A DNA stretch of 51,094 bases from the IMG/VR virus record IMGVR_UViG_3300027651_000002, positions 1 to 51,094 of that record, one strand, 5' to 3'. Made by a program: the position numbers and the translations under genes. Origin of the DNA: a virus. Below the pieces are notes generated by a model. It ran no database searches. It was given only the letters and a program-made list of their open reading frames with translations, and had not been told where the DNA came from. Below, one piece after another: positions 1 to 51,094 of the stretch. How positions within the stretch are numbered: position 1 is the stretch's first letter; each line of letters begins with the position of its first letter.

Positions 1-99
1 GGATCGTTCTTGGCCAAGGTTCGAGAATTGTGCGCGCGGCGGGATCTCCTCTGCGCACATGATCTAGATCTTCTCTCTCTTCCTCTAACTCTTTCTCTG
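1..99. repeat. terminal direct repeat copy 1 (identical to 50996-51094), most likely a circular-assembly overlap
   Basis: 99/99 nt identity read directly. The repeat lies inside an uninterrupted minus-strand ORF. Confidence 0.95.
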
Positions 100-556
100 G
101 GGGCGTTACATCCGCGTTCGTAACGCGTTTCAGGCTGTCTAGCTCGGCTCTCTTCCGTTCCCTAAACCTTCGAACTCTCTCGGCAACTGCGGCAGGCGCC
201 TCGCTCGGTTTCCGCCCGTTGTAGTCGGTCCAATCATGCACTGTAACGGTGCATGTAACGGGCATGTTACGATCGCCTGTAACGTTTGGGTGGTCCGGTT
301 CGACTTTCACCAGAGCGCGATCTTCCAACACCGCTAGATCGTTTTCAGCGCTCCGGCCAGCTTCGCCATCCTCCGCTCCTGAACCCTCGAGAAGCGCTTG
401 CGGGGTGGTGTGCATGACGACGCCCGGTTTCGTCGATCGCTGCGCGAGAGACCAGATGTAAACCAGAAGGCGAAACTGCCGATTGTCGAGCGACCGCACC
501 TTCGGATGATCGTGTGCGTCGCAGTAGAATTTGAACCAGGAGAGGCCGCTCGCCAT
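1..556 (-). CDS. replisome organizer / replication initiator, N-terminal part (continues at 50995 down to 50664; 295 aa in total)
   Basis: ATG at 556. The frame stays open to base 1 and is in phase with ORF 50664-51053 across the circular junction. The N-terminus MASGLSWFKFYCDAHDHPKV..FRLLVYIWSLA resembles the phage replisome-organizer N-domain. It sits directly upstream of DnaB. Confidence 0.7.
   Translation of the reverse strand, partial: MASGLSWFKFYCDAHDHPKVRSLDNRQFRLLVYIWSLAQRSTKPGVVMHTTPQALLEGSGAEDGEAGRSAENDLAVLEDRALVKVEPDHPNVTGDRNMPVTCTVTVHDWTDYNGRKPSEAPAAVAERVRRFRERKRAELDSLKRVTNADVTPPEKELEEEREDLDHVRRGDPAARTILEPWPRTI
104..286. promoter_or_regulatory. ori-like iteron cluster inside the organizer gene
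   Basis: Four direct TGTAACG/TGTTACG units lie at 242-248, 254-260, 265-271 and 278-284. An inverted CGTTACA lies at 104-110 and CGTAACG at 119-125. A 30-nt pyrimidine tract at 68-99 flanks them. Confidence 0.5.
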
Positions 557-565
557 GATCGACCT

Positions 566-817
566 CTACGCCTTCGCCTCGTCCTGCTCTTCCTCGAGCG
601 GGAGGTGCCCCTGGTCGTCCTCGAGGTATCCGCCGTTGCGGATCGCGTCCTTCAACTTCTCGAAGCGCTCCTGCTCGTCGTGCAGGTCGGCCTTGAGCGT
701 GTCGATGCGGATGGCGGACTTGCAGCACAGCTTCCAGGCCTGGACCTTCCCGTCGTCCTTGAACGGTTTCCGCTTCTTCAGCTCCGGCAGGACATTGTGT
801 CCGTTGTCTTTCGCCAT
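566..817 (-). CDS. hypothetical protein (83 aa)
   Basis: ORF track. Non-repetitive composition. The stop is 9 nt before the organizer start. Confidence 0.6.
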   Translation of the reverse strand: MAKDNGHNVLPELKKRKPFKDDGKVQAWKLCCKSAIRIDTLKADLHDEQERFEKLKDAIRNGGYLEDDQGHLPLEEEQDEAKA

Positions 818-854
818 ATACTTGCGGCTCCCTGTACTGCTGGTTGGACTTCTC

Positions 855-883
855 GGGGCGGCTTGTCGCGGCCGCCCCGTTTT
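855..883 (+). terminator. plus-strand hairpin plus T4 tract inside a minus-strand operon (candidate antisense-RNA terminator)
   Basis: GGGGCGGC (855-862) pairs with GCCGCCCC (871-878) and is followed by GTTTTG. Confidence 0.35.
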
Positions 884-981
884 GCGGTGTTCCCTGGAAG
901 CCGGGCCGCGGCCGTCCGGTCGCGACCCGGCGTGTGACGGCTACTGTTCCGCTTCGCGGCCCTGCCGCGCTCTCGGTCAGC

Positions 982-1248
982 TCATGCGTGTCTCGCCGCT
1001 TCCCGCGCGCACTCGTGCATCTGGTCGCCGAAGTCGCGCGCAGCCTTCGGCGTCAACGGGGCGACATTGTCGCCGACGTGGATCCAGACGCAGCCGTCCT
1101 CGACATCGCAAAAAATCCGGTCGCTCACGCACTTCGCCGCGTCGCCGTGGACCAGCCTGCAACTCGGCAGGTGAAGCAAGACGCTGTTGCACCCGCAGGG
1201 CGCCTTCGCCACCGAGACGGAGACCGGGACCGGGACCGCACTGCTCAC
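982..1248 (-). CDS. hypothetical protein (88 aa), Cys-rich
   Basis: ORF track. ATGA overlap with the upstream gene. Confidence 0.55.
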   Translation of the reverse strand: MSSAVPVPVSVSVAKAPCGCNSVLLHLPSCRLVHGDAAKCVSDRIFCDVEDGCVWIHVGDNVAPLTPKAARDFGDQMHECAREAARHA

Positions 1249-1457
1249 AAACCACCTCCTCTGAGCGCCTTGCTCGCGCTCTCACGTGCCCGCCGCCGCA
1301 GCCGAAGGAGCGGCGAGTCCTTCACGACGAGCATCCCGCAGCCCAGCGTCACGCAGCGCCGATACGACGTGCCGTCGACGCGCCAGCGGCTGTGGTCGTG
1401 CAGGAGTCCGCAAAAGAGCCTGTCCCACCACGAAGGAGCCTTGAACTCGGCTTTCAT
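1245..1457 (-). CDS. hypothetical protein (70 aa)
   Basis: ORF track. Its start overlaps the stop of the 29-aa ORF. Confidence 0.5.
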   Translation of the reverse strand: MKAEFKAPSWWDRLFCGLLHDHSRWRVDGTSYRRCVTLGCGMLVVKDSPLLRLRRRARESASKALRGGGL

Positions 1458-1543
1458 GCATCCTCCCGCGCCGACCGGAGCAGCGCAGCCAAAGCGAATC
1501 CGATCAGTCCGCCAAGCACAAAGAGGATGAGGTACAGGGTCAC
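1454..1543 (-). CDS. small single-pass membrane peptide (29 aa)
   Basis: GTG at 1543 is preceded by AGGAGGG. Sequence is VTLYLILFVLGGLIGFALAALLRSAREDA. Both ends overlap the stops/starts of neighbours. Confidence 0.45.
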   Translation of the reverse strand: MTLYLILFVLGGLIGFALAALLRSAREDA

Positions 1544-1791
1544 GGCTCGCCCTCCTTCTCGGCGTGGACCGCCCTCACGCGGACGTGATCGTCGCTATGC
1601 GGGAAAATCAGGTACCGGCTCCCCATGCTCAGCACCACGCAAAGCGCTCCAGCCTCGTCGGCGAGCAGCGGGCGCCGCTGGCTGGCGACCTGGCTGAAGC
1701 TGAGCGCATAGCAGCCGTCCGCGCGCAGCTTGAGCAGGGCCGGCCCGGCGATCTGCGCGCGCTCGGTCCGGTCCGCTGAATCGAGGCTCAT
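1540..1791 (-). CDS. hypothetical protein (83 aa)
   Basis: Internal ATG at 1791 overlaps the stop of the upstream gene (ATGA). The longer ORF N-terminus is Arg/Gly junk. Confidence 0.55.
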   Translation of the reverse strand: MSLDSADRTERAQIAGPALLKLRADGCYALSFSQVASQRRPLLADEAGALCVVLSMGSRYLIFPHSDDHVRVRAVHAEKEGEP

Positions 1792-2195
1792 CGGCTGACC
1801 CCGAAGTCCGTTTGCGCGACGAGCTCGGCGACTTCCTCTGCCGAGACGTACCCCTTCGCCGATGCCCGCGCGCCGAGCGTGCGCAGCGACTCCTCTGGAC
1901 GTAAACGCAGCGGCTCCACGATGTGGACGCCGCACTGCCCGGTGATCTCGGTGAGGTGCTGCCGGTCACGTTTGAGCGCGAGATACGCCATGTCGGCGGA
2001 CGGCTTCTTGCGACGGCTCCAGAAGCGGAGTTGGTTCTCGACGCTTCCGGGCGACAAGTTCAGGTCGTAGGCGACTTCCTTGACCGTGATGCGGTCGATC
2101 GCCCGCCGCAGCGAGGCGCGGCACTCAGCGAAGAAGTCCGCTGGGCGCAGCAAGTCCTTCTGCAGGGGCTCGATCGTGAAGGGGGCCACGCTCAC
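1788..2195 (-). CDS. HTH DNA-binding protein in the CII position
   Basis: HTH-like segment ITVKEVAYDLNLSPGSVENQL. GGAGGA lies upstream of the GTG. It is the first gene after the Cro-like gene. Confidence 0.55.
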   Translation of the reverse strand: MSVAPFTIEPLQKDLLRPADFFAECRASLRRAIDRITVKEVAYDLNLSPGSVENQLRFWSRRKKPSADMAYLALKRDRQHLTEITGQCGVHIVEPLRLRPEESLRTLGARASAKGYVSAEEVAELVAQTDFGVSR

Positions 2196-2252
2196 TTGTG
2201 GGATCCTCCGGGATCAACTCCAACCCAACGCCACCCAGACGACTCGGGTACG

Positions 2253-2270
2253 AAAAAAGCGATGCGTCGC
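2253..2270 (-). terminator. weak hairpin plus T6 between the cro-like and CII-like genes (tR1-like candidate)
   Basis: The minus strand reads GCGACGCATCGC followed by TTTTTT. Confidence 0.25.
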
Positions 2271-2285
2271 CGCACCGCCTGCCGA

Positions 2286-2510
2286 CTAAGCCGCCTTCCT
2301 TTTTTTCCCTGCTCCTCTCGGCTTCTGCGACCAGGTCTTCATCGGGATCCCGAAGACCGTCTGCAGCACACCCGCGCTGTCCATGTCGGGCCTGCCGCCG
2401 TGGAACCAGCGATGCACGGTGGGCGCGGAGCGCTGAACCGCCTGGACGATCTCCGCCTGGGTCTTCCCGGTGTCCGCGAGCAGCCTGTGGCCTTCGGTTC
2501 GGATGACCAT
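2286..2510 (-). CDS. Cro-like HTH regulator (74 aa)
   Basis: KTQAEIVQAVQRSAPTVHRW is an HTH-like segment. The gene is divergent from the CI-like gene across an AT-rich spacer. Confidence 0.7.
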   Translation of the reverse strand: MVIRTEGHRLLADTGKTQAEIVQAVQRSAPTVHRWFHGGRPDMDSAGVLQTVFGIPMKTWSQKPRGAGKKRKAA

Positions 2511-2600
2511 CGAAGCGGGCTTCTAGCATTTAGCGATAGCAAATTTCAAGTGGATCCGGACTTCGCTCCGTAAATGTTTGCCTCCGCTAACATTTCCGCC
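2511..2600. promoter_or_regulatory. divergent immunity switch region (OR-like)
   Basis: Locally AT-rich. Contains repeated TAGC/GCTA and GC(A/T)AACATTT-like motifs (2523-2546, 2571-2594). I could not resolve the promoter hexamers. Confidence 0.5.
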
Positions 2601-2957
2601 ATGCGGAAGGGCGCTCGTCAGCCCAGCGCGCCTGATAGCGCCGAAGAGAAGCTTCGTGCGCGGCTGCGTCGTTGGCTGCTCTACTTCGAGAGCGAAAGCG
2701 AGACCCTCAAGCGCTACGAGCTCGCGGAACACATGGGCATCAGCGCGCCGCACATGTCGAACCTGCTGAACGGCAAGGCGAAGGTGGGGATCGACACGTT
2801 CGTGCTGATGGCGCGGTTCGGGAAGTCACTCGAGCACATGGCGCTGTTCGAGCCGCCAGGCAGTGTCGCACCGACAGCGACCTCGGAGGATACGTCCTCA
2901 CAAGACGCGAGACCGACGGTCAGGAAACGAGCCCGCGGCCAGAAATCTAGCCCGTAG
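2574..2957 (+). CDS. CI-like XRE-family repressor (start at 2574 or 2601)
   Basis: HTH segment LKRYELAEHMGISAPHMSNLLNGKAKVGIDTF. Divergent from the Cro-like gene. No S24 peptidase domain is visible. Confidence 0.75.
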   Translation: MFASANISAMRKGARQPSAPDSAEEKLRARLRRWLLYFESESETLKRYELAEHMGISAPHMSNLLNGKAKVGIDTFVLMARFGKSLEHMALFEPPGSVAPTATSEDTSSQDARPTVRKRARGQKSSP

Positions 2958-3000
2958 ACGAGAGCGCGGTCGCGCGAGTAGAACGCTGCGCTTCGCGCCC

Positions 3001-3189
3001 ATGGACAAACCTCCTCGCCTGTCGCCCTGCTGCAGCGTCCGCTCTCAACTCCGCAACGTCTCGCTCGAGACGAAGGAGGCGATCTTCCGTTGCACGAGAT
3101 GCGGCATGCTGCGCATCGAAAGCCTGCGGCCAGAGAGAGCGGCGCCACCTCCGGCAGCCAGCCATCTCCGGCTCGTCGTTAGCCGCTAG
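3001..3189 (+). CDS. small zinc-ribbon-like protein (62 aa) between the repressor gene and the early-left promoter (the position rexAB occupies in lambda)
   Basis: Internal ATG. The plus-frame GC3 is higher than the antisense frame. Contains CC..15 aa..CTRC. No clear SD. Confidence 0.4.
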   Translation: MDKPPRLSPCCSVRSQLRNVSLETKEAIFRCTRCGMLRIESLRPERAAPPPAASHLRLVVSR

Positions 3190-3211
3190 AAACCCCTTGT
3201 CTGGTCGCCGG

Positions 3212-3265
3212 GTTAGCGCCTAAGCGAACTTAGCTATTGCATAGCAGATTAGCTTCTGCTAATGT
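3212..3265 (+). promoter_or_regulatory. PL-like promoter with overlapping inverted repeats (OL-like)
   Basis: TTGCAT (3237-3242), a 17-nt spacer, then TAATGT (3260-3265). Inverted repeats are TTAGC-TTCT-GCTAA (3249-3262), GCTAT-TGC-ATAGC (3233-3245) and TTAG-CGC-CTAA (3212-3222). Confidence 0.5.
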
Positions 3266-3292
3266 GCCTTCCGTACTCAAGGAGGCGCACCG

Positions 3293-3496
3293 ATGGCGAA
3301 GACCCCCCAGGCAATCGAAGAGCAGGTGAAGAAGGCGCAGGCGTCCGTAGCGGCGCTGCGAGCAGAAGCGGCGCAGCTGCGTGAGGCCGGCGAGGACCTC
3401 GAGGACGAAGAGATGCTGCGCGCCGCCCGGAAGCTCGAGGCGCAGGTCCGCAAGACCGAGCAGACCATCGCCCGCGCCCAGGCGGTGCAGCCATGA
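3293..3496 (+). CDS. hypothetical coiled-coil protein (67 aa)
   Basis: ORF track. AAGGAGG lies 8 nt upstream. Confidence 0.65.
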   Translation: MAKTPQAIEEQVKKAQASVAALRAEAAQLREAGEDLEDEEMLRAARKLEAQVRKTEQTIARAQAVQP

Positions 3497-3792
3497 CCCC
3501 CGCCGACCGCGCCGCGCTCGCCGAGCGGATGAAGCAGGACGCGCGCACCGACAAGGCGATCGCGATGGCGCGCGTGATCATGGCGACCGCGCACGAGTTC
3601 CAGACGCCGGCGCGCGAGGTGTTCCCGACGAACGACACCGAGTGGTTCCGCGTGTGGCGGCTGGCGAAGTGCGCGTCCGCGCCGTCGGAGCAGACCAAGG
3701 CGCTGTGCCGCGAGTTCGTCGAACAGCAAGAGCAGCTCGAGGAGTTGGAGCGGGTTCGGGCGGTGGCGACGGATGGGCAGGCACTCCGATGA
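3493..3792 (+). CDS. hypothetical protein (99 aa)
   Basis: ORF track. ATGA coupling. Confidence 0.6.
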   Translation: MTPADRAALAERMKQDARTDKAIAMARVIMATAHEFQTPAREVFPTNDTEWFRVWRLAKCASAPSEQTKALCREFVEQQEQLEELERVRAVATDGQALR

Positions 3793-3974
3793 ACCTGCCC
3801 GGCTACGACGCCTGGAAGCTGGCCAGCCCGCCCGAGTACGAGTTCCCTGAGTCGTGTCCGTACTGCGACGCGCATCTGGACAGCGACGGCGTGTGCGACG
3901 GGTGTGGCTGGGGCGCTGATGACGAGTCCGGCGACGCCTACGACACGCTCGAGGAAGCGGAGATGGCGCGGTGA
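3789..3974 (+). CDS. small Cys-rich acidic protein (61 aa)
   Basis: ATG at 3789 overlaps the previous stop. Contains CPYCDAHLDSDGVCDGC. Confidence 0.55.
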   Translation: MNLPGYDAWKLASPPEYEFPESCPYCDAHLDSDGVCDGCGWGADDESGDAYDTLEEAEMAR

Positions 3975-4681
3975 CGCTCCCCTGGTTCAAAGGCCGGCTC
4001 GCGGCATTCGATACAGAGACGACGGGCGTCGACCCTCTGACCGCGCGCATCGTCACCGCCGCAGTCGTCAGCGTCGGCGGTATCGAGCAGATGGTCGAAG
4101 GGCGCTGGGTGATCTGCCCTGACATCGACATTCCTGAAGGTGCAGCGAAGATCCACGGCTTCACCACCGAGCGCGCCCGCAGGGAAGGACGACCGCCGTA
4201 CGATGCTCTCGCCGAGATCGTCCGCGAACTCGCAGCGGCCTGGAAGCGCGAGGAGCCGGTCGTCATCTTCAACGCTCCGTATGATCTGACGGTGTTGTGC
4301 GCCGAACTACGGCGCCACAGTCTGCCGACGCTTGAGATCGGCCCGGTGGTCGACCCGCTGGTGCTCGACAAGCAGCTCGACAAGTACCGGAAGGGCTCGC
4401 GGAAGCTGGAAGCGATCTGCGAGTTCCGCAGCGTCCGGCACGATGGCGCACACGACTCGACGCACGACGCGATCGCGGCGGCGCGCCTCGCGTACCGGCT
4501 AGCCAGCCTCTACGACGAAATCGGCTCGTTCAGCCCGCACGACCTGCACCAGCTCCAGATCGCCTGGTTCGCGGAGCAGGCGCGAGGTCTCGCCGCTCAC
4601 TTCGCCAAGCAGGGCAAGACCGAAACCGTCTCAACCGAATGGCCGGTGCGCACACTGCCGGCGATGCAGGAGGTCGCGTAG
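3971..4681 (+). CDS. DEDDh 3-prime-5-prime exonuclease (DnaQ/epsilon-like)
   Basis: Exo motifs FDTETTG, NAPYDL and HDSTHDA. Confidence 0.85.
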   Translation: MTLPWFKGRLAAFDTETTGVDPLTARIVTAAVVSVGGIEQMVEGRWVICPDIDIPEGAAKIHGFTTERARREGRPPYDALAEIVRELAAAWKREEPVVIFNAPYDLTVLCAELRRHSLPTLEIGPVVDPLVLDKQLDKYRKGSRKLEAICEFRSVRHDGAHDSTHDAIAAARLAYRLASLYDEIGSFSPHDLHQLQIAWFAEQARGLAAHFAKQGKTETVSTEWPVRTLPAMQEVA

Positions 4682-4683
4682 CC

Positions 4684-4860
4684 ATGGGCCACACTCTCTG
4701 CGCCGACTGCGGCAAGGTCGTGCGTCTCGTCTTCGACGGCGAGGAAGTGCGCGTCGCTGTCCACGATATTTGTGGCATGGGCGGCCAGCCGCTCGAGGTG
4801 AATCTGCGCGCGCGGCAACTCGCGGACGCGCTGAAGCGGAAGAGCGAGGTGTGGTCGTGA
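4684..4860 (+). CDS. hypothetical small protein (58 aa)
   Basis: ATG 3 nt after the exonuclease stop. Contains a CADCGK motif. Confidence 0.5.
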   Translation: MGHTLCADCGKVVRLVFDGEEVRVAVHDICGMGGQPLEVNLRARQLADALKRKSEVWS

Positions 4861-5162
4861 GCGCGCCCAAGCACACGCCGGGACCGTGGTCGATTGATGA
4901 GACTCCTGTCGAGTACGTCGCCATCCGTGGCCCGGGTGATGCCCCGGTGTGGTTGCACTCCGTTGCCGAGATCGAAGTGCTGGGCGGCGACGACGAACAG
5001 GAACGCGTCGCGCGCGCTAACGCCAAGCTGATCGCCGCCGCGCCCGCGCTGGCGGATGCGCTGGGGGATACGCTCTGGTTCATCGAGAAAGCGGGGCCGC
5101 TCGGGGCGGCGCTGCTCGCCCGCGCCCGTGCCGCCCTCCGCGCCGCCGGGAGGCTGCCGTGA
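4857..5162 (+). CDS. hypothetical protein (101 aa)
   Basis: GTGA coupling. The HTPGPW ... NAKLIAAAPAL pattern recurs in phage small proteins (from memory). Confidence 0.55.
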   Translation: MSAPKHTPGPWSIDETPVEYVAIRGPGDAPVWLHSVAEIEVLGGDDEQERVARANAKLIAAAPALADALGDTLWFIEKAGPLGAALLARARAALRAAGRLP

Positions 5163-5371
5163 GCGACGCGCTGAACAGGCTCGAGATGATCGCGGAGATC
5201 CGGCGGCTGAACGGGCTGCTGACCGAGGCGAAGAGGCGCGCGGTCACGCTCGCGGAGCGGGAGCAGGCAGAGCGGGTCGCCGAGGCGGCGCTGATCGACA
5301 AGCTCACCGCGGCCGGCCTCCGTGCCCAGACGCTGCTCAGGAAGCTCCGCGCCGTCAGGAGGGAGCCGTGA
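5159..5371 (+). CDS. hypothetical coiled-coil protein (70 aa)
   Basis: ORF track. GTGA coupling. Confidence 0.55.
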   Translation: MSDALNRLEMIAEIRRLNGLLTEAKRRAVTLAEREQAERVAEAALIDKLTAAGLRAQTLLRKLRAVRREP

Positions 5372-5601
5372 ACACGCCTCCGAACTGCGAACGCTGCGGC
5401 GCCCCTGCCTACAACGTGACTGGCCGCGGCGAGCACACCGGGCGGCATACCGACGTCGACGAATGCCTACGCGAGCTGAACGCGAGGATCGCCTCGCTTG
5501 AGAAGGGGTTCGACCGCGCTGAGAAGGCTGCGATCCGCCGCGCGCGCCACGACTCGCTCGACCAAGCGCTGAACTCCGGCGACGGGAGCTACAAACCATG
5601 A
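5368..5601 (+). CDS. hypothetical protein (77 aa)
   Basis: GTG at 5368 with GGAGGGAG upstream. Contains CERCG. Confidence 0.5.
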   Translation: MNTPPNCERCGAPAYNVTGRGEHTGRHTDVDECLRELNARIASLEKGFDRAEKAAIRRARHDSLDQALNSGDGSYKP

Positions 5602-6062
5602 CCGACTTCAATCCGCTCGAGGTGGAGGTCTGCGCGCTGCGCGTCGAGCTGGCGAAGGCGAATTGCCGGATCGCCGATCTCGTCCACCTGCTCAAGGTGC
5701 ACGGCGGCCAGCCGCTCAAGGACGGGATCCTCTCTCTCGGCGAACTGCGAACGCGCATCCTTGAGGCGCTCGGCTCGCACCTCACGCACGAGGAGCAGCG
5801 AACAGTCGAGGAGACGTTCACGGTTCTGTACGTCCACTTCGACGGCATCGAGCGGGTACTCCGCGCCCAGGACTGCGCCTGCGGCGAGTTGACCGAAGGA
5901 GAGCAGTCGCTCGAGGAGGCGATCGCGGGTGCGCGCGCGGCGAGAGCGGAGGCGATCGAGAAGGGGTTCCTGAACGCGACCGATCGGCCGCGCGGGAAAG
6001 TGATCGACCTGGGGGCGAGGATGAAGCCATCCACGGCGCGAGATCCGAAGGGAGCCGCATGA
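5598..6062 (+). CDS. hypothetical protein (154 aa)
   Basis: ORF track. ATGA coupling. Confidence 0.6.
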   Translation: MTDFNPLEVEVCALRVELAKANCRIADLVHLLKVHGGQPLKDGILSLGELRTRILEALGSHLTHEEQRTVEETFTVLYVHFDGIERVLRAQDCACGELTEGEQSLEEAIAGARAARAEAIEKGFLNATDRPRGKVIDLGARMKPSTARDPKGAA

Positions 6063-6499
6063 AGATCTACGTGGCGTCGTCGTGGCGGAACTACCTGCAG
6101 CCAGGAATCGTGCTGATGCTTCGTCGCGCCGGGCACGAGGTCTACGACTTCCGCCATCCGGCCGCCGGCGTCAGCGGCTTCGCGTGGAGCGAGGTTGATC
6201 CCGATTGGCAGAAATGGACGCCAGAAGAGTATCGGCAGGCGCTGCAGCATCCGGTCGCGGCCCGCGGGCACGCGCTGGACATGGACGCGCTGCGTGCGTG
6301 CAACGCGTGCGTGCTCGTTCTGCCCTCTGGCCGCTCGGCGAGCTGGGAATTCGGCTGGGCGATGGGCGCAGGCAAGCGCGGGGCGGTCGTCATGTTCGAG
6401 CCCTGCGAGCCCGAGCTGATGTACCGCGACGCGGAAATCCTCACCTGCCCCGACGACGTGTTCGCCGCGTTTGGCGTGCCGAAGGAGGAAGTCGCTTGA
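6059..6499 (+). CDS. nucleoside 2-deoxyribosyltransferase-like fold protein (146 aa)
   Basis: MKIYVASSW at the N-terminus and SGRSASWEFGWAMGAGK near the C-terminus resemble the NDT/Rcl-type flavodoxin-like family. The assignment is from memory only. Confidence 0.45.
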   Translation: MKIYVASSWRNYLQPGIVLMLRRAGHEVYDFRHPAAGVSGFAWSEVDPDWQKWTPEEYRQALQHPVAARGHALDMDALRACNACVLVLPSGRSASWEFGWAMGAGKRGAVVMFEPCEPELMYRDAEILTCPDDVFAAFGVPKEEVA

Positions 6500-6726
6500 G
6501 CTACGCCCGACACCTGCGCATCGCCCGCCGCCGCGGCCAGTACATGAGCGTCGAGGCCTACCTCGCCGAGCACCGCAAGCGCCACGAGCCGGCGCGCTTC
6601 CATGACGCCAGCACGGTGGGCGACTTCCTGCGCGGGCCGGCGACGGTGGGCCGCACGCAGCCGGCGCCGCACCTCGAGGACTACGACCGCGCGCCGACGA
6701 CGACCTATCCGGAGAGCGAATCGTGA
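6496..6726 (+). CDS. hypothetical protein (76 aa; TTG start, or ATG at 6544)
   Basis: GGAGGA lies 7 nt upstream of a TTG that overlaps the previous stop. Confidence 0.45.
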   Translation: MSYARHLRIARRRGQYMSVEAYLAEHRKRHEPARFHDASTVGDFLRGPATVGRTQPAPHLEDYDRAPTTTYPESES

Positions 6727-6926
6727 GCCCGCGCCGCCTCAGCAATGCCGAGCGGGATCTGGCAGCGCTGGACGCGTTCAAGGCGAGGCCGTGCACGTGG
6801 TGTGAACGCGAGCCCAAGGCATCGGGCGACCACCTGTGCAGCGGCTGCCGCACGGCCTGGAACGCTGCGCAGCAAGACCCGGACAGGCTGCACCAACTTG
6901 GCGCGATGGCGAGGAGGCTTCCGTGA
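6723..6926 (+). CDS. hypothetical Cys-rich protein (67 aa)
   Basis: ORF track. Contains CTWC...CSGC. Confidence 0.5.
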   Translation: MSPRRLSNAERDLAALDAFKARPCTWCEREPKASGDHLCSGCRTAWNAAQQDPDRLHQLGAMARRLP

Positions 6927-7915
6927 CGCTGACCAAGGAGCAGATCGAACTGCGGCGTATGCGCATCGGGGCGTCGGAGATCGGCGCCGTGCTCGGCATC
7001 GACAAGTACCGCACGCCGCTGCAACTCTGGATGGACAAGAAGGGGATGGCGCGCGAGCACAACGGCGCGCATCTCGGCTGGGGACACGACGTCGAGGGCG
7101 CCATCCTGCGCAACTACGCGCGGCGCAACGGCTACGAACTGCTCCCCTCGCCGGGCACCATGGCGCACCCGACGCTGCCGCATCTGTGCGCCACGCCCGA
7201 CGGACTGGCGGTGCGGAACGGCGTCGTGCGCGACGTGCAAGCGAAAAACGTGGAAGAGCACCACGTGCGCGAGTGGGGCGAGCCTGGCACCTCGGACGCG
7301 CCTCTCTTCTACGTCGCCCAGGTCACGGTGGAGCTCGGGATCCTGCGCGGCCAGATGCATGACCTCGATGACGGCGGCGACATCGCCGTGAGCTTCGGCG
7401 GTCGGCCGCCGGTCGGCTACCCGATCCCATTCAACGTGGAACTCTTCGGCAATCTATCTGAGGCGGCGTCGAAGTTCGTCCGCGACTACCTGGAGACCAA
7501 CAAGCCGCCCCCACTGGAAGGCGACCGCGCGGCGTTGGAGTACGTCAAGCGGCGGTTTGCGAAGTCGACCGGCGAGCTGCTCGAGCCGACGAGCGAGGCG
7601 CAGCATCTCGTCGCGCGGCTGCGGCTGCTCAAGGAAGACGCCGCCGAACACGAGAAGGAGATCGAGGAGGCACAGGCGCAACTCTGTGCGCTGATCGGTG
7701 ACGCGCTTGGGTTCGATGGGCTCTGCACATGGTCGGTGGTGAAGGAGCAGCGCAAGGCGTTCACCGACTGGCCGATGGTCGCCCAGCACCTCGCCGTCAA
7801 GGCCGGCGTGTCCCAGGAGCAGGTCAAGCAACTCGTCGCGGACCTTACCCGCGAGGAAGTGGTCAAGGAGTCCTACCGCCGGCTCAGTCTGGCGAAAGAG
7901 AGGAAAAGCAAATGA
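6923..7915 (+). CDS. YqaJ-like recombination exonuclease (PD-(D/E)XK)
   Basis: The N-terminal RIGASEIGAVLGIDKYRTPLQLW is typical of YqaJ. GTG at 6923 with GAGGAGG upstream. Confidence 0.8.
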   Translation: MTLTKEQIELRRMRIGASEIGAVLGIDKYRTPLQLWMDKKGMAREHNGAHLGWGHDVEGAILRNYARRNGYELLPSPGTMAHPTLPHLCATPDGLAVRNGVVRDVQAKNVEEHHVREWGEPGTSDAPLFYVAQVTVELGILRGQMHDLDDGGDIAVSFGGRPPVGYPIPFNVELFGNLSEAASKFVRDYLETNKPPPLEGDRAALEYVKRRFAKSTGELLEPTSEAQHLVARLRLLKEDAAEHEKEIEEAQAQLCALIGDALGFDGLCTWSVVKEQRKAFTDWPMVAQHLAVKAGVSQEQVKQLVADLTREEVVKESYRRLSLAKERKSK

Positions 7916-8799
7916 GCGAACAACAGACGCAGGCGATGACTGTGGCAGTGATGGACGACGACGAATCGCTGCCGGTACCAGCGGGCGGCGTGGGGATGAC
8001 TGGCCTCGCGCGCGCGGAAGTCGACGTGCAGATCGAGACCGCGAAGAGGTACCCGCGCAGCCTGAAGGCCTCGCTGAACTACGCGATGGAGCTGGCCACG
8101 CTCGACGTCGAGACGGCGGAGATGTGCTTCTACTCGTTCAAGCGAGCAGGGAAGGACATCGAAGGCCCGAGCGTGCGGCTCGCGGAGATCATCGCGACCG
8201 CTTGGGGGAACCTGCGCTACGGCGCGGAGATCCTCGGCGCCGACGACACGTTCGTCCGGGCCCGCGGCTACTGCTTCGACCTGCAGACGAACACGGCGTA
8301 CGCCGGCGAGGTCGAGCGGCGGATCACTGACTCGAAGGGCCGCCGCTACAGCGACGACATGGTGGGGGTGACCGGCATGGCCGCTTCCGCCATCGCCAGC
8401 CGCAACGCGGTCTTCAAGATCGTGCCGCGCGTCTACGTGAACCGGATCTACGAGAAGGCGAAGCTCACCGCGCGCGGGACCGAGAAGACGCTCGCCAGCC
8501 GGCGGGTGACGGTGCTGGAGAAATACGCGAAGCGCGGGGTGAGCGCGGAACAGGTCTTTGCCAAGTACGGGATCCGCGCCATCGAAGAGTTGACCCTCGA
8601 CCACGTCGAGCAGCTCGTCGGCTTGGCGACGGCGATCCACGAGGGGCGGACCACGATCGACAAGGAATTCCCGCCGATCGCCTCAGCGCCAGCACAGACC
8701 GACGCCGCTGCGCCGACGCCGCAGAAGAGCGCGATCGATCAGCTCAACGACGTTGCGCGGAAGGCCGCGGGGAAGAGCGAGCCCGAAGCGAAGAAGTGA
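7912..8799 (+). CDS. single-strand annealing protein (RecT-like superfamily)
   Basis: Immediately follows YqaJ with an ATGA overlap. Contains GPSVRLAEII and AASAIASRNAVFKIVP, a RecT-like C-terminal pattern. Confidence 0.55.
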   Translation: MSEQQTQAMTVAVMDDDESLPVPAGGVGMTGLARAEVDVQIETAKRYPRSLKASLNYAMELATLDVETAEMCFYSFKRAGKDIEGPSVRLAEIIATAWGNLRYGAEILGADDTFVRARGYCFDLQTNTAYAGEVERRITDSKGRRYSDDMVGVTGMAASAIASRNAVFKIVPRVYVNRIYEKAKLTARGTEKTLASRRVTVLEKYAKRGVSAEQVFAKYGIRAIEELTLDHVEQLVGLATAIHEGRTTIDKEFPPIASAPAQTDAAAPTPQKSAIDQLNDVARKAAGKSEPEAKK

Positions 8800-8901
8800 C
8801 CAACCTGGCCGCCGACCCGCTGGAGGCTCCGGACACGATGCGACCGCGCATGGGGCGCGGCGCGTAAACGCGAAGGCGGCGGCCACTTACTTGCTGAGGA
8901 G

Positions 8902-9192
8902 ATGACGATGGCAGTGAAGCGAGCAACGTTGGAGATCGAGAGCACCGGCCAGGTGGCGCATTTTGAGACTGACCCCATCGCCGCCGACGGACAGCCGTGG
9001 AACGTGCCGGCCCTGGTCGTCGAGGTGGTCGACTTCACCGAGGCGCTCGAGGTGGTCGAGACGCTGAACCGGAGCCGGGCGCAGAAGAAGCGGGAGCGGA
9101 AGCCGGCCGAGGCCCCTGAGAAGGACGCCAACCCGATCACCGTGAAGGCCGACGCGACCGAGGTGGCGCGGCTCAACGCGAAGGGCACCTGA
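8902..9192 (+). CDS. hypothetical protein (96 aa)
   Basis: ORF track. GAGGAG upstream. Confidence 0.55.
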   Translation: MTMAVKRATLEIESTGQVAHFETDPIAADGQPWNVPALVVEVVDFTEALEVVETLNRSRAQKKRERKPAEAPEKDANPITVKADATEVARLNAKGT

Positions 9193-9482
9193 TGGGCAGC
9201 TACTACGACCGGCAGGGGCGCCCGATGGAGATGATGGAGTGGGCGCGTGCTTTCGAGAAGGACGACCGCGTCATCGGCGCGACGCAGGTCGGCGAAGCGA
9301 AAGTCTCCACGGTCTGGCTCGGCCTCGACCACAGCTGGCACGGCGGTCCGCCGCTCATCTTCGAGACGATGATCTTCGACGGTCCGCACGACGGATACCA
9401 GGCCCGCTACAGCACCGAGGAGCAGGCGAAGGCCGGACACGCTCGCGTCGTCGCGGCACTCGAAAGAGGCGAGGAACCGTGA
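9192..9482 (+). CDS. hypothetical protein (96 aa)
   Basis: ORF track. Contains the motif STVWLGLDH...PLIFETMIF. Confidence 0.6.
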   Translation: MGSYYDRQGRPMEMMEWARAFEKDDRVIGATQVGEAKVSTVWLGLDHSWHGGPPLIFETMIFDGPHDGYQARYSTEEQAKAGHARVVAALERGEEP

Positions 9483-9600
9483 GGAATCCATGCGGCCGTT
9501 CATTGGGAGCGTGTCCGTGTGGGCTGCGGTGCCGGAGCACGCCTGCTGATCAGGACAGGGCTCCGGCGCCGCAGCGAGTCTGGAGGAAGGATGGTGAAGG

Positions 9601-9750
9601 ATGATCCGCGCCACGTTCTGTTGCGTCTGCGGCCTCCGGCATCTCGCTGGCAACTGCGCGGCGTTCGACCACCTCGGGCGCTGCTACACGGATCTGCGGA
9701 ACGAGATGGACGCGCTCAAGAAGGGGCTGCGGAAGAAGAGGAAGCGATGA
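9601..9750 (+). CDS. small Cys-rich basic protein (49 aa)
   Basis: GC3 is very high in this frame and much lower in the frame that would extend ORF 9519. The stop overlaps the next ATG. Confidence 0.45.
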   Translation: MIRATFCCVCGLRHLAGNCAAFDHLGRCYTDLRNEMDALKKGLRKKRKR

Positions 9751-10745
9751 GCGGGTTTCTCGATCCGAAGCGCTACCCGCACGGGACGCGGGCTCGCTAC
9801 GTGGCGGCGAAGTGCCGCTGCGCACTCTGCAAGTGCGCGAACACGGCCTACTACCATGAGCGTCGCAGGCGCGCGCTTGCGGCTGCGGCCGAAGTCCAGC
9901 CGAGCCGCCGCAAGACCTGCCAGTGGACCTTCTTCATGCGCAGTCGGCCGGATGGCAGCGCGTACTCCGTAACCGCCGCGATGTGCCCTGGCGTCGGCGG
10001 CCGTCCCTGTGTCCAGGGCGGCGTGTGGCTCAGGAACTACAAGCGCGTCTGCGCCCTGTGCGTGGAGCGGGCAACGGTGTGGAACGGTCTCGTCTCGGCT
10101 CGCCGCGCACGGAAGCACGTTCTCGCTCTGCGAGCGAAGGGCATCGGCCGGGACGCGATAGCAGCGGCCTGCGACGTGGCGGTCACGGTGATCGCCGACG
10201 TCGCGTCGGGTGCGAAGAAGAGGATCCGGGCGCAGACCGAGAAGCGGCTCCTCTCCGTCGACGAGGGGGCCCGGGCGGACGGCGCGAAAGTGCCGGCGGC
10301 GAGGACGTACGAGCTGCTCGGGGACCTGTTCGCGCGCGGGTTCACTGCCCGGTGGGTCTCGCGCGAGCTGGGCTATGTCGGATCGTACAGGCATCCGCTG
10401 CAATGCCGGCGGCGCGGGTTCGTCACCGCGCGCAACGCGGCCGACGTCGAGAAGCTGCACCGTCGCGTCCTCGAGCAGGGCATCGAGCCGCAGCGCGACC
10501 GGATCGACGCCACGCCGACGCACAAGAGGATCGATCGGCTTCTGCGTGAGGGCTTCAGCCTCAAACGGCTGTCGCGGGAGATCGGCGTCTTCCTCCGCCC
10601 TGTGTCGAACCGACGGGGTCTCGTCCGCCGCTCGACCGCCGCAAAGGTCGAGCAGTTCTACCGCGAGGTCTTCGACGAAGGCGCGCGCGTGGCGCGTTAT
10701 GAGCCGCTCGACATCGCCGACTTCGCCACCGCGAGGTCGGCATGA
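9747..10745 (+). CDS. multi-HTH DNA-binding protein (332 aa)
   Basis: N-terminal HGTRARYVAAKCRCALCKCAN motif, then repeated GxxxxxIAxxxxVxxxxI-type helices. Confidence 0.55.
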   Translation: MSGFLDPKRYPHGTRARYVAAKCRCALCKCANTAYYHERRRRALAAAAEVQPSRRKTCQWTFFMRSRPDGSAYSVTAAMCPGVGGRPCVQGGVWLRNYKRVCALCVERATVWNGLVSARRARKHVLALRAKGIGRDAIAAACDVAVTVIADVASGAKKRIRAQTEKRLLSVDEGARADGAKVPAARTYELLGDLFARGFTARWVSRELGYVGSYRHPLQCRRRGFVTARNAADVEKLHRRVLEQGIEPQRDRIDATPTHKRIDRLLREGFSLKRLSREIGVFLRPVSNRRGLVRRSTAAKVEQFYREVFDEGARVARYEPLDIADFATARSA

Positions 10746-11020
10746 GCGAGAGCAAGTCGCTGAAGTGCAGCACCTGCGGCATCTCGCCGACGCCGTTCCT
10801 CGAGGCGAAGGCCGGAGGCACGCACTACCGGATCGTGGAGCACGGCGTCGGGATTCCGGGCCGGAAGCCGACCAGGAACGCGCGCAAGTGCGGGACGTGG
10901 CAGTACGTCACGCCGCCGGCGCAGGGGATGTATCCGCCCGGCTGGCCGAAGTGCGCGTGCGGTGACTACGCCCTCGACGGCAAGGCGACCTGCGGGCGCG
11001 TGGAGTGCCTCCGTGGCTGA
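10742..11020 (+). CDS. hypothetical Cys-rich protein (92 aa)
   Basis: ORF track. ATGA coupling. Confidence 0.55.
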   Translation: MSESKSLKCSTCGISPTPFLEAKAGGTHYRIVEHGVGIPGRKPTRNARKCGTWQYVTPPAQGMYPPGWPKCACGDYALDGKATCGRVECLRG

Positions 11021-11225
11021 GCTCACCCTCCCCCAGCTCCGGACGCTCTACGCGGCGGCCGCCCTGGTCCTGCGACTCGACACGATGAAGTCCGGCGACA
11101 AGCTGGACGCGCGAGGCAACATGCGCGCGATCGCAGGCCGGCAGTGGCGGCGCAGTCTCGGGCGCGCCTTCGCCGAGGTGAGCCGCGAACTGGCGAAGGC
11201 GGTGCACCTGAAAAGGAGGAAGTGA
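11013..11225 (+). CDS. hypothetical protein (70 aa)
   Basis: GTG at 11013, in frame with ORF 10962. Confidence 0.45.
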   Translation: MAELTLPQLRTLYAAAALVLRLDTMKSGDKLDARGNMRAIAGRQWRRSLGRAFAEVSRELAKAVHLKRRK

Positions 11226-11830
11226 TGCCGACGGGCTACACGTCGCAACTGCACGACAAAGGGCAATCGTTCGCGGAGTTCGTCTGGACGTGCGCGCGAG
11301 CATTCGGCGCATTGATCCACATGCGCGACGAGGCGCTCAACGCGCCGTTGAAACTAAACGAGGAGGGCGACCGGAACTACGGCGCCGAGACACTGAAGGA
11401 AGAACAGGTCGAGCTGGAGCGCCTGCGCAAGTTGTCGCGGGCCGACTGCGACCGCGAAGCGGCGGCGGAGTACTCGAAGGCGATTGACCAGCACATGAAG
11501 TACGAAGCCGAGAAGGACGCCGTGCGCAAGCGCTACGCGACAATGCTGGAACAGGTTCGGAAATGGGAGCCGCCGACATCTGAGCACCAAGGGCTGAAGA
11601 CGTTCATGCTGCAGCAGCTCGACGAGGCGTTGAGATGGGACTGCCGCCCGTCCGAGCCGCCGAAGAAGATCGACGGCTACACCTGGGTGCAGCAGAAGCT
11701 CGAGCACCTGGTGCGCGTGATCTCGGTGTCGGCCGAGTCCGCGGGTAAGCAAGAGAGCGCGCGCCGAAGCCGCCGCGAATGGATCGACGCACTCGTCCGC
11801 AGCGTGCCGCCGCCGAAGGGAGCGAAGTGA
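11225..11830 (+). CDS. hypothetical protein (201 aa)
   Basis: ATG at 11225 with AAGGAGGAAG upstream. Confidence 0.65.
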   Translation: MPTGYTSQLHDKGQSFAEFVWTCARAFGALIHMRDEALNAPLKLNEEGDRNYGAETLKEEQVELERLRKLSRADCDREAAAEYSKAIDQHMKYEAEKDAVRKRYATMLEQVRKWEPPTSEHQGLKTFMLQQLDEALRWDCRPSEPPKKIDGYTWVQQKLEHLVRVISVSAESAGKQESARRSRREWIDALVRSVPPPKGAK

Positions 11831-12300
11831 TGGCCCGCTACGCTGCAGGCACGTCCGTCCCCGTCGATCGCTCACGGGTCGAGGTCGAGCGCGTTCTGGT
11901 CCGCTATGGCGCCTCCGGGTTCGGCTACTCCTGGGAGCGGCGCGAGGTCGCGGTCAACCCGATCCCAGCGTACGGCAAGAAGACCGAGATCCGCGAGTTC
12001 GTGATGATCGGGTTCAAGTTCAAGGACCGCTCTATTCGTCTCGACGTGCCGATGCCGACCGAGCGCGAGGCAGGATCACAGTCGCGGATGGAGGCCTCTA
12101 CGCGCCAGCGCTGGCGTGCGCTCCTGCTCGTGATCAAGGCGAAGCTGGAAGCGGTGGAGAGCGGCATCAGTACGCTCGAGCACGAATTCCTCGCCAACAT
12201 CGTGACCGAGAGCGGGCGCACTATCGGCGAGATCGTCGTGCCGCGAATCACTGAGGCGACTGCGGCGGGGCGCCTGCTGCCGGCGAAGGGGGACACGTGA
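11830..12300 (+). CDS. conserved phage protein of unknown function (156 aa)
   Basis: ATG overlaps the previous stop. The RQRWRALLLVIKAKLEAVESGISTLEHEFLANIV pattern is seen in many prophages (from memory). Confidence 0.65.
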   Translation: MARYAAGTSVPVDRSRVEVERVLVRYGASGFGYSWERREVAVNPIPAYGKKTEIREFVMIGFKFKDRSIRLDVPMPTEREAGSQSRMEASTRQRWRALLLVIKAKLEAVESGISTLEHEFLANIVTESGRTIGEIVVPRITEATAAGRLLPAKGDT

Positions 12301-12331
12301 GCAGGCGCGCGCCCGAGAAGGGAGAGGCGAA

Positions 12332-12445
12332 GTGACCGGAGACCTGCCGAAGTTTGTGGCGTGGAGCGTGACGTTGCCCACCTATGGAACCTTGACGCCG
12401 GGATGGCGTTGGACATGGCCATGGTGCTGCGGAGAGGCGAAGTGA
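12332..12445 (+). CDS. possible Trp-rich micro-protein (37 aa) bracketed by identical 16-nt junctions
   Basis: The GTG lies in junction copy 1 and the TGA in junction copy 2. GC3 is about equal to the competing frame starting at 12361. Confidence 0.3.
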   Translation: MTGDLPKFVAWSVTLPTYGTLTPGWRWTWPWCCGEAK

Positions 12446-12753
12446 CGGAGCCCAAGACGCCGGAAGAGATCGCACTTCATGCTTGTGCGCGCGCCTGGGT
12501 TCCAGAGACTCCCGACGCGGTGAGGATGGAGACCGTGTCTCGCGTCGCCGCCGCCCTGCGCGAGTACGGAGCGCGCATCGAGGCGGAGCGAGATGAACTG
12601 CTGCTGTCTTGCAAAGCCCTCCGGGAGGACAAGGCGGAATGGCTGGCGGCCTATAACCAAGCCCAAGGAGACGCCAACGTCGCCGAGGCGGAGCGAGATA
12701 CGTGGAAGGCCCGCGCTCTCGCGGCGGAACGTCAGGGTGTGGGGTTGCCGTGA
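12442..12753 (+). CDS. hypothetical coiled-coil protein (103 aa; alternative start at 12361)
   Basis: GTG with GGAGAGG upstream. Same frame as ORF 12361-12753. Confidence 0.6.
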   Translation: MTEPKTPEEIALHACARAWVPETPDAVRMETVSRVAAALREYGARIEAERDELLLSCKALREDKAEWLAAYNQAQGDANVAEAERDTWKARALAAERQGVGLP

Positions 12754-13157
12754 AGACATGTGCCAAGTGCGGGGTTGCAAAAGACAGGACTGCATTCGCT
12801 CGGGACGTTCGCCGAGCCGATGGGTTGCGTGGGTCATGCAGGGAATGCAGCAAGCCATCAAAGGAGCAGCGCGCCGCATGGGTTGCCGCATATCGGGCCG
12901 CTCATCCCGACGCCCACGCCGAGTCCATGCGCAAATACAGGGTCGCCCATCCTGAGATCCGCCGTTCGCCGACAAGGAAAGAACATCATGCAGTCGAGAA
13001 CGCCATCAGGCGAGGCAGGCTGATGCGGCCTGCCGCGTGCGAGAGGTGCGGGATTACGTGCACGACTCATGGCCACCATCCCGACTATTCCAAGCCGCTG
13101 GAAGTGGTCTGGGTCTGCCGTAAATGCCACGCCAAGGAGCACCGCGATGCCGTGTGA
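12750..13157 (+). CDS. HNH endonuclease
   Basis: CAKCG...CRECSK Zn motif, then HGHHPDYSKPLEVVWVCRKCHAKEH. Confidence 0.75.
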   Translation: MKTCAKCGVAKDRTAFARDVRRADGLRGSCRECSKPSKEQRAAWVAAYRAAHPDAHAESMRKYRVAHPEIRRSPTRKEHHAVENAIRRGRLMRPAACERCGITCTTHGHHPDYSKPLEVVWVCRKCHAKEHRDAV

Positions 13158-13482
13158 GGATTGCGCCAGAATCGCCAACGAACGAGATGAGGCGCGGAAG
13201 CTGTACGGCGAACAGTGGCTCGAACGGGAGGCCGCCGAGGCTCGCGTGGCCGAGCTGGAGAAGCTGCTTTCCGAGGATGAGGGGGAATTGGACTCCATCC
13301 TGAATCTGGCGGAGCGCGAATGGCGCAGCAGTTACGGCATGGAACATTCACCGCGCTGCCCGGTTAGTGTCGCCGAAGGCGCGCGCGGGTGTGATTGCCA
13401 TGTCGGCGCCCTGCTTGCTCTGCGCGACCGACGGCAGATCCGGAAGGCCGCTCTCGCCGGTTCGCAGCAGGAGGGGGAATGA
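13147..13482 (+). CDS. Cys-motif protein, paralog unit 1 (111 aa)
   Basis: ATG at 13147. Shares exact 27-nt and 25-nt repeats with the next gene. Confidence 0.55.
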   Translation: MPCEDCARIANERDEARKLYGEQWLEREAAEARVAELEKLLSEDEGELDSILNLAEREWRSSYGMEHSPRCPVSVAEGARGCDCHVGALLALRDRRQIRKAALAGSQQEGE

Positions 13483-13952
13483 CCACGCAGAGAAACGGAT
13501 TGGCCGACTGCGGCACGCATAGCGCAAGCGAACGGCGTGATCCCCGCTGTCCGCTCTGTCGGGCCAGCGCCGCCGAGGCTCGCGTGGCCGAGCTGCTCGA
13601 CTTGCTCTGCGATCTGCTGGATTACCGCCGCCACCGCTCCGACTGCGCGGAGGATGCGACGGACTTCTGTACATGCGGCATGAAGCAAGTGGCTGATCGC
13701 GCCCGCGCCGCTCTCGCCGGTTCGCAGCAGGCGCCAGCCGCGACGCCGGAGACGGAGCGCCACTGCATTCATGGCTACCCGGAGAGCGCCGACGAAACGG
13801 TGCTCGGATGTATCCAACGGCACGGCTCCGCCGGTTCGCAGCAGGAGGCGCCGAAGCAGGCGCAGGAGGGCGAGCCTGTCCCGCTGGTCAACATGGGCGA
13901 AGGGGACATCGAACCGCATTCACCAGCATCCGCGCAGGAGGGCGAGAAGTGA
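13479..13952 (+). CDS. Cys-motif protein, paralog units 2-3 (157 aa)
   Basis: ATGA coupling. Contains the AEARVAEL and AGSQQ repeats. Confidence 0.55.
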   Translation: MTTQRNGLADCGTHSASERRDPRCPLCRASAAEARVAELLDLLCDLLDYRRHRSDCAEDATDFCTCGMKQVADRARAALAGSQQAPAATPETERHCIHGYPESADETVLGCIQRHGSAGSQQEAPKQAQEGEPVPLVNMGEGDIEPHSPASAQEGEK

Positions 13953-14233
13953 CGCCGGAAGAGCGCGTTGCGCTGATCCTGAAATGCTTTGGTCCACGCT
14001 TCTGCCCGCCCGGCGGCAAGCACGATTATGAATGCTATGCCGGCGACGCTGATCTTTCGCGACGCGCGCTGGAGCAAGTCACGGCCGCTGAAGCCCAAGG
14101 GCGAAGGGCGGGGCTGGAGGAGGCGGCACAAGAGGCTGAAACCCAGCGTCCGGAATTCGCGACCCGATATCAGATCGCCGCCGGCATCCGCGCCCTGGCG
14201 CAGCCCCCGGCCGAGGAAGGAGACGCGAAGTGA
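13949..14233 (+). CDS. hypothetical protein (94 aa)
   Basis: GTGA coupling. Confidence 0.5.
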   Translation: MTPEERVALILKCFGPRFCPPGGKHDYECYAGDADLSRRALEQVTAAEAQGRRAGLEEAAQEAETQRPEFATRYQIAAGIRALAQPPAEEGDAK

Positions 14234-14418
14234 GCGGGATCGATGACCAATGGTGGTGCTGGCAATGCCACGGGCTCGGCCAGTGGGAAGACGGCTACGA
14301 CCCGTACGACGTGGAGTGCCCCTGCTGCGGTGGGGACGGCTGGCACGACGGCGAGGTAGCGCCGGAGTGCCATCCTGCGGCGGAGCGGAACCCCCCCACC
14401 CCGGAGCCAGCGCGTTGA
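14230..14418 (+). CDS. DnaJ-type zinc-finger-like small protein (62 aa)
   Basis: Contains CWQCHGLG and CPCCGGDG (CxxCxGxG pairs). Confidence 0.5.
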   Translation: MSGIDDQWWCWQCHGLGQWEDGYDPYDVECPCCGGDGWHDGEVAPECHPAAERNPPTPEPAR

Positions 14419-14648
14419 GCCCGCTAGCAAAAGAGGACATCTGCGGTGTGCTGTCCGTACTCAACGATCCTCAGCCGCACTGCGATCACGCCCTGCTCGG
14501 CTGGGGTTCACTGAACATCGGGCCGTCCGGGTCCAAGTCAAAGCAGGAATACGTCTGTTGCTGGTGCGCGCGACCTAAGACCGTCGAGATCAACTATGAG
14601 CCTCCTGCTCACCCCATCAGGCATGGGCCATACGAGCCAGCGCGTTGA
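14415..14648 (+). CDS. hypothetical protein (77 aa) bracketed by identical 16-nt junctions
   Basis: The TTG lies in junction copy 1 and the TGA in copy 2. Confidence 0.45.
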   Translation: MSPLAKEDICGVLSVLNDPQPHCDHALLGWGSLNIGPSGSKSKQEYVCCWCARPKTVEINYEPPAHPIRHGPYEPAR

Positions 14649-15109
14649 GAGGGGCGGCGGCCAGCGCGCGCCAGCATCCGCCCGGCACCTGCCGCGCTCG
14701 AGGCGCCGAGGGCCTGTGCCGCACGTGCTCGGCGGCGTTCCTCGGCGGTAGCACAAGCTGGTTCGATGACGGCCCCCGCAAGGACGGCCTGCCGTTCGTG
14801 CGCCATGGCGGCAAGCTGACCTGGTTGATCGACGACCTGAGAGCGTGGCAGCGTGCCCACCGGGAGACACCGCCATCCCCCGCCAGCCATCAGGACCGCG
14901 CCCCTGGTTCCGACAAGACAGCCCCTTCATCTGGGCACGGACCACCATCGCGAGGCGCCCCTGGTACGCCCCCACGAAGATCCTCCAACGCGGCGGCGAT
15001 CGAGAAGCGTTTAACCGAGAAGCTGCAGCGCTGTATCTCGAGGAATGCCGCCGCCGTGGAGTCGGGCGCGGAGGTGCTCCCCTTCCCCGGCAAGTCGTCA
15101 GCACCCTGA
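14645..15109 (+). CDS. excisionase/AlpA-like HTH ORF; its last 265 nt overlap int in another frame
   Basis: AAFLGGSTSWFDDGPRKDGLPFVRHGGKLTWLIDDLRAW matches the excisionase-type HTH pattern. There is no in-frame stop before 15107-15109. Confidence 0.5.
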   Translation: MRGAAASARQHPPGTCRARGAEGLCRTCSAAFLGGSTSWFDDGPRKDGLPFVRHGGKLTWLIDDLRAWQRAHRETPPSPASHQDRAPGSDKTAPSSGHGPPSRGAPGTPPRRSSNAAAIEKRLTEKLQRCISRNAAAVESGAEVLPFPGKSSAP

Positions 15110-16029
15110 CGCTGAAGCAGCTCGTTGCCGCGTTCATCGCGCACGAGGAGGACGCGTACACTGGCCACGACGAGCGCCACGTCTCCCGCTACGAGACGGA
15201 TCTCGTCAACTACATCCTGACGCGCTGGGACCGCGTCGAGCAGATCACGTCCGACGCGTGGGACGACGCCGCAGCGAATCTGCACAAGCGCAAAGGCGGT
15301 CCGCTCGGCTCGCGCAGTATCGCGCATCTGGCGAACACACTGCGGCACTTCCTGCGCTACTGCGACGAGGTGGGCGCGCTCGCGAACGTGCCGGAGATCA
15401 AGAGCCCGCCGACGAAGGACCAACGGGCAGAGCGCCAGAAGCGGACCGCACTGACGGCGCAGCAACGAGACCGATTCCTGAGGGCGCTGCTGCAGCTCGG
15501 CGAGGACCGCGCGCACCGGATCTATGTGGCGCTCTTCTTCAGCTTGCTCCGGCAGAACGAGCTCTCGGCGCTCGAGGAGTCGTGGGTGAACTGGAAGCGC
15601 CACGAGATCACTATCCCAGGCGAGCACACGAAGAGCGGCGAGCCGGAGACGATCGACCTGCACCCGCGTGTCCGCCGCGTCCTGCGCGCGCAGCTGCACG
15701 ATCTCGGTCGCAGCCACGAAGGACCGATCTTCGGCCGGTTCGACTTCCACCAGGCGAACACGGCAAAGCTGAAGGGCGGACTGTTCGGCCGCGCCTGCCT
15801 GAAAGCGAAGCTGGTCAAGGAAGACCCGAAGACCGGGAAGATCGTCTTCGCCGGACTGACGCCGCACCACGTCACCCGGCATTCAGCCGCGACCCAGATC
15901 GCCGACCAGCCAGGGACGACGCTCGTCGAGTTGATGGCGCAGGCCCGCTGGCGTAGCCCGGCCATGGCACAGGAGTACCTGCATCCGACCGTGGAGGCCG
16001 GGCGCCGTGCGTCACGCAGGCTGCGATAG
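14845..16029 (+). CDS. int: tyrosine recombinase / phage integrase
   Basis: LLRQNEL (Arg), LTPHHVTRHSAAT (HxxR) and WRSPAMAQEYLH (Tyr). The N-terminus is arm-binding-like (SPFIWARTT). Adjacent to attP. Confidence 0.9.
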   Translation: MAACPPGDTAIPRQPSGPRPWFRQDSPFIWARTTIARRPWYAPTKILQRGGDREAFNREAAALYLEECRRRGVGRGGAPLPRQVVSTLTLKQLVAAFIAHEEDAYTGHDERHVSRYETDLVNYILTRWDRVEQITSDAWDDAAANLHKRKGGPLGSRSIAHLANTLRHFLRYCDEVGALANVPEIKSPPTKDQRAERQKRTALTAQQRDRFLRALLQLGEDRAHRIYVALFFSLLRQNELSALEESWVNWKRHEITIPGEHTKSGEPETIDLHPRVRRVLRAQLHDLGRSHEGPIFGRFDFHQANTAKLKGGLFGRACLKAKLVKEDPKTGKIVFAGLTPHHVTRHSAATQIADQPGTTLVELMAQARWRSPAMAQEYLHPTVEAGRRASRRLR

Positions 16030-16049
16030 CTGAACGGTTTCTGAACGCC
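16030..16049 (+). repeat. arm-type repeat copy 1 (CTGAACGGTTTCTGAACGCC)
   Basis: 18/20 identical to 16197-16216. Each copy contains a CTGAACG doublet. The pair flanks the tRNA-like core. Confidence 0.6.
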
Positions 16050-16078
16050 AAGGGCAGATGCCGCACCGCGGCGACGAA

Positions 16079-16120
16079 TGGCGGCGGGTGGACTCGAACC
16101 ACCTACCTGCGGATTATGAG
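16079..16120 (-). other. attP core candidate: 3-prime half of a tRNA-Met(CAT) gene
   Basis: The minus strand reads CTCATAA-TCCGC-AGGTA-GGTGG-TTCGAGT-CCACC-CGCCGCC-A. This corresponds to the anticodon loop, 3-prime anticodon stem, variable loop, T arm, acceptor strand and discriminator. No 5-prime half is present. Confidence 0.7.
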
Positions 16121-16134
16121 GCGTCCGAGCCCTC

Positions 16135-16153
16135 TGGCGCCCTTTGGCGCCCT
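16135..16153 (+). repeat. tandem TGGCGCCCT x2
   Basis: Read directly: copies at 16135-16143 and 16145-16153. Confidence 0.6.
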
Positions 16154-16196
16154 CCTCACGTCCCCGAGCGAGGCGAGGCATGGGCGGGGCCCATTC

Positions 16197-16216
16197 CTGA
16201 ACGGAATCTGAACGCC
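16197..16216 (+). repeat. arm-type repeat copy 2 (CTGAACGGAATCTGAACGCC)
   Basis: See copy 1. Confidence 0.6.
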
Positions 16217-16230
16217 GCGCCAGAATCGCG

Positions 16231-16253
16231 CGTGGCCCGCCAACGTGGCCCGC
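16231..16253 (+). repeat. tandem CGTGGCCCGC x2 (13-bp phase)
   Basis: Read directly: copies at 16231-16240 and 16244-16253. Confidence 0.6.
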
Positions 16254-16328
16254 TGTCGCGCGACGCTGCGGGGGGTGGCGCGCCACGACGCCGGAATCGC
16301 CACGCGGGCTGTCCTGCCCCTAGAACGC

Positions 16329-16367
16329 AAAAACGCCCGCCACCGCCCCGGAGGGCAGCAGCGGGCG
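16329..16367 (-). terminator. intrinsic terminator after the lysis cassette
   Basis: The minus strand reads CGCCCGC ... GCGGGCG followed by TTTTT, with an inner GCCC-TCCG-GGGC hairpin. Confidence 0.6.
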
Positions 16368-16454
16368 CAGAGCCGAACCCCTCGGAGGGTCGGTATTGCC
16401 TATATCAGAAGCCGAGCCCCAGGCCGACCGCCAGCGGGATCCGCCAGGCGACGT

Positions 16455-16922
16455 CTACGGGACGCGGCGCAGGAGCCGCCAAGCGAACAGGGCGATGGCG
16501 ATCACCGCCACCGTCACAAGCCAGCCGCCGAACGCGCAGGACAGCGCCGGCTTCATCGTGGACGCAGTCGTGATCTGCGTCACCTGCTGCCGCTGTAACG
16601 TTTCCTTCGCGGTCTCCTGCCGCTTCCATTCCTCGGCCGACTTCGCGTTCAGCTCGGACAGCGAGGGTCCGGTGTCCGTCGTCCACGTCCCCTGAAGCAC
16701 CGTAGGCGACCGGCCCGGGACCGCGGAGGGAATCGTCTTCGTGCCGGTGAACACCTCGTGCGCCGGCCCGGTCTGTGTCTTCTGCTCGACCTCGACCTGC
16801 GCCTGGCCGGTCTCCTCGGACTGCTGCGTGGCGGTGCCCTGCTCCTCGGCGTGCTGCTCGAGCTGCGCCTTGTGCGAGGTGACGCAGGCGGCGAGCAGGA
16901 GCAGGAGGAGGAAGCGAGTCAC
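16455..16922 (-). CDS. unimolecular spanin candidate (N-terminal lipoprotein signal plus C-terminal TM)
   Basis: GTG at 16922 overlaps the upstream stop. Lipobox LLLLLLAAC. The C-terminus is GGWLVTVAVIAIALFAWRLLRR. It is the last gene of the lysis cassette. Confidence 0.55.
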   Translation of the reverse strand: MTRFLLLLLLAACVTSHKAQLEQHAEEQGTATQQSEETGQAQVEVEQKTQTGPAHEVFTGTKTIPSAVPGRSPTVLQGTWTTDTGPSLSELNAKSAEEWKRQETAKETLQRQQVTQITTASTMKPALSCAFGGWLVTVAVIAIALFAWRLLRRVP

Positions 16923-17107
16923 AAGAACACCCTGAGGAGGACGGACACCGCCATCAGCCCGCCGCAGATCAGCGCAACACCGCGCCCCAGGCTGGACCCG
17001 CCGTTCGCCTCGCCGCGCAATCCGTACCAAGCATCAGCGCCGCAAAGACCGACGACAAGTAGAACCAGACACCAGGCGATGAAGAGGACATTGAGGAAGA
17101 TCGTCAC
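16919..17107 (-). CDS. two-TM holin/antiholin-like protein (62 aa)
   Basis: GTGA coupling at both ends. Contains the hydrophobic segments IFLNVLFIAWCLVLLVVGL and VALICGGLMAVSVLL. Confidence 0.55.
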   Translation of the reverse strand: MTIFLNVLFIAWCLVLLVVGLCGADAWYGLRGEANGGSSLGRGVALICGGLMAVSVLLRVFL

Positions 17108-17361
17108 TGCGCCACCTCGCCCGTCGCCGGCGAAGGCGGCGTAACCGGATCTCCGTGCGCCGCGACGATCACGACCGCGAGCGCCGCGGCTACGCGGACC
17201 GCGACTGCCCAGCGATGCGAGAAGGACTCGACCTGCTCCGCCCAACTCGCGCCGTAGAGCGCCAGCGCACCGAGTACCATCCGGACCCAGCGCCGGACCG
17301 CATTCTCGTCATGCAGGAGCGCCCACCAGATCAGGGAGAGGCGATGCCAGATCGGGATCAT
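17104..17361 (-). CDS. membrane protein, holin candidate (85 aa)
   Basis: Has 2-3 hydrophobic segments. It lies directly after the endolysin gene with an ATGA overlap. Confidence 0.5.
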   Translation of the reverse strand: MIPIWHRLSLIWWALLHDENAVRRWVRMVLGALALYGASWAEQVESFSHRWAVAVRVAAALAVVIVAAHGDPVTPPSPATGEVAQ

Positions 17362-17906
17362 GCGACACCCAGCGCCTCAACTGCGCGCTTGTAGTAGCCG
17401 ATGCGGAAGTCGAGTCCGTTCGTGCCGCCGTTGATGATCCGGGTGCAGCCCTCGACGTCGCCGGCGTCGGCCGGAACGTTGCAGTGATGGTCCCGCCAGA
17501 AGACAGCCGCCGCCTTGAAGCCCCACTGCGGATCGGCGAGGAGTTGCGGCTGCGCCACGAAGTCGACGCCGAGCGCGGTGCTCAGTTTCGCGTATCCAGA
17601 GCGGCCCGTGATCTGCAGTGGTCCTCGGCCCTTGAAGCGAGGACCGTCGCCGGGCTGCGTGTTGCCGAGCTTGGCAGCGAGCCGCGGGTTGACGCGCATG
17701 TCGTAGGCGTTCCCGTCGGCGATCTCTTCCATGTAGCGGAACTCGGCCGATTCGTGAGCGAGCTGCGCGAGGAACATGGCGGCTCGGAGCGCGGTGGTCA
17801 CCTCGCCGAGCGGCAGGCAGTCGTTCAGCGGGAGCAGCATCTGGAAGATGCGCGTCGCCGGCGCGTAGTGGCAGACGCGCTGCACCTGGAAGGCGGTGAA
17901 TTGCAT
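17358..17906 (-). CDS. endolysin, glycoside hydrolase family 19 (chitinase-like)
   Basis: Contains FLAQLAHESAEFRYMEE and FKGRGPLQITGRSGY. Confidence 0.85.
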   Translation of the reverse strand: MQFTAFQVQRVCHYAPATRIFQMLLPLNDCLPLGEVTTALRAAMFLAQLAHESAEFRYMEEIADGNAYDMRVNPRLAAKLGNTQPGDGPRFKGRGPLQITGRSGYAKLSTALGVDFVAQPQLLADPQWGFKAAAVFWRDHHCNVPADAGDVEGCTRIINGGTNGLDFRIGYYKRAVEALGVA

Positions 17907-17990
17907 AGGGATTCTCCGCGGCTCGATTCCTGGCCGCCCAGACGCTCGGGGCCGTTGCGTTAGCGGCGCGGGTACGCTACCTGATTACCT

Positions 17991-18380
17991 ATGCGGACAA
18001 TCAGCGTGCTAATCGCAGTGTCGGTGTGGACTGCGGCGCGGCCCTCGAGGGCAGACGCTGGCGAGTGGTTTCAGCCACCGCAGGTGCGCGACGTCATGCT
18101 GCTCGGAGCGGCGGAGGCGCTGATCGCCGTCGACGTCCTGCAGACGCTCGACATGAACCGGCACCCGGAGCGCCACTTCTACGAGACGAATCCGCTGCTC
18201 GGGCTGCACCCGTCAAACACCCGGATCGTCGCGTCTGGAATCGTCGGCGGCTTGGCGGCAGCGACCATCTGGTACGCGCTGCCGTCTCGGGTGCGCTGGG
18301 TGGTCCCGCTCTTCCTCGGTATCGGCGAGAGTGCAGCGATCACCGGGAATGCGCTCGCAGGAATGTCGCTTCGCTTCTGA
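17991..18380 (+). CDS. secreted/membrane protein (129 aa), moron-like
   Basis: Signal-like N-terminus, ETNPLLG motif, C-terminal TM segments, high GC3. It is a lone plus-strand gene between the fibre and lysis genes. Confidence 0.65.
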   Translation: MRTISVLIAVSVWTAARPSRADAGEWFQPPQVRDVMLLGAAEALIAVDVLQTLDMNRHPERHFYETNPLLGLHPSNTRIVASGIVGGLAAATIWYALPSRVRWVVPLFLGIGESAAITGNALAGMSLRF

Positions 18381-19694
18381 TCACCAGAGCCCGTTGGTCG
18401 GGCCGCCCCTGAACCCGAGGTACCGGAAGGACTCGATCTGCGCCGCCTTTGCGCCTGCGGCTGTGCGGCTGCCCATCAAGAAGAACGGCTGCACTGTCGT
18501 TACGTTGCCAAGGGAGAACCCGGACGCGCCGCCGATGAGCTTGCCTGCGCCGGGGATTGCCTTGCCGTTGATCATCCCGGAGACGATCCCGGTCGGCCCG
18601 GTGTTGGGGTTGATCGCCGGGAACAGTCCCAGCCTTTGCGATCCAGCTGCAGCGACGCCTGTGTCCTCGTTCACCCTCGTGGTCACGCCGTTGTCGATGG
18701 ACTTGAGGAACCAGTTACCGTTGACGAGGGTATCGAACACGAAGGCGGCGAGGTTGGCGCCCGTCGGCGAGCCAGTCCAGACGCCGAACATAGCGAATGC
18801 GTTCGTCAGGTTGAGGAGATCGAGGTTGGTCTCGAGGAACCCGAGGAAGCCTCCGCCTCCCACCTGGATGTTGAATTGCGCCGTGGCCGCTTCCCAGTCG
18901 TTGGCGGCAGTCGCGGCTGATGTCAGCACGCCGATTCCGTATCCCGCCGCGACGGCCGGGTTGCCTTGGAAGGTGCCCGCGTTCCCGCTGTTCGTGGCCG
19001 CCCAGAGAGAGGCCGGGATCGTCGCCGGGTAGGCGAAGTCGTCGATGATGTTGACCCTGAGTCCGTGGTCGAGCCAGCGGGACTCGGGGATGATCTGCAC
19101 CTGATCGATCGCAGCGACTTCGCCACCGATCGATGCCGTTCCTCCGCGGACGAAGCGCCAGTCGAAAGTGTGCACGCCTTCGGTCAGCGGGTCGGACATG
19201 AAGCGCCCGGTCACCGTCGCGGTAGTGGCAGTGCAGTTGTATTGCGCGAAGAGGACGCCATCGACGTAGAAGTCGAGGTGATCGGACGCGGCGGTGTTGC
19301 ACTTCACCGTGAAGTAAAAGCCGACGCGCGCAGGCGAGGTCAGCAGCGCGCTCAAACCGAGCGAGCTGTTCGTGTTCGTTCCTTGCGGCGATGGAGCTGC
19401 GGCTTGCGCAGCGCCGAACATCGGCGACGTGGTCGAGCGCACCCACGCCAGGTCAGTGCCGTACCTGGCGGATGGCGTTGTCCATCCCGGCGTCGCGGTC
19501 GGAGGGAAGGCCGCCGCCTCGAACCCTTCGGAGAGTCCGGTCCAAGTGGTGATCGCGGCGAGATAGTCGATGATCTTCTGGGTTCCGACCGTGAACGTCG
19601 CTGCGCTGTCTCCGTCCCCGTCCACGGGCACGTTCATGCTGACCGGAGTCGCCGCGGCAATGTTGCCGGGTATGCCAGAGTACGGAGTGGTCAC
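18381..19694 (-). CDS. tail fibre / receptor-binding protein candidate (437 aa)
   Basis: Distal position in the tail module. Gly/Thr/Ala-rich beta-type composition. Confidence 0.6.
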   Translation of the reverse strand: MTTPYSGIPGNIAAATPVSMNVPVDGDGDSAATFTVGTQKIIDYLAAITTWTGLSEGFEAAAFPPTATPGWTTPSARYGTDLAWVRSTTSPMFGAAQAAAPSPQGTNTNSSLGLSALLTSPARVGFYFTVKCNTAASDHLDFYVDGVLFAQYNCTATTATVTGRFMSDPLTEGVHTFDWRFVRGGTASIGGEVAAIDQVQIIPESRWLDHGLRVNIIDDFAYPATIPASLWAATNSGNAGTFQGNPAVAAGYGIGVLTSAATAANDWEAATAQFNIQVGGGGFLGFLETNLDLLNLTNAFAMFGVWTGSPTGANLAAFVFDTLVNGNWFLKSIDNGVTTRVNEDTGVAAAGSQRLGLFPAINPNTGPTGIVSGMINGKAIPGAGKLIGGASGFSLGNVTTVQPFFLMGSRTAAGAKAAQIESFRYLGFRGGPTNGLW

Positions 19695-19706
19695 TGTGAA
19701 GCCCTC

Positions 19707-21770
19707 TCAGGGTGTCCAGACGACGTTCGATCCGCCGAGCACGCCGTTGCTCGCGCCGAGCGTGCGCGTCGCCGGATAGCCGAGCAGCATTCCTTGCGTC
19801 TGGATCACGATGCGGTTGACCGTCGCGTGCGCTGGCTTCCACGCCTGGATCAGCGCACGGATGAAGTTCGACTCCGCCGAGTTGCTCGCTGGGATCCCTC
19901 CCGCCCAGCCCCAGCTCGGCGGCATGAGCGGGAGCGGGAAGACGACGTCGAACTTCGACCAGAAGGATTGGTTCGGCGGCGAGTAGGCGGAGAGCGGGTC
20001 CGTCTCCCAGATGCCGGAGCCCATCGTCGAGGTGACGAGGTTGCCGGCGCCGAGCGTGGACGGCGCGTTCACGGAGTACGTCTGCACGTACGGCCCAGCC
20101 GGACCTACGCTCTGCTCGATGCTGGCGTATGCGATGTAGAGGCCAGAGTTGACCGTGCCAGCATAGATCTTGGTCCCGTTCGCGCTGGCGAGCTGGATAC
20201 GAACGCGTGGATTTGTGCCGCCAGTTCCAACGCTGCCGGTGAACTCGCAGCGATACCAGCCATTGCCGACCGAGGTGATCTTTCCGGTCGGCGTCACCCC
20301 GCCGCTGCTTGAGATCGTCCCAATCACCCCATTCGTCAGGTCGTAGTAGATGCCCGGGACGCTGGCGGCGTCGCGGAGCACCTCGGAGAGGAAGAGCCAA
20401 GTCCGCTCCGCCGCCTTCGCGTAAACCGCATACGTACCGGAGAGGTTTGCAGCGATCGCGATGGTCTGCTCGAGGTAGTGCTCTTCGTTGACGACATCCG
20501 GCTCAGAGATCTTAGTAGCGGTTGCCGTACCGTCTGGTGCAGCGGCCGCATTCTTCGTGACCGTGAGATTGCCCGGATACCAAATACCAACGAGTGGGAA
20601 ACCATTCGACCAGATCAGGAGGTTCGTCCCGCCATTGTCGAGCGTGAACTGCTTCCCTCCCCGCACCTGTGCCAGGACGACGTTCGTGTACCCGGTCGCG
20701 TAGAAGGTGCGGAGCAGCCCGAATGCCGTCCCTGCCCACGGCCATGCGTTCCACGCATCCTGCAGCCGCGCCGCGTACGCCGTTCCGCTCTCGCTGAACC
20801 CCTGCGGCATCCCCCGCTCGAGGCCGATCTGGGTGAGCGCGTCGGGTGGTGCGTTCTGCGGCAGCCGGGACTTGAGCGAGAGCCGGAGCCGGTCGGCGAA
20901 GACATCCTTCATCGCGCCGAAGGCGGACTCGAACAGCGTCCCGGTCGGATCGGTGAGCGCGGTCGGCGAGAGCACCTGCTGGTAGTTCTGGAAGTCCTGG
21001 TTGCCGGTGATCTGCATCGGCGGCACGGCGAACTGCGGCGACTGCCGGTCGATCAGGCCGCGCCAGAATGAGTCGGAGATCTCCGCATCGGTGCGGGCGA
21101 CCTTGGAGAACCGAGAGTCATCGATCCGGCCGGTGAAATTGTTAAAGCCCATCGATTCCCCGCCGATGGTCCACCACGGCTGGGGGCTTGGCGTCAGCGC
21201 ATAGGTCAGAATCGTGGCGGTCGCGGTCTTGACGCCATCGAGGAAGTAATCGACCGTGGAATGGGTGGCATCCAGAAACGTGGAGCGCACCGCCAGGTGG
21301 TGCCACGCCCCTTTGGTAAGGGTAGACCAGGATCCGGCCGTCTGGAACCCGTGGGATACGTTGTAGACGAAGAAGCCGATGTTATCGAGGCCGAAGATGA
21401 ATGAGGATCCATTGCCGGCATTGGCGAGAGCGCCAAGACCACCGTGGTTATTCCCGGTTCCGCCGCTGTTCCATGTCGCCGGATAGCTGATGCTGGGGTC
21501 GACCCAGAACCAGCTCTCTGCGGTAAAGTTCCCGGACTGGAGAGCTGCGATCGCTGGGTCGTTTGTGGGGACACTGGCGCTCGAGGCGGCTTGACTCGTT
21601 GTGACGGCCCGAGCGTTGCCAATTTTCCCAGCGACCACAGGCGGCGGCCCGCCCAGAGTGACGAGCGGATAGGTGCCGGTCTCATCCTTCAGAGACGCGG
21701 CCCCGCTGGCATCGTCGAGCCGCCAGAGCGCAAGCGTGTTCCCGTCGAGCTTGTGACCGAGCGTCGCCAT
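19707..21770 (-). CDS. baseplate wedge / tail fibre protein with N-terminal LamG-like lectin domain (687 aa)
   Basis: GAWHHLAVRS...YFLDGV is a LamG-type pattern. The central LTQIGLERGMP...RLQDAWNAW.WAGT resembles the P2 gpI / Mu gp48 family. Confidence 0.6.
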   Translation of the reverse strand: MATLGHKLDGNTLALWRLDDASGAASLKDETGTYPLVTLGGPPPVVAGKIGNARAVTTSQAASSASVPTNDPAIAALQSGNFTAESWFWVDPSISYPATWNSGGTGNNHGGLGALANAGNGSSFIFGLDNIGFFVYNVSHGFQTAGSWSTLTKGAWHHLAVRSTFLDATHSTVDYFLDGVKTATATILTYALTPSPQPWWTIGGESMGFNNFTGRIDDSRFSKVARTDAEISDSFWRGLIDRQSPQFAVPPMQITGNQDFQNYQQVLSPTALTDPTGTLFESAFGAMKDVFADRLRLSLKSRLPQNAPPDALTQIGLERGMPQGFSESGTAYAARLQDAWNAWPWAGTAFGLLRTFYATGYTNVVLAQVRGGKQFTLDNGGTNLLIWSNGFPLVGIWYPGNLTVTKNAAAAPDGTATATKISEPDVVNEEHYLEQTIAIAANLSGTYAVYAKAAERTWLFLSEVLRDAASVPGIYYDLTNGVIGTISSSGGVTPTGKITSVGNGWYRCEFTGSVGTGGTNPRVRIQLASANGTKIYAGTVNSGLYIAYASIEQSVGPAGPYVQTYSVNAPSTLGAGNLVTSTMGSGIWETDPLSAYSPPNQSFWSKFDVVFPLPLMPPSWGWAGGIPASNSAESNFIRALIQAWKPAHATVNRIVIQTQGMLLGYPATRTLGASNGVLGGSNVVWTP

Positions 21771-22097
21771 TCAGCGCCTCGCCGCGTCGACCAGGAGCAG
21801 GATCAGCGCCGGTCCCAGCCGCGAGATCAGATTCAGGTTCCGCTCGCGGGCGCTCTCCGACCCGTGCAGCGCGAACTCGTTCAGCAGCGAGTAGCCGACC
21901 CAGCCGATCGCACAGGCCCGCAGCCCGTCGCGGCCGAAGGCGTATCCGCACGCGAGCGGCAACCCGACGCTCCACGCCGCGTGAGCGGAGACGTTCGTCG
22001 CCTCGGCATCTGATCTAAACCCCCCGGAGAGCACGCGCTCCGGCGACCACGCGGCCGGGCTGGACAGCGTGAGAGTCAGAGCGAGAAGCAAGCCCAT
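21771..22097 (-). CDS. small membrane protein inside the baseplate cluster (108 aa)
   Basis: 18/20 sampled third positions are G/C. Tight packing with both neighbours. Hydrophobic N and C termini. Confidence 0.55.
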   Translation of the reverse strand: MGLLLALTLTLSSPAAWSPERVLSGGFRSDAEATNVSAHAAWSVGLPLACGYAFGRDGLRACAIGWVGYSLLNEFALHGSESARERNLNLISRLGPALILLLVDAARR

Positions 22098-22100
22098 CGG

Positions 22101-23606
22101 TCACACCGCCGTAAACGTGAGCGAGTTGGTTAGGGTGGCCACCTGACCCGTGGTGAGGCCGATGTCGGCCGTTGCGGCGTTCACCGTGAAGCTCGCCACG
22201 TTGCGGATCGCCGGGTACGCGCCGACCGCCGTCTCGCTGGCCGCGCCGACCACCGCGAGCAGTTCGGCGTAGAAGACCTTCACGTTCACGCCGCCGGCGT
22301 CGCTGCCGATCCCGAGCGAGAGGAAGAAGTTGATCAGCGCGGTGGAGACTGCGGCCTGCACCGCTGCGAGCGTCGTCTTCGCGGCGAAGTAGTTCACCGT
22401 GCCGGCGAGCGTCAGCACCACGTTCGTCGCCGCTTGAATCAGCGTGGTCGCGGTGAGCGTGACGCGCGCGTTGATGTAGTTCTGCGCATCGGTGACCGCA
22501 GGGCCGCCGACCGCTCCGGAAGCGCCCGCGAGGTAGATGTCGACCTGCCCGGCTGTCGTCGGGTCCACGATGACCAGCGTCTTCGTGATGGTGGCCGAGT
22601 GCGATGCAGCCACCTCCGCCGACTTCGCCCACAGGTCATACGTGGACGCCGTCGCCGATGTCCCGAGAGCCGGCCAGCGCTGCTGGCAGCGGAGCATCAG
22701 CGCGGCGCCCGTCTCCGCGTCCGCGCCCTGCGAGGTGATCCACGTTCCCGATCCCGGATCCGGGTTATTCACCGTCACGCCCGGGAGCGTCCCGCCGGCG
22801 ATCGTGGTGATGGTGCCGTTGCCGACGTTGTAGGCCGCGCCAGGGGTCAGCGCCTGGACTTGGAGGTTGAGCGTGCCGCCCTTCGTGAGCGTTCCGCCGC
22901 TCGTGTTCGTGTAGAGCAGGCCGCCCGTGGAGGCGAAGGTCATCTGCCCGGCGGTGATGGTGAACGGCCCGGCGCTCTGCGCGTCGGTGATGGTGACCTG
23001 ACCAGCCGTCGCTGCGGCCGGAAACGGATCTAGGCCATAGAACTGCTTCGCGAGCAGAACGGCCCACGAGCCGGTCGCGCTCGTAGTCAGGCCCGCAGCC
23101 GCGAGCGCCGCCTGCTGTGGGGAGAGCGACGCGAGCGACTGCGCCTCGATCTCGACCAGCTGCCGGAGCGCCCCGGAGGCGGTCCAGACCGTGACCTGCA
23201 GCGAGGGCGCGGCGAGCGCGAAGCTGAACGTGTCGCCGACCGTGAACGAGGTCCCGGTTCCGACCGGACCAGAGGCAAAGGTGACGGTGACGCCGGTCGC
23301 ACCGAGCGCGTACGTGCCGGGCGCGGAGGGGATGGTGACGGTCGAGCTGTAGGTCACTCCCCCGTCGAGGCTGTACTGAAAGGCGCCTGTCCCGAGCTCG
23401 CCTGCGGTGACGATCTTGATGATGGACTTCGGGTATGCAGCGCCCGGCGTCCCGGAGAGCGTGATCGATCCGGTCCCGCTGATGACGTTGCCCGCTGCGG
23501 TGCCGCCGGCGACGACCGGGCTCAGCCCCTGGAGCGCGCCGAGCAGCAGCGTCCGCCACTGATCGACCGTGGGGGCGGCCAGCAGCTGCGTCAGCGTGAG
23601 CGCCAT
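22101..23606 (-). CDS. baseplate J-like protein (Mu gp47 / P2 gpJ family) with an inserted beta domain
   Basis: Size, position, and the C-terminal ...YDLWAKSA...VDIYLAG... pattern. Confidence 0.7.
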   Translation of the reverse strand: MALTLTQLLAAPTVDQWRTLLLGALQGLSPVVAGGTAAGNVISGTGSITLSGTPGAAYPKSIIKIVTAGELGTGAFQYSLDGGVTYSSTVTIPSAPGTYALGATGVTVTFASGPVGTGTSFTVGDTFSFALAAPSLQVTVWTASGALRQLVEIEAQSLASLSPQQAALAAAGLTTSATGSWAVLLAKQFYGLDPFPAAATAGQVTITDAQSAGPFTITAGQMTFASTGGLLYTNTSGGTLTKGGTLNLQVQALTPGAAYNVGNGTITTIAGGTLPGVTVNNPDPGSGTWITSQGADAETGAALMLRCQQRWPALGTSATASTYDLWAKSAEVAASHSATITKTLVIVDPTTAGQVDIYLAGASGAVGGPAVTDAQNYINARVTLTATTLIQAATNVVLTLAGTVNYFAAKTTLAAVQAAVSTALINFFLSLGIGSDAGGVNVKVFYAELLAVVGAASETAVGAYPAIRNVASFTVNAATADIGLTTGQVATLTNSLTFTAV

Positions 23607-24029
23607 CTAGCCCGCCTTCAGGATCGCCAGCGTCACCGACGTGACGGACATCACGAACTGGAACGGTCCCGCTTTGCTCGTGCCGGTGAGGTGGATGGTC
23701 AGCGTCATCGCCTGCGCGTTGAAGGCCACGTCCGCGGATGCCGTCGCGACCGCCTCCTCGCGTAGCGCCTCCCGCTCGATCGCCGCCTTGATCTGCGCCT
23801 GCGCGTCCGGGCCCACGCCTTCGTTCAGGTAGCCGCGCACGTCGGTGCACTCGTTCGGGGCCCAGAACCATGCGCCTCGAGGAGTGGTCAGGCGGCGCGC
23901 GATCCGCTGCGCGAGCGCGACGATGCCTGAGACCAGAGCGCCAGTCGGCGAAAGGCCGGGATAGCAATCCAGATCCACGCCGAGCGGGTCGGTGAGGTTC
24001 ACCGAAGCGCTCTCAAAGGGATAGGCCAT
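23607..24029 (-). CDS. baseplate wedge protein (gpW / gp25-like)
   Basis: 140 aa, immediately upstream of the J-like gene. Confidence 0.55.
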   Translation of the reverse strand: MAYPFESASVNLTDPLGVDLDCYPGLSPTGALVSGIVALAQRIARRLTTPRGAWFWAPNECTDVRGYLNEGVGPDAQAQIKAAIEREALREEAVATASADVAFNAQAMTLTIHLTGTSKAGPFQFVMSVTSVTLAILKAG

Positions 24030-24032
24030 CGG

Positions 24033-24644
24033 TCAGGAGATCCGCTTGATCGCGATGTAGTTATTAGCGCCGAAGCCGACCAGAGCCTTCCCCGCTCCAG
24101 AGTTCTGGTAGGCGCGCACGTCGATAGCGTCGCCGGCGGCTAGATTCAGAATGGCGGTGACGACCAAGACCTGATTCGCTCCAGGAGTCACGAACCACAT
24201 CTCTTTTTGCTGTACGCCGCCCTTGAATATTGAGCACCCGGCGGACCCAGCGATGGCGAGGGCATAAGCGATCCCGCCGACGATCAGGTAATGGCCACCT
24301 TTGCCGGTCGGGACCGTGAAGACGCCAGTCCCCGAGTTGTAAGCCGAGTCCGTGTCCAGTTCGACGGTGCCAAACACGACGGCAGTGTAAGACGCGTTCC
24401 CGATCGTCTGCCCAGCTGCGGTATTAGCGCCGAGCATTGGGTTGGTCCCGAGCTGCGTGACGGGGTCAACCTTGTCGTTGTTCAGCGCGTCGACGATGCC
24501 CTGGACGAACGCGTTGATGCCCTTCTGGTGATTCGTCCCGGATCCGTACGTGACGCCCGCGAAGGCAGCGACGATATCGTTCGCGATCCGGCCAGCGAGC
24601 CCGGTGCGCACGCCATCGGTCGAGTCGCCTACGATGATCGACAT
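24033..24644 (-). CDS. C1q/TNF-like jelly-roll domain protein (203 aa)
   Basis: The C-terminal GVFTVPTGKGGHYLI ... LNLAAGDAIDVRAY ... NYIAIKRIS follows the C1q globular-domain pattern. Confidence 0.5.
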   Translation of the reverse strand: MSIIVGDSTDGVRTGLAGRIANDIVAAFAGVTYGSGTNHQKGINAFVQGIVDALNNDKVDPVTQLGTNPMLGANTAAGQTIGNASYTAVVFGTVELDTDSAYNSGTGVFTVPTGKGGHYLIVGGIAYALAIAGSAGCSIFKGGVQQKEMWFVTPGANQVLVVTAILNLAAGDAIDVRAYQNSGAGKALVGFGANNYIAIKRIS

Positions 24645-24648
24645 GAGG

Positions 24649-25128
24649 TCACTTCACGTGGATGACGGAGCTGCCGACGTTGGGGGTCACCGGAACGATC
24701 GGCGCGCCGGTCGGATAGCCGAGGTTGCCGATGTGCGTCTGGGCGTCGAGGAGCGTCTTCAGATCCGAGTAGCGGACGAGCACGGTGTCGGCGGGCCCGA
24801 CGTTGAGCGAGACCAAGACGCCGCCAGAGCCTTCCCAGCCGACCACGATCGGCTTCTGCGGGTCGGCACCGGCAAATGCGAGCAGGCAACGCGCACCACC
24901 GGAGACCGTCGCGGTGATGCCCGGGACGCCGTAGCGGATCGGGACCTTCGAGTAGGGCGGCAGCCGCACGTCGTCAGGCTGCAGCTCGAGCGACCCGTCG
25001 CCGTTCTGCGAGACGACCTTCGCTGGGTACGCGCCCAGGTAATCCATCCGCGGGCCGAGGATGTCGAGGCCGACCACGCGCCGGATGAAGGCCGTGAGCC
25101 CAGCCTTCGCGCGGTCGGAGAGCGGCAT
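24649..25128 (-). CDS. baseplate spike protein (gpV / Mu gp45-like)
   Basis: Size, position, and the motif PIRYGVPGITATVSGGARCLLAF. Confidence 0.6.
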   Translation of the reverse strand: MPLSDRAKAGLTAFIRRVVGLDILGPRMDYLGAYPAKVVSQNGDGSLELQPDDVRLPPYSKVPIRYGVPGITATVSGGARCLLAFAGADPQKPIVVGWEGSGGVLVSLNVGPADTVLVRYSDLKTLLDAQTHIGNLGYPTGAPIVPVTPNVGSSVIHVK

Positions 25129-25131
25129 GGC

Positions 25132-25815
25132 CTACTCGAAGTAAATGACGGTCCGGAGCCCAGCCGCGCGGATCAGATGGTGCACGAGCGAGACCTTCAC
25201 CGTCTGCAGCCCCTGCCCTGGCGCCGTGAACTGGAACGACGTCCCAGGCAGGATCGACGGCGTCACCGAGGCGATGGTGACCCGCCCCTTCTCCGGCTCG
25301 GACTGGATCGGGAAGGCGTCGGACAGCGTCGTCGTCGGGTACGTCTCGAAGCCGAACCACACGGTCCCGTCGAGCAGCACGCGCCAGACGGCGTTCGGAA
25401 CGACCTGGAGAAGCGAGGCGATCACCGACGACGCCGACGCCCGCATGCGGCTCCAGGCGCTGAGCTGCGTTGCGAGCAGCGACGCGTCCGCGGATGGCGA
25501 CAGAGTCTCGCCGGCGTCGCGCAGCGCGTCCGAGAGCGGAATCTTCAGCGGGACCGAGCCGTAGGACTTCGGTGGCAACAACGTGGCCAGTCCGCCAGCA
25601 CCGCCGACGACACGCGCGCGGAGCCTGCGGGTGATGTCGACACCGTTGCGGGCGAACGTGCCGACGAGCTTCTGCGTTCCGAGGGTGATTGTCGCCTTGC
25701 CTGACTGCGGGGCGTACGCGTCGACGCTTAAATCGGCATGGAAGACGCCGACGCGAGGAAGCGTCACCGTTCCTTCGAGGACAGCGAGGCCGTTCACGCT
25801 GGCGAAGGCGGGCAT
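25132..25815 (-). CDS. baseplate hub protein candidate (227 aa)
   Basis: Position equivalent to Mu gp44. Confidence 0.45.
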   Translation of the reverse strand: MPAFASVNGLAVLEGTVTLPRVGVFHADLSVDAYAPQSGKATITLGTQKLVGTFARNGVDITRRLRARVVGGAGGLATLLPPKSYGSVPLKIPLSDALRDAGETLSPSADASLLATQLSAWSRMRASASSVIASLLQVVPNAVWRVLLDGTVWFGFETYPTTTLSDAFPIQSEPEKGRVTIASVTPSILPGTSFQFTAPGQGLQTVKVSLVHHLIRAAGLRTVIYFE

Positions 25816-25829
25816 GGTATCTCGCGGGA

Positions 25830-26135
25830 ATGGCCGACCTGAGCGCCGAGGAGATCGCCGAACTGCGCAGGTTGCTCCCGCCGATCGCTCGCGGCGACTC
25901 CGTAACGATGGCGCGGCCAGCCTATGAGGAAATCCGCAACGCGCTCCCGCGCTTGCTCGATGAGGTGGACCGAGCGCGCGAGATGCGCCGCATCATTCGC
26001 GGATGTCCGCCAGAGCACGGCACGGAGCACGCACCCTACTGTGCCGACTGCTGCGCCCAGTTCGATCCAGGCCGCATGGTGTTACGCCACGAAGCGAGAT
26101 GCGGATTCCTCGGGCACGAGCGTGCTACGGATTGA
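25830..26135 (+). CDS. Cys/His-rich small protein (101 aa), antisense to the tail operon
   Basis: High GC3 in the plus frame. No minus-strand gene covers the interval. Confidence 0.6.
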   Translation: MADLSAEEIAELRRLLPPIARGDSVTMARPAYEEIRNALPRLLDEVDRAREMRRIIRGCPPEHGTEHAPYCADCCAQFDPGRMVLRHEARCGFLGHERATD

Positions 26136-26805
26136 CGTTCGTCTGGTCCGGCCCCTTCGGCGGCGTGCGGGTCGCGGGCGCGGAGGGCGGCTGCTGCGGG
26201 AAGCTGGTTCCGTTGTTCGCCTGGTCCACGCTCTGGTTCACGACCTTCACGCCTTCGTTCATGGGCGGGTAGAACTCGACGCAATCGATCACCGCCTCCA
26301 TCGTCTGCGGGACCGAGCCGGGCTGCGGCGCGCGCAGGTCGACCACGTAGACGCTCTTCACGCCGAGACAGAGGAAGGCGGGGTGGGTCACGTCCACAGC
26401 CTGCAGCGAAAACGTCGTCGGGTCCTGCGAGGCGACCTGCGCTGGCACCGGCTTGGGATAGAGCAGATCGGCGAGCGCCTTGAAGGCGTCGAACTGCTTC
26501 GAGGTCCAGAGCAACAGAATGACGCGAAACTCGGCCGGCATGAACGCCAGCACCGCAGGCAGTTGTCCCGAAGAGCCGGGGATCATGCGCGGGTCGATCA
26601 GCCGCCGGCGCCCGCCCTCAACGCGGCAGACTCCAGGTGCGCGCACTCCAGCGAAGTAGATGGTTTCCCAGGACGAGATGCTCGGATCGAACCCGCCACC
26701 AGGCGGCTCCGGAATGGCCGTCCGGACCGGCTGGGAGATGTCCGGATTCTGCGGCGGCGGACCGAGGAACGAGCCCGGGTCCCAGAAGGGAAGCGCTGAG
26801 GCCAT
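26125..26805 (-). CDS. tail/baseplate protein (226 aa; Mu gp43 position)
   Basis: ORF track. Directly follows the tape measure gene. Confidence 0.5.
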   Translation of the reverse strand: MASALPFWDPGSFLGPPPQNPDISQPVRTAIPEPPGGGFDPSISSWETIYFAGVRAPGVCRVEGGRRRLIDPRMIPGSSGQLPAVLAFMPAEFRVILLLWTSKQFDAFKALADLLYPKPVPAQVASQDPTTFSLQAVDVTHPAFLCLGVKSVYVVDLRAPQPGSVPQTMEAVIDCVEFYPPMNEGVKVVNQSVDQANNGTSFPQQPPSAPATRTPPKGPDQTNVNP

Positions 26806-26806
26806 T

Positions 26807-28324
26807 CTATTGCCCGCTCTCGGTCGCCAGCTGCTCGAGCCCGTCGTTGAACTGCGTCGGGCCCGCGTCCTGCTGCTGCCGCGCGATCTCGTGCTGGATC
26901 GCTAGACGGATTCCGTCGGGATCGAGGCGCTGCCCGCCGCGCGCGTCCACGTTCACGTTGATCGCCGGCTGGCTGAATTGCTGGTACGGAGACGAAAGCC
27001 GCGTCGGTCCCAACGGCGTGCGGTCTCGGTTGAAGAGGAAGTTCGTCATCCGATTATTGCGGAAGCTGAAGTAGTCGCGGAGTTGGCTCACTTCCTGGCC
27101 AACGGAGGTCGGAGCATTCTGAGCGCGACCGCCGGCTGCGTATCCGATCAGGATGCTCGTGAACTTCGCGGCCAGCTCGAGTAGCGGGAGCACGCTCTTC
27201 ACGGCCTTGGTCAGATCCGCGAAGAACTGGCTCATCGCCTGACGGCCTTCAGCGCCGGTCAGCGGCTTGAGCGCCGCGCCCATGGTATCGATCAGGTCCC
27301 GGAGCGCGCTGCGCATGTTCTCGCCGCCGAGAGTGCGGGCGAGATTCCGGAGCACGTCCTGCAGCGTCTTCAGGCCGCGCGAGTTGTCGACGCTGGCCAT
27401 GAACTGCTCCCAGGCCGACTTGAACTGCCCGATCGCGCCCGGGAGCGTGCTGCCAGCGAACCCGCGCGCCATGTTGCCGACGCCGCCGCGACCACCGGGC
27501 ATTCCGGAGAGCACGTCGAACACGGCCTGCATCATCGGGCTGGACTCACCACCGCGGACGAACTGGCCTTGAATGCGTCCAGCGAGCACCTGCTCCGCAT
27601 CGCCGGGACGCATGTTCATCCGGGCACCGAACGCCGCCCAGAGCTTCTTCAGATCGAGAGCACCGCCGAAGCCGGTCAGATTGCCAACGTTCAGCACGGG
27701 CGAGGTGAGAATGGACTGCAACTGCTGCGTGATGTCGGCCCTGCCGCCGGTCGCCGCACGCACGTCGTAGACGGCGCCGACCAGCTTGCGCGCGAAGTCC
27801 GGAGACGCGCCTGCTGTGTTGAACGCAGCGCCGGTCGAGACCACCTCACCCGGCGGCCGTCCGTACGCCAGCGCCTGACGCTCCAGCGCAGTGAAGAACT
27901 TGCCGCCGGCGCTGCCGCCCATAGTGGCGCTGAGGCCGAAGAGTCCGCGCTGCCGGACGGTGACCGCATCGCGGACCTGGTCGCCCATGTCGAGCGCAGC
28001 CCGGCCCACCGCGCGGAACGCCCGCGCCGCAGTATCGAGGATGTACAGGGAGGACGCCCATTTGAGCAGCGAGTCTCTCCAGCTAACGGAGGACCGCGTG
28101 TGGTCGTCGATGGCACGCTTGCTGAGCAGCAGCTGATCGCGGTGGATCTGCAGCTCGAGGCGCGTCTTCTTCAGCGGGTCAGCGATGCTATCGAGCCGGG
28201 CCTGCTTGGCCGCGAGGTCCAGCGTCTTGAGCGCGGTGACGACGCGCTTCAACTGCGATTCGATGTTGCCGGCGGGCTGGGTGACCTGGTCGCGTAGCGT
28301 GAAGGCCCACTCTAGACCGGCCAT
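26807..28324 (-). CDS. tail tape measure protein (505 aa)
   Basis: Helical, Gly/Ala-rich. Lies after the chaperone pair. Confidence 0.8.
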   Translation of the reverse strand: MAGLEWAFTLRDQVTQPAGNIESQLKRVVTALKTLDLAAKQARLDSIADPLKKTRLELQIHRDQLLLSKRAIDDHTRSSVSWRDSLLKWASSLYILDTAARAFRAVGRAALDMGDQVRDAVTVRQRGLFGLSATMGGSAGGKFFTALERQALAYGRPPGEVVSTGAAFNTAGASPDFARKLVGAVYDVRAATGGRADITQQLQSILTSPVLNVGNLTGFGGALDLKKLWAAFGARMNMRPGDAEQVLAGRIQGQFVRGGESSPMMQAVFDVLSGMPGGRGGVGNMARGFAGSTLPGAIGQFKSAWEQFMASVDNSRGLKTLQDVLRNLARTLGGENMRSALRDLIDTMGAALKPLTGAEGRQAMSQFFADLTKAVKSVLPLLELAAKFTSILIGYAAGGRAQNAPTSVGQEVSQLRDYFSFRNNRMTNFLFNRDRTPLGPTRLSSPYQQFSQPAINVNVDARGGQRLDPDGIRLAIQHEIARQQQDAGPTQFNDGLEQLATESGQ

Positions 28325-28331
28325 AGGCGCC

Positions 28332-28503
28332 TCACATCAGCGACGGCATCATGCTCCGCTCGCGCAGCAGGGCGATCAACTCCGCGATCAGCATCGCCCC
28401 GAGCTCCGCCTGCTCGTCTGGTTCGCCGCGCCTGAACGCGAGCAGTGCACGGGCAGCGACGCGAGGGTCCGCGTGCGCCCTGGTCAGGCGGCTTCGAAAA
28501 GCT
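28332..28503 (-). CDS. -1 frame extension of the tail assembly chaperone (gpGT-like)
   Basis: The -1 frame stays open from within the chaperone gene to 28332, which is 8 nt before the tape measure start. Confidence 0.4.
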
Positions 28504-28801
28504 CGATCTCCGCCTCGTCGTCGATGCCGGCTAGCTTCCCGATCGCCTCGGACAGCTTGACGGCGAGCCCGGGCTTCGTTTCGAACAGTGCCGCGACCTG
28601 CTCCGGCGACGGATCGACCACGCACTTCGTGGCGAGGTTCTCCATCGAGACGCGCGATCGCCGCGGATCGCCGAGAGCCTCGAGGAACGCGTGCCAGTCG
28701 GCGCGCGCTGGCGCTGCGACGTAGTACTCCTTGCCCTGCGTCTTGACCCGCGCCAGGGCCTTGCCGGGATGAGCCTTTCGCAGTTCGTCGATCTTGGACA
28801 T
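28484..28801 (-). CDS. tail assembly chaperone (gpG-like)
   Basis: 105 aa, acidic C-terminus, between the tube and tape measure genes. Confidence 0.65.
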   Translation of the reverse strand: MSKIDELRKAHPGKALARVKTQGKEYYVAAPARADWHAFLEALGDPRRSRVSMENLATKCVVDPSPEQVAALFETKPGLAVKLSEAIGKLAGIDDEAEIELFEAA

Positions 28802-28810
28802 GCGAGTCCT

Positions 28811-29323
28811 TTACGGTGCGGTCGCTGCGGCGACGCCCTTGAGCAGCTGGTTCAGCGGCAGAACGCCGTTCACGAGGATGTACCGAGCGATGAACGGCAT
28901 CTCGACGGAGAGTCCGTCCGAGCTGCCGCCGGTGATCGAGTGTCGGCTGCGGGTGAAGCGCATGCCGATGATGGTGTCGGTGGTCGTTCCTGAGACGGCG
29001 CCAGTGGGGATCGCGGCCGGCGGCAGCTCCGAGTACGTCACGGAGCAGATGATGTTCGCCTCGAAGAGTCCCTGCGCGACCGTGAGCAGGTTCGTGGTCA
29101 GATCGTTGAACTCTTCGCGCAAAAGCGACAGCGTCCCGGACGCGTCGTAGATGCCGCGCGTGAAGCCGAGCGCCTGCGGGTTCAGTCCGCGGATGATCCC
29201 CGGGTTCAGCCCGTGCTCGTACTGGATCGAGGTGACCCCGATGTAGCGCTGCAGGTTCACCTTCAACTCGACCGAGGACGAGTCGAAGCGAACCCCGTTG
29301 ATCAGGGGATACCCAAGCGGCAT
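28811..29323 (-). CDS. tail tube protein
   Basis: 170 aa, directly after the sheath gene. Confidence 0.7.
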   Translation of the reverse strand: MPLGYPLINGVRFDSSSVELKVNLQRYIGVTSIQYEHGLNPGIIRGLNPQALGFTRGIYDASGTLSLLREEFNDLTTNLLTVAQGLFEANIICSVTYSELPPAAIPTGAVSGTTTDTIIGMRFTRSRHSITGGSSDGLSVEMPFIARYILVNGVLPLNQLLKGVAAATAP

Positions 29324-29341
29324 GGCTGTCTCCGGGAGCGG

Positions 29342-31063
29342 CTAGGCCGCCTTGACGACGAGGCCCTGGTTCGTGAAGCCCAGATCGAGCGAGATCTGCT
29401 TCGCGTACCCGAGCGGGATTACGCGCGCGGTGGGCAGGATGGTCTGCGAGCTGAGCACGTTGTTCGTGCGCGAGATCTGGATGATGTAGTCGGAGAACGA
29501 CCCGGGCGGCATCGCGTTGCGGACGAACCCGTCGGTGTAGTTCTCGATATTGCGAGCGTCCTTCTCCGAGATCGTTCCGTCGCCGTTGACGCGCACCGAG
29601 TCGTTCAGGAAGTTCAGCAGAGCGAGGCGCGTGTAGTAGGACGCCAGGTCCATCACCCGGCCGTACTGCCAGTAGGTGAAGTCGGATCCGGCCTGCGCGA
29701 ACAGGCGGCCGTTCGTCACCCAGAAGCCGTTGCGGCCCGGGATGCTGGTCAGGGTGGAGAAGCGGCCGGCGTCAAGGCCGGGCGTCTGGAACTCGTCGCG
29801 AGCGAGCTTGGAGACGCCGGGCAACGAGCCGTCGAGGACGCGGCCGAGGTCGTTCTGGGCCGGGACGCCACCCGCGCGCGCCATGATGCTGTACGCAGCC
29901 GGTCGGCTCTGGATGCGGCCGTTCACGGGCGAGGTGACGTTATGGAAGCCCGCCGCGGCGCCGACTCGAGTCGAGGAGGAGGCGTTGAAAGCGGCGAGGG
30001 TGTTCGCGTCCGTGTCCGAGGGCACTTCGATCATCGCCCGATCGAACTTGAACGAGCCGGCTGCGGTGCCCATCAGCGTGTCGAGTGAGGCGAGCAGCGT
30101 CGCGGCGTTGCCGACGGTGGATGCGGGCCCGACGACGTGCAAGCCGATGCCGGAGCTGAAGCGCGTGTCGATGTAGAGCTGGTTGAACGCGTTCGTCAGG
30201 TCGGTGGTCGTGTAGCTCGCGGTCGTGGTCGTGAACGTGTACGTGGTCCCGACGACGTAGGTGCCGGCCGCGAAGGTGAGCACGATCCCGGTCGAGCACT
30301 GGCCAGCCTTGAAGGGGTCGTTGCCGTCCGCGATGATAGCGCTGCCCGATGCCGGGATCAGGAACGGCTGGCTGACCGTGTTTCCGCCGTCGAGCGAGTA
30401 GGTGAAGAAGCCGGCGCCGAGTGCGCCGCCGCCCGTCACCGTGACCGTGACCGTGTACGCGTCGACCGGGCAGGCCGAGCTCAGAGTGATCGCGAGGGTG
30501 CCGGAGCCGCTCGTCTGCGTGACCGTGCCGGTCGTGGCGACGGTGAAGATGTCGCCCGCGACCGCCGATCCCGCGCCGTACGCCAGCGTGGTGAAGGACG
30601 CGCCGGGAGTGATCAGCGTCGCGGCCGAAGTGAAGGTCGCGCCGTAGGTCGCGCCGCCGTCGAGCGACATCTGGAAGGTGGCCACGCTAGCAGCACCGCC
30701 CAGGATGCACTTCAACTGGAAGGCGACCGCGGGCTTGATCGCGACCGTGACTGCCGGGCCGGTGCCGCTCTGGACGACGGCGGTGGCGGTGCCGTAGGTG
30801 GACGGGTTCACCGGAACGAGCAGAAGCCCGCCAGGGCGAGGCGAGCCTTGCCCGCCTACTGCCAGCGCCAGCGCAGCCGCCTCGACCATCAGGCCGCCGT
30901 TGCCGCACGCCTTCTGCAGCGACGTGTTGTCGGACACGGACGACACGCTGTTCACCACGCCGAGCGGGGAGGGGCCGATCTTGGCAAACAGGTTGCCGGC
31001 CCCCGGCGGAACGATTCCGAGCCCACCGTCCCTGACGGTGACCGATACACCTGGAAGCGCCAT
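29342..31063 (-). CDS. contractile tail sheath protein with two inserted beta domains
   Basis: 573 aa. The C-terminal half (...RVGAAAGFHNVTSP..GRNGFWVTNGRLFA...) is sheath-like. Confidence 0.75.
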   Translation of the reverse strand: MALPGVSVTVRDGGLGIVPPGAGNLFAKIGPSPLGVVNSVSSVSDNTSLQKACGNGGLMVEAAALALAVGGQGSPRPGGLLLVPVNPSTYGTATAVVQSGTGPAVTVAIKPAVAFQLKCILGGAASVATFQMSLDGGATYGATFTSAATLITPGASFTTLAYGAGSAVAGDIFTVATTGTVTQTSGSGTLAITLSSACPVDAYTVTVTVTGGGALGAGFFTYSLDGGNTVSQPFLIPASGSAIIADGNDPFKAGQCSTGIVLTFAAGTYVVGTTYTFTTTTASYTTTDLTNAFNQLYIDTRFSSGIGLHVVGPASTVGNAATLLASLDTLMGTAAGSFKFDRAMIEVPSDTDANTLAAFNASSSTRVGAAAGFHNVTSPVNGRIQSRPAAYSIMARAGGVPAQNDLGRVLDGSLPGVSKLARDEFQTPGLDAGRFSTLTSIPGRNGFWVTNGRLFAQAGSDFTYWQYGRVMDLASYYTRLALLNFLNDSVRVNGDGTISEKDARNIENYTDGFVRNAMPPGSFSDYIIQISRTNNVLSSQTILPTARVIPLGYAKQISLDLGFTNQGLVVKAA

Positions 31064-31069
31064 GTCGGG

Positions 31070-31327
31070 TTACCTTCCGCCGAGCGTGATGGAGGCGACG
31101 GCCGCGAGCGCAGCGTCGAAGTCGTCTTCGGAGATCGTGGTGAAGTCGTCCCAGCGCTTCGAGGCAGCGGCGCCGGCGTAGAGCACGTCGAACATGACCC
31201 GCGCCTTGCGGTCGGCGTCGTGCTGCGGCTCCGGCGGGCGCTTGCGGCCGAGCCAGAACGAGACCGGCATCTTCGCCGGCGGCGCAGACGTATCCAGCGG
31301 CGCGGGCGCGCGGTCCTGGTCGGACAT
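31070..31327 (-). CDS. hypothetical protein (85 aa)
   Basis: ORF track. Confidence 0.5.
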   Translation of the reverse strand: MSDQDRAPAPLDTSAPPAKMPVSFWLGRKRPPEPQHDADRKARVMFDVLYAGAAASKRWDDFTTISEDDFDAALAAVASITLGGR

Positions 31328-31356
31328 GGGTGGGCTCCCTGCTATGCTGAGAGGCG

Positions 31357-31626
31357 ATGCTTCACTTGCCGCTCGAGTACAGTGACTTGGTTGCCGAGAA
31401 AGAACGGCTATCCACGAAGCTGGCCGCGATCAGCGCCAAGCTCCGCGAGTTGAGAAAGGCCACGATGGAGTCCGCGGGCTGGAAGCGGTGCTGCCGCTGC
31501 TTCCCATCCTGCGTCCACGACGACGGGTTCTGCGGCTGCTGCTTGTACAACCACGTCACCGGAAAGCAGATCGAGCACCCGAAGTCCTTTTTCGAGGCCA
31601 GCGAGGACGAGCCTAGGGATTCGTGA
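31357..31626 (+). CDS. coiled-coil plus Cys-cluster small protein (89 aa), antisense to the virion operon
   Basis: High GC3. Contains CCRCFPSCVHDDGFCGCC. Confidence 0.6.
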   Translation: MLHLPLEYSDLVAEKERLSTKLAAISAKLRELRKATMESAGWKRCCRCFPSCVHDDGFCGCCLYNHVTGKQIEHPKSFFEASEDEPRDS

Positions 31627-32206
31627 CGGTGGATCCACCCGGCGGGATCGGCCCCATCTGGTTCGTCTGCGGCGTGAAGGTGGTCAGCGTCGTCTGCTCG
31701 GAGACGCCCGGCGCGTTGTCCTGCACCTCGAGCACCGGTATCGCGATGGTGAGGTTCAGCACGTAGCGGTGGCCGAGCAGGTTCCCTTCCGAGCTGCGCG
31801 GATTCACCCAGGCGCTGCCGTTCAGGTCGATGGCCCCGTACGCTTGATGACGCAAGGCCGAGATCACCGAGCCGAGCAGCGCTTCGCTCGCGCTGTAGTC
31901 GTCGGCACTGCCCAGGATGCCGGCCCAGATATGGCATTCGAGTCCGGCCAGCCGCGTGTAGAGCATGCGCGGGATCTGCTTGCCGGGGTTGGCAGCGATG
32001 AAGGCCGCCTGCACCGCCTTGGTCATGGCCGGCGGGCGCATGACGAAGGTGTCCTGCGCCGGCACCCAGGTCACGCGCGGCGTCGCAGTGCGATCGCGCT
32101 TCGGGGTCGACCCGAGCTCGAGCGCTGGAGTGCCCGGCGTCAGGGAGAGCGCGCCGTTGGTGGTCAGGATGGTATTGACCGGGGCGAGCACGTCCTTGAG
32201 CGCCAT
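31613..32206 (-). CDS. tail completion / neck protein candidate (197 aa)
   Basis: ORF track and position. Confidence 0.5.
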   Translation of the reverse strand: MALKDVLAPVNTILTTNGALSLTPGTPALELGSTPKRDRTATPRVTWVPAQDTFVMRPPAMTKAVQAAFIAANPGKQIPRMLYTRLAGLECHIWAGILGSADDYSASEALLGSVISALRHQAYGAIDLNGSAWVNPRSSEGNLLGHRYVLNLTIAIPVLEVQDNAPGVSEQTTLTTFTPQTNQMGPIPPGGSTVTNP

Positions 32207-32647
32207 CTACAGACTCGCCAGCAGCGCCTTGGTGACCGCTTCCTCGGCGATCCGCTCGAAGATGCGCGTCCACTCCGGCGGGATCAGATCAGCGTCAGGG
32301 AAGATGCGGCGCTGTACCATTCGCTGCGTGCCGCTCTGGTGGAATCCCGAGTAGGGCACAGGCGAGACCAGCGTAAAGCCGATGGACGAAGTGCGGCGGC
32401 GGATGCGGCCCTGCATGCGGCCGCTCTTGACCAGCACCGGCCCGCCAGCGCGTCGCTTCTTCAAGGGCGCCCAGGGATTGCCGTACGGGTCCCGGCTCAT
32501 GGCGAACTCCTGCCGCACCAGATCGAGTGCCGCGTCGGCGAGGCTGGCGAGCAGGTCGCGCTTCCACTCTGCCCTGCCCATGCGAGCGACCGCGCGGGAG
32601 AGCGTGTCGATCTCCTGCGTGCCGCCGATGAGCTCGAAGTCGCTCAC
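32207..32647 (-). CDS. virion morphogenesis protein (Phage_tail_S / HK97 gp10-like)
   Basis: GTG at 32647 (GTGA overlap). Contains DPYGNPWAPLKK...VLVKSGRM...PYSGFHQSGT. Confidence 0.65.
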   Translation of the reverse strand: MSDFELIGGTQEIDTLSRAVARMGRAEWKRDLLASLADAALDLVRQEFAMSRDPYGNPWAPLKKRRAGGPVLVKSGRMQGRIRRRTSSIGFTLVSPVPYSGFHQSGTQRMVQRRIFPDADLIPPEWTRIFERIAEEAVTKALLASL

Positions 32648-33120
32648 GGGCTGGAGTCGAAGGCGAAGCTGAGCGCCGCGCCTGCGGTCGTGCCCGCCCC
32701 GGGCAGGACGAGGAGCCGTAGCGTATCTCCAAGCTGCTGCGGGATGATGGTGTTGACGGCGATCGTCGGCGTGTACCCACCGAGCGGACCGTCGATGGTG
32801 TTCGTCGCGGAGGGCGCGTTCAGCGTGCCGCCGATGCCGCGGGTGAGCACGATGTTCCACGAGATCGCCGCCGCACTGGCGGCGAGCTGGTTGAAGCGGG
32901 CGAGGTCTTTCCAGAAACCGGCTCCGGACTGGCCCAGGCCGCGCCCGTAGTTCGTCTGGATGACGATGTCGAGCGTCCCGCCGACCGCGCCGATCAGGTT
33001 CGCCGTCCCGATGGCCTTGTTGTATTCGAGCAGGCCCTCGGTCCGCGCGACTTCCGCCCACGCATTGGCGGTTGGCGTGGTGACCGCCCACGTGAAACTT
33101 AGGCCGTAGACGGAAGCCAT
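32644..33120 (-). CDS. head-tail joining protein candidate (158 aa)
   Basis: ORF track and position. Confidence 0.45.
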   Translation of the reverse strand: MASVYGLSFTWAVTTPTANAWAEVARTEGLLEYNKAIGTANLIGAVGGTLDIVIQTNYGRGLGQSGAGFWKDLARFNQLAASAAAISWNIVLTRGIGGTLNAPSATNTIDGPLGGYTPTIAVNTIIPQQLGDTLRLLVLPGAGTTAGAALSFAFDSSP

Positions 33121-33136
33121 CGCGCGCCCCTTTCAG

Positions 33137-33649
33137 CTACCAGCCGCGGAGCGCCGGGCGACCGATGATCACCTGTCCGGCCTGCGGGTCTGAATTGATG
33201 GTGACCTGGCCGTCGAGCACGGCCTGCGTCGTGCTGTAGGTCGTGCGCGCCTGCGAGGTGAACGGATTTCCGCCAGCGCCGCCCTTGCCGCCCGCAGCCG
33301 AGTCGGCCACCAGCGGCGTCACCTCGCCCTTGGAGATGAGCTTGAGCCAGGCCAGCGCTTCGTCTTTTCGGTTCTGGAAGACGACGTCGCCCGGATCTTC
33401 GGGGTCGAATCCACGGAAGGCGATCAGGCTGAAGGCCGCGATCGCGACCGAGGCGTCTCGCAGATCCGCGCCCCAGGAGGTGAGCGGGAGCGTGAACTTC
33501 GCGCCGATGTAGCTGTCGATCTTGGCGTTCGCCGCATCGATGAAGGCCTGCTGCTGCGCGGTCGTCACCGTGCCCAGCGCCGACGCGGATAGCCCGGAGG
33601 TCGTCAGGTCGGCGAGGCTCGCGTACGGCGTCGGAGTGAGCAGCGCCAC
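33137..33649 (-). CDS. Mu gp36-like head-tail adaptor (DUF1320-like)
   Basis: YASLADL...FIDAANAKIDSYIGAKFTLPL pattern. Confidence 0.6.
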   Translation of the reverse strand: MALLTPTPYASLADLTTSGLSASALGTVTTAQQQAFIDAANAKIDSYIGAKFTLPLTSWGADLRDASVAIAAFSLIAFRGFDPEDPGDVVFQNRKDEALAWLKLISKGEVTPLVADSAAGGKGGAGGNPFTSQARTTYSTTQAVLDGQVTINSDPQAGQVIIGRPALRGW

Positions 33650-33652
33650 GGG

Positions 33653-34033
33653 CTACCTCGCCTGCGCCTGCTGCTTCTCCGGCTTCACCTCGCCGAGCAC
33701 CTTGTAGGTGAGCAGCATCGGCGTCTTGATCGTCCGGGTCTTGTACCCGTCCGGCAGGACGATGATCTGCCCGCCCTTGGCGTGCTCGAGATGGCGCAGC
33801 TTCGCGGCCACCGTCAGGCCGGGCTGGCGCGCCTCGACCGCCTCGCGCTTGTCGAAGTCGTAGAACTGGAAGGGCGGCCCAGGCGGGTCGTCTTCCAGGA
33901 CTGCCTCGGTCTCGCCGTTGGGCCAGAACCGGCCGCCGGCCCAGAACCCGGGCTCGACTCCGTCGCTCCCGTCGTCGCGGGTGAAACGGCGCTCGGGGAC
34001 AATGACCAGCACACGAACAGGGGTAGAGGGCAT
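33653..34033 (-). CDS. hypothetical virion-module protein (126 aa), paralog of 40382-40780
   Basis: ATG at 34033 with CAGGAG upstream. Shared motifs are listed in the findings. Confidence 0.6.
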   Translation of the reverse strand: MPSTPVRVLVIVPERRFTRDDGSDGVEPGFWAGGRFWPNGETEAVLEDDPPGPPFQFYDFDKREAVEARQPGLTVAAKLRHLEHAKGGQIIVLPDGYKTRTIKTPMLLTYKVLGEVKPEKQQAQAR

Positions 34034-34048
34034 GCGATACTCCTGGAA

Positions 34049-34273
34049 ATGGACACCGTCGAATTTCACGAGGCAGGCCGGCAGGTGATGAACCGGATCA
34101 TCGAGGCGCTGAACAAGCTGGAGGGAACGACCGTGCCGGCCGAGGCGGTCGTGTTCACCCTGCTCGCGGCCGCAGCGATGCAATGCGACAGGTCACTGCA
34201 CATCACCGACCGCGCGGCGTTTCTACGCTTGGCCGGCGAGACCTGGGACAGCCACCGGAAGGCGAACGGCTAG
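34049..34273 (+). CDS. small protein (74 aa), antisense between the capsid and adaptor genes
   Basis: Plus-frame GC3 is 14/17 versus 14/22 for the minus-frame extension. Confidence 0.55.
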   Translation: MDTVEFHEAGRQVMNRIIEALNKLEGTTVPAEAVVFTLLAAAAMQCDRSLHITDRAAFLRLAGETWDSHRKANG

Positions 34274-35232
34274 GCGCCGCACTTCGCCATCAGGAACGGC
34301 AGCGTGTAGCCAGCGTTTCCGCGGGCGTCGATTCCCCAGAGGAACTTGCGGGTCTTGAACACGTTGTCATCGTTCGGCGCGGTCTTCTGCACGACCTGCA
34401 CAGGCTGCCGGACCTGGAAGATGATCCCGCGGACGATGGCGCCGAGCGTCTTCGTGTCGCCCGTGTACCAGGTGGTGTCGTCGCCGGCGAGCTTGGGGAT
34501 CGTGACCACCTGGGCCATTCCCTGGAGCACGTTGGTCTGCTGCGCGGCAGCGGCGTTCTGGCCGGTGGCCGCGGCCGGGGCGGTGAAGGCGGCCAGCACG
34601 ATCTGCCGCGCGGTGACGTCGAGGAGCGGCGGGACGTAGACGGTGTCCGGCATGGTGTTGACCGGGAACCCGTTGGCGCCCTTCCATGCCATCATGCTCG
34701 CGCGGACGAAGGCGAAGTTGGCGGAGGTGAGCAGACGCGCGCCGGATCCGGCGGTGTTGAACAGGTTCGACTGCGTCGGCGAGGAAGGGTTGTCCGGGTC
34801 CTGCGGGTGCGACGCGTTGAAGTACGGCTGCCCGTCGTAGCAGACGGAGGCGGTGGCGTCTCCGTTCTGCAGCGCGGTGATCACCAGCTGATCCGGCCAG
34901 AGTGCACCACTCATCCCGAGGGCCTGGGCGCGCGCGTTGAAGATGCCGAACTGATCGTCGAGGAGCGGGTTCCGGTCGATCTCGACCGTCGCCTCGTAGT
35001 CCTTGTTGATCAGCGTGTACGCGCGGGTCTGGAGGTTCAGGATCTGCCGCTCGCCGAGCCACTCTCGCATCAGCGGGAGCCGGTCGATCCAGGCGTGCAC
35101 TTCCTGCCGCGTGCTGGAGGTGGTCTGGCTGGCGATCGTCGCCCAGTAGGTCACCGTGGACATCAGTGCCTGCTGGACGATGTTGTTGAAGCCGTACCAG
35201 AGGAAGTCGATGTTGCTCTGGATCAGTTCCAT
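34270..35232 (-). CDS. major capsid protein, Mu gpT-like
   Basis: WIDRLPLMREWLGERQI ... YEATVEIDRNPLLDDQFGIF matches the Mu-like gpT family pattern. Confidence 0.8.
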   Translation of the reverse strand: MELIQSNIDFLWYGFNNIVQQALMSTVTYWATIASQTTSSTRQEVHAWIDRLPLMREWLGERQILNLQTRAYTLINKDYEATVEIDRNPLLDDQFGIFNARAQALGMSGALWPDQLVITALQNGDATASVCYDGQPYFNASHPQDPDNPSSPTQSNLFNTAGSGARLLTSANFAFVRASMMAWKGANGFPVNTMPDTVYVPPLLDVTARQIVLAAFTAPAAATGQNAAAAQQTNVLQGMAQVVTIPKLAGDDTTWYTGDTKTLGAIVRGIIFQVRQPVQVVQKTAPNDDNVFKTRKFLWGIDARGNAGYTLPFLMAKCGA

Positions 35233-35314
35233 GGGGGCACGTCCTTGTGCGCCTCACCCGTCGAGGGCGGCGCTGCGAGGTATTGCGATTGCGGGTGAGG
35301 GGAAGGGTTCGGAG

Positions 35315-36169
35315 TTACGCCAGCTGGATCAGGAAGTAGCCGGAGCCGGCGGTGAACACGGTGCCGGCCGCGTTGATGAGCGTGATCGTCGAGGTCGGCG
35401 AGACGATGTTCAGCGCCGTGACCGCAGTGCCGAGCACGGGCGTGGCCGCGTAGCCGGTGTTCGCCAGCGTGATGGCGCAGACGCCGCCGGTCGTCGAGAC
35501 GCCGCCGATCTGCAGGTTGACGGCGAAGGTCGCGCCCGCGCCGGTGCCGGTGACGGCCGCGACGTAGGAGATACCCATGATGCGGCAGGCGAAGCCGAGC
35601 GTGATCGGGCCGGCGATGGTGCCGCCGCCGACCACCAGCGAGGTGAGGGTGACCGGGAGGGTCAGGATCTGCGTGGCGAGGCCGACCTGGCCGAAGTAGC
35701 CCATGGAGACCCAGATGCCGCCGTCCGCGTCGAGCAGGACCATCTTGCCGGCGCGCGGGCGACCGGTGCTGGGGACGCGGCCAACCGTCTGATCGTCGAT
35801 GGCGAACACGTCCTGGCCGACGTCCGCCTGGGTGAGCGCGTCCGCCGCGGAGCCGTTCGCCCACTTGAACACGCCTGTCCGGACCGCCACCTGCAGCGAG
35901 CTCGCCGCGTGGCCGGTGTACGTGTTGTTGTAGGACGTGTTCGGGGTGGTGTTCTGGCTCACCGGCTGCGGCAGGTAGGGGACCTCCGCCTTGCCGATCA
36001 CAGTGACGCAGGTGGCGTCTCCGCCGCGGACAGCGAGACCGGCCGAGTTCAGGCCGACCATGCCGCCGACGTAGATGGTCACGTTGTCCGCGATGGGGAC
36101 GAAGTGCAGGTCCATGATCGCGGTGTCCTTGAACTTGAGCGTGTTGCGGATCGCGGTGAGGAAGGCCAT
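35315..36169 (-). CDS. head decoration-like protein (284 aa)
   Basis: Position between the scaffold and capsid genes. The N-terminal half is DUF2190-like (weak assignment). Confidence 0.4.
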   Translation of the reverse strand: MAFLTAIRNTLKFKDTAIMDLHFVPIADNVTIYVGGMVGLNSAGLAVRGGDATCVTVIGKAEVPYLPQPVSQNTTPNTSYNNTYTGHAASSLQVAVRTGVFKWANGSAADALTQADVGQDVFAIDDQTVGRVPSTGRPRAGKMVLLDADGGIWVSMGYFGQVGLATQILTLPVTLTSLVVGGGTIAGPITLGFACRIMGISYVAAVTGTGAGATFAVNLQIGGVSTTGGVCAITLANTGYAATPVLGTAVTALNIVSPTSTITLINAAGTVFTAGSGYFLIQLA

Positions 36170-36250
36170 GCGGGTATCTCCTGGGCGCGGCTCTGGCCGT
36201 CCCGTGGATCGGTGAGGTGGAGCGAATCGGTTGTCGGTGGCGGGGCGGTA

Positions 36251-37459
36251 CTAGCCGGTCGCGCGGATCGCAGCGGCCTCGGCCATCTGCTCCTGCAACT
36301 TCTCGAGCGCCTTCGGGTCGGTGATTCCCATCTTGGCGGCGGCCTTCAACTGCTCGGCGGTGAGCGCGATGCGCGGCTTGTGCTCGGGCGACTCGGCCGG
36401 CTTGCGCGGCACCACTGCGGACGCGGTCTTGAGGAAGCCGGCGAGCATCTCCGGGTTCTTCTTCCCGATCTGGAGCCACAGCTCCTTCTGTGCCGGGGAG
36501 ATCTTGCCCTCGCGGATGCCCTGCTCCACCAGCATCTCGGCGGTGGCGCCCTGGCCCTGCGTCTTCAGCGCGGCCAGTTCCGCCTCGAGCTGCGGAATGC
36601 GCGCCACGTCGGCCTTGAGCGAGAGGACCACGCCGAGCGCCTCGCCGTAGCTCTTCGCTCCGGTGAGCTCGATCAGCTGCTTCTCGGAATCGGCGCGCGA
36701 CTTGTCGGATGTGGTCGCGTCGGCGGCGCCCTTCGCGGCGAGCGTGGCGAGATCGGTCTCGCCCTCGCGCACCTTGCGGGCCTTCTCTTCCGCTTCGGCC
36801 TTCGCCTTGGCGTCGGCCTCGATGCGGGCCTTGGTCACGTCGGCGACGCGGGCGCTCTCGCGCAGTCCGTCGAGCGCGGCCATGACGTCGTCCTCGCTCG
36901 CGTTCGGAGGCAGGCCGAGCTTGTACAGGGTCATGGCGTTGGTCGCGGACTTGTTCTTCTTGCCCATGTAGCGCTCCTTGCGGGGGTTCGTATCGTTGCG
37001 GTCACGAGAGGTGACGAGTGGCGTCTGCTTCTTCGTAGCCGGAATATTGGTCAGGGCGACGTTGATCAGTTCCGAGATCCGGTTGTCGTCGCCGTCCTCG
37101 ATGTTGAAGGCCGGGGACACGTAGCGGGCTTCGCGCTTGCCGAGCATCGACCGCGCTTCGTCGTTCCAGCGCACCGCCGTTGCCCAGAGCTCGCCCTGGC
37201 GCAGCTGCGGCGTGAACCAGGCGGCCGCCTTCATCGACTTGGCCGGGTCGACGTTGAAGAACCCGAGCATCGAGTGCGCGTAATCGACGCAGTAGTCGTT
37301 GCCCCAGTCGGCGACCGCGGCCATCACGCTCCGGGCAGCCTGGCCGTCGAAGAGGAAGGTGCCCTTGGTCGTCTCGAAGCTGCCGGCCGGGAAGATGCGG
37401 AAGTCCTGAGGCGGCCCCATGGAGAGGTCCAGCTCGACGGAGAGGGTCGCGCGCTTCAT
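36251..37459 (-). CDS. Mu gpI-like head protease fused to scaffold (gpZ-like C-terminal half)
   Basis: FRIFPAGSFETTKG...CVDYAHS...RYVSPAF is the Mu I pattern. The C-terminus is Ala/Lys/Glu coiled coil. An internal ATG (MGKKNKS) could give a nested scaffold. Confidence 0.75.
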   Translation of the reverse strand: MKRATLSVELDLSMGPPQDFRIFPAGSFETTKGTFLFDGQAARSVMAAVADWGNDYCVDYAHSMLGFFNVDPAKSMKAAAWFTPQLRQGELWATAVRWNDEARSMLGKREARYVSPAFNIEDGDDNRISELINVALTNIPATKKQTPLVTSRDRNDTNPRKERYMGKKNKSATNAMTLYKLGLPPNASEDDVMAALDGLRESARVADVTKARIEADAKAKAEAEEKARKVREGETDLATLAAKGAADATTSDKSRADSEKQLIELTGAKSYGEALGVVLSLKADVARIPQLEAELAALKTQGQGATAEMLVEQGIREGKISPAQKELWLQIGKKNPEMLAGFLKTASAVVPRKPAESPEHKPRIALTAEQLKAAAKMGITDPKALEKLQEQMAEAAAIRATG

Positions 37460-37605
37460 TTCGCCCAACCCTTCCGCAAGGCCCAGCCAAAGCAACGCCA
37501 GAAATGGATTCGGTAACCGCGCCGCAGCCAGCCTTCCGGCAACTTCCAAGCGATGCGATCGCGGACGAGCTGCCAGAAGCAATCCAAGCAGGGCAACCGG
37601 CTCAT
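37456..37605 (-). CDS. Trp/Arg/Cys-rich micro-protein (49 aa)
   Basis: ATGA overlaps with both the portal stop and the protease start. Lies in a lower-GC patch. Confidence 0.5.
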   Translation of the reverse strand: MSRLPCLDCFWQLVRDRIAWKLPEGWLRRGYRIHFWRCFGWALRKGWAK

Positions 37606-38951
37606 TTCGCTGGAGCCACACCCTTCGCCTTCGCCGCCGCGTCGGCCGCGTCCTTCGCCGCCTTGTCGGCCTTCATCTGCGCTTCCTGCGCCGGCGTCAC
37701 CGTCGGCACGTCGTACTCGTCGAGCACCGCCCGGATATCGACCGGAAGCGCTTGCGAGACGGCGGTGGCGAGCGCGCCGGTGAGCTGCTGCAGCGCGGCC
37801 GACTGCTCCTTCTTGTCCTCTGGCGGATCGGCGTTCCAGGTCGCGGTCGGTGCCGAGTCCAGGTCGGTGCCGAAGTTCAGCAGCGCCCACGGTGCGATCG
37901 CTTGCTCCCGCAGGCAGGTCCCTATCGACTTCGCGTCCGACTTCAGGAGGTCGCCGCGGACGCGATCGTGGACCTGGGCTGCCGCGCGGCTCCCGCCTTC
38001 TACTTCGGTCGTGAGGTTCTGCCCGAGCAGGCAGATCGCGATCGAGTTGTTGCACATCTCCACGAGCTGCTGAAACGTCTTGTGCGAGTCGGTCGACGCC
38101 TCGATCAGCTTCAGATCGAACATGTCGTCGTCGGAAGCGCGCGGCAGCATGATCACCGTCTCGCGTCCGAGCGCCGCCAGATCCGCTAGCGCGCGGTCCT
38201 TGTCCTCGCGCTTCGCTTCCGCCGGAACCTGCAGCCCGCGGATGGGCAGACCGTGCACTTCCGAGCTGCGCGCCCAGTCCCGGAACGCCCACTGCCGGCA
38301 CATGAACGGGATCGCCAAGCTACGGACGAGGCCCTGCATCCAGCCGAGCTGGTAGCCGTACGGGGTGTAGAGCACCCACTGCTTGTCGCCAGGGACGACC
38401 TCCGCTGGCCCGGACATGGTGGTGACCCAGAAGCTGCGCGTGTCCCAGCGCCAGTAGATGAACTGCGGGTGCCACACCTTGAGCTTGAAATTGGCCTGAT
38501 CGCCCGTCTGCCAGAGCAATTGGCCCAGGCCGAAGCCGAGGTACAGGCCCCACTTGAGCAATTCTTTGACCGATTCCTCCGGGCACATCTTCGGCCACGC
38601 CTTCTGCAGCGTCGCCGAGTTCTGCCCGTCGAAGACCATGGGCAGCGCGGTCAGGCTGTTCAGCCGCGTGTCCGTGACGCCCTTGATCCGGTCGTCCCAG
38701 AACATCCGGTCGACGAGCTGCGCGGCGAGCGAGAACATGCCGCGCTCGAGCTGGAAGAGCGCGCTCTTGACCTGGCCGACCGAGTCGAAGTCCGTGAAGC
38801 TGACGACCGGGACGTCGACGCGCGCCTTCCGGTCGGCCGGATTGCTCCACGAAGAGCGAACCCCGTCCGGAGACGGAGTCGTGCCACCGCGCGGGGCGAC
38901 AGCATCGAGCGCCTTCGACGGCCGCTTCTTGAGGGCCGCCTCGAGCGTCAT
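37602..38951 (-). CDS. portal protein, Mu gp29-like (DUF935)
   Basis: 449 aa. Contains RMFWDDRIKGV...LGQNLTTEV..GSRAAAQVH. Confidence 0.8.
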   Translation of the reverse strand: MTLEAALKKRPSKALDAVAPRGGTTPSPDGVRSSWSNPADRKARVDVPVVSFTDFDSVGQVKSALFQLERGMFSLAAQLVDRMFWDDRIKGVTDTRLNSLTALPMVFDGQNSATLQKAWPKMCPEESVKELLKWGLYLGFGLGQLLWQTGDQANFKLKVWHPQFIYWRWDTRSFWVTTMSGPAEVVPGDKQWVLYTPYGYQLGWMQGLVRSLAIPFMCRQWAFRDWARSSEVHGLPIRGLQVPAEAKREDKDRALADLAALGRETVIMLPRASDDDMFDLKLIEASTDSHKTFQQLVEMCNNSIAICLLGQNLTTEVEGGSRAAAQVHDRVRGDLLKSDAKSIGTCLREQAIAPWALLNFGTDLDSAPTATWNADPPEDKKEQSAALQQLTGALATAVSQALPVDIRAVLDEYDVPTVTPAQEAQMKADKAAKDAADAAAKAKGVAPAK

Positions 38952-38960
38952 GTAGTGCCC

Positions 38961-39338
38961 CTAGATGGCTGGTCGTTCGCACGAACCAGCGTGCCCGGCG
39001 TCCAGAACGCAGTCGGCAGCGTAGGGCCCGACGTGCGCGGCCGGCTTCGTTGGCTGACCTGGCAGCGCAGGAGCCTTCCCCGCCTTCCAGAACGGCGACT
39101 CGTTCACCAGCACGATGTCCGCGCCGTGCTGCTTCTTCAGTCTGGCAACTGCGCAGCGGCAGGCTTGCGGAACCTTCGTCTCGCCGTCCGCACCTTTGTG
39201 GAAGATCGAGATGTAGAACCCGGCACCGCGGCAGCGGTGGCAGTCCTTCTTCGCGAACGAGAGCACATCGGCCACGACCAGCGCCCGGTCGACGGCAGGC
39301 AGCGGCGCCAGCCGTGGACTCGATGCCTGCTCGCTCAC
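38961..39338 (-). CDS. Cys-rich hypothetical protein (125 aa)
   Basis: GTGA coupling. Contains DCHRCRGAGFY and CRC. Confidence 0.55.
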   Translation of the reverse strand: MSEQASSPRLAPLPAVDRALVVADVLSFAKKDCHRCRGAGFYISIFHKGADGETKVPQACRCAVARLKKQHGADIVLVNESPFWKAGKAPALPGQPTKPAAHVGPYAADCVLDAGHAGSCERPAI

Positions 39339-39715
39339 GGCCCCACCTCAACCACCCAGAAACGGTGCTGCAGGTCCATCAGAGGAAGCGGATTCGCCTC
39401 CATCCATTTCGCGCGGCGCTGATTGCGGTCCCCGATGGCATGCACGACGCGCAGCGTCCCTTTGGGCTCATCCGGGTTGTAGCGGATCGGGTTCTCATCC
39501 CATGACCGCTTGCCCCATGCGTCGAGCGTCTCTCGCTGAGCAGCTTTCCGCCGTTCGGTGTCGGCCAGTGCGTCGTTCGCAGCCGACTGCGACGCGTGCG
39601 CGGTGTAGACCGTGCCGGTCGTCCCGCCCACGAAGACGCAGCCGCAACCCATGAATGAATCTGAATGGCAATGGCAGTCGACGCGGTCATCACTCATCAG
39701 CAGGAACACGCTCAC
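39335..39715 (-). CDS. hypothetical protein (126 aa; alternative ATG at 39697)
   Basis: GTGA coupling. Contains DCHCHSDSFMGCGC. Confidence 0.5.
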   Translation of the reverse strand: MSVFLLMSDDRVDCHCHSDSFMGCGCVFVGGTTGTVYTAHASQSAANDALADTERRKAAQRETLDAWGKRSWDENPIRYNPDEPKGTLRVVHAIGDRNQRRAKWMEANPLPLMDLQHRFWVVEVGP

Positions 39716-40137
39716 GAGGCGCTCCCGTCGTCCGCGTTCTTCACCAGGAGCCAGCCGAAGCCGCGATCTCGGCTGCCGGAGACCTGGATCAGGTCCCAGC
39801 CCGCCTGCGTCCAGACCGCGAGGCCGGAGTCCCACTTGTCCGGCAGTTGCGAGACGTCGTCGGTGCGCGCCTTGATCTTGATGGTGCCGTCGTTCTTCTC
39901 CTTGACGGTGACGAAGGCGGCGAGTCGCATCAATGCTCCAGATCGCTGCTCGAGGACGAGGGCGAAGTCGTTCAGAGCGCCGTTGCCGGTCATGTCGATC
40001 GGCATCCAGTTGTCGCCGAGCCAGGCCGAGAGCCACTGCCACTGCGCCGGCCGCTGCGCCTCGGGTAGAGACGAGGCCAGGACCGCGACGCGCTTGCCGT
40101 TCGAGGTCAGCGAGACGTGCGCGCGCGGACCGGACAT
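39712..40137 (-). CDS. hypothetical protein (141 aa)
   Basis: ORF track. 1-nt stop/start overlap. Confidence 0.6.
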   Translation of the reverse strand: MSGPRAHVSLTSNGKRVAVLASSLPEAQRPAQWQWLSAWLGDNWMPIDMTGNGALNDFALVLEQRSGALMRLAAFVTVKEKNDGTIKIKARTDDVSQLPDKWDSGLAVWTQAGWDLIQVSGSRDRGFGWLLVKNADDGSAS

Positions 40138-40385
40138 CAGCCGCCCGTGGTCACGCGCGCTTCGAGTGCCTGCACAGTCGCTTCCAGCTCAAGGATCCGG
40201 TTCCAGAGATGCCGCTCGTTCGGCGGCGTCATCTGGCAGGTCGGCCCGTGCATCGGAGGATGCCCCATCGGGTTCGCAGCGCAGGCCATCGCGCCACAGG
40301 TGCAGGAGAACGAGAGCACGGCATTGCCGGAATGGAAGCCGGCGGCGCCGCTGGCGGTGGGGCCGTACGTGTTGAAGACCCTCAT
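40137..40385 (-). CDS. Cys/Met/His-rich small protein (82 aa)
   Basis: ATG at 40385 (ATGA overlap). Contains CTCGAMACAANPMGHPPMHGPTC. Confidence 0.5.
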   Translation of the reverse strand: MRVFNTYGPTASGAAGFHSGNAVLSFSCTCGAMACAANPMGHPPMHGPTCQMTPPNERHLWNRILELEATVQALEARVTTGG

Positions 40386-40780
40386 CGCTGCGGCTCGCCT
40401 GCGACGTCTGGTATGTTGGCTTCCGGCGGAGGTGCAGAGGGCGGCATAGCGGTGAGCACGCCAGACTCCGCCTCTTTTGCGGTCGCGCCGGCGACCGATT
40501 GCGAGGGCACTACTACGGCCTCGACCGGCGCCGGCGGCGGATCCTCGACGATGCGGTACGTGAGCATGCACGGAGTCCGCTGCGCGAACGGGTTCCCGCG
40601 GCTCAGCTCGCTGTCAGCCAGCCGCACGCCGCCCTTCGCTGCGTCCAATTCCGCCAGCTGCGATGCGAGCGAACGCTCCGGAGTGTCCTCGAGCACGGCC
40701 TCGGTGACGCCGCCTTCCCAGCAGCGGCCGGCGGCCCAGTAGCGCTGCAGGGCGGTGACGACGACCTTGACCGATGCCAT
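40382..40780 (-). CDS. hypothetical protein (132 aa), paralog of 33653-34033
   Basis: ATG at 40780 with GGGGAGG upstream. Confidence 0.6.
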   Translation of the reverse strand: MASVKVVVTALQRYWAAGRCWEGGVTEAVLEDTPERSLASQLAELDAAKGGVRLADSELSRGNPFAQRTPCMLTYRIVEDPPPAPVEAVVVPSQSVAGATAKEAESGVLTAMPPSAPPPEANIPDVAGEPQR

Positions 40781-40929
40781 CAGCGACCTCCCCAATAGAG
40801 GAACTCGCAGACGATGACCGTTGCGAGGCGCTCGTTCGCGTCGTCCCAGGTCTGGCCTTCGTAGGCCCAGCCGAACGGAATGACTTTGTGCCAAGGAGGC
40901 CGGTCCCGATTGCAATCCCCGCAGAGCAT
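40780..40929 (-). CDS. small protein (49 aa)
   Basis: TGATG overlaps at both ends. Sequence begins MLCGDCNRDRPPWHK... Confidence 0.45.
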   Translation of the reverse strand: MLCGDCNRDRPPWHKVIPFGWAYEGQTWDDANERLATVIVCEFLYWGGR

Positions 40930-41153
40930 CAGTGCTTCTGCCCGCGGTGATCGAGGTACGATCGACGGAGCGCCTCGCGGATGATGCGCTCCCGTTCCGG
41001 AGTTGCGTCGCGCACGGGAACGGCGATCGCCGCCGTGTACACGCCTATTCCGCCAGACCGCTCGCAGCGGCAGATGACCTCGAAGATGTATTCGGTCTCT
41101 CCTGTCGTCGGGGATCTGTCCCGCAGCTTGAAGATCTCCACTTCCTTCGCCAT
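40929..41153 (-). CDS. small protein (74 aa)
   Basis: The ATG overlaps the TerL stop by 1 nt. Confidence 0.5.
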   Translation of the reverse strand: MAKEVEIFKLRDRSPTTGETEYIFEVICRCERSGGIGVYTAAIAVPVRDATPERERIIREALRRSYLDHRGQKH

Positions 41154-42535
41154 CAGATCCTCCGCTTCGGCATGTCCACGCCGCTGGGCAACCCGTCGTA
41201 CGACGCCGACGGCCGTGCGAGCACGTCGTACGCAGCTGCGAGAGCGTCCACCTGGTCGTCCTTCGGGTCGTCGATTCCGGTGAAGCTGACCACTTCCGAC
41301 ACGAACGCGTCCGCCCACGGCGCCTTCTCGGGCACCAGCACCTTGCCGGCGTTCCAGGCTGCGGCGACCGGCTGGGCGCGGACGAACTTGTCTCCGCGGG
41401 CCAGCTCGGGGGTGACGCCGAGCAATTCGGCGGTGCCTTCCTCGGTAGTAGAAGTGTACCAGCGCGACTTCCGGATGCTGTACGTCTTTCTGAGCGAGTC
41501 GAGCACGGCCTTGAAGGGCTCGGTCTTGACCTGGTGCCGCTGCACTTCCCGCAGGTAGTAGAGGCCGCCGAGCTCCACCAGCACCAGGCCGACGGAGTAG
41601 TTGGCGTGCGTCTTCGCGCTGTAGGCGCAGTCGACTCCGAGCGCGACGCGGGATCCGTTCCAATTGATCGACTTCGGGTCGTAGAGGTGCACGTCTCCGA
41701 AGACGGCGCCGCCCTTGGTCCGCGGCTCGCCCTGGTAGAGCGATGCCCAGTCGTACTCGCCGAGTTCCTCGCGCAGCGTCGTCAGGAACGAGAGCGGGCG
41801 CTGTTCGGGCCAGAGCGCCTTGCCGTGCTCGTCGATGGCCGGTAGCCGGATCTTCGTCCAGCCGCGGTCGATCATCCGGCCGGCGAGGTCGTCGGTATGC
41901 CATCGGGTGGCGACCACGATCGCGGAGGCGCTGGGGTGCATGCGCGTCCGGGCGACGCTGCGCATCCAGTCATCAGCTCGCTGGCGGTAGACGCCGGACT
42001 CGGCCTCCAGGCGGTTCTTGTGCGGGTCGTCGACGATCAGGCATCCGTCGACCGGCTCACCTGTAAACCCGGCTCCTGTCCCGGTGGAAAACAGCGATCC
42101 TCCGTACTCGTTCGTCCAGAACTTGCGCGTGCCGGTGGTGTGGAACCCGGCGCGGGCGGCGAGCTGCCGGGTCGCGTCGCTGATCTTGTCCGCGCGATCT
42201 GTCTCGTACGTCGCGTAGGCGTGGCGACGTTTCGGGTTCTGCTGCATGAGCCAGACGATGGCGTGCTCGCAGAGGAACGTCTTCCCGTGCTGCGGCGGCG
42301 TCGAGACCACGAACAGGCCCGGCGTCTCCAGCGTGCTCTCGATTGCGTCGACGAGCGGCTGCAGATGCCTCGGGGTGCTCAGGTCCGGCGAGATCCGTGG
42401 GATGAACTCCAGCAGGCCTTCGGTGCAGCGGTGCAGCTCGGTGCGTTCGGCGTCGGAGAGCTGGGCGATGATGCGCAGCTGCTCTTCGTCGGACTTCGCA
42501 GCGAGGACCTTCGCGATCGCCTTCGCGGTGGTCAC
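41153..42535 (-). CDS. terminase large subunit
   Basis: Walker A PPQHGKT, Walker B CLIVDDP, ATRWH, nuclease-half pattern. Confidence 0.9.
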   Translation of the reverse strand: MTTAKAIAKVLAAKSDEEQLRIIAQLSDAERTELHRCTEGLLEFIPRISPDLSTPRHLQPLVDAIESTLETPGLFVVSTPPQHGKTFLCEHAIVWLMQQNPKRRHAYATYETDRADKISDATRQLAARAGFHTTGTRKFWTNEYGGSLFSTGTGAGFTGEPVDGCLIVDDPHKNRLEAESGVYRQRADDWMRSVARTRMHPSASAIVVATRWHTDDLAGRMIDRGWTKIRLPAIDEHGKALWPEQRPLSFLTTLREELGEYDWASLYQGEPRTKGGAVFGDVHLYDPKSINWNGSRVALGVDCAYSAKTHANYSVGLVLVELGGLYYLREVQRHQVKTEPFKAVLDSLRKTYSIRKSRWYTSTTEEGTAELLGVTPELARGDKFVRAQPVAAAWNAGKVLVPEKAPWADAFVSEVVSFTGIDDPKDDQVDALAAAYDVLARPSASYDGLPSGVDMPKRRI

Positions 42536-42765
42536 GCAGACGAGTCGGGCACTTCCGCTGGGAGCGCCTTCAGCACGTCGTCGAAGTGCAGCGCTTCCTT
42601 GAGGTTCACGCCGGGGTCGGTCGCCGCGATCACCGCGACGCGCCCGTTGCAGAAGTCGTTGCCCGCCACGGCGTCGTACAGGATGCCGATCATCGGCGGT
42701 CCGTAGCTCGGGAACACCACGACCTTGTCGCCGTTCTTCGCCTCACGTCCGTTCTTGTAGTGCAT
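42532..42765 (-). CDS. hypothetical protein (77 aa)
   Basis: ORF track. ATGA overlap with TerL. Confidence 0.55.
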   Translation of the reverse strand: MHYKNGREAKNGDKVVVFPSYGPPMIGILYDAVAGNDFCNGRVAVIAATDPGVNLKEALHFDDVLKALPAEVPDSSA

Positions 42766-42768
42766 GGG

Positions 42769-42942
42769 CTACCCCGCAAGGCGGCGCGCGGCCGCGGTGA
42801 ACTCGCCGAGCACCTGCCGACGCACGTCGCTACCGAATGGCCGTCTCGGCACCAGGCACGGCGCCGCGGAGACCTGCGTCTCGACCTGCTCTCGCTTGGG
42901 ACGACGGACGCGGATGACGGGCGGGTAATGGGTGAGGTTCAT
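42769..42942 (-). CDS. hypothetical basic protein (57 aa)
   Basis: ATG at 42942 overlaps the upstream stop. Confidence 0.4.
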   Translation of the reverse strand: MNLTHYPPVIRVRRPKREQVETQVSAAPCLVPRRPFGSDVRRQVLGEFTAAARRLAG

Positions 42943-43181
42943 CCGTCGATGCGGCGTGGAAAGCGCGGGTGCTGCAGGCAAGGAAAGGTGGAGTCGCAGG
43001 TGCAGGCCGGGATGAAGACGCTGGCGCTGTGCTCAGCGACGAGACGCATGATCTCTTGGAGGCTAGCGTCGACATCGATCGCGCTGTGCTCAGCGACGAG
43101 ACGCATGATCTCTTGGAGGCTAGCGTCGACATCGATCTTCGTCCGGTCAGGGAGAGTGATCGTCGCCTTCATAGGCACCAC
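42939..43181 (-). CDS. hypothetical protein (80 aa) containing an in-frame perfect 19-codon duplication
   Basis: ORF track. IDVDASLQEIMRLVAEHSA occurs twice. Confidence 0.5.
   Translation of the reverse strand: MVPMKATITLPDRTKIDVDASLQEIMRLVAEHSAIDVDASLQEIMRLVAEHSASVFIPACTCDSTFPCLQHPRFPRRIDG
43024..43137. repeat. perfect tandem duplication, 2 x 57 bp
   Basis: 43024-43080 is identical to 43081-43137 (read directly). Confidence 0.95.
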
Positions 43182-43224
43182 GCGAAGGTGAAGAGCAGCC
43201 AGAGCGCCAGCCGTTCGTGCGGCT

Positions 43225-43443
43225 TCAGCGCGCGTCGACGTCGTCCGGTCCGCATGGAGACCTCGAGGCGGTCCAGCCGTTCGACTTCATTTCGCTAGGG
43301 ATCGGATCGATCCGCTTCCACTGGCACTCGCAGGCGTAGACCGTACCCGCGCGCGCTCCGTCGCTCTGGGCGATGACGCCTTCGGTGCGCACGCCCTCGA
43401 CCGCACCGCGGTCGCAGTTCGGCGTCCAGCACTTCCGCGTCAC
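43225..43443 (-). CDS. Cys-containing small protein (72 aa)
   Basis: GTG at 43443 (GTGA overlap). Confidence 0.45.
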   Translation of the reverse strand: MTRKCWTPNCDRGAVEGVRTEGVIAQSDGARAGTVYACECQWKRIDPIPSEMKSNGWTASRSPCGPDDVDAR

Positions 43444-43541
43444 TTCGTCGCTCCCAGGCGCGCCAGCACGACGCCAGCGGTGACGATGCTCGCCATGATC
43501 AGCGCGAACCAGAGCGCGTCCGGGTTGATGTCGATGCACAC
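43440..43541 (-). CDS. single-TM micro-protein (33 aa)
   Basis: Contains ALWFALIMASIVTAGVVLA. Coupled to the next gene. Confidence 0.35.
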   Translation of the reverse strand: MCIDINPDALWFALIMASIVTAGVVLARLGATK

Positions 43542-43545
43542 GGCG

Positions 43546-43767
43546 TCACGGTCCGTGCTGAGCCTGCCCGGGGCAGTCGCCAGGGAACCCAGCCGTGCAC
43601 TTCAGCATCCGGACGTCGCTCCTGATCTGAGCCACATCCGCAACGACCTGGTCGAGCTTCTCCTGGATGCTTGAGTTCTGCCGCAGCCCCTTCGCCACCA
43701 CACCGCCCGCGCCGATCGCGGCCGCCGCCAACGCAGCGCCCACGGTTTTCCAGGCGCCCACGGTCAT
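43546..43767 (-). CDS. N-terminal TM protein (73 aa)
   Basis: ATG at 43767 with GAGG upstream. Contains WKTVGAALAAAAIGAGGVVA. Confidence 0.5.
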   Translation of the reverse strand: MTVGAWKTVGAALAAAAIGAGGVVAKGLRQNSSIQEKLDQVVADVAQIRSDVRMLKCTAGFPGDCPGQAQHGP

Positions 43768-43774
43768 TGCTGCC

Positions 43775-44023
43775 TCAGTGGTTACGGGTCTCGGCGGCGA
43801 TGCCTTCGAGACGCTCAATCTCTCGCTGGTACCAGGCCAGGGTGTAGATCGGGACGGTCTGAAACGGCGCGGCGCGCAGGCGCGCCAGTTCCTTCCGCAG
43901 CAGTGTCAGTCTGCGCTCCCGTTCGCTCATGTACCCATCCAGCCCGGACACGAGTACGTCACCGACGCTCTCCCACCATGGCGCCGAGTAGCTTGCTCCA
44001 CGGCTTGGGCCGCGTCGTCCCAT
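43775..44023 (-). CDS. hypothetical protein (82 aa; alternative ATG at 43930)
   Basis: ORF track. Confidence 0.45.
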   Translation of the reverse strand: MGRRGPSRGASYSAPWWESVGDVLVSGLDGYMSERERRLTLLRKELARLRAAPFQTVPIYTLAWYQREIERLEGIAAETRNH

Positions 44024-44027
44024 CTCA

Positions 44028-44590
44028 TTACGCGGCGAGGTCGCTGAAGTGCGCTCGCAGTCGAGGAAGGAGTTCCTGCTGCAGTTGCCGGATCCGTTCG
44101 CGGCAGATGCCGTAGCGGTCGCCGATGACGTGCAGCTTCTCGCGCGGGTCGGCCATGAACCTGGACTTGATGATGTCGATCTCGCGGGCAGTGAACCCGA
44201 CCTCGTGCAGCCGAGCCCATATCGCCGCCAGGTGTTCCTCGTGCTCGAGTTCGTCGTGCGCCGACGGTTCGCCGGACTCCAACAGATCCAGGAAGGTCAG
44301 GTCGCAGTCTTCGTTCGTCTCGTTCCGAGGATGTGTGTCCAACGAGAACACTACCGTCGGGACTTCCCCGCCCTGCTTGCGCGCCCAGAGACGAGCACGG
44401 CGTTTGGGCAGCCGGACGATCTGCTCGTTGGCGCCGATGCCGTCATCGAGCATGGCGTTGATCCAGTGCAGCGCTTGTCGCCGTCGCGGGCCAGCCGGCC
44501 GACGCGCACTTCCTCCTCGCGCGTCATCGGCGGGTTGTCTTTGATGGCCTGCCGGATCTGCGGACCGACGTCGAAGCGGGGATCGTTCAT
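44028..44590 (-). CDS. sigma-70-like regulator split over two frames (ORFs 44351-44590 and 44028-44453)
   Basis: The N-terminal ORF has TREEEVRVGRLARDGDK. The C-terminal ORF has the region-4-like FTAREIDIIKSRF...HVIGDRYGICRERIRQLQQELLPRL. The high-GC3 signal moves from one frame to the -1 frame near 44470-44485. Confidence 0.55.
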
Positions 44591-44595
44591 GCTCT

Positions 44596-45081
44596 TCAGT
44601 GCACCTGCGGCTCGGTCTTCGGGTCCACGACGCCGGCCAGCACCTTGATCCGCTGCAGCAGCGCCTCGCGCGTATCGAACGACTTGCCAGCGACGGGGGC
44701 CACGTTGTCCGGCTGGTTCAGCCCGGCGTAGTGCAGGAGCAGGTTCGCCGCCTTGAGTTGCCGGTCGTGGGCCTTCAGCATGAGCGGGATCTCCCCGATC
44801 GCTGCTGCAGCACGCTCGGCGCGCTGGGCCCTTCGCATGACCCTGGTGACGGCCTCGATCGCCGGCAGCAGTTCCTTGCGTAGTTCCTCACGGACGACGC
44901 TCTTCGCGACGTCGGCCATCTCGCTGCGGCGGGCCCGCAATGCCTTGCGCACCGATCCGGAACTCACCTCGATCTTGTGCTCGGTCCACAGCCACTGCGC
45001 GATCTCGGAGCTGTCCTTGCCCTCATTGCAGAGCCGGAGCATCTCGGTCTTCAGGCCTGGCGGAATCTTCCTGATGCTCAT
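44596..45081 (-). CDS. HTH plus coiled-coil protein (161 aa), TerS-like architecture
   Basis: ATG at 45081 (ATGA overlap). Contains LCNEGKDSSEIAQWL...SGSVRKAL. Confidence 0.5.
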   Translation of the reverse strand: MSIRKIPPGLKTEMLRLCNEGKDSSEIAQWLWTEHKIEVSSGSVRKALRARRSEMADVAKSVVREELRKELLPAIEAVTRVMRRAQRAERAAAAIGEIPLMLKAHDRQLKAANLLLHYAGLNQPDNVAPVAGKSFDTREALLQRIKVLAGVVDPKTEPQVH

Positions 45082-45401
45082 GCTCGCCCGCCGCGCAGGA
45101 TGCGAATGACCTTGTGCCGCCGCCGCTCGCTCATCGCGAACGCGGTTGCCTTCCAATTCGTCGCCGACGCCTTGGCGATGCGGGCCGCGTCGAGCGACTC
45201 CGCCTCCGCCTGCGCCTTGCTGACCGCGTCCAGGAACTCGCGATGCGGCCCGATCCGTTCCTCTTTGCCGGCCTCGATGTAGGCCCGCATCAGCGCCTGG
45301 TCGACGCCGACTGCGGCTGCGGCGACCTCGAGCGTGTTGCCGACCCGGATCAAGTCGAGCAGTCGCTGCAGCACGTCGCCGGAAAGCTCAACGGCGGGCA
45401 T
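45078..45401 (-). CDS. terminase small subunit-like HTH protein (107 aa)
   Basis: GNTLEVAAAAVGVDQALMRAYIE...FLDAVSKAQAEAE...NWKATAFAMSERR is a pattern common in phage small terminases. Confidence 0.55.
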   Translation of the reverse strand: MPAVELSGDVLQRLLDLIRVGNTLEVAAAAVGVDQALMRAYIEAGKEERIGPHREFLDAVSKAQAEAESLDAARIAKASATNWKATAFAMSERRRHKVIRILRGGRA

Positions 45402-46620
45402 TGGAGACCGACCGCTGGAACCGCTCCCAGCGCTGTCGGATGACGTCGCAGTAGCCGGGATCCTTCTCGATCAGCACGGCCTTGCGACCGAGGCGCTCGG
45501 CGGCGATCAGCGTCGAGCCTGAGCCGCCGAACGGGTCGAGTACGATGTCGCCGGTCTTGGTGCTGTTGCGGATGGAGCGTCCGATCAACTCCGGCGGCTT
45601 CATCGTCGGGTGCTCTGGGTTTCGCGCTGGGCGCTCGAACTCCCAGACCGTGTCCTGAGTGCGATCCTCGAGCGCCAGATGCGCGGCGCCTTCCTTCCAG
45701 CCGTAGAGGATCGGTTCGTGCCGCCAGTGGTAGTCCTGCCGACCCATCACGAAGCGGTCCTTCACCCAGATCAGGCACTGCGCGAGCTTCCACCCGGTCT
45801 CGCGGACAGCGGCGCGGAAGTTCTCTCCCTCGCGGTCGGCGTGCGCAATGTAGAAGGCCGCGCCAGGACGCATTCCTCCGTCAATGGCAGCGAAGGCAGA
45901 CCGTAGGAACGCCCGGAACGTCGCGCTGTCCATCGAGTCGTTCTCGATGACCTTGCCGCCGATCTTCAGCCGCTCCGCTGGCGTGAGCGCATGCGAGCCT
46001 CCGACGATCGCGGCGTTGTACGGAGGGTCCGTCCACAGTAGGTCCGCTTTCTTGCCGCACAGCGCCAATTCCAACGACTCAGCCGCCGTGCTGTCGCCGC
46101 ACACCAGCCGGTGGGGCCCAAGCTCGAAAACCTGCCCAAAAGCGCTGTCCGGGGCGGACGGAGGCTCAGGAATCGAATCCTCGCGGACGTCCTGGAGCCG
46201 TCCAGCCTGCAGATCGGCCAGTATCTGGTCGATCTCTTGCTGGTCGAACCCGGAGGCGGCCAGGTCGGCGTCTTCGGCCTTGAGCTGCTCGAGCACGCGG
46301 CCTAGCGCGGTGCCATCCCACTCGGCGGTCTCGGCGGTCCGGTTGTCTGCCAGAGCCAGCAACTGAGCCTGGGCGGCGTCGATGTCCAAATAGCGGACCG
46401 GGACCGGATCGATCCCGAGTTGCAGCGCGGCGCGCAGCCGGGTGTGCCTGGCGATGATCTGGCCGTTCGCCTTGCGCGCGACGATCGGCGCGCCGAAGCC
46501 GAAGCGGCGGATCGACTCGGCCACCTTCTCTACAGCCGCATCGTTCTTGCGCGGGTTCTGCGCCCACGGCTTCAGCTTCTCCAGAGGCACCCACTCCGCG
46601 GCTGGTTCTGTTGGAGTCAC
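45388..46620 (-). CDS. ParB-like nuclease domain fused to DNA methyltransferase (N6-A / N4-C type)
   Basis: N-terminal KPWAQNPRKND (ParB box), TDPPYN (motif IV) and DPFGGSGST (motif I). Confidence 0.85.
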   Translation of the reverse strand: MTPTEPAAEWVPLEKLKPWAQNPRKNDAAVEKVAESIRRFGFGAPIVARKANGQIIARHTRLRAALQLGIDPVPVRYLDIDAAQAQLLALADNRTAETAEWDGTALGRVLEQLKAEDADLAASGFDQQEIDQILADLQAGRLQDVREDSIPEPPSAPDSAFGQVFELGPHRLVCGDSTAAESLELALCGKKADLLWTDPPYNAAIVGGSHALTPAERLKIGGKVIENDSMDSATFRAFLRSAFAAIDGGMRPGAAFYIAHADREGENFRAAVRETGWKLAQCLIWVKDRFVMGRQDYHWRHEPILYGWKEGAAHLALEDRTQDTVWEFERPARNPEHPTMKPPELIGRSIRNSTKTGDIVLDPFGGSGSTLIAAERLGRKAVLIEKDPGYCDVIRQRWERFQRSVSNARR

Positions 46621-46886
46621 GCGGCTTGCGCGTCTTCGTACGCGTCGAGGTTCAGCATGCTGTCCACCAGATCAGGGGCCATGGTCCGCAGCTGCTCGAA
46701 AGTCACAACAGCTGCAAACCGCTCACCCGCCCCTTGTGGAGCGATGCCGAATTGACGCAGCACGGTACGGACCCGTTTCCGGTTCCAGATCTCGCGCTGG
46801 TCCTGTGGCCGCGTCTTTTCGTACTCGTTCAGCAGGTTTACGAGATCGCGCAGCCTGAAGAAGGGTCGGGCAACGAATCTTGGCAT
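46617..46886 (-). CDS. hypothetical protein (89 aa), first gene after the late regulatory region
   Basis: ORF track. Confidence 0.55.
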   Translation of the reverse strand: MPRFVARPFFRLRDLVNLLNEYEKTRPQDQREIWNRKRVRTVLRQFGIAPQGAGERFAAVVTFEQLRTMAPDLVDSMLNLDAYEDAQAA

Positions 46887-46926
46887 GCTCCCTCAGCGGG
46901 CGGCATGCCCGATCGCCAGCCTGCCT

Positions 46927-46980
46927 CCCTATATAGGGTGCTGTCACGCACGGAACAGATCGGACCAGATCTGACCAGAA
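46927..46980. promoter_or_regulatory. 12-bp palindrome CCCTATATAGGG plus three tandem 10-bp repeats
   Basis: Palindrome at 46927-46938. Repeats are CGGAACAGAT, CGGACCAGAT and CTGACCAGAA at 46951-46980. The only long non-coding gap in the minus-strand operon. Confidence 0.5.
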
Positions 46981-47075
46981 CGCGGCGCGTCATCCTCTGG
47001 CGCGCGAGGCGGCTCTGGTACAACAAGCTGGCTGGCTGGAATGGCGCCGTGGACCCTGACGGAGCCTGGCGGACC

Positions 47076-47792
47076 CTACGCCGCGTCCCGCGCCGCGCGC
47101 CGGACGCGCTCTGGGACGCGCACGATGGCGGTCCTGTACTGAGCGATGGCCTGCGCCTCGAGCAGCTCGCACTGCTGGGCGATGACCCTGGAGAGATCGC
47201 GTTCTGCCGCTGTGCAACCGCCGTCAGGACCGAGGCGGATGCCGAGCTGGTCGGTCCAGCTGGCGATGCCGCGGCGGGTGCGCGCGGCCTTCCACGCGTC
47301 CAGCGCCGCCGGCACCAGGTGGGCGAGGTTGCCGGGCCCGCGCGCGGGATTGAGGCGGATGCCGATCGCGGCGTTGATCGGGCGACCGCGGCGGGCGGCC
47401 TGGCCGGAGAGACCGAACGGCACGCGCGCGGGCAGGACGAGCTCGCGGAAGCGGAGACGGAGCACCCAGGATGGAGGGGCGGGGCATGTCCAGCGCGGGT
47501 CGCGGCGGGCAGCATGGTTGGCGCCGGCGAGGGCTGCTCGGATGCGCCGTTCGCGGCCGGCGGCGGCGATGGCGTGCCAGTTCTCTTCGGGGGCGGTGCA
47601 GGATGGCTGGCTAGCAGGGACGTGGACTGGATGCGAACGGTTCTCGTCTGGTGGGTTGTTGTGGGCGCCCCATCGTTCGGCTGCGGCCCTGACTTCGGCC
47701 GGCCAGGTGGACTTCAGCGGCCCGACCTCGCTCGGCGCCTGCTCGTAGTACCAGGACAACTCGGCGACGGTTTGCGGGTAGGCGCGCAGCAT
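47076..47792 (-). CDS. hypothetical protein (238 aa), possible late regulator by position
   Basis: ATG at 47792. 20/20 sampled third positions are G/C. Confidence 0.55.
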   Translation of the reverse strand: MLRAYPQTVAELSWYYEQAPSEVGPLKSTWPAEVRAAAERWGAHNNPPDENRSHPVHVPASQPSCTAPEENWHAIAAAGRERRIRAALAGANHAARRDPRWTCPAPPSWVLRLRFRELVLPARVPFGLSGQAARRGRPINAAIGIRLNPARGPGNLAHLVPAALDAWKAARTRRGIASWTDQLGIRLGPDGGCTAAERDLSRVIAQQCELLEAQAIAQYRTAIVRVPERVRRAARDAA

Positions 47793-47796
47793 GGGC

Positions 47797-47997
47797 TCAC
47801 CGCCCAAAGCGAGGCTTGTTGTCCGCGTCGTAGCGCTTGGCGAGGAACGTCTCCGCCGCCTCAAGCGACGCATCCGCCCACACCTTGAACATCTCCGTGG
47901 ACAGCGCCTCCCTTAAATGGAGCACCTCCTCGATGATCGCGTAGTAGACGTGCAGCGCGATCTCGTCTCGCATCTCGCGCATGGTCCTCTCGGCCAC
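47797..47997 (-). CDS. hypothetical protein (66 aa)
   Basis: ORF track. Confidence 0.55.
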   Translation of the reverse strand: MAERTMREMRDEIALHVYYAIIEEVLHLREALSTEMFKVWADASLEAAETFLAKRYDADNKPRFGR

Positions 47998-48000
47998 GCC

Positions 48001-48294
48001 TCACCCCCTCGGCACATCTCCAGGACCCGCCAGCACGATCCCGCTCTGCTGCTGCCGGAAGTACTGCTCCCGCATCCCCGCGAGTTGCCCCGCCACGTTC
48101 GCGTAGATGCCCGCGAGCTGGTGCTGACCGACGAAGCGCAGCTGCCCGATGGTGACCTGGAGGTGCGCCGCCTCGTTGTCCATGATCAGGCAGGCGACCA
48201 GCGTCGGCCAGGCCGCGAACGTCGGCGGGAGTTCGCGCGGGTTCAGATGCGGCGCAGCCGGGACCGGAGGAACGCCGTTGACGGGGTCGCTCAT
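48001..48294 (-). CDS. hypothetical protein (97 aa)
   Basis: ORF track. Confidence 0.55.
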   Translation of the reverse strand: MSDPVNGVPPVPAAPHLNPRELPPTFAAWPTLVACLIMDNEAAHLQVTIGQLRFVGQHQLAGIYANVAGQLAGMREQYFRQQQSGIVLAGPGDVPRG

Positions 48295-48630
48295 CTAGGC
48301 CGCTCCATTCGATGCCGCCTTCATCAGTGCCGGCCGCGCACACTTAAGGCACAGGAACGTGGAGTTCTCGGGTATGCGCACGAGGGCGTCATGGAATGCG
48401 GGGCCGCGGCATTTGCAGCACCGCTTGAGGCTGCTCTCGACGTGGAGGTGATCGATCTCGGTCACACAGAGATAGATCGCCTCCGCGCCCTCGCCGCTGG
48501 TGCCGCGCACCGTCTCTTCCAGCGCCGCCGCCAGGTGCTTTTCGGAGATGCCGACCGAGAAGCCTGGACCGCTCATCGCCACCAAGGCATCGAGCAGATC
48601 AGGCTTCCGCGTGCTGGCCGGGGCTCTCAT
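48295..48630 (-). CDS. Cys-rich hypothetical protein (111 aa)
   Basis: ATG at 48630 (ATGA overlap). Contains CCKCRG...CLKC. Confidence 0.5.
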   Translation of the reverse strand: MRAPASTRKPDLLDALVAMSGPGFSVGISEKHLAAALEETVRGTSGEGAEAIYLCVTEIDHLHVESSLKRCCKCRGPAFHDALVRIPENSTFLCLKCARPALMKAASNGAA

Positions 48631-49061
48631 GCTGCTCCTTGTGCGAGGAGCGGCAAGTCTACCTGCTTTACGTTCCGCGTCCGCTTCTTTTTCGCTGGCG
48701 CCGCCGCGCTCAAGTCCTTCGTCTGTTCGAGCGAGACCGCCTCCTGCCGGACTTGCCAGCGCCCATCCACCTTGCGCCAACTCCAGACCTCGAACCGGTT
48801 GCCGCACAGCAGCCAGGTCTTCAGCCGCGGCTCGGCGAGCGCCTTGGTCCGGCGCGCGGCGTGGTTGTCGCCGGTCGTGCACTGCACACCGAGGGTCTGG
48901 CCGAGCTTCTTGTGGCAGGCGATCACGTCGATGCAGCCGAAGAGGTCGCGCTTGAACATGCGCGGCTTGGGGCCAGGGATGTGGATCTTCTGCTCCACGA
49001 CTTCGGGTATCCAGCCTTCAGAGCGGAGACGGTCTAGCGTGCGCGAGGTGGGGGTGCTCAC
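48627..49061 (-). CDS. PD-(D/E)XK nuclease, Holliday-junction-resolvase-like
   Basis: Contains RLRSEGWIPEVVE...KRDLFGCIDVIA...GVQCTTGDNHAARRTK. Confidence 0.55.
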   Translation of the reverse strand: MSTPTSRTLDRLRSEGWIPEVVEQKIHIPGPKPRMFKRDLFGCIDVIACHKKLGQTLGVQCTTGDNHAARRTKALAEPRLKTWLLCGNRFEVWSWRKVDGRWQVRQEAVSLEQTKDLSAAAPAKKKRTRNVKQVDLPLLAQGAA

Positions 49062-49303
49062 GGATCGCTCCCGTAGTTGGGCGCATCACGGCGGTAGTCG
49101 TCGTCGACGTCCGGCGGTGGCCCGCGCCAGCTCACGAACGTATTGAGGTTCGCGGCGAGACACCGCAGGCAACTCTTCGGAGCGCATCGAAGCCATGCGA
49201 TCTTGATTGCTGGGGCATTCTCGCGGTGGCAGTTGTCGCAATGGATGAGCACGTCCTCGACGACCGCCATCGGCGTCCGCGGCTTCTGTCCTTTCGGAAT
49301 CAC
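49058..49303 (-). CDS. Cys-rich hypothetical protein (81 aa)
   Basis: ORF track. Confidence 0.5.
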   Translation of the reverse strand: MIPKGQKPRTPMAVVEDVLIHCDNCHRENAPAIKIAWLRCAPKSCLRCLAANLNTFVSWRGPPPDVDDDYRRDAPNYGSDP

Positions 49304-50664
49304 GGATAGCGCTCCGTCGGCGGAGGCGGCTCTTCACGCTTCGGCTCTTGCTTGAGCGTCAGTTGCGCCGACATGTTGCTGAACCTTTGGAACTGCTCTT
49401 CGAACTTCACCTCCGCCACGCCTGGCGGCCCGCCGCGCTGAAGCGAGATGATCAGCTCGGCCTTCCCTCTGTCCCCGCTGTTCGGGTGATACACCTCGTC
49501 TCGGTAGAGGAAGACCACGGCGTCCGCGTCCTGCTCGAGCGAACCGGAGTCGCGCAGGTCGCTCGGGATCGGCCTCTTGTCCGGCCTCTTTTCCACTGAG
49601 CGATTCAACTGCGACAACGCCAAGACCGGGAGCGCGAGCTCCTTCGCCAGCGCCTTCAGCCCGCGCGAGATGGCGGCGATCTCCTGCTCCCGATGCTGTC
49701 CGTACTCGCCGGCGAGCTGCAGGTAGTCGACGATGATCAGCCGCAACGGCGTCTTCTCTTTCTCGAGCTGTAGCGCCAGTCGCCTCGCCTTCGTGCGGAT
49801 CTCGCCGACGGTGGTGTGCATCGTGTCGTCGATGTGCAGCGGCTTGTCCTGCAGCCGCGCCCGCGCGCTGGTGAGATCCGCCCAGTCGTTGTCGGTCAGC
49901 CGCCCGGAGCGGAACTTCTCGGTGTTCAGCTTCGCCGCGCTGGCGAGCAACCTCGGCCCGAGCTCCAGGTCCGTCATCTCCAGCGAGAACATCCCCACCC
50001 CGCCGCCAGTGAGCGCCACATTCCCAGCGATCTGCAGCGCGAGCGCCGTCTTCCCCATCTTCGGCCGCGCCGCGATGATGATCAGTTGCCCAGGCTGGAA
50101 CCCTCCAGTGAGCAGGTCGAAGTCGATCAGTCCGGTGCGCAGCCCGTTGATCGGATTCTCCTCGCCGGAGCCTTGCATCTCCTCGAGCCGCTCGACGGTC
50201 CTGCGCAAGATGGCGCCGACTGGCTTGAATCCGTTCTCCCCGCGATCCATACGCAACGCGAGGACCCGTCTCTCCGCCTCGTCAAGCAGCCCTTCCACCT
50301 CGCCGTGCCATTCGTGCGCGAGCCGCGCCAGCTGCACACACTCGTCGGCGAGGCGCCGGCGGATACCATGCCGCCGCACCGCCTTCGCGTAGAACGACGC
50401 CGGGTTCGCCTGCGTGTCGAGCGCGATCCGCTGCAGCGTCTCCCGGTACTTTTCCGGGTCGAGCCGCTCGATCAGCGACGCCTGGTCTGCTCGCTGCCCG
50501 TCGACGTCGAGCTCCAGCATCGCTGTGTAAATTTCGCGGTGGCGCAGGTCCCCGAAGTCGTCCGGCATCAGGAGCGCCGAGACTTCCGGCAGCTGCTCCG
50601 GCGCGAACATGATCGCGCACAACACCGCCTGCTCCTGCTCGAAGCCTTCGAGGATCTTGCCCAT
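49300..50664 (-). CDS. dnaB: replicative DNA helicase DnaB
   Basis: Contains IIIAARPKMGKTALAL (Walker A), IIVDYLQL and SQLNRSVE. Confidence 0.9.
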   Translation of the reverse strand: MGKILEGFEQEQAVLCAIMFAPEQLPEVSALLMPDDFGDLRHREIYTAMLELDVDGQRADQASLIERLDPEKYRETLQRIALDTQANPASFYAKAVRRHGIRRRLADECVQLARLAHEWHGEVEGLLDEAERRVLALRMDRGENGFKPVGAILRRTVERLEEMQGSGEENPINGLRTGLIDFDLLTGGFQPGQLIIIAARPKMGKTALALQIAGNVALTGGGVGMFSLEMTDLELGPRLLASAAKLNTEKFRSGRLTDNDWADLTSARARLQDKPLHIDDTMHTTVGEIRTKARRLALQLEKEKTPLRLIIVDYLQLAGEYGQHREQEIAAISRGLKALAKELALPVLALSQLNRSVEKRPDKRPIPSDLRDSGSLEQDADAVVFLYRDEVYHPNSGDRGKAELIISLQRGGPPGVAEVKFEEQFQRFSNMSAQLTLKQEPKREEPPPPTERYP

Positions 50665-51094
50665 CAGTGCTTCACGTTCCGGTTCTTCGAGCTGGCCATG
50701 CGCTCGGCGATCCGCGCTCTCGACGCCGCGATCGCTGCCTGCGCTTTGGCGCGGCCGTCGTCTTCGGGTTCAGCGGCGCCGTTGCTTCCTGTGTTCGCGC
50801 CAGCCCGATCCCGGATCATCGCGAATACGTAGCCGAGGCTGAAGGTCTGCCCGTTCTTCGGCCGGTCCAGGAAAGCCCGCGCGGCGTTCACACGCTGCTG
50901 TAGTGGAAACTTCCGCTCCGTATCGGAGATCCACTCCGCCCAAGCCTTGTCGTTCGTCTCGAGTTGCCTTCCTAGGGCGATACGGAGTTCCTCGAGGATC
51001 GTTCTTGGCCAAGGTTCGAGAATTGTGCGCGCGGCGGGATCTCCTCTGCGCACATGATCTAGATCTTCTCTCTCTTCCTCTAACTCTTTCTCTG
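50664..51094 (-). CDS. replisome organizer, C-terminal part (same gene as 1-556; 50996-51094 duplicates 1-99)
   Basis: In phase with 1-556 once the 99-nt overlap is removed. The stop overlaps the dnaB ATG. Confidence 0.7.
   Translation of the reverse strand, partial: EKELEEEREDLDHVRRGDPAARTILEPWPRTILEELRIALGRQLETNDKAWAEWISDTERKFPLQQRVNAARAFLDRPKNGQTFSLGYVFAMIRDRAGANTGSNGAAEPEDDGRAKAQAAIAASRARIAERMASSKNRNVKH
50996..51094. repeat. terminal direct repeat copy 2
   Basis: Identical to 1-99. Confidence 0.95.

Follow-up and report, generated by a model that had tools for sequence, protein, structure and literature searches.

Four small genes antisense to the late operon of an uncultured soil phage as probable minimal accessory cassettes

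The late block of the phage genome studied here is encoded on the minus strand, and four short open reading frames on the plus strand are set into it, each squeezed between two late genes. What are these four, how did they come to lie there, and how could they be expressed in an operon that is transcribed against them? We addressed these questions by computational analysis of the window, that is, the whole stretch of 51,094 nt of DNA. The genome has a GC content of 67% and is that of an uncultured temperate phage of soil, its source being soil metagenome contigs only.

Arrangement of the four reading frames in the late block

The features on which the argument draws are as follows.

2574-16029, plus strand: HTH-to-integrase operon
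17358-17906, minus strand: endolysin gene (GH19), the late gene divergent from orfA
17991-18380, plus strand: orfA, 129 aa
18381-19694, minus strand: tail-fibre-like late gene, the stop of which adjoins the orfA stop
25132-25815, minus strand: baseplate-region late gene divergent from orfB
25830-26135, plus strand: orfB, 101 aa, an N-terminal helical module and then a conserved Cys/His cluster
26125-26805, minus strand: late gene, the last 11 nt of which are overlapped by the 3′ end of orfB
31070-31327, minus strand: small late gene that diverges from orfC and lies upstream of the sheath gene
31357-31626, plus strand: orfC, 89 aa, an N-terminal helix and then an invariant CCRCFP...V.DDGFCGCC cluster
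31613-32206, minus strand: late gene, the last 14 nt of which are overlapped by the 3′ end of orfC
33653-34033, minus strand: late gene divergent from orfD
34049-34273, plus strand: orfD, 74 aa, reading as helical from its sequence
34270-35232, minus strand: Mu gpT-like major capsid gene, the stop of which overlaps the orfD stop by 4 nt

Each of orfA-orfD is open from ATG to stop where the preliminary description had placed it, and the peptides read as given there, including ETNPLLG, CPPEHGTEHAPYCADCC and CCRCFPSCVHDDGFCGCC. Likewise, the stated 3′ overlaps with the stop of the upstream late gene (0, 11, 14 and 4 nt for orfA, B, C and D) are confirmed, as are the gaps of 84, 14, 29 and 15 nt from each start to that of the divergent late gene. 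That these are the only plus-strand genes of the late block agrees with independent gene calls (ENA and JGI), in which orfA-orfD are the sole opposite-strand genes from the lysis genes through to the DnaB region. For the late gene at 33653-34033 a longer ORF with a TTG start was considered and rejected; the true start is the ATG at 34033, which has an AGGAG ribosome-binding site (RBS).

The identical geometry of the four had been presented as something special. The shared layout is real, but any antisense gene between two abutting co-directional genes must have it, and only its tightness tells us anything. In relatives without the insert, the late genes that flank orfB and orfC lie 2-13 nt apart, and so late transcription must cross the antisense strand of at least these two, as had been argued from the window.

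In genome collections the capsid protein finds only distant relatives (at most 40% identity), and a megablast search of 23.6 kb of the late block against phage records gave no match. A metagenome scan with the sheath protein as single query also gave none, and a scan with a sheath alignment gave one locus.

Coding evidence and the four proteins

It can be seen from the base composition of the codon positions that the plus frames follow the pattern GC1 > GC2 << GC3 (0.64/0.44/0.88 in orfD, for example) and that the matching antisense frames have this pattern swapped and are interrupted by stops; codon statistics, which the preliminary description had named as a test of its proposal, favour the plus frames. 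Plus-frame dN/dS ratios of 0.22 (orfA against L020), 0.35 (orfB against L020) and 0.30 (orfD against L001) show that the ORFs are under protein-level purifying selection, and protein homologues of all four were found on other contigs with E values of 1e-15 to 1e-65. In the case of orfB the codon-usage signal is near zero (LLR 0.6 with a crude model), and support here comes from the homologues and dN/dS in place of codon usage. On these comparative grounds all four are confirmed as real genes. The notion that they are chance or shadow ORFs deserves practically no credence and is, on the comparative data, already refuted: high-GC DNA is full of long spurious ORFs (194 of at least 60 aa in this region) and orfB scores poorly in codon usage, but GC1 > GC2 fits the plus frame, the antisense frames carry stops, dN/dS is at most 0.35, and homologues in other genomic contexts keep the Cys/His or polar motifs.

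OrfA had rightly been described as a signal/TM protein: it has a signal-peptide-like N-terminus and three predicted TM helices. Its conserved polar residues are E42, D48, Q51, T52, H58, E65-x-N67-P68, H73-P74, E113 and N120, and its homologues are P0011 (81%), P0012, P0013 and P0014. The D..QT...E.NP motif presumably recalls DUF5658-like small membrane proteins; this candidate was rejected, with no Pfam match at E ≤ 10 for orfA or its four homologues. In orfB the helical module reads LxxEEIAELRRL...RLLDEVxR and the cluster C-x2-H-x2-EH-x3-C-x2-CC ... H-x3-C-x3-H, and homologues are P0015-P0018 together with a 96-aa ORF of L114. We took the N-terminal module to be reminiscent of Ead/Ea22-like proteins, and rejected this as no such Pfam match was seen at E ≤ 10 for orfB or its homologues. 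A zinc-binding anti-sigma (ZAS) domain, which we likewise supposed orfB to recall, has the motif H-x3-C-x2-C, and the string HAPYCADC fits it; it too was set aside, there being no Pfam match (zf-HC2) and low confidence in the AlphaFold2 (AF2) model in the motif region (pLDDT below 50 at residues 63-73). The homologues of orfC are P0019-P0021, and those of orfD are found in L001/L002 (62%) and L114 (P0023, 41-47%).

Structure prediction, which had been put forward as a source of clues to the folds, did not supply one. With the four-helix AF2 model of orfA (pLDDT 73) a Foldseek search against the PDB returned nothing better than E 2.6, and the model of orfB (pLDDT 63) was too poor to be searched with. 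Nothing significant came from Pfam, PHROGs, NCBIfam and PADLOC 2.0 scans of the four proteins and their homologues, nothing below E 0.4 from PDB profile searches, and no match from tblastn of all four against 50,697 isolate phage records. Relatedness of orfB and orfC was not detectable (hhalign probability 1.7%), and no paralogues of the four were found within the window. The roles of all four are likely to be directed at the host or at competitors. OrfA would probably be a membrane protein of the envelope, of a type that serves exclusion or lysogenic conversion; orfB and orfC are likely to be small zinc-binding-like modulators, and orfD is probably a small protein, reading as helical, that is restricted to this clade.

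Gene-boundary insertion and other genomic contexts

The relatives compared include L004 and L112 (70-77% identical) and L114 (91% identical in the sheath). In the insert-free L004 and L112 the flanking late genes lie 2-96 nt apart; the junction gaps are 2 nt (orfB), 13 nt (orfC) and 78-96 nt (orfD) in L004, and 9 nt (orfC) and 41 nt (orfD) in L112. OrfB is missing at its junction in L009 and L021, and orfA at the fibre/lysis junction in L021. In L114 nucleotide homology at the orfC junction stops at window position 31328 and resumes at 31625, and the site is occupied by a different 96-aa antisense gene that is not homologous to orfC. The homology breaks in L114 fall at the start and stop codons of the flanking genes, and extra antisense genes are present at two further sites in this relative. 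The question posed in the preliminary description, whether each ORF would prove a precise indel at a gene boundary, is thus answered in the affirmative by the gaps in L004 and L112 and the swap in L114. L114 also shows that several antisense genes per operon are a trait of this phage clade.

The inserts are close to bare ORFs, at about 296-310 nt for ORFs of 270-306 nt. Against late-block windows of the same size the GC z-scores are -0.24 (orfA), -0.24 (orfB), -2.37 (orfC) and -0.57 (orfD); orfC is the only one with deviant base composition, its GC of 0.607 (z = -2.4) being below that of the other three. We conclude that, because they are real genes and are gene-boundary indels relative to related phages, orfA-orfD behave as accessory, moron-like cassettes.

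One might suppose instead that the four are ancestral core genes, for example assembly or regulatory factors, that more distant relatives have lost. In favour of this, L020, L001 and L114 have the identical geometry in a tightly integrated form, and the GC of orfA, orfB and orfD is that of their surroundings. However, the genes are absent below about 80% identity (L003/L004, L112, L009, L019 and L021), late genes at insert-free sites abut within 2-13 nt, a non-homologous gene takes the place of orfC in L114, and the same families occur in early regions or next to integrase genes in unrelated genome contexts. We therefore consider ancestral descent very improbable.

These other contexts also bear on what is conserved. 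A homologue of orfB lies after DnaB in L025 and one of orfC in the early-gene string of L026; such homologues of orfB and orfC are co-directional with the early genes around them. The orfA homologue of L021 overlaps the 3′ end of the integrase gene and looks co-transcribed with it, and in L110 an orfB homologue is again antisense, here between unrelated genes with gaps of 15 and 1 nt. Because of the protein-level purifying selection and the homologues in co-directional contexts, the conserved entities are the proteins and not the RNAs.

This weighs upon the proposal that the four are mainly cis-antisense regulators, with ORFs of secondary importance, whose unterminated plus transcripts silence late mRNAs that are leaky or incoming, in the manner of a brake or a means of exclusion. 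Such transcripts, which would run on into genes for fibre, baseplate, tail and capsid, would have full complementarity to late mRNA; behind none of the four is there a terminator or hairpin, and there is a precedent in STnc6030, an antisense RNA of prophage BTP1 that is antisense to structural genes and mediates exclusion (PMC7067206). The selection acts on the protein, however, and protein sequence is also kept in co-directional homologues, where there is no pairing with late genes. Moreover, at the orfC junction L114 has another gene, so that a target-specific RNA is not what is conserved. A primarily antisense function is for these reasons distinctly unlikely, although an antisense or transcriptional-interference side effect on top of the protein function is possible.

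Expression signals and the proposed explanation

The sequences in front of the four start codons contain the following elements.

17907-17990, no strand assigned: the 84-nt divergent gap between orfA and the endolysin gene, poorly conserved in L020
25815-25823, plus strand: TGGTATCTC, an extended -10-like element and putative promoter, 6 nt before the orfB ATG
31340-31348, plus strand: TGCTATGCT, an extended -10-like element of canonical TANNNT type, 8 nt before the orfC ATG
34033-34041, plus strand: TGCGATACT, an extended -10-like element, 7 nt before the orfD ATG

A scan of 16000-35500 for consensus sigma-70 promoters found none. At orfA, orfB and orfD no Shine-Dalgarno sequence at a workable spacing is present, unlike at most late genes, where the spacing is 4-7 nt; the gap in front of orfA has neither a Shine-Dalgarno sequence, a consensus promoter nor a -10-like element for this gene. 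The CAT start codon of the late gene at 25132-25815 ends with the T of TGGTATCTC, and the element is conserved at 13/14 nt in L020. TGCGATACT overlaps both the CAT start codon and the RBS spacer of the late gene at 33653-34033 and is conserved in L001, and is partly confounded by the late-gene leader pattern. It had been proposed that the promoters of these genes would overlap late-gene sequence, and putative promoters must indeed do so, with the -10-like elements abutting or overlapping the divergent late start codons.

The pattern TGN[TG]ATNN[TC] at 6-8 nt before an ATG occurs at orfB, orfC and orfD only in the whole window, the pattern having been defined after the sequences were seen. The stricter TANNNT at 5-8 nt upstream is found at 0.5% of all ATGs, at none of 30 late genes and at 5/13 antisense junction genes of this phage group. 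Similar opposite-strand patterns are present at 3/26 late-gene leaders that have no antisense gene, where they come from leaders of the "CATGCGA" and "GAGATACC" types, and at orfB and orfD the -10 pattern overlaps the RBS spacer of the late gene. A search for a longer upstream motif common to all four returned only GC-rich low-information k-mers. The -10-like elements, lying 6-8 nt before the ATG, suggest that the mRNAs of orfB, orfC and orfD are leaderless. At the other end of the genes a terminator scan found no terminator-like sites next to the four ORFs, and for the 106 nt that surround and follow each stop the predicted folding does not exceed that of shuffled sequences (z -0.03 to +1.6).

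With so little promoter room in gaps of 14-29 nt, it could be argued that the four have no promoters of their own and are read from a long plus transcript that leaves the HTH-to-integrase operon and runs past int/attP, like lambda PL read-through. They share their strand with the integrase operon, a hairpin at 16333-16368 has a T-run on the minus strand only, and there is the L021 orfA homologue that overlaps the int stop. Yet orfB, orfC and orfD are 10-18 kb away from int, and a transcript would have to cross untranslated antisense sequence, over which Rho-dependent termination is to be expected. The internal ORFs of a long transcript would also need Shine-Dalgarno sequences, of which usable ones are absent at orfA, orfB and orfD, and the -10-like elements stand at a leaderless spacing. 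We regard read-through as distinctly improbable.

The explanation that we consider probable is that the four are horizontally exchanged minimal accessory genes, carried as antisense ORF-sized cassettes and self-transcribed while the late operon is silent. Each cassette sits antisense precisely between one late gene's stop and the following one's start. Host RNA polymerase would transcribe each separately, from a promoter of the -10 type (TGn-extended) that is placed in the 14-29 nt gap and overlaps the divergent late gene at its start codon or RBS. The resulting mRNAs would be leaderless or nearly so, with no need of a Shine-Dalgarno sequence. Their products would be made in the prophage or in early infection, when the late operon is silent, and head-on late transcription would shut the cassettes down, as they are without terminators of their own. 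Early-infection expression may be taken as equally possible as expression in the lysogen, since early lytic operons of other phages contain homologues of orfB and orfC.

A bolder form of this account holds that the clade (the window, L020, L001/2 and L114) has a dedicated ultra-compact antisense-cassette architecture, with fused promoter, leaderless mRNA, exchange as a unit, a late-phase toggle and new defence or counter-defence families. The cassettes would then take their modules from a common pool (the LxxEIAELR...LLDEVER helix, Cys/His clusters of the CPxEHxxEH type and the 3-TM E-x-N-P protein), and head-on late transcription would automatically turn their expression off, so that a toggle between the late phase and lysogeny or early infection would be built in. 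This we put forward tentatively, as a possible but unlikely generalisation.

Significance and comparison with known systems

Accessory genes of prophages are one of the main sources from which new functions in anti-phage defence, counter-defence and lysogenic conversion come. The behaviour of minimal accessory genes as cassettes marks the four orphan families, two of them Cys/His-rich and one a membrane protein in which intramembrane polar residues are conserved, as candidates for functions of this sort. An accessory cassette would further seem reducible to a bare ORF with a putative promoter fused to its start codon and no terminator; heuristics that look for morons by promoter, terminator and deviant GC would miss cassettes as bare as these. 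If the leaderless head-on layout is true, it would provide a simple inverse coupling of accessory-gene expression to late transcription.

Morons in the sense of Juhala/Hendrix are recognised as extra DNA between genes that are adjacent in relatives, with deviant base composition, their own promoter and terminator, and expression in the prophage (Cumby et al. 2012, PMC3594210). The suggestion that the four are morons stands in so far as they are accessory, moron-like cassettes: extra DNA between genes adjacent in relatives is what L004, L112, L021, L009 and L114 reveal, as in the classic lambdoid morons (HK97 gene 15, lambda bor and lom), which likewise occupy tail and lysis regions and undergo horizontal exchange. 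It does not extend to terminators and deviant GC. Classic morons possess a promoter and a terminator of their own and deviant GC, whereas here there is no terminator and only orfC deviates in GC; orfB-orfD also differ from them in having the putative promoter fused to the start codon.

STnc6030 of the Salmonella prophage BTP1 is likewise antisense to prophage structural genes but is non-coding, whereas orfA-orfD encode conserved proteins (PMC7067206). The four do not belong to the class of non-coding cis-antisense RNAs, as their ORFs are conserved and homologues occur in non-antisense contexts. A further parallel is lambda cI, a gene expressed in lysogeny, the mRNA of which is leaderless when made from PRM, with the promoter abutting the AUG and no Shine-Dalgarno sequence. 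The likeness lies in a promoter that adjoins the AUG and is divergent from lytic genes, an architecture that is a predicted one in the present case; cI is an immunity repressor in a regulatory region, whereas orfA-orfD lie inside the late operon.

By its description a close likeness is to Tab, the tail assembly blocker of the P. aeruginosa Mu-like phage JBD26, an 83-aa protein whose gene is on the opposite strand inside the late operon and is reported to be expressed from the prophage by a promoter of its own (PMC10884400). Both are small opposite-strand genes between two late genes, in phages with Mu-like head genes, and have no known domain. Tab has an experimentally shown defence function, is paired with an anti-Tab gene and is located between the terminase genes (PMC10884400); it is thus a single gene with a partner, whereas here there are four, known from sequence alone. 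The preliminary description had known of no described case with four such genes, and the novelty that this suggests has to be tempered: antisense small morons in late operons are already described (PMC10884400, PMC7067206), antisense placement being characteristic of moron loci (PMC7067206), and the multiplicity is a trait of the clade, as L114 has it. The advance is therefore incremental, and what appears to be new here is the unusually compact form of a broadly known kind of moron cassette.

Genome layout and coding status of the four antisense ORFs

The window phage, of ~51 kb and 67% GC, has a contig that was found again in several soil metagenome assemblies (JGI, ENA and Logan), and the stretch is consistent with a complete phage genome that is circular or circularly permuted. 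The assemblies give the contig at 51,136 or 50,995 bp, with start points that are not alike. Screens of 185,579 reference genomes and of 50,697 phage records brought up no close relative. The features relevant here are as follows.

2574 to 16029, plus strand: HTH gene (2574), then RNase_T-family exonuclease, YqaJ recombinase and tyrosine integrase (14845-16029)
16077-16126, minus strand: sequence like a tRNA 3' half (T-arm GGTGG-TTCGAGT-CCACC, acceptor strand CGCCGCC-A)
16333-16368: strong, GC-rich 16-bp hairpin, T-run on the minus strand only
16455-16922, minus strand: last late gene; N-terminal lipobox (LLLAAC), C-terminal TM helix
17991-18380, plus strand: orfA
25830-26135, plus strand: orfB
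31357-31626, plus strand: orfC
34049-34273, plus strand: orfD
44028-44453, minus strand: 141-aa protein with a weak Sigma70_r4 match, upstream of the terminase region
Minus-strand run, first part: DnaB helicase, methylase, Sigma70_r4 protein, terminase
Minus-strand run, head part, after terminase: Mu-like portal, protease, gpT capsid
Minus-strand run, end, finishing at 16455: tail, sheath, Baseplate_J, fibre, GH19 endolysin

The integrase operon and the order of the minus-strand late genes therefore describe a temperate phage that is myovirus-like and whose head genes are Mu-like. The tRNA-like sequence occupies part of the stretch that separates the integrase stop (16029) from the late block; it is probably the attP core used to integrate into a tRNA gene. 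No full tRNA was found by ARAGORN at this position, and the anticodon identity is uncertain. The hairpin is the terminator for the entire late operon, and lacks a T-run for plus-strand transcripts of the integrase operon. The product of the last late gene resembles a unimolecular spanin, a sign that the host may be Gram-negative, and the 141-aa protein is a candidate for a late-gene activator or sigma-like factor of the phage's own.

We found the four plus-strand ORFs exactly as claimed in the preliminary description, with the same peptides, overlaps (0, 11, 14 and 4 nt) and divergent gaps (84, 14, 29 and 15 nt). No other genes in the late block lie on the opposite strand, and public gene calls agree, with identical coordinates. 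The codon check also favours the plus frames, which show GC1>GC2<<GC3, the antisense frames that share GC3 being swapped and carrying stops; orfB, with a codon-usage score near zero in a crude model, is the weakest of the four cases. dN/dS is 0.22 for orfA and 0.35 for orfB (both against relative L020) and 0.30 for orfD (against relative L001), similar to the range of the flanking late genes (0.14-0.49), and homologues with conserved motifs were found elsewhere for each of the four. That these are shadow ORFs is excluded by the GC signature, the dN/dS values and the conserved homologues. We conclude that the four antisense ORFs are a real, well-observed feature.

Indels and gene replacement at late-gene boundaries

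Comparison with related phages bore out the suggestion that the ORFs are indels at gene boundaries, each behaving like a cassette. In L004 (capsid 77% identical) the flanking late genes lie 2 nt apart at the orfB junction, 13 nt at orfC and 78-96 nt at orfD, and in L112 (sheath 70%) the orfC and orfD junctions measure 9 and 41 nt. orfB is absent from its junction in L009 and L021, as is orfA from the fibre/lysis junction in L021. Close relatives retain the genes they carry in the same geometry: L020 has orfA (81%; overlap 0 nt) and orfB (48%; overlap 11 nt), and orfD (62%) is present in L001 and L002. The most telling comparison is with L114, whose sheath is 91% identical to that of the window. 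Nucleotide homology between the two stops at 31328, one base beyond the start codon of late gene 31070-31327, and resumes at 31625; orfC is replaced in L114 by a different, 96-aa antisense gene with an orfB-like N-terminal module. A 78-aa antisense gene of L114 occupies a further junction, which has no insert in the window, and at the capsid junction L114 carries a two-gene antisense unit composed of an orfD homologue and a 74-aa Cys/His protein. The inserted genes in relatives are listed here.

L114 3040-3330, 3920-4156, 6001-6240 and 6240-6464, plus strand: four genes from sheath to capsid, all antisense to late genes
L001 2502-3119, plus strand (same in L002): HNH-endonuclease-like ORF of 205 aa, co-directional, between the capsid gene and the orfD homologue
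L019 5329-5907, minus strand: antisense lipoprotein gene (lipobox LIGC) directly after the homologue of late gene 25132-25815

The HNH-endonuclease-like ORF overlaps the 3' end of the L001 orfD homologue by 4 nt, and the junction downstream of the capsid gene is an insertion hot spot. With a rough gene finder, no antisense genes were detected in the late blocks of L004, L007, L009 and L021, and a few, one of them the lipoprotein gene, in that of L019. The presence of antisense genes is therefore a clade-specific trait of variable content, varied sets being present in close relatives.

Several smaller observations can be added. One L114 antisense gene starts in a CATG that overlaps the divergent late gene's start codon; the two-gene unit is joined via a TAATG overlap, and the CPEHADEHE motif of its 74-aa product resembles CPPEHGTEH of orfB. 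In L019, a distant relative, TATGAT lies 5 nt before the ATG of the lipoprotein gene, which is itself a different cassette at a neighbouring junction. The insert-free orfD junction of L004 has a hairpin followed by TTTAT directly 3' of the capsid gene (7345-7375); orfD takes this position in the window, where no such hairpin is present. Late gene 32644-33120 corresponds to two tandem paralogues in L004 (8347-8826 and 8842-9309), and in L112 the gene upstream of capsid (homologue of 35315-36169) has a 505-aa Gly/Ala/Thr-rich expansion (2991-4508).

Possible expression signals and opposing transcription

The inserts are little more than bare ORFs, the 270-nt ORF of orfC sitting in a cassette of 296 nt. 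None of the four is followed by a terminator-like site, and downstream folding is no better than that of shuffles. Most late genes have a Shine-Dalgarno sequence at 4-7 nt; none at usable spacing was found for orfA, orfB or orfD, and that of orfC (GAGAGG) is just 2 nt from the ATG. -10-like elements precede the ATGs of orfB (TGGTATCTC, ending 6 nt before), orfC (TGCTATGCT, 8 nt) and orfD (TGCGATACT, 7 nt); for orfB and orfD, the TG of the element belongs to the CATG at the start of the divergent late gene. On both strands of the whole window, TGN[TG]ATNN[TC] at that spacing is confined to these three ATGs, a pattern noticed post hoc. The orfB junction is nearly invariant in L020 and the orfD junction in L001, such orthologous junctions not being independent observations. 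The a-priori pattern TANNNT lies 5-8 nt upstream of 0.5% of ATGs, of none of 30 late genes, and of five of the 13 antisense genes at junctions in this group of phages (orfC in the window, one in L110, two in L114 and one in L019). These elements would fit promoters giving leaderless or near-leaderless mRNAs; at 3 of 26 control junctions, the leaders of the late genes themselves produce comparable patterns on the opposite strand. A consensus promoter scan of the ORF region gave no match, and the 84-nt gap of orfA, poorly conserved in L020, holds no recognisable signal.

Leaders of GGAGATACC(N)ATG type recur among the late genes (36170-36200 for gene 35315-36169, and 25816-25829). Their opposite strand, GGTATCTCC, mimics a -10 element and confounds the prediction of promoters at the junctions of orfB and orfD.

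Only 2-13 nt separate the late genes on either side in insert-free relatives, so late transcription must run through the antisense strand of orfB and orfC at least, as had been proposed. The identical layout of the four is forced by placing an antisense ORF between abutting genes. Head-on transcription without terminators would lead to mutual interference, and what is known of convergent promoters makes silencing of the cassettes by strong late transcription the likelier outcome, ahead of a brake that the cassettes would put on the late operon.

Protein families and relation to known morons

orfA encodes a protein whose N-terminus is signal-peptide-like and for which three TM helices are predicted (AF2 pLDDT 73), with invariant polar residues in and between the helices (E42, D48, Q51, T52, H58, E65-x-N67-P68, H73-P74, E113 and N120). 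It adjoins lysis and fibre genes ~1.9 kb from the putative attP, and adjoins int in L021; genes of conversion or exclusion are usually found beside lysis or fibre genes, attP or int. The orfB product has an N-terminal helical module and a Cys/His cluster, both conserved, and the orfC cluster CCRCFP...DDGFCGCC is invariant, so that both may bind zinc. The 74-aa orfD product, which looks helical from its sequence, is confined to this clade. None of the four proteins has a match in the family, defence, structure or isolate-phage libraries.

The same families occur in other genome contexts. An orfB homologue (P0015) in L025 is co-directional, downstream of DnaB in a small-gene string ahead of the terminase gene; orfC homologues lie in co-directional small-gene strings in L026 and L108/109, and orfA homologues in such a string in L111. 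At a prophage end in L021 (7011-8656) an integrase, an orfA homologue that overlaps its 3' end by 8 nt, and an 84-aa ORF with the orfB-type N-terminal module follow one another on one strand; relatives of two cassettes that are scattered in the window are thus neighbours there. A Myxococcales MAG protein near a resolvase has an orfA-like C-terminal domain, and a further orfB homologue (P0017) is again antisense in L110, flanked by two minus-strand genes of unrelated kind at distances of 15 and 1 nt. By these comparisons, the conserved unit is the protein, which moves between genome contexts.

The closest characterised analogue of the four ORFs is Tab of Pseudomonas phage JBD26, a prophage-encoded defence protein of 83 aa whose gene, likewise small and on the opposite strand within the late operon, is reported to have its own promoter (PMC10884400). 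Owen et al. describe antisense placement to lytic genes as characteristic of moron loci, and report exclusion mediated by an asRNA that opposes structural genes (PMC7067206). The preliminary description was thus broadly right about the kind of element but overstated its novelty, antisense morons being known (PMC10884400, PMC7067206). The classic moron is added DNA of deviant GC with its own promoter and terminator (PMC3594210); the four ORFs match it as added DNA, whereas three of the four lack the deviant GC and all lack a terminator. As for a promoter, -10-like elements precede orfB, orfC and orfD, and the consensus scan gave no match. They are therefore a compact moron variant and not textbook members. 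The present analysis adds evidence for the swapping of cassettes, the occurrence of their families in multiple contexts, and a testable model of leaderless promoters and no terminators.

What the first reader, a model, noticed from the sequence alone, without database searches (positions are those of the whole stretch)
38961..41153. Translationally coupled 7-gene cassette inserted between terminase large subunit and portal
Seen: TerL (41153-42535) and the Mu gp29-like portal (37602-38951) are separated by about 2.2 kb holding seven small ORFs of 74, 49, 132, 82, 141, 126 and 125 aa. These ORFs are chained by 1-nt or 4-nt stop/start overlaps (TGATG, ATGA, GTGA). Several are Cys/His/Met-rich (DCHCHSDSFMGCGC, CTCGAMACAANPMGHPPMHGPTC, DCHRCRGAGFY).

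Established: in Mu-like and most tailed phages the TerL and portal genes are adjacent or nearly so.

Inference: this is an accessory module co-expressed with the packaging genes. Candidates are packaged or ejected proteins, counter-defence factors or metal-binding assembly factors. I recognise none of the seven.
Basis: partly seen in the sequence, partly recalled or inferred. Interest (0 to 1): 0.62.

Follow-up and report, generated by a model that had tools for sequence, protein, structure and literature searches.

The report
Small-gene slot between terminase and portal
Seven real, tightly chained small genes of unknown function lie between the DNA-packaging enzyme gene and the portal gene of an uncultured 51-kb phage: three belong to families kept at this spot in related phages and four are strain-specific add-ons, which makes this an ordinary kind of phage accessory-gene slot filled with undescribed proteins.

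Summary
Seven minus-strand ORFs (74, 49, 132, 82, 141, 126 and 125 aa) fill 38961-41153 between TerL and a Mu-type portal. All seven junctions are 1- or 4-nt stop/start overlaps. Each ORF's frame is the best of six by codon usage, and shared genes give dN/dS below 1.

None of the seven matches Pfam, PHROGs, NCBIfam, PADLOC or PDB sequences.

The block is not one cassette. Across 11 related uncultured phage loci (TerL 51-98% identical) the slot holds 0 to 7 genes in a fixed order.
- o125, a zinc-finger protein, is present in every relative. It always abuts the portal gene or, in two relatives, TerL.
- o141, an internal tandem duplication, and o132 recur in many relatives. o132 is a short paralogue of the gene after the major capsid gene.
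- o74, o49, o82 and o126 are strain-specific. o49 and o126 differ from a near-identical relative as exact one-gene indels flanked by CTGATG and CGTGAGCG.

Mx4, JBD30 and five of six more distant TerL relatives whose portal was located have TerL and portal adjacent.

Best reading: a late-operon accessory slot built around a lineage-specific, packaging-linked core. Functions remain inferred. This scan has reported terminase-portal slots in other phages. Interest is modest.

The parts
41153..42535 (-). Terminase large subunit (TerL), 460 aa
   Evidence: phrog_38 at 1.6e-64 and Terminase_6C at 1.9e-07. More than 1200 homologues.
40929..41153 (-). o74, 74 aa, strain-specific. Its ends are conserved and its interior is replaced in relative L002.
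   Evidence: TGATG overlap with the TerL stop and a GGAGGA Shine-Dalgarno sequence. 31% identity to the 60-aa gene of L002. DNA homology only at both ends.
40780..40929 (-). o49, 49 aa, a single-gene indel flanked by CTGATG.
   Evidence: Absent from L002 exactly at the stop/start junction. Weak homologue next to the o125 homologue in L033, E 8.8e-08.
40382..40780 (-). o132, 132 aa. The N-terminal ~85 aa domain is a paralogue of the post-capsid gene, followed by a Pro/Ala-rich tail.
   Evidence: Homologues in L002, L003 and L006 at the same place. Paralogue at 33665-33946, 33% identity, E 2.5e-08.
40137..40385 (-). o82, 82 aa, with four conserved Cys and a C-terminal region that looks like a coiled coil by eye (not tested). 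Found only in near relatives.
   Evidence: 85% identical in L002 and dN/dS 0.28. Cluster member P0008.
39712..40137 (-). o141, 141 aa, a tandem duplication of a ~65-aa Trp-rich unit.
   Evidence: Homologues in L002, L003, L005, L006, L008, L010 and L011. hhalign of the N half against the C half gives probability 97% and E 3e-11. Only 10 representative clusters among 1.84 billion. Codon score equals that of TerL.
39335..39715 (-). o126, 126 aa, a single-gene indel flanked by CGTGAGCG. ORFan.
   Evidence: Absent from L002 exactly at the o141|o125 junction. No homologue anywhere.
38961..39338 (-). o125, 125 aa. Conserved ~93-aa zinc-finger core (CxxCxGxG ... CxC) plus a window-specific disordered tail.
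   Evidence: Present in all 11 clade loci, next to the portal gene or TerL. AF2 core pLDDT 85-96. dN/dS 0.27-0.35.
37602..38951 (-). Mu gp29-type portal protein, 449 aa
   Evidence: Portal_Mu at 3.7e-56 and phrog_113 at 1.4e-48.
33653..34033 (-). Post-capsid gene (~126 aa), the long paralogue of o132. It lies between the Mu gpT-like capsid gene and the Mu gp36-like adaptor gene.
   Evidence: Alignment A5. Neighbouring genes identified. Same position in L002, L003 and L005.
44596..45156 (-). Candidate small terminase (TerS), about 2 kb upstream of TerL.
   Evidence: 51-57% identical to the 163-177-aa family upstream of TerL in L003, L004, L006 and L033. That family is linked through the L008 protein to Terminase_2 TerS of L005 and L007 (Pfam).

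Best explanation
The 2.2 kb between TerL and portal is a gene-insertion slot in the late (packaging and head) operon of an uncultured temperate phage lineage. It has two layers.

Layer 1 is a lineage-conserved, collinear backbone: o132, then o141, then o125.
- o125 is a small zinc-finger protein kept by every phage that carries this TerL clade.
- It sits directly against the portal gene or directly against TerL.
- I infer that it works with the terminase-portal packaging or head-assembly machine.
- o132 is a shortened paralogue of the gene after the major capsid gene, so it may be capsid-associated.

Layer 2 consists of strain-specific ORFans (o74, o49, o82, o126).
- They are gained or lost one gene at a time by recombination at the short stop/start overlap sequences.
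- Each newcomer is therefore automatically read through and translationally coupled to its neighbours.
- Their roles are unknown. They are moron-like and possibly counter-defence.

Shown: the anatomy, the coding status, the conservation pattern, the exact indels and the lack of any known family.

Inferred: co-transcription, zinc binding and every functional role.
For: Coding status:
- GC3 pattern, best-frame codon log-odds and dN/dS below 1.

Slot contents in relatives:
- Window: o74 o49 o132 o82 o141 o126 o125.
- L002: o74' o132 o82 o141 o125.
- L003: one unrelated gene, then o132 o141 o125.
- L006: o132 o141 o125.
- L005: one unrelated gene, then o141 o125.
- L010 and L011: o141 o125.
- L007 and L032: o125 only.
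- L008: three unrelated genes, then o141 o125, although its portal belongs to another family.
- L004 and L033: empty slot, with the o125 homologue ending 1-4 nt before the TerL start.

Other points:
- The o125 family has only 12 clusters among 5.8 billion proteins. The seven that could be placed on contigs all lie in this context.
- Against L003, o125 has a lower dN/dS (0.27) than TerL (0.38).
- The o125 core folds confidently, with CxxCxGxG before a beta-hairpin and CxC at the start of a helix.
- o132 is a paralogue of the gene after the major capsid gene.
- o49 and o126 are exact indels flanked by CTGATG and CGTGAGCG.
- dS against L002 is uneven: 0.115 in TerL and 0.51 in o125, which indicates allele exchange inside the block.
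- There are no promoter- or terminator-like sites.
- TerL and portal are adjacent in Mx4, JBD30 and distant MAG loci.
Against: - No functional evidence of any kind exists for any of the seven proteins.
- o125 has no fold match in PDB or BFVD, so a packaging partner is an inference from position and co-inheritance only.
- Tight linkage alone could explain that co-inheritance.
- The argument that o125 follows TerL rather than the portal type rests on one locus (L008).
- o141 and o132 are missing from several relatives, so they are dispensable.
- The o141 model is poor (pLDDT 56).
- The post-capsid paralogue has itself no known function and shows no similarity to JBD30 gp39.
- Conserved accessory genes such as anti-defence genes could show the same pattern.
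- The direction of the indels (gain in the window or loss in L002) is not resolved.
Confidence: 0.55

Rival explanations
1. The whole block, conserved genes included, is a counter-defence or superinfection-exclusion island carried in the late operon. It would be analogous to the anti-CRISPR locus in the head operon of Mu-like Pseudomonas phages, or to the sponge cassettes this scan found between terminase and portal in other phages.
For: - Gene content varies between close relatives and genes are gained or lost singly.
- The proteins are small ORFans with no structural-protein signature.
- Six of the seven have a weaker codon fit than TerL and portal.
- dS is raised inside the block.
- JBD30 carries its two small non-structural genes (gp35, gp36) inside the Mu-like head operon. 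From my own knowledge these are an anti-CRISPR and Aca1.
- Earlier scan notes report counter-defence cargo in the same slot of other phages (unchecked leads).
Against: - There is no match to PADLOC or to any named anti-defence family in PHROGs or Pfam.
- No HTH regulator domain appeared in the Pfam or PHROGs scans, and no promoter-like site was found, unlike acr-aca loci.
- o125 is universal in the clade, under stronger constraint than TerL, and moves together with TerL. This is unusual for fast-turnover anti-defence cargo.
- o132 is a paralogue of a head-operon gene.
Confidence: 0.25
2. The small proteins are virion components: capsid-decoration, head-completion or packaged and ejected proteins. 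They would sit in the head operon because they are assembled together with the portal and capsid.
For: - The genes lie between two head and packaging genes and are translationally coupled to them.
- Lambda places the head-completion protein gpW between terminase and portal (my own knowledge).
Against: - There is no similarity to gpW, Soc or gp39-like decoration proteins, MuF, or any PHROG head, connector or tail family.
- o141 and o132 are absent from several relatives that have the same capsid module.
- No virion proteomics exist.
Confidence: 0.15
3. Some of the seven, especially o126, o49 and o74, are not functional genes. They would be open frames in GC-rich filler DNA.
For: - In 67% GC DNA long ORFs occur in all frames.
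- o126 has no homologue.
- o126, o125 and o74 have low codon scores of 0.09-0.19.
Against: - For each of them the annotated frame is the best of six.
- GC3 exceeds GC2 in each.
- Starts and stops fit exact overlaps with the neighbours, and the indels are exact gene units.
- o49 has a distant homologue in L033.
- The ends of o74 are conserved in L002.
Confidence: 0.05

Closest known systems
Accessory (moron-type) loci inside the head operon of Mu-like phages, for example the anti-CRISPR/aca1 locus of Pseudomonas phage JBD30 (gp35, gp36)
   Same: Small, variable, non-structural genes are inserted between conserved head-morphogenesis genes of a phage with a Mu-type portal, protease and capsid. 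Content differs between close relatives.
   Different: The JBD30 locus lies between the G-like gene and the protease gene, not between TerL and portal. From my own knowledge it has its own promoter and an HTH regulator. Here no promoter-like site and no HTH domain were found, every junction is a stop/start overlap, and part of the block is conserved across the clade.
HK97 gp74-type HNH endonucleases of phage packaging modules
   Same: A small Cys-containing metal-finger protein is encoded directly beside the terminase and portal genes and is co-inherited with them. The CxxC-hairpin-Cys-helix layout is superficially similar.
   Different: No HNH Pfam family matches. hhalign against HK97 gp74 gives a probability of 0.3%. 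o125 lacks the HH, N and CxxCH motifs.
Lambda gpW (a small head-completion protein encoded between terminase A and portal B)
   Same: A small protein gene sits between TerL and portal in a late operon and is conserved within the lineage.
   Different: There is no gpW Pfam hit. o125 is a predicted zinc-finger beta/alpha protein, whereas gpW, from my own knowledge, has no metal site. The comparison is one of position only.
DnaJ cysteine-rich domain / Anti-TRAP zinc knuckle (CxxCxGxG)
   Same: o125 carries one exact CxxCxGxG knuckle. Two family members give weak DnaJ_CXXCXGXG hits (E 0.021) and one gives a weak Anti-TRAP hit. Foldseek finds short local matches to DnaJ.
   Different: There is a single knuckle plus a CxC, not the repeated DnaJ motifs. 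The scores are far below the thresholds. There is no J domain and no global fold match.
Terminase-portal cargo slots reported earlier in this scan in other phages (e1-3666326, e1-3501418, e1-197136)
   Same: The position is the same (between terminase and portal), and the content is swap-in/swap-out small genes.
   Different: Those slots held recognisable cargo: Tad2 and Acb4 sponges, and an RNase toxin with immunity. Here nothing is recognisable, and the last gene of the slot is fixed in the lineage.

Membership tests
Phage moron / accessory-gene hotspot | Presence or absence varies between otherwise collinear close relatives | tested here: met
   The slot holds 0-7 genes in 11 related loci. 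o49 and o126 are absent from L002, whose TerL is 98% identical.
Phage moron / accessory-gene hotspot | Own promoter and terminator flanking the inserted gene (classical moron definition) | tested here: not met
   No sigma-70-type promoter-like or intrinsic-terminator-like site lies in 37400-43400, and every junction is a stop/start overlap. The scan covers consensus types only.
HNH endonuclease of packaging modules (HK97 gp74-like) | HNH / beta-beta-alpha-metal motif recognisable by profile | tested here: not met
   No HNH family appears in the Pfam scan of 8 members at E up to 5. hhalign of A6 against HK97 gp74 gives probability 0.3%.
HNH endonuclease of packaging modules (HK97 gp74-like) | Gene adjacent to the terminase and portal genes | tested here: met
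   The o125 family always abuts the portal gene or TerL.
DnaJ cysteine-rich zinc-finger domain (PF00684) | Repeated CxxCxGxG motifs scoring above the Pfam gathering threshold | tested here: not met
   There is one CxxCxGxG motif only. The best E-value is 0.021, in 2 of 8 members.
Lambda gpW head-completion protein (PF02831) | Sequence match to the gpW family | tested here: not met
   None of the seven gives a Pfam hit to this family at E up to 1.
Soc-like / JBD30 gp39 minor capsid protein (for o132 and its paralogue) | Gene directly downstream of the major capsid gene | tested here: met
   The paralogue at 33653-34033 lies between the Mu gpT-like capsid gene and the Mu gp36-like adaptor gene. 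JBD30 gp39 lies directly after gp38. o132 itself is not at that position.
Soc-like / JBD30 gp39 minor capsid protein (for o132 and its paralogue) | Sequence or profile similarity to gp39 | tested here: not met
   hhalign of A5 against JBD30 gp39 gives probability 0.1%.
Barnase/RNase Sa-type ribonuclease toxin (for o126) | Match to PF00545 above threshold, or to solved RNases | tested here: not met
   PF00545 gives E 0.12 and 13.4 bits against a cutoff of 24. No RNase appears among the PDB hits at E up to 10.
Known anti-phage defence proteins (PADLOC) | Profile match | tested here: not met
   No hit at E up to 1 for any of the seven.
DUF4177-like alpha/beta unit (for o141; a resemblance I recalled from the GW-x-L/V motif) | Pfam profile match | tested here: not met
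   No such family appears at E up to 5 in 6 members. The AF2 model was too poor for a fold test.

The most novel reading that the evidence does not exclude
o125, perhaps together with o141, is a dedicated partner of this TerL clade that binds TerL or the portal as they are made. In the most novel version it masks them from host sensors that recognise terminase and portal proteins (Avs-type STAND NTPases). That would be a counter-defence protein inherited as a fixed unit with the protein it protects. The strict adjacency, the translational coupling, the co-inheritance with TerL in two gene orders, and the retention of o125 beside a portal of another family are all compatible with this. Nothing tested here addresses it directly.
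Probability: 0.07. Interest if true: 0.75.

Novelty: new member of a known kind. Interest (0 to 1): 0.33.

Why it matters
- The result maps a clean example of how a phage late operon takes up and sheds single genes without disturbing expression. Exchange happens exactly at overlapping stop/start junctions, with 6-8 nt of microhomology.
- It defines three undescribed small protein families tied to the packaging module of an uncultured group of soil phages with Mu-type heads: a zinc finger that always accompanies this TerL clade, a tandem-duplicated Trp-rich domain, and a duplicate of a head-operon gene.
- If the zinc-finger protein proves to be a terminase or portal partner, it would add a new accessory component to a well-studied machine.
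- If the block proves to be counter-defence, it would add new families to that catalogue.
- As it stands, this is an ordinary type of feature with unknown cargo.

Tried and rejected
Family and sequence searches with no usable hit:
- Pfam, PHROGs, NCBIfam and PADLOC scans of all seven proteins.
- Pfam scans of every member of the o141 and o125 alignments. These gave only a weak DnaJ/Anti-TRAP knuckle signal.
- Profile searches of PDB sequences with the o125, o141 and o132 families, and with o126 alone. All returned noise.
- tblastn of o125, o141, o132 and the post-capsid paralogue against 50,697 GenBank phages. No match.

Structure:
- The AF2 model of o141 had pLDDT 56, so its Foldseek hits (antibody Fabs) are meaningless.
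- The AF2 model of o125 has a confident core but no significant match in PDB or BFVD.

Specific hypotheses rejected:
- o125 as an HNH packaging nuclease.
- o125 as TerS. A separate TerS candidate exists at 44596-45156, and relatives L005 and L007 carry both a Terminase_2 TerS and o125.
- o126 as a barnase-type RNase.
- o132 and its paralogue as relatives of JBD30 gp39 by sequence.
- The seven proteins as pieces of the N-terminal extension of the ~725-aa TerL relatives.

Searches for more relatives that gave little:
- The single-protein TerL scan of IMG/VR found nothing.
- The o125 and o141 profile scans of IMG/VR found 1 and 3 loci.
A second scan with a tighter alignment found 1 locus.
- o125 was not found in 401 sampled genomes of the phylum of the Polyangiaceae MAG behind L025.

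Other checks:
- No Rfam family in the window.
- No meaningful repeats in 38800-42800.
Full report
**What the window is.**
- The window is a complete 51,094-bp virus record from IMG/VR with direct terminal repeats. GC content is about 67%.
- Earlier notes on the same genome describe an integrase and an attP site, so the phage is taken to be temperate (not re-checked here).
- The minus strand from about 17 kb to 42.7 kb carries a late operon with a Mu-type head module:
  - TerL at 41153-42535 (phrog_38, 1.6e-64).
  - Portal at 37602-38951 (Portal_Mu, 3.7e-56).
  - Mu I-like protease/scaffold at 36251-37621.
  - A virion structural protein at 35315-36169.
  - Mu gpT-like major capsid protein at 34270-35232.
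  - A Mu gp36-like adaptor at 33137-33649.

**Check of the observation.**
- All seven junctions from TerL to o125 are stop/start overlaps: four TGATG, one ATGA and two GTGA. Several have a Shine-Dalgarno-like sequence upstream. A 9-nt gap separates o125 from the portal start.
- In this GC-rich DNA long ORFs occur in all frames, so coding status was tested directly.
  - Every ORF has GC3 of 0.76-0.91 against GC2 of 0.48-0.59.
  - For every ORF the annotated frame scores best of six in a codon-usage log-odds model trained on the phage's confident genes. o141 scores as high as TerL and portal. The other six score 0.09-0.29.
  - Exactly these protein sequences are on record in the public protein collection.
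  - For genes shared with relatives, dN/dS is 0.18-0.69.
- o126 has no homologue outside near-identical assemblies. It rests on composition and on its exact fit between its neighbours.

**No known family.**
- Pfam, PHROGs, NCBIfam and PADLOC give nothing for any of the seven.
- Profiles of the three conserved families find nothing in PDB sequences.
- GenBank phages hold no relative of o125, o141, o132 or the post-capsid paralogue.
- TerL itself is at most 30% identical to the TerL of any cultured phage in the listed hits.

**Synteny in relatives.** TerL homologues from metagenomes and the contigs that encode them, plus IMG/VR loci, gave 11 related loci with TerL 51-98% identical. BLAST and HMM comparisons give this picture of the TerL-to-portal slot:

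| Locus | Slot contents |
|---|---|
| Window | o74 o49 o132 o82 o141 o126 o125 |
| L002 (near-identical) | o74' o132 o82 o141 o125 |
| L003 | one unrelated gene, o132 o141 o125 |
| L006 | o132 o141 o125 |
| L005 | one unrelated gene, o141 o125 |
| L010, L011 | o141 o125 |
| L007, L032 | o125 only |
| L008 | three unrelated genes (one PTH2-like), o141 o125; portal of another family (PF06381) |
| L004, L033 | empty; o125 homologue ends 1-4 nt before the TerL start |

- The order of shared genes never changes.
- In more distant TerL relatives (49% identity or less; GTDB MAG contigs) none of the three families is found. Of the six loci where a portal was located, TerL and portal are adjacent in five. 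L026 has an unrelated 2.3-kb gap.
- TerL and portal are also adjacent in Myxococcus phage Mx4, the only cultured phage with DNA-level similarity to this portal, and in Pseudomonas phage JBD30.
It is a layered structure, not one cassette.

**How the slot changes.**
- The DNA alignment with L002 and the junction sequences show that o49 and o126 are exact single-gene differences.
- L002 reads ...CACTG|ATGGCC... where the window reads ...CACTG|ATG-(o49)-CGCTG|ATGGCA..., so o49 is flanked by CTGATG.
- L002 reads ...GCCTC|GTGAGCGAG... where the window reads ...GCCTC|GTGAGCG-(o126)-GGCC|GTGAGCGAG..., so o126 is flanked by CGTGAGCG.
- The interior of o74 is replaced while both of its ends are kept.
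- Whichever way the event ran, it used the stop/start overlap as microhomology. This keeps reading frames and translational coupling intact.
- Synonymous divergence from L002 is uneven: TerL 0.115, o141 0.17, portal 0.225, o132 0.31, o82 0.41, o125 0.51. This points to allele exchange within the block.
- Earlier first-reader notes on this genome describe other small genes bracketed by identical junction sequences. I did not re-check those, but the pattern agrees.

**o125.**
- The conserved core is about 93 aa. The window's last ~30 residues are unique and predicted disordered.
- Invariant or nearly invariant residues include C33, C36, G38, G40, H47, E53, C60, C62, R66, K69 and W84.
- AlphaFold2 with 14 sequences gives a confident core (pLDDT 85-96 over roughly residues 20-90). 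The CxxCxGxG knuckle leads into a beta-hairpin, and CxC sits at the start of a helix. This is a zinc-finger layout of treble-clef or zinc-ribbon type.
- Foldseek finds no significant match in PDB or BFVD. Only short local hits to DnaJ zinc fingers appear.
- Two members give weak DnaJ_CXXCXGXG hits at E 0.021.
- It is not an HNH nuclease by any test available.
- It is not TerS. A TerS candidate lies at 44596-45156, and relatives L005 and L007 have both a Terminase_2 TerS and o125.
- The family is tiny: 12 clusters among 5.8 billion proteins.
- Against L003 its dN/dS (0.27) is lower than that of TerL (0.38).
- Its universal presence, constraint and position beside TerL or the portal in two different gene orders lead me to infer that it works with the packaging or head-initiation machinery.

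**o141.**
- The two halves of the protein are homologous: hhalign gives probability 97% and E 3e-11. Each half carries a W..L..W...GW......GN motif.
- The exhaustive profile search finds 10 representative clusters among 1.84 billion.
- The model is poor and its fold hits are meaningless.

**o132.**
- Its first ~85 residues are a compact paralogue of the ~126-aa gene that follows the major capsid gene. The same holds in L002, L003 and L005.
- In JBD30 the gene at that position encodes the Soc-like minor capsid protein gp39 (PMC11445458; gene order). There is no sequence similarity to gp39, so this is a positional lead only.

**The other four.**
- o82 has four conserved Cys and a C-terminal region that looks like a coiled coil by eye (not tested with any tool). 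It occurs only in near relatives.
- o49 has a weak homologue directly upstream of the o125 homologue in L033.
- o74 is weakly conserved at its ends.
- o126 is an ORFan, and its weak Ribonuclease hint is noise.

**Expression.**
- No promoter-like or terminator-like site lies in 37400-43400, and no Rfam family is present.
- Together with the overlaps, this fits read-through transcription from the TerL upstream region and coupled translation. This is an inference.

**Verdict.**
- The feature belongs to a known kind: variable accessory slots in phage late operons. This scan has already reported terminase-portal slots in other phages.
- What is specific here:
  - a lineage-fixed zinc-finger gene that travels with this TerL clade;
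  - a duplicate of a head-operon gene;
  - clear single-gene indels at stop/start microhomologies.
- Function is not established for any of the seven genes.

Noticed in passing
window 42536-45156 (minus strand): The TerS candidate (44596-45156) is separated from TerL by about 2 kb of small genes, including a sigma-70 region-4 protein (44028-44453; Sigma70_r4 at 8e-06). Relatives also carry runs of small ORFs between the TerS-like gene and TerL; L033 has ten. So the TerS-TerL junction looks like a second variable slot.
   Followed up: partly
window 36251-38951; L007 9468-10136; L032 7015-7683; L008 10933-12369: The window and its closest relatives have no Mu F (PF04233) head-morphogenesis gene between portal and protease. 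L007, L032 and L008 have one, and L007 and L032 also have a longer portal (573-576 aa).
   Followed up: no
L008 7401-9151: In this relative the same slot holds a PTH2-like peptidyl-tRNA hydrolase gene and a gene with a faint BubE hit, ahead of the o141 and o125 homologues. The portal belongs to another family (PF06381), and the MuF protein carries a weak CdiA_C toxin-domain hit.
   Followed up: no
L002 2814-3143: The near-identical relative has a 330-nt stretch between the o125 homologue's stop and the portal start. The source pipeline called a 115-aa gene there on the opposite strand. tblastn similarity to the window's o125 tail continues past the L002 stop, so there may be a frameshift or a truncated tail.
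   Followed up: no
TerL homologues P0070, P0079, P0090 and others: A subgroup of TerL relatives is about 725 aa long, with a ~260-aa N-terminal extension that the window's TerL lacks. The window TerL aligns to positions 259-705 of phrog_38. The extension is unrelated to any of the seven small proteins.
   Followed up: partly
P0158 (514 aa): A protein with about seven near-identical tandem ~65-aa repeats (..NLANWIDQGYEIAGIAKNC..) matches the o141 profile in six stretches at E 1.7e-08. The similarity is weak and may rest on the repeated motif alone.
   Followed up: no
window 39712-40137 compared with the rest of the block: o141 has codon usage as well adapted as TerL and portal (log-odds 0.62). 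The other six score 0.09-0.29. This suggests different residence times or expression levels within one operon.
   Followed up: partly
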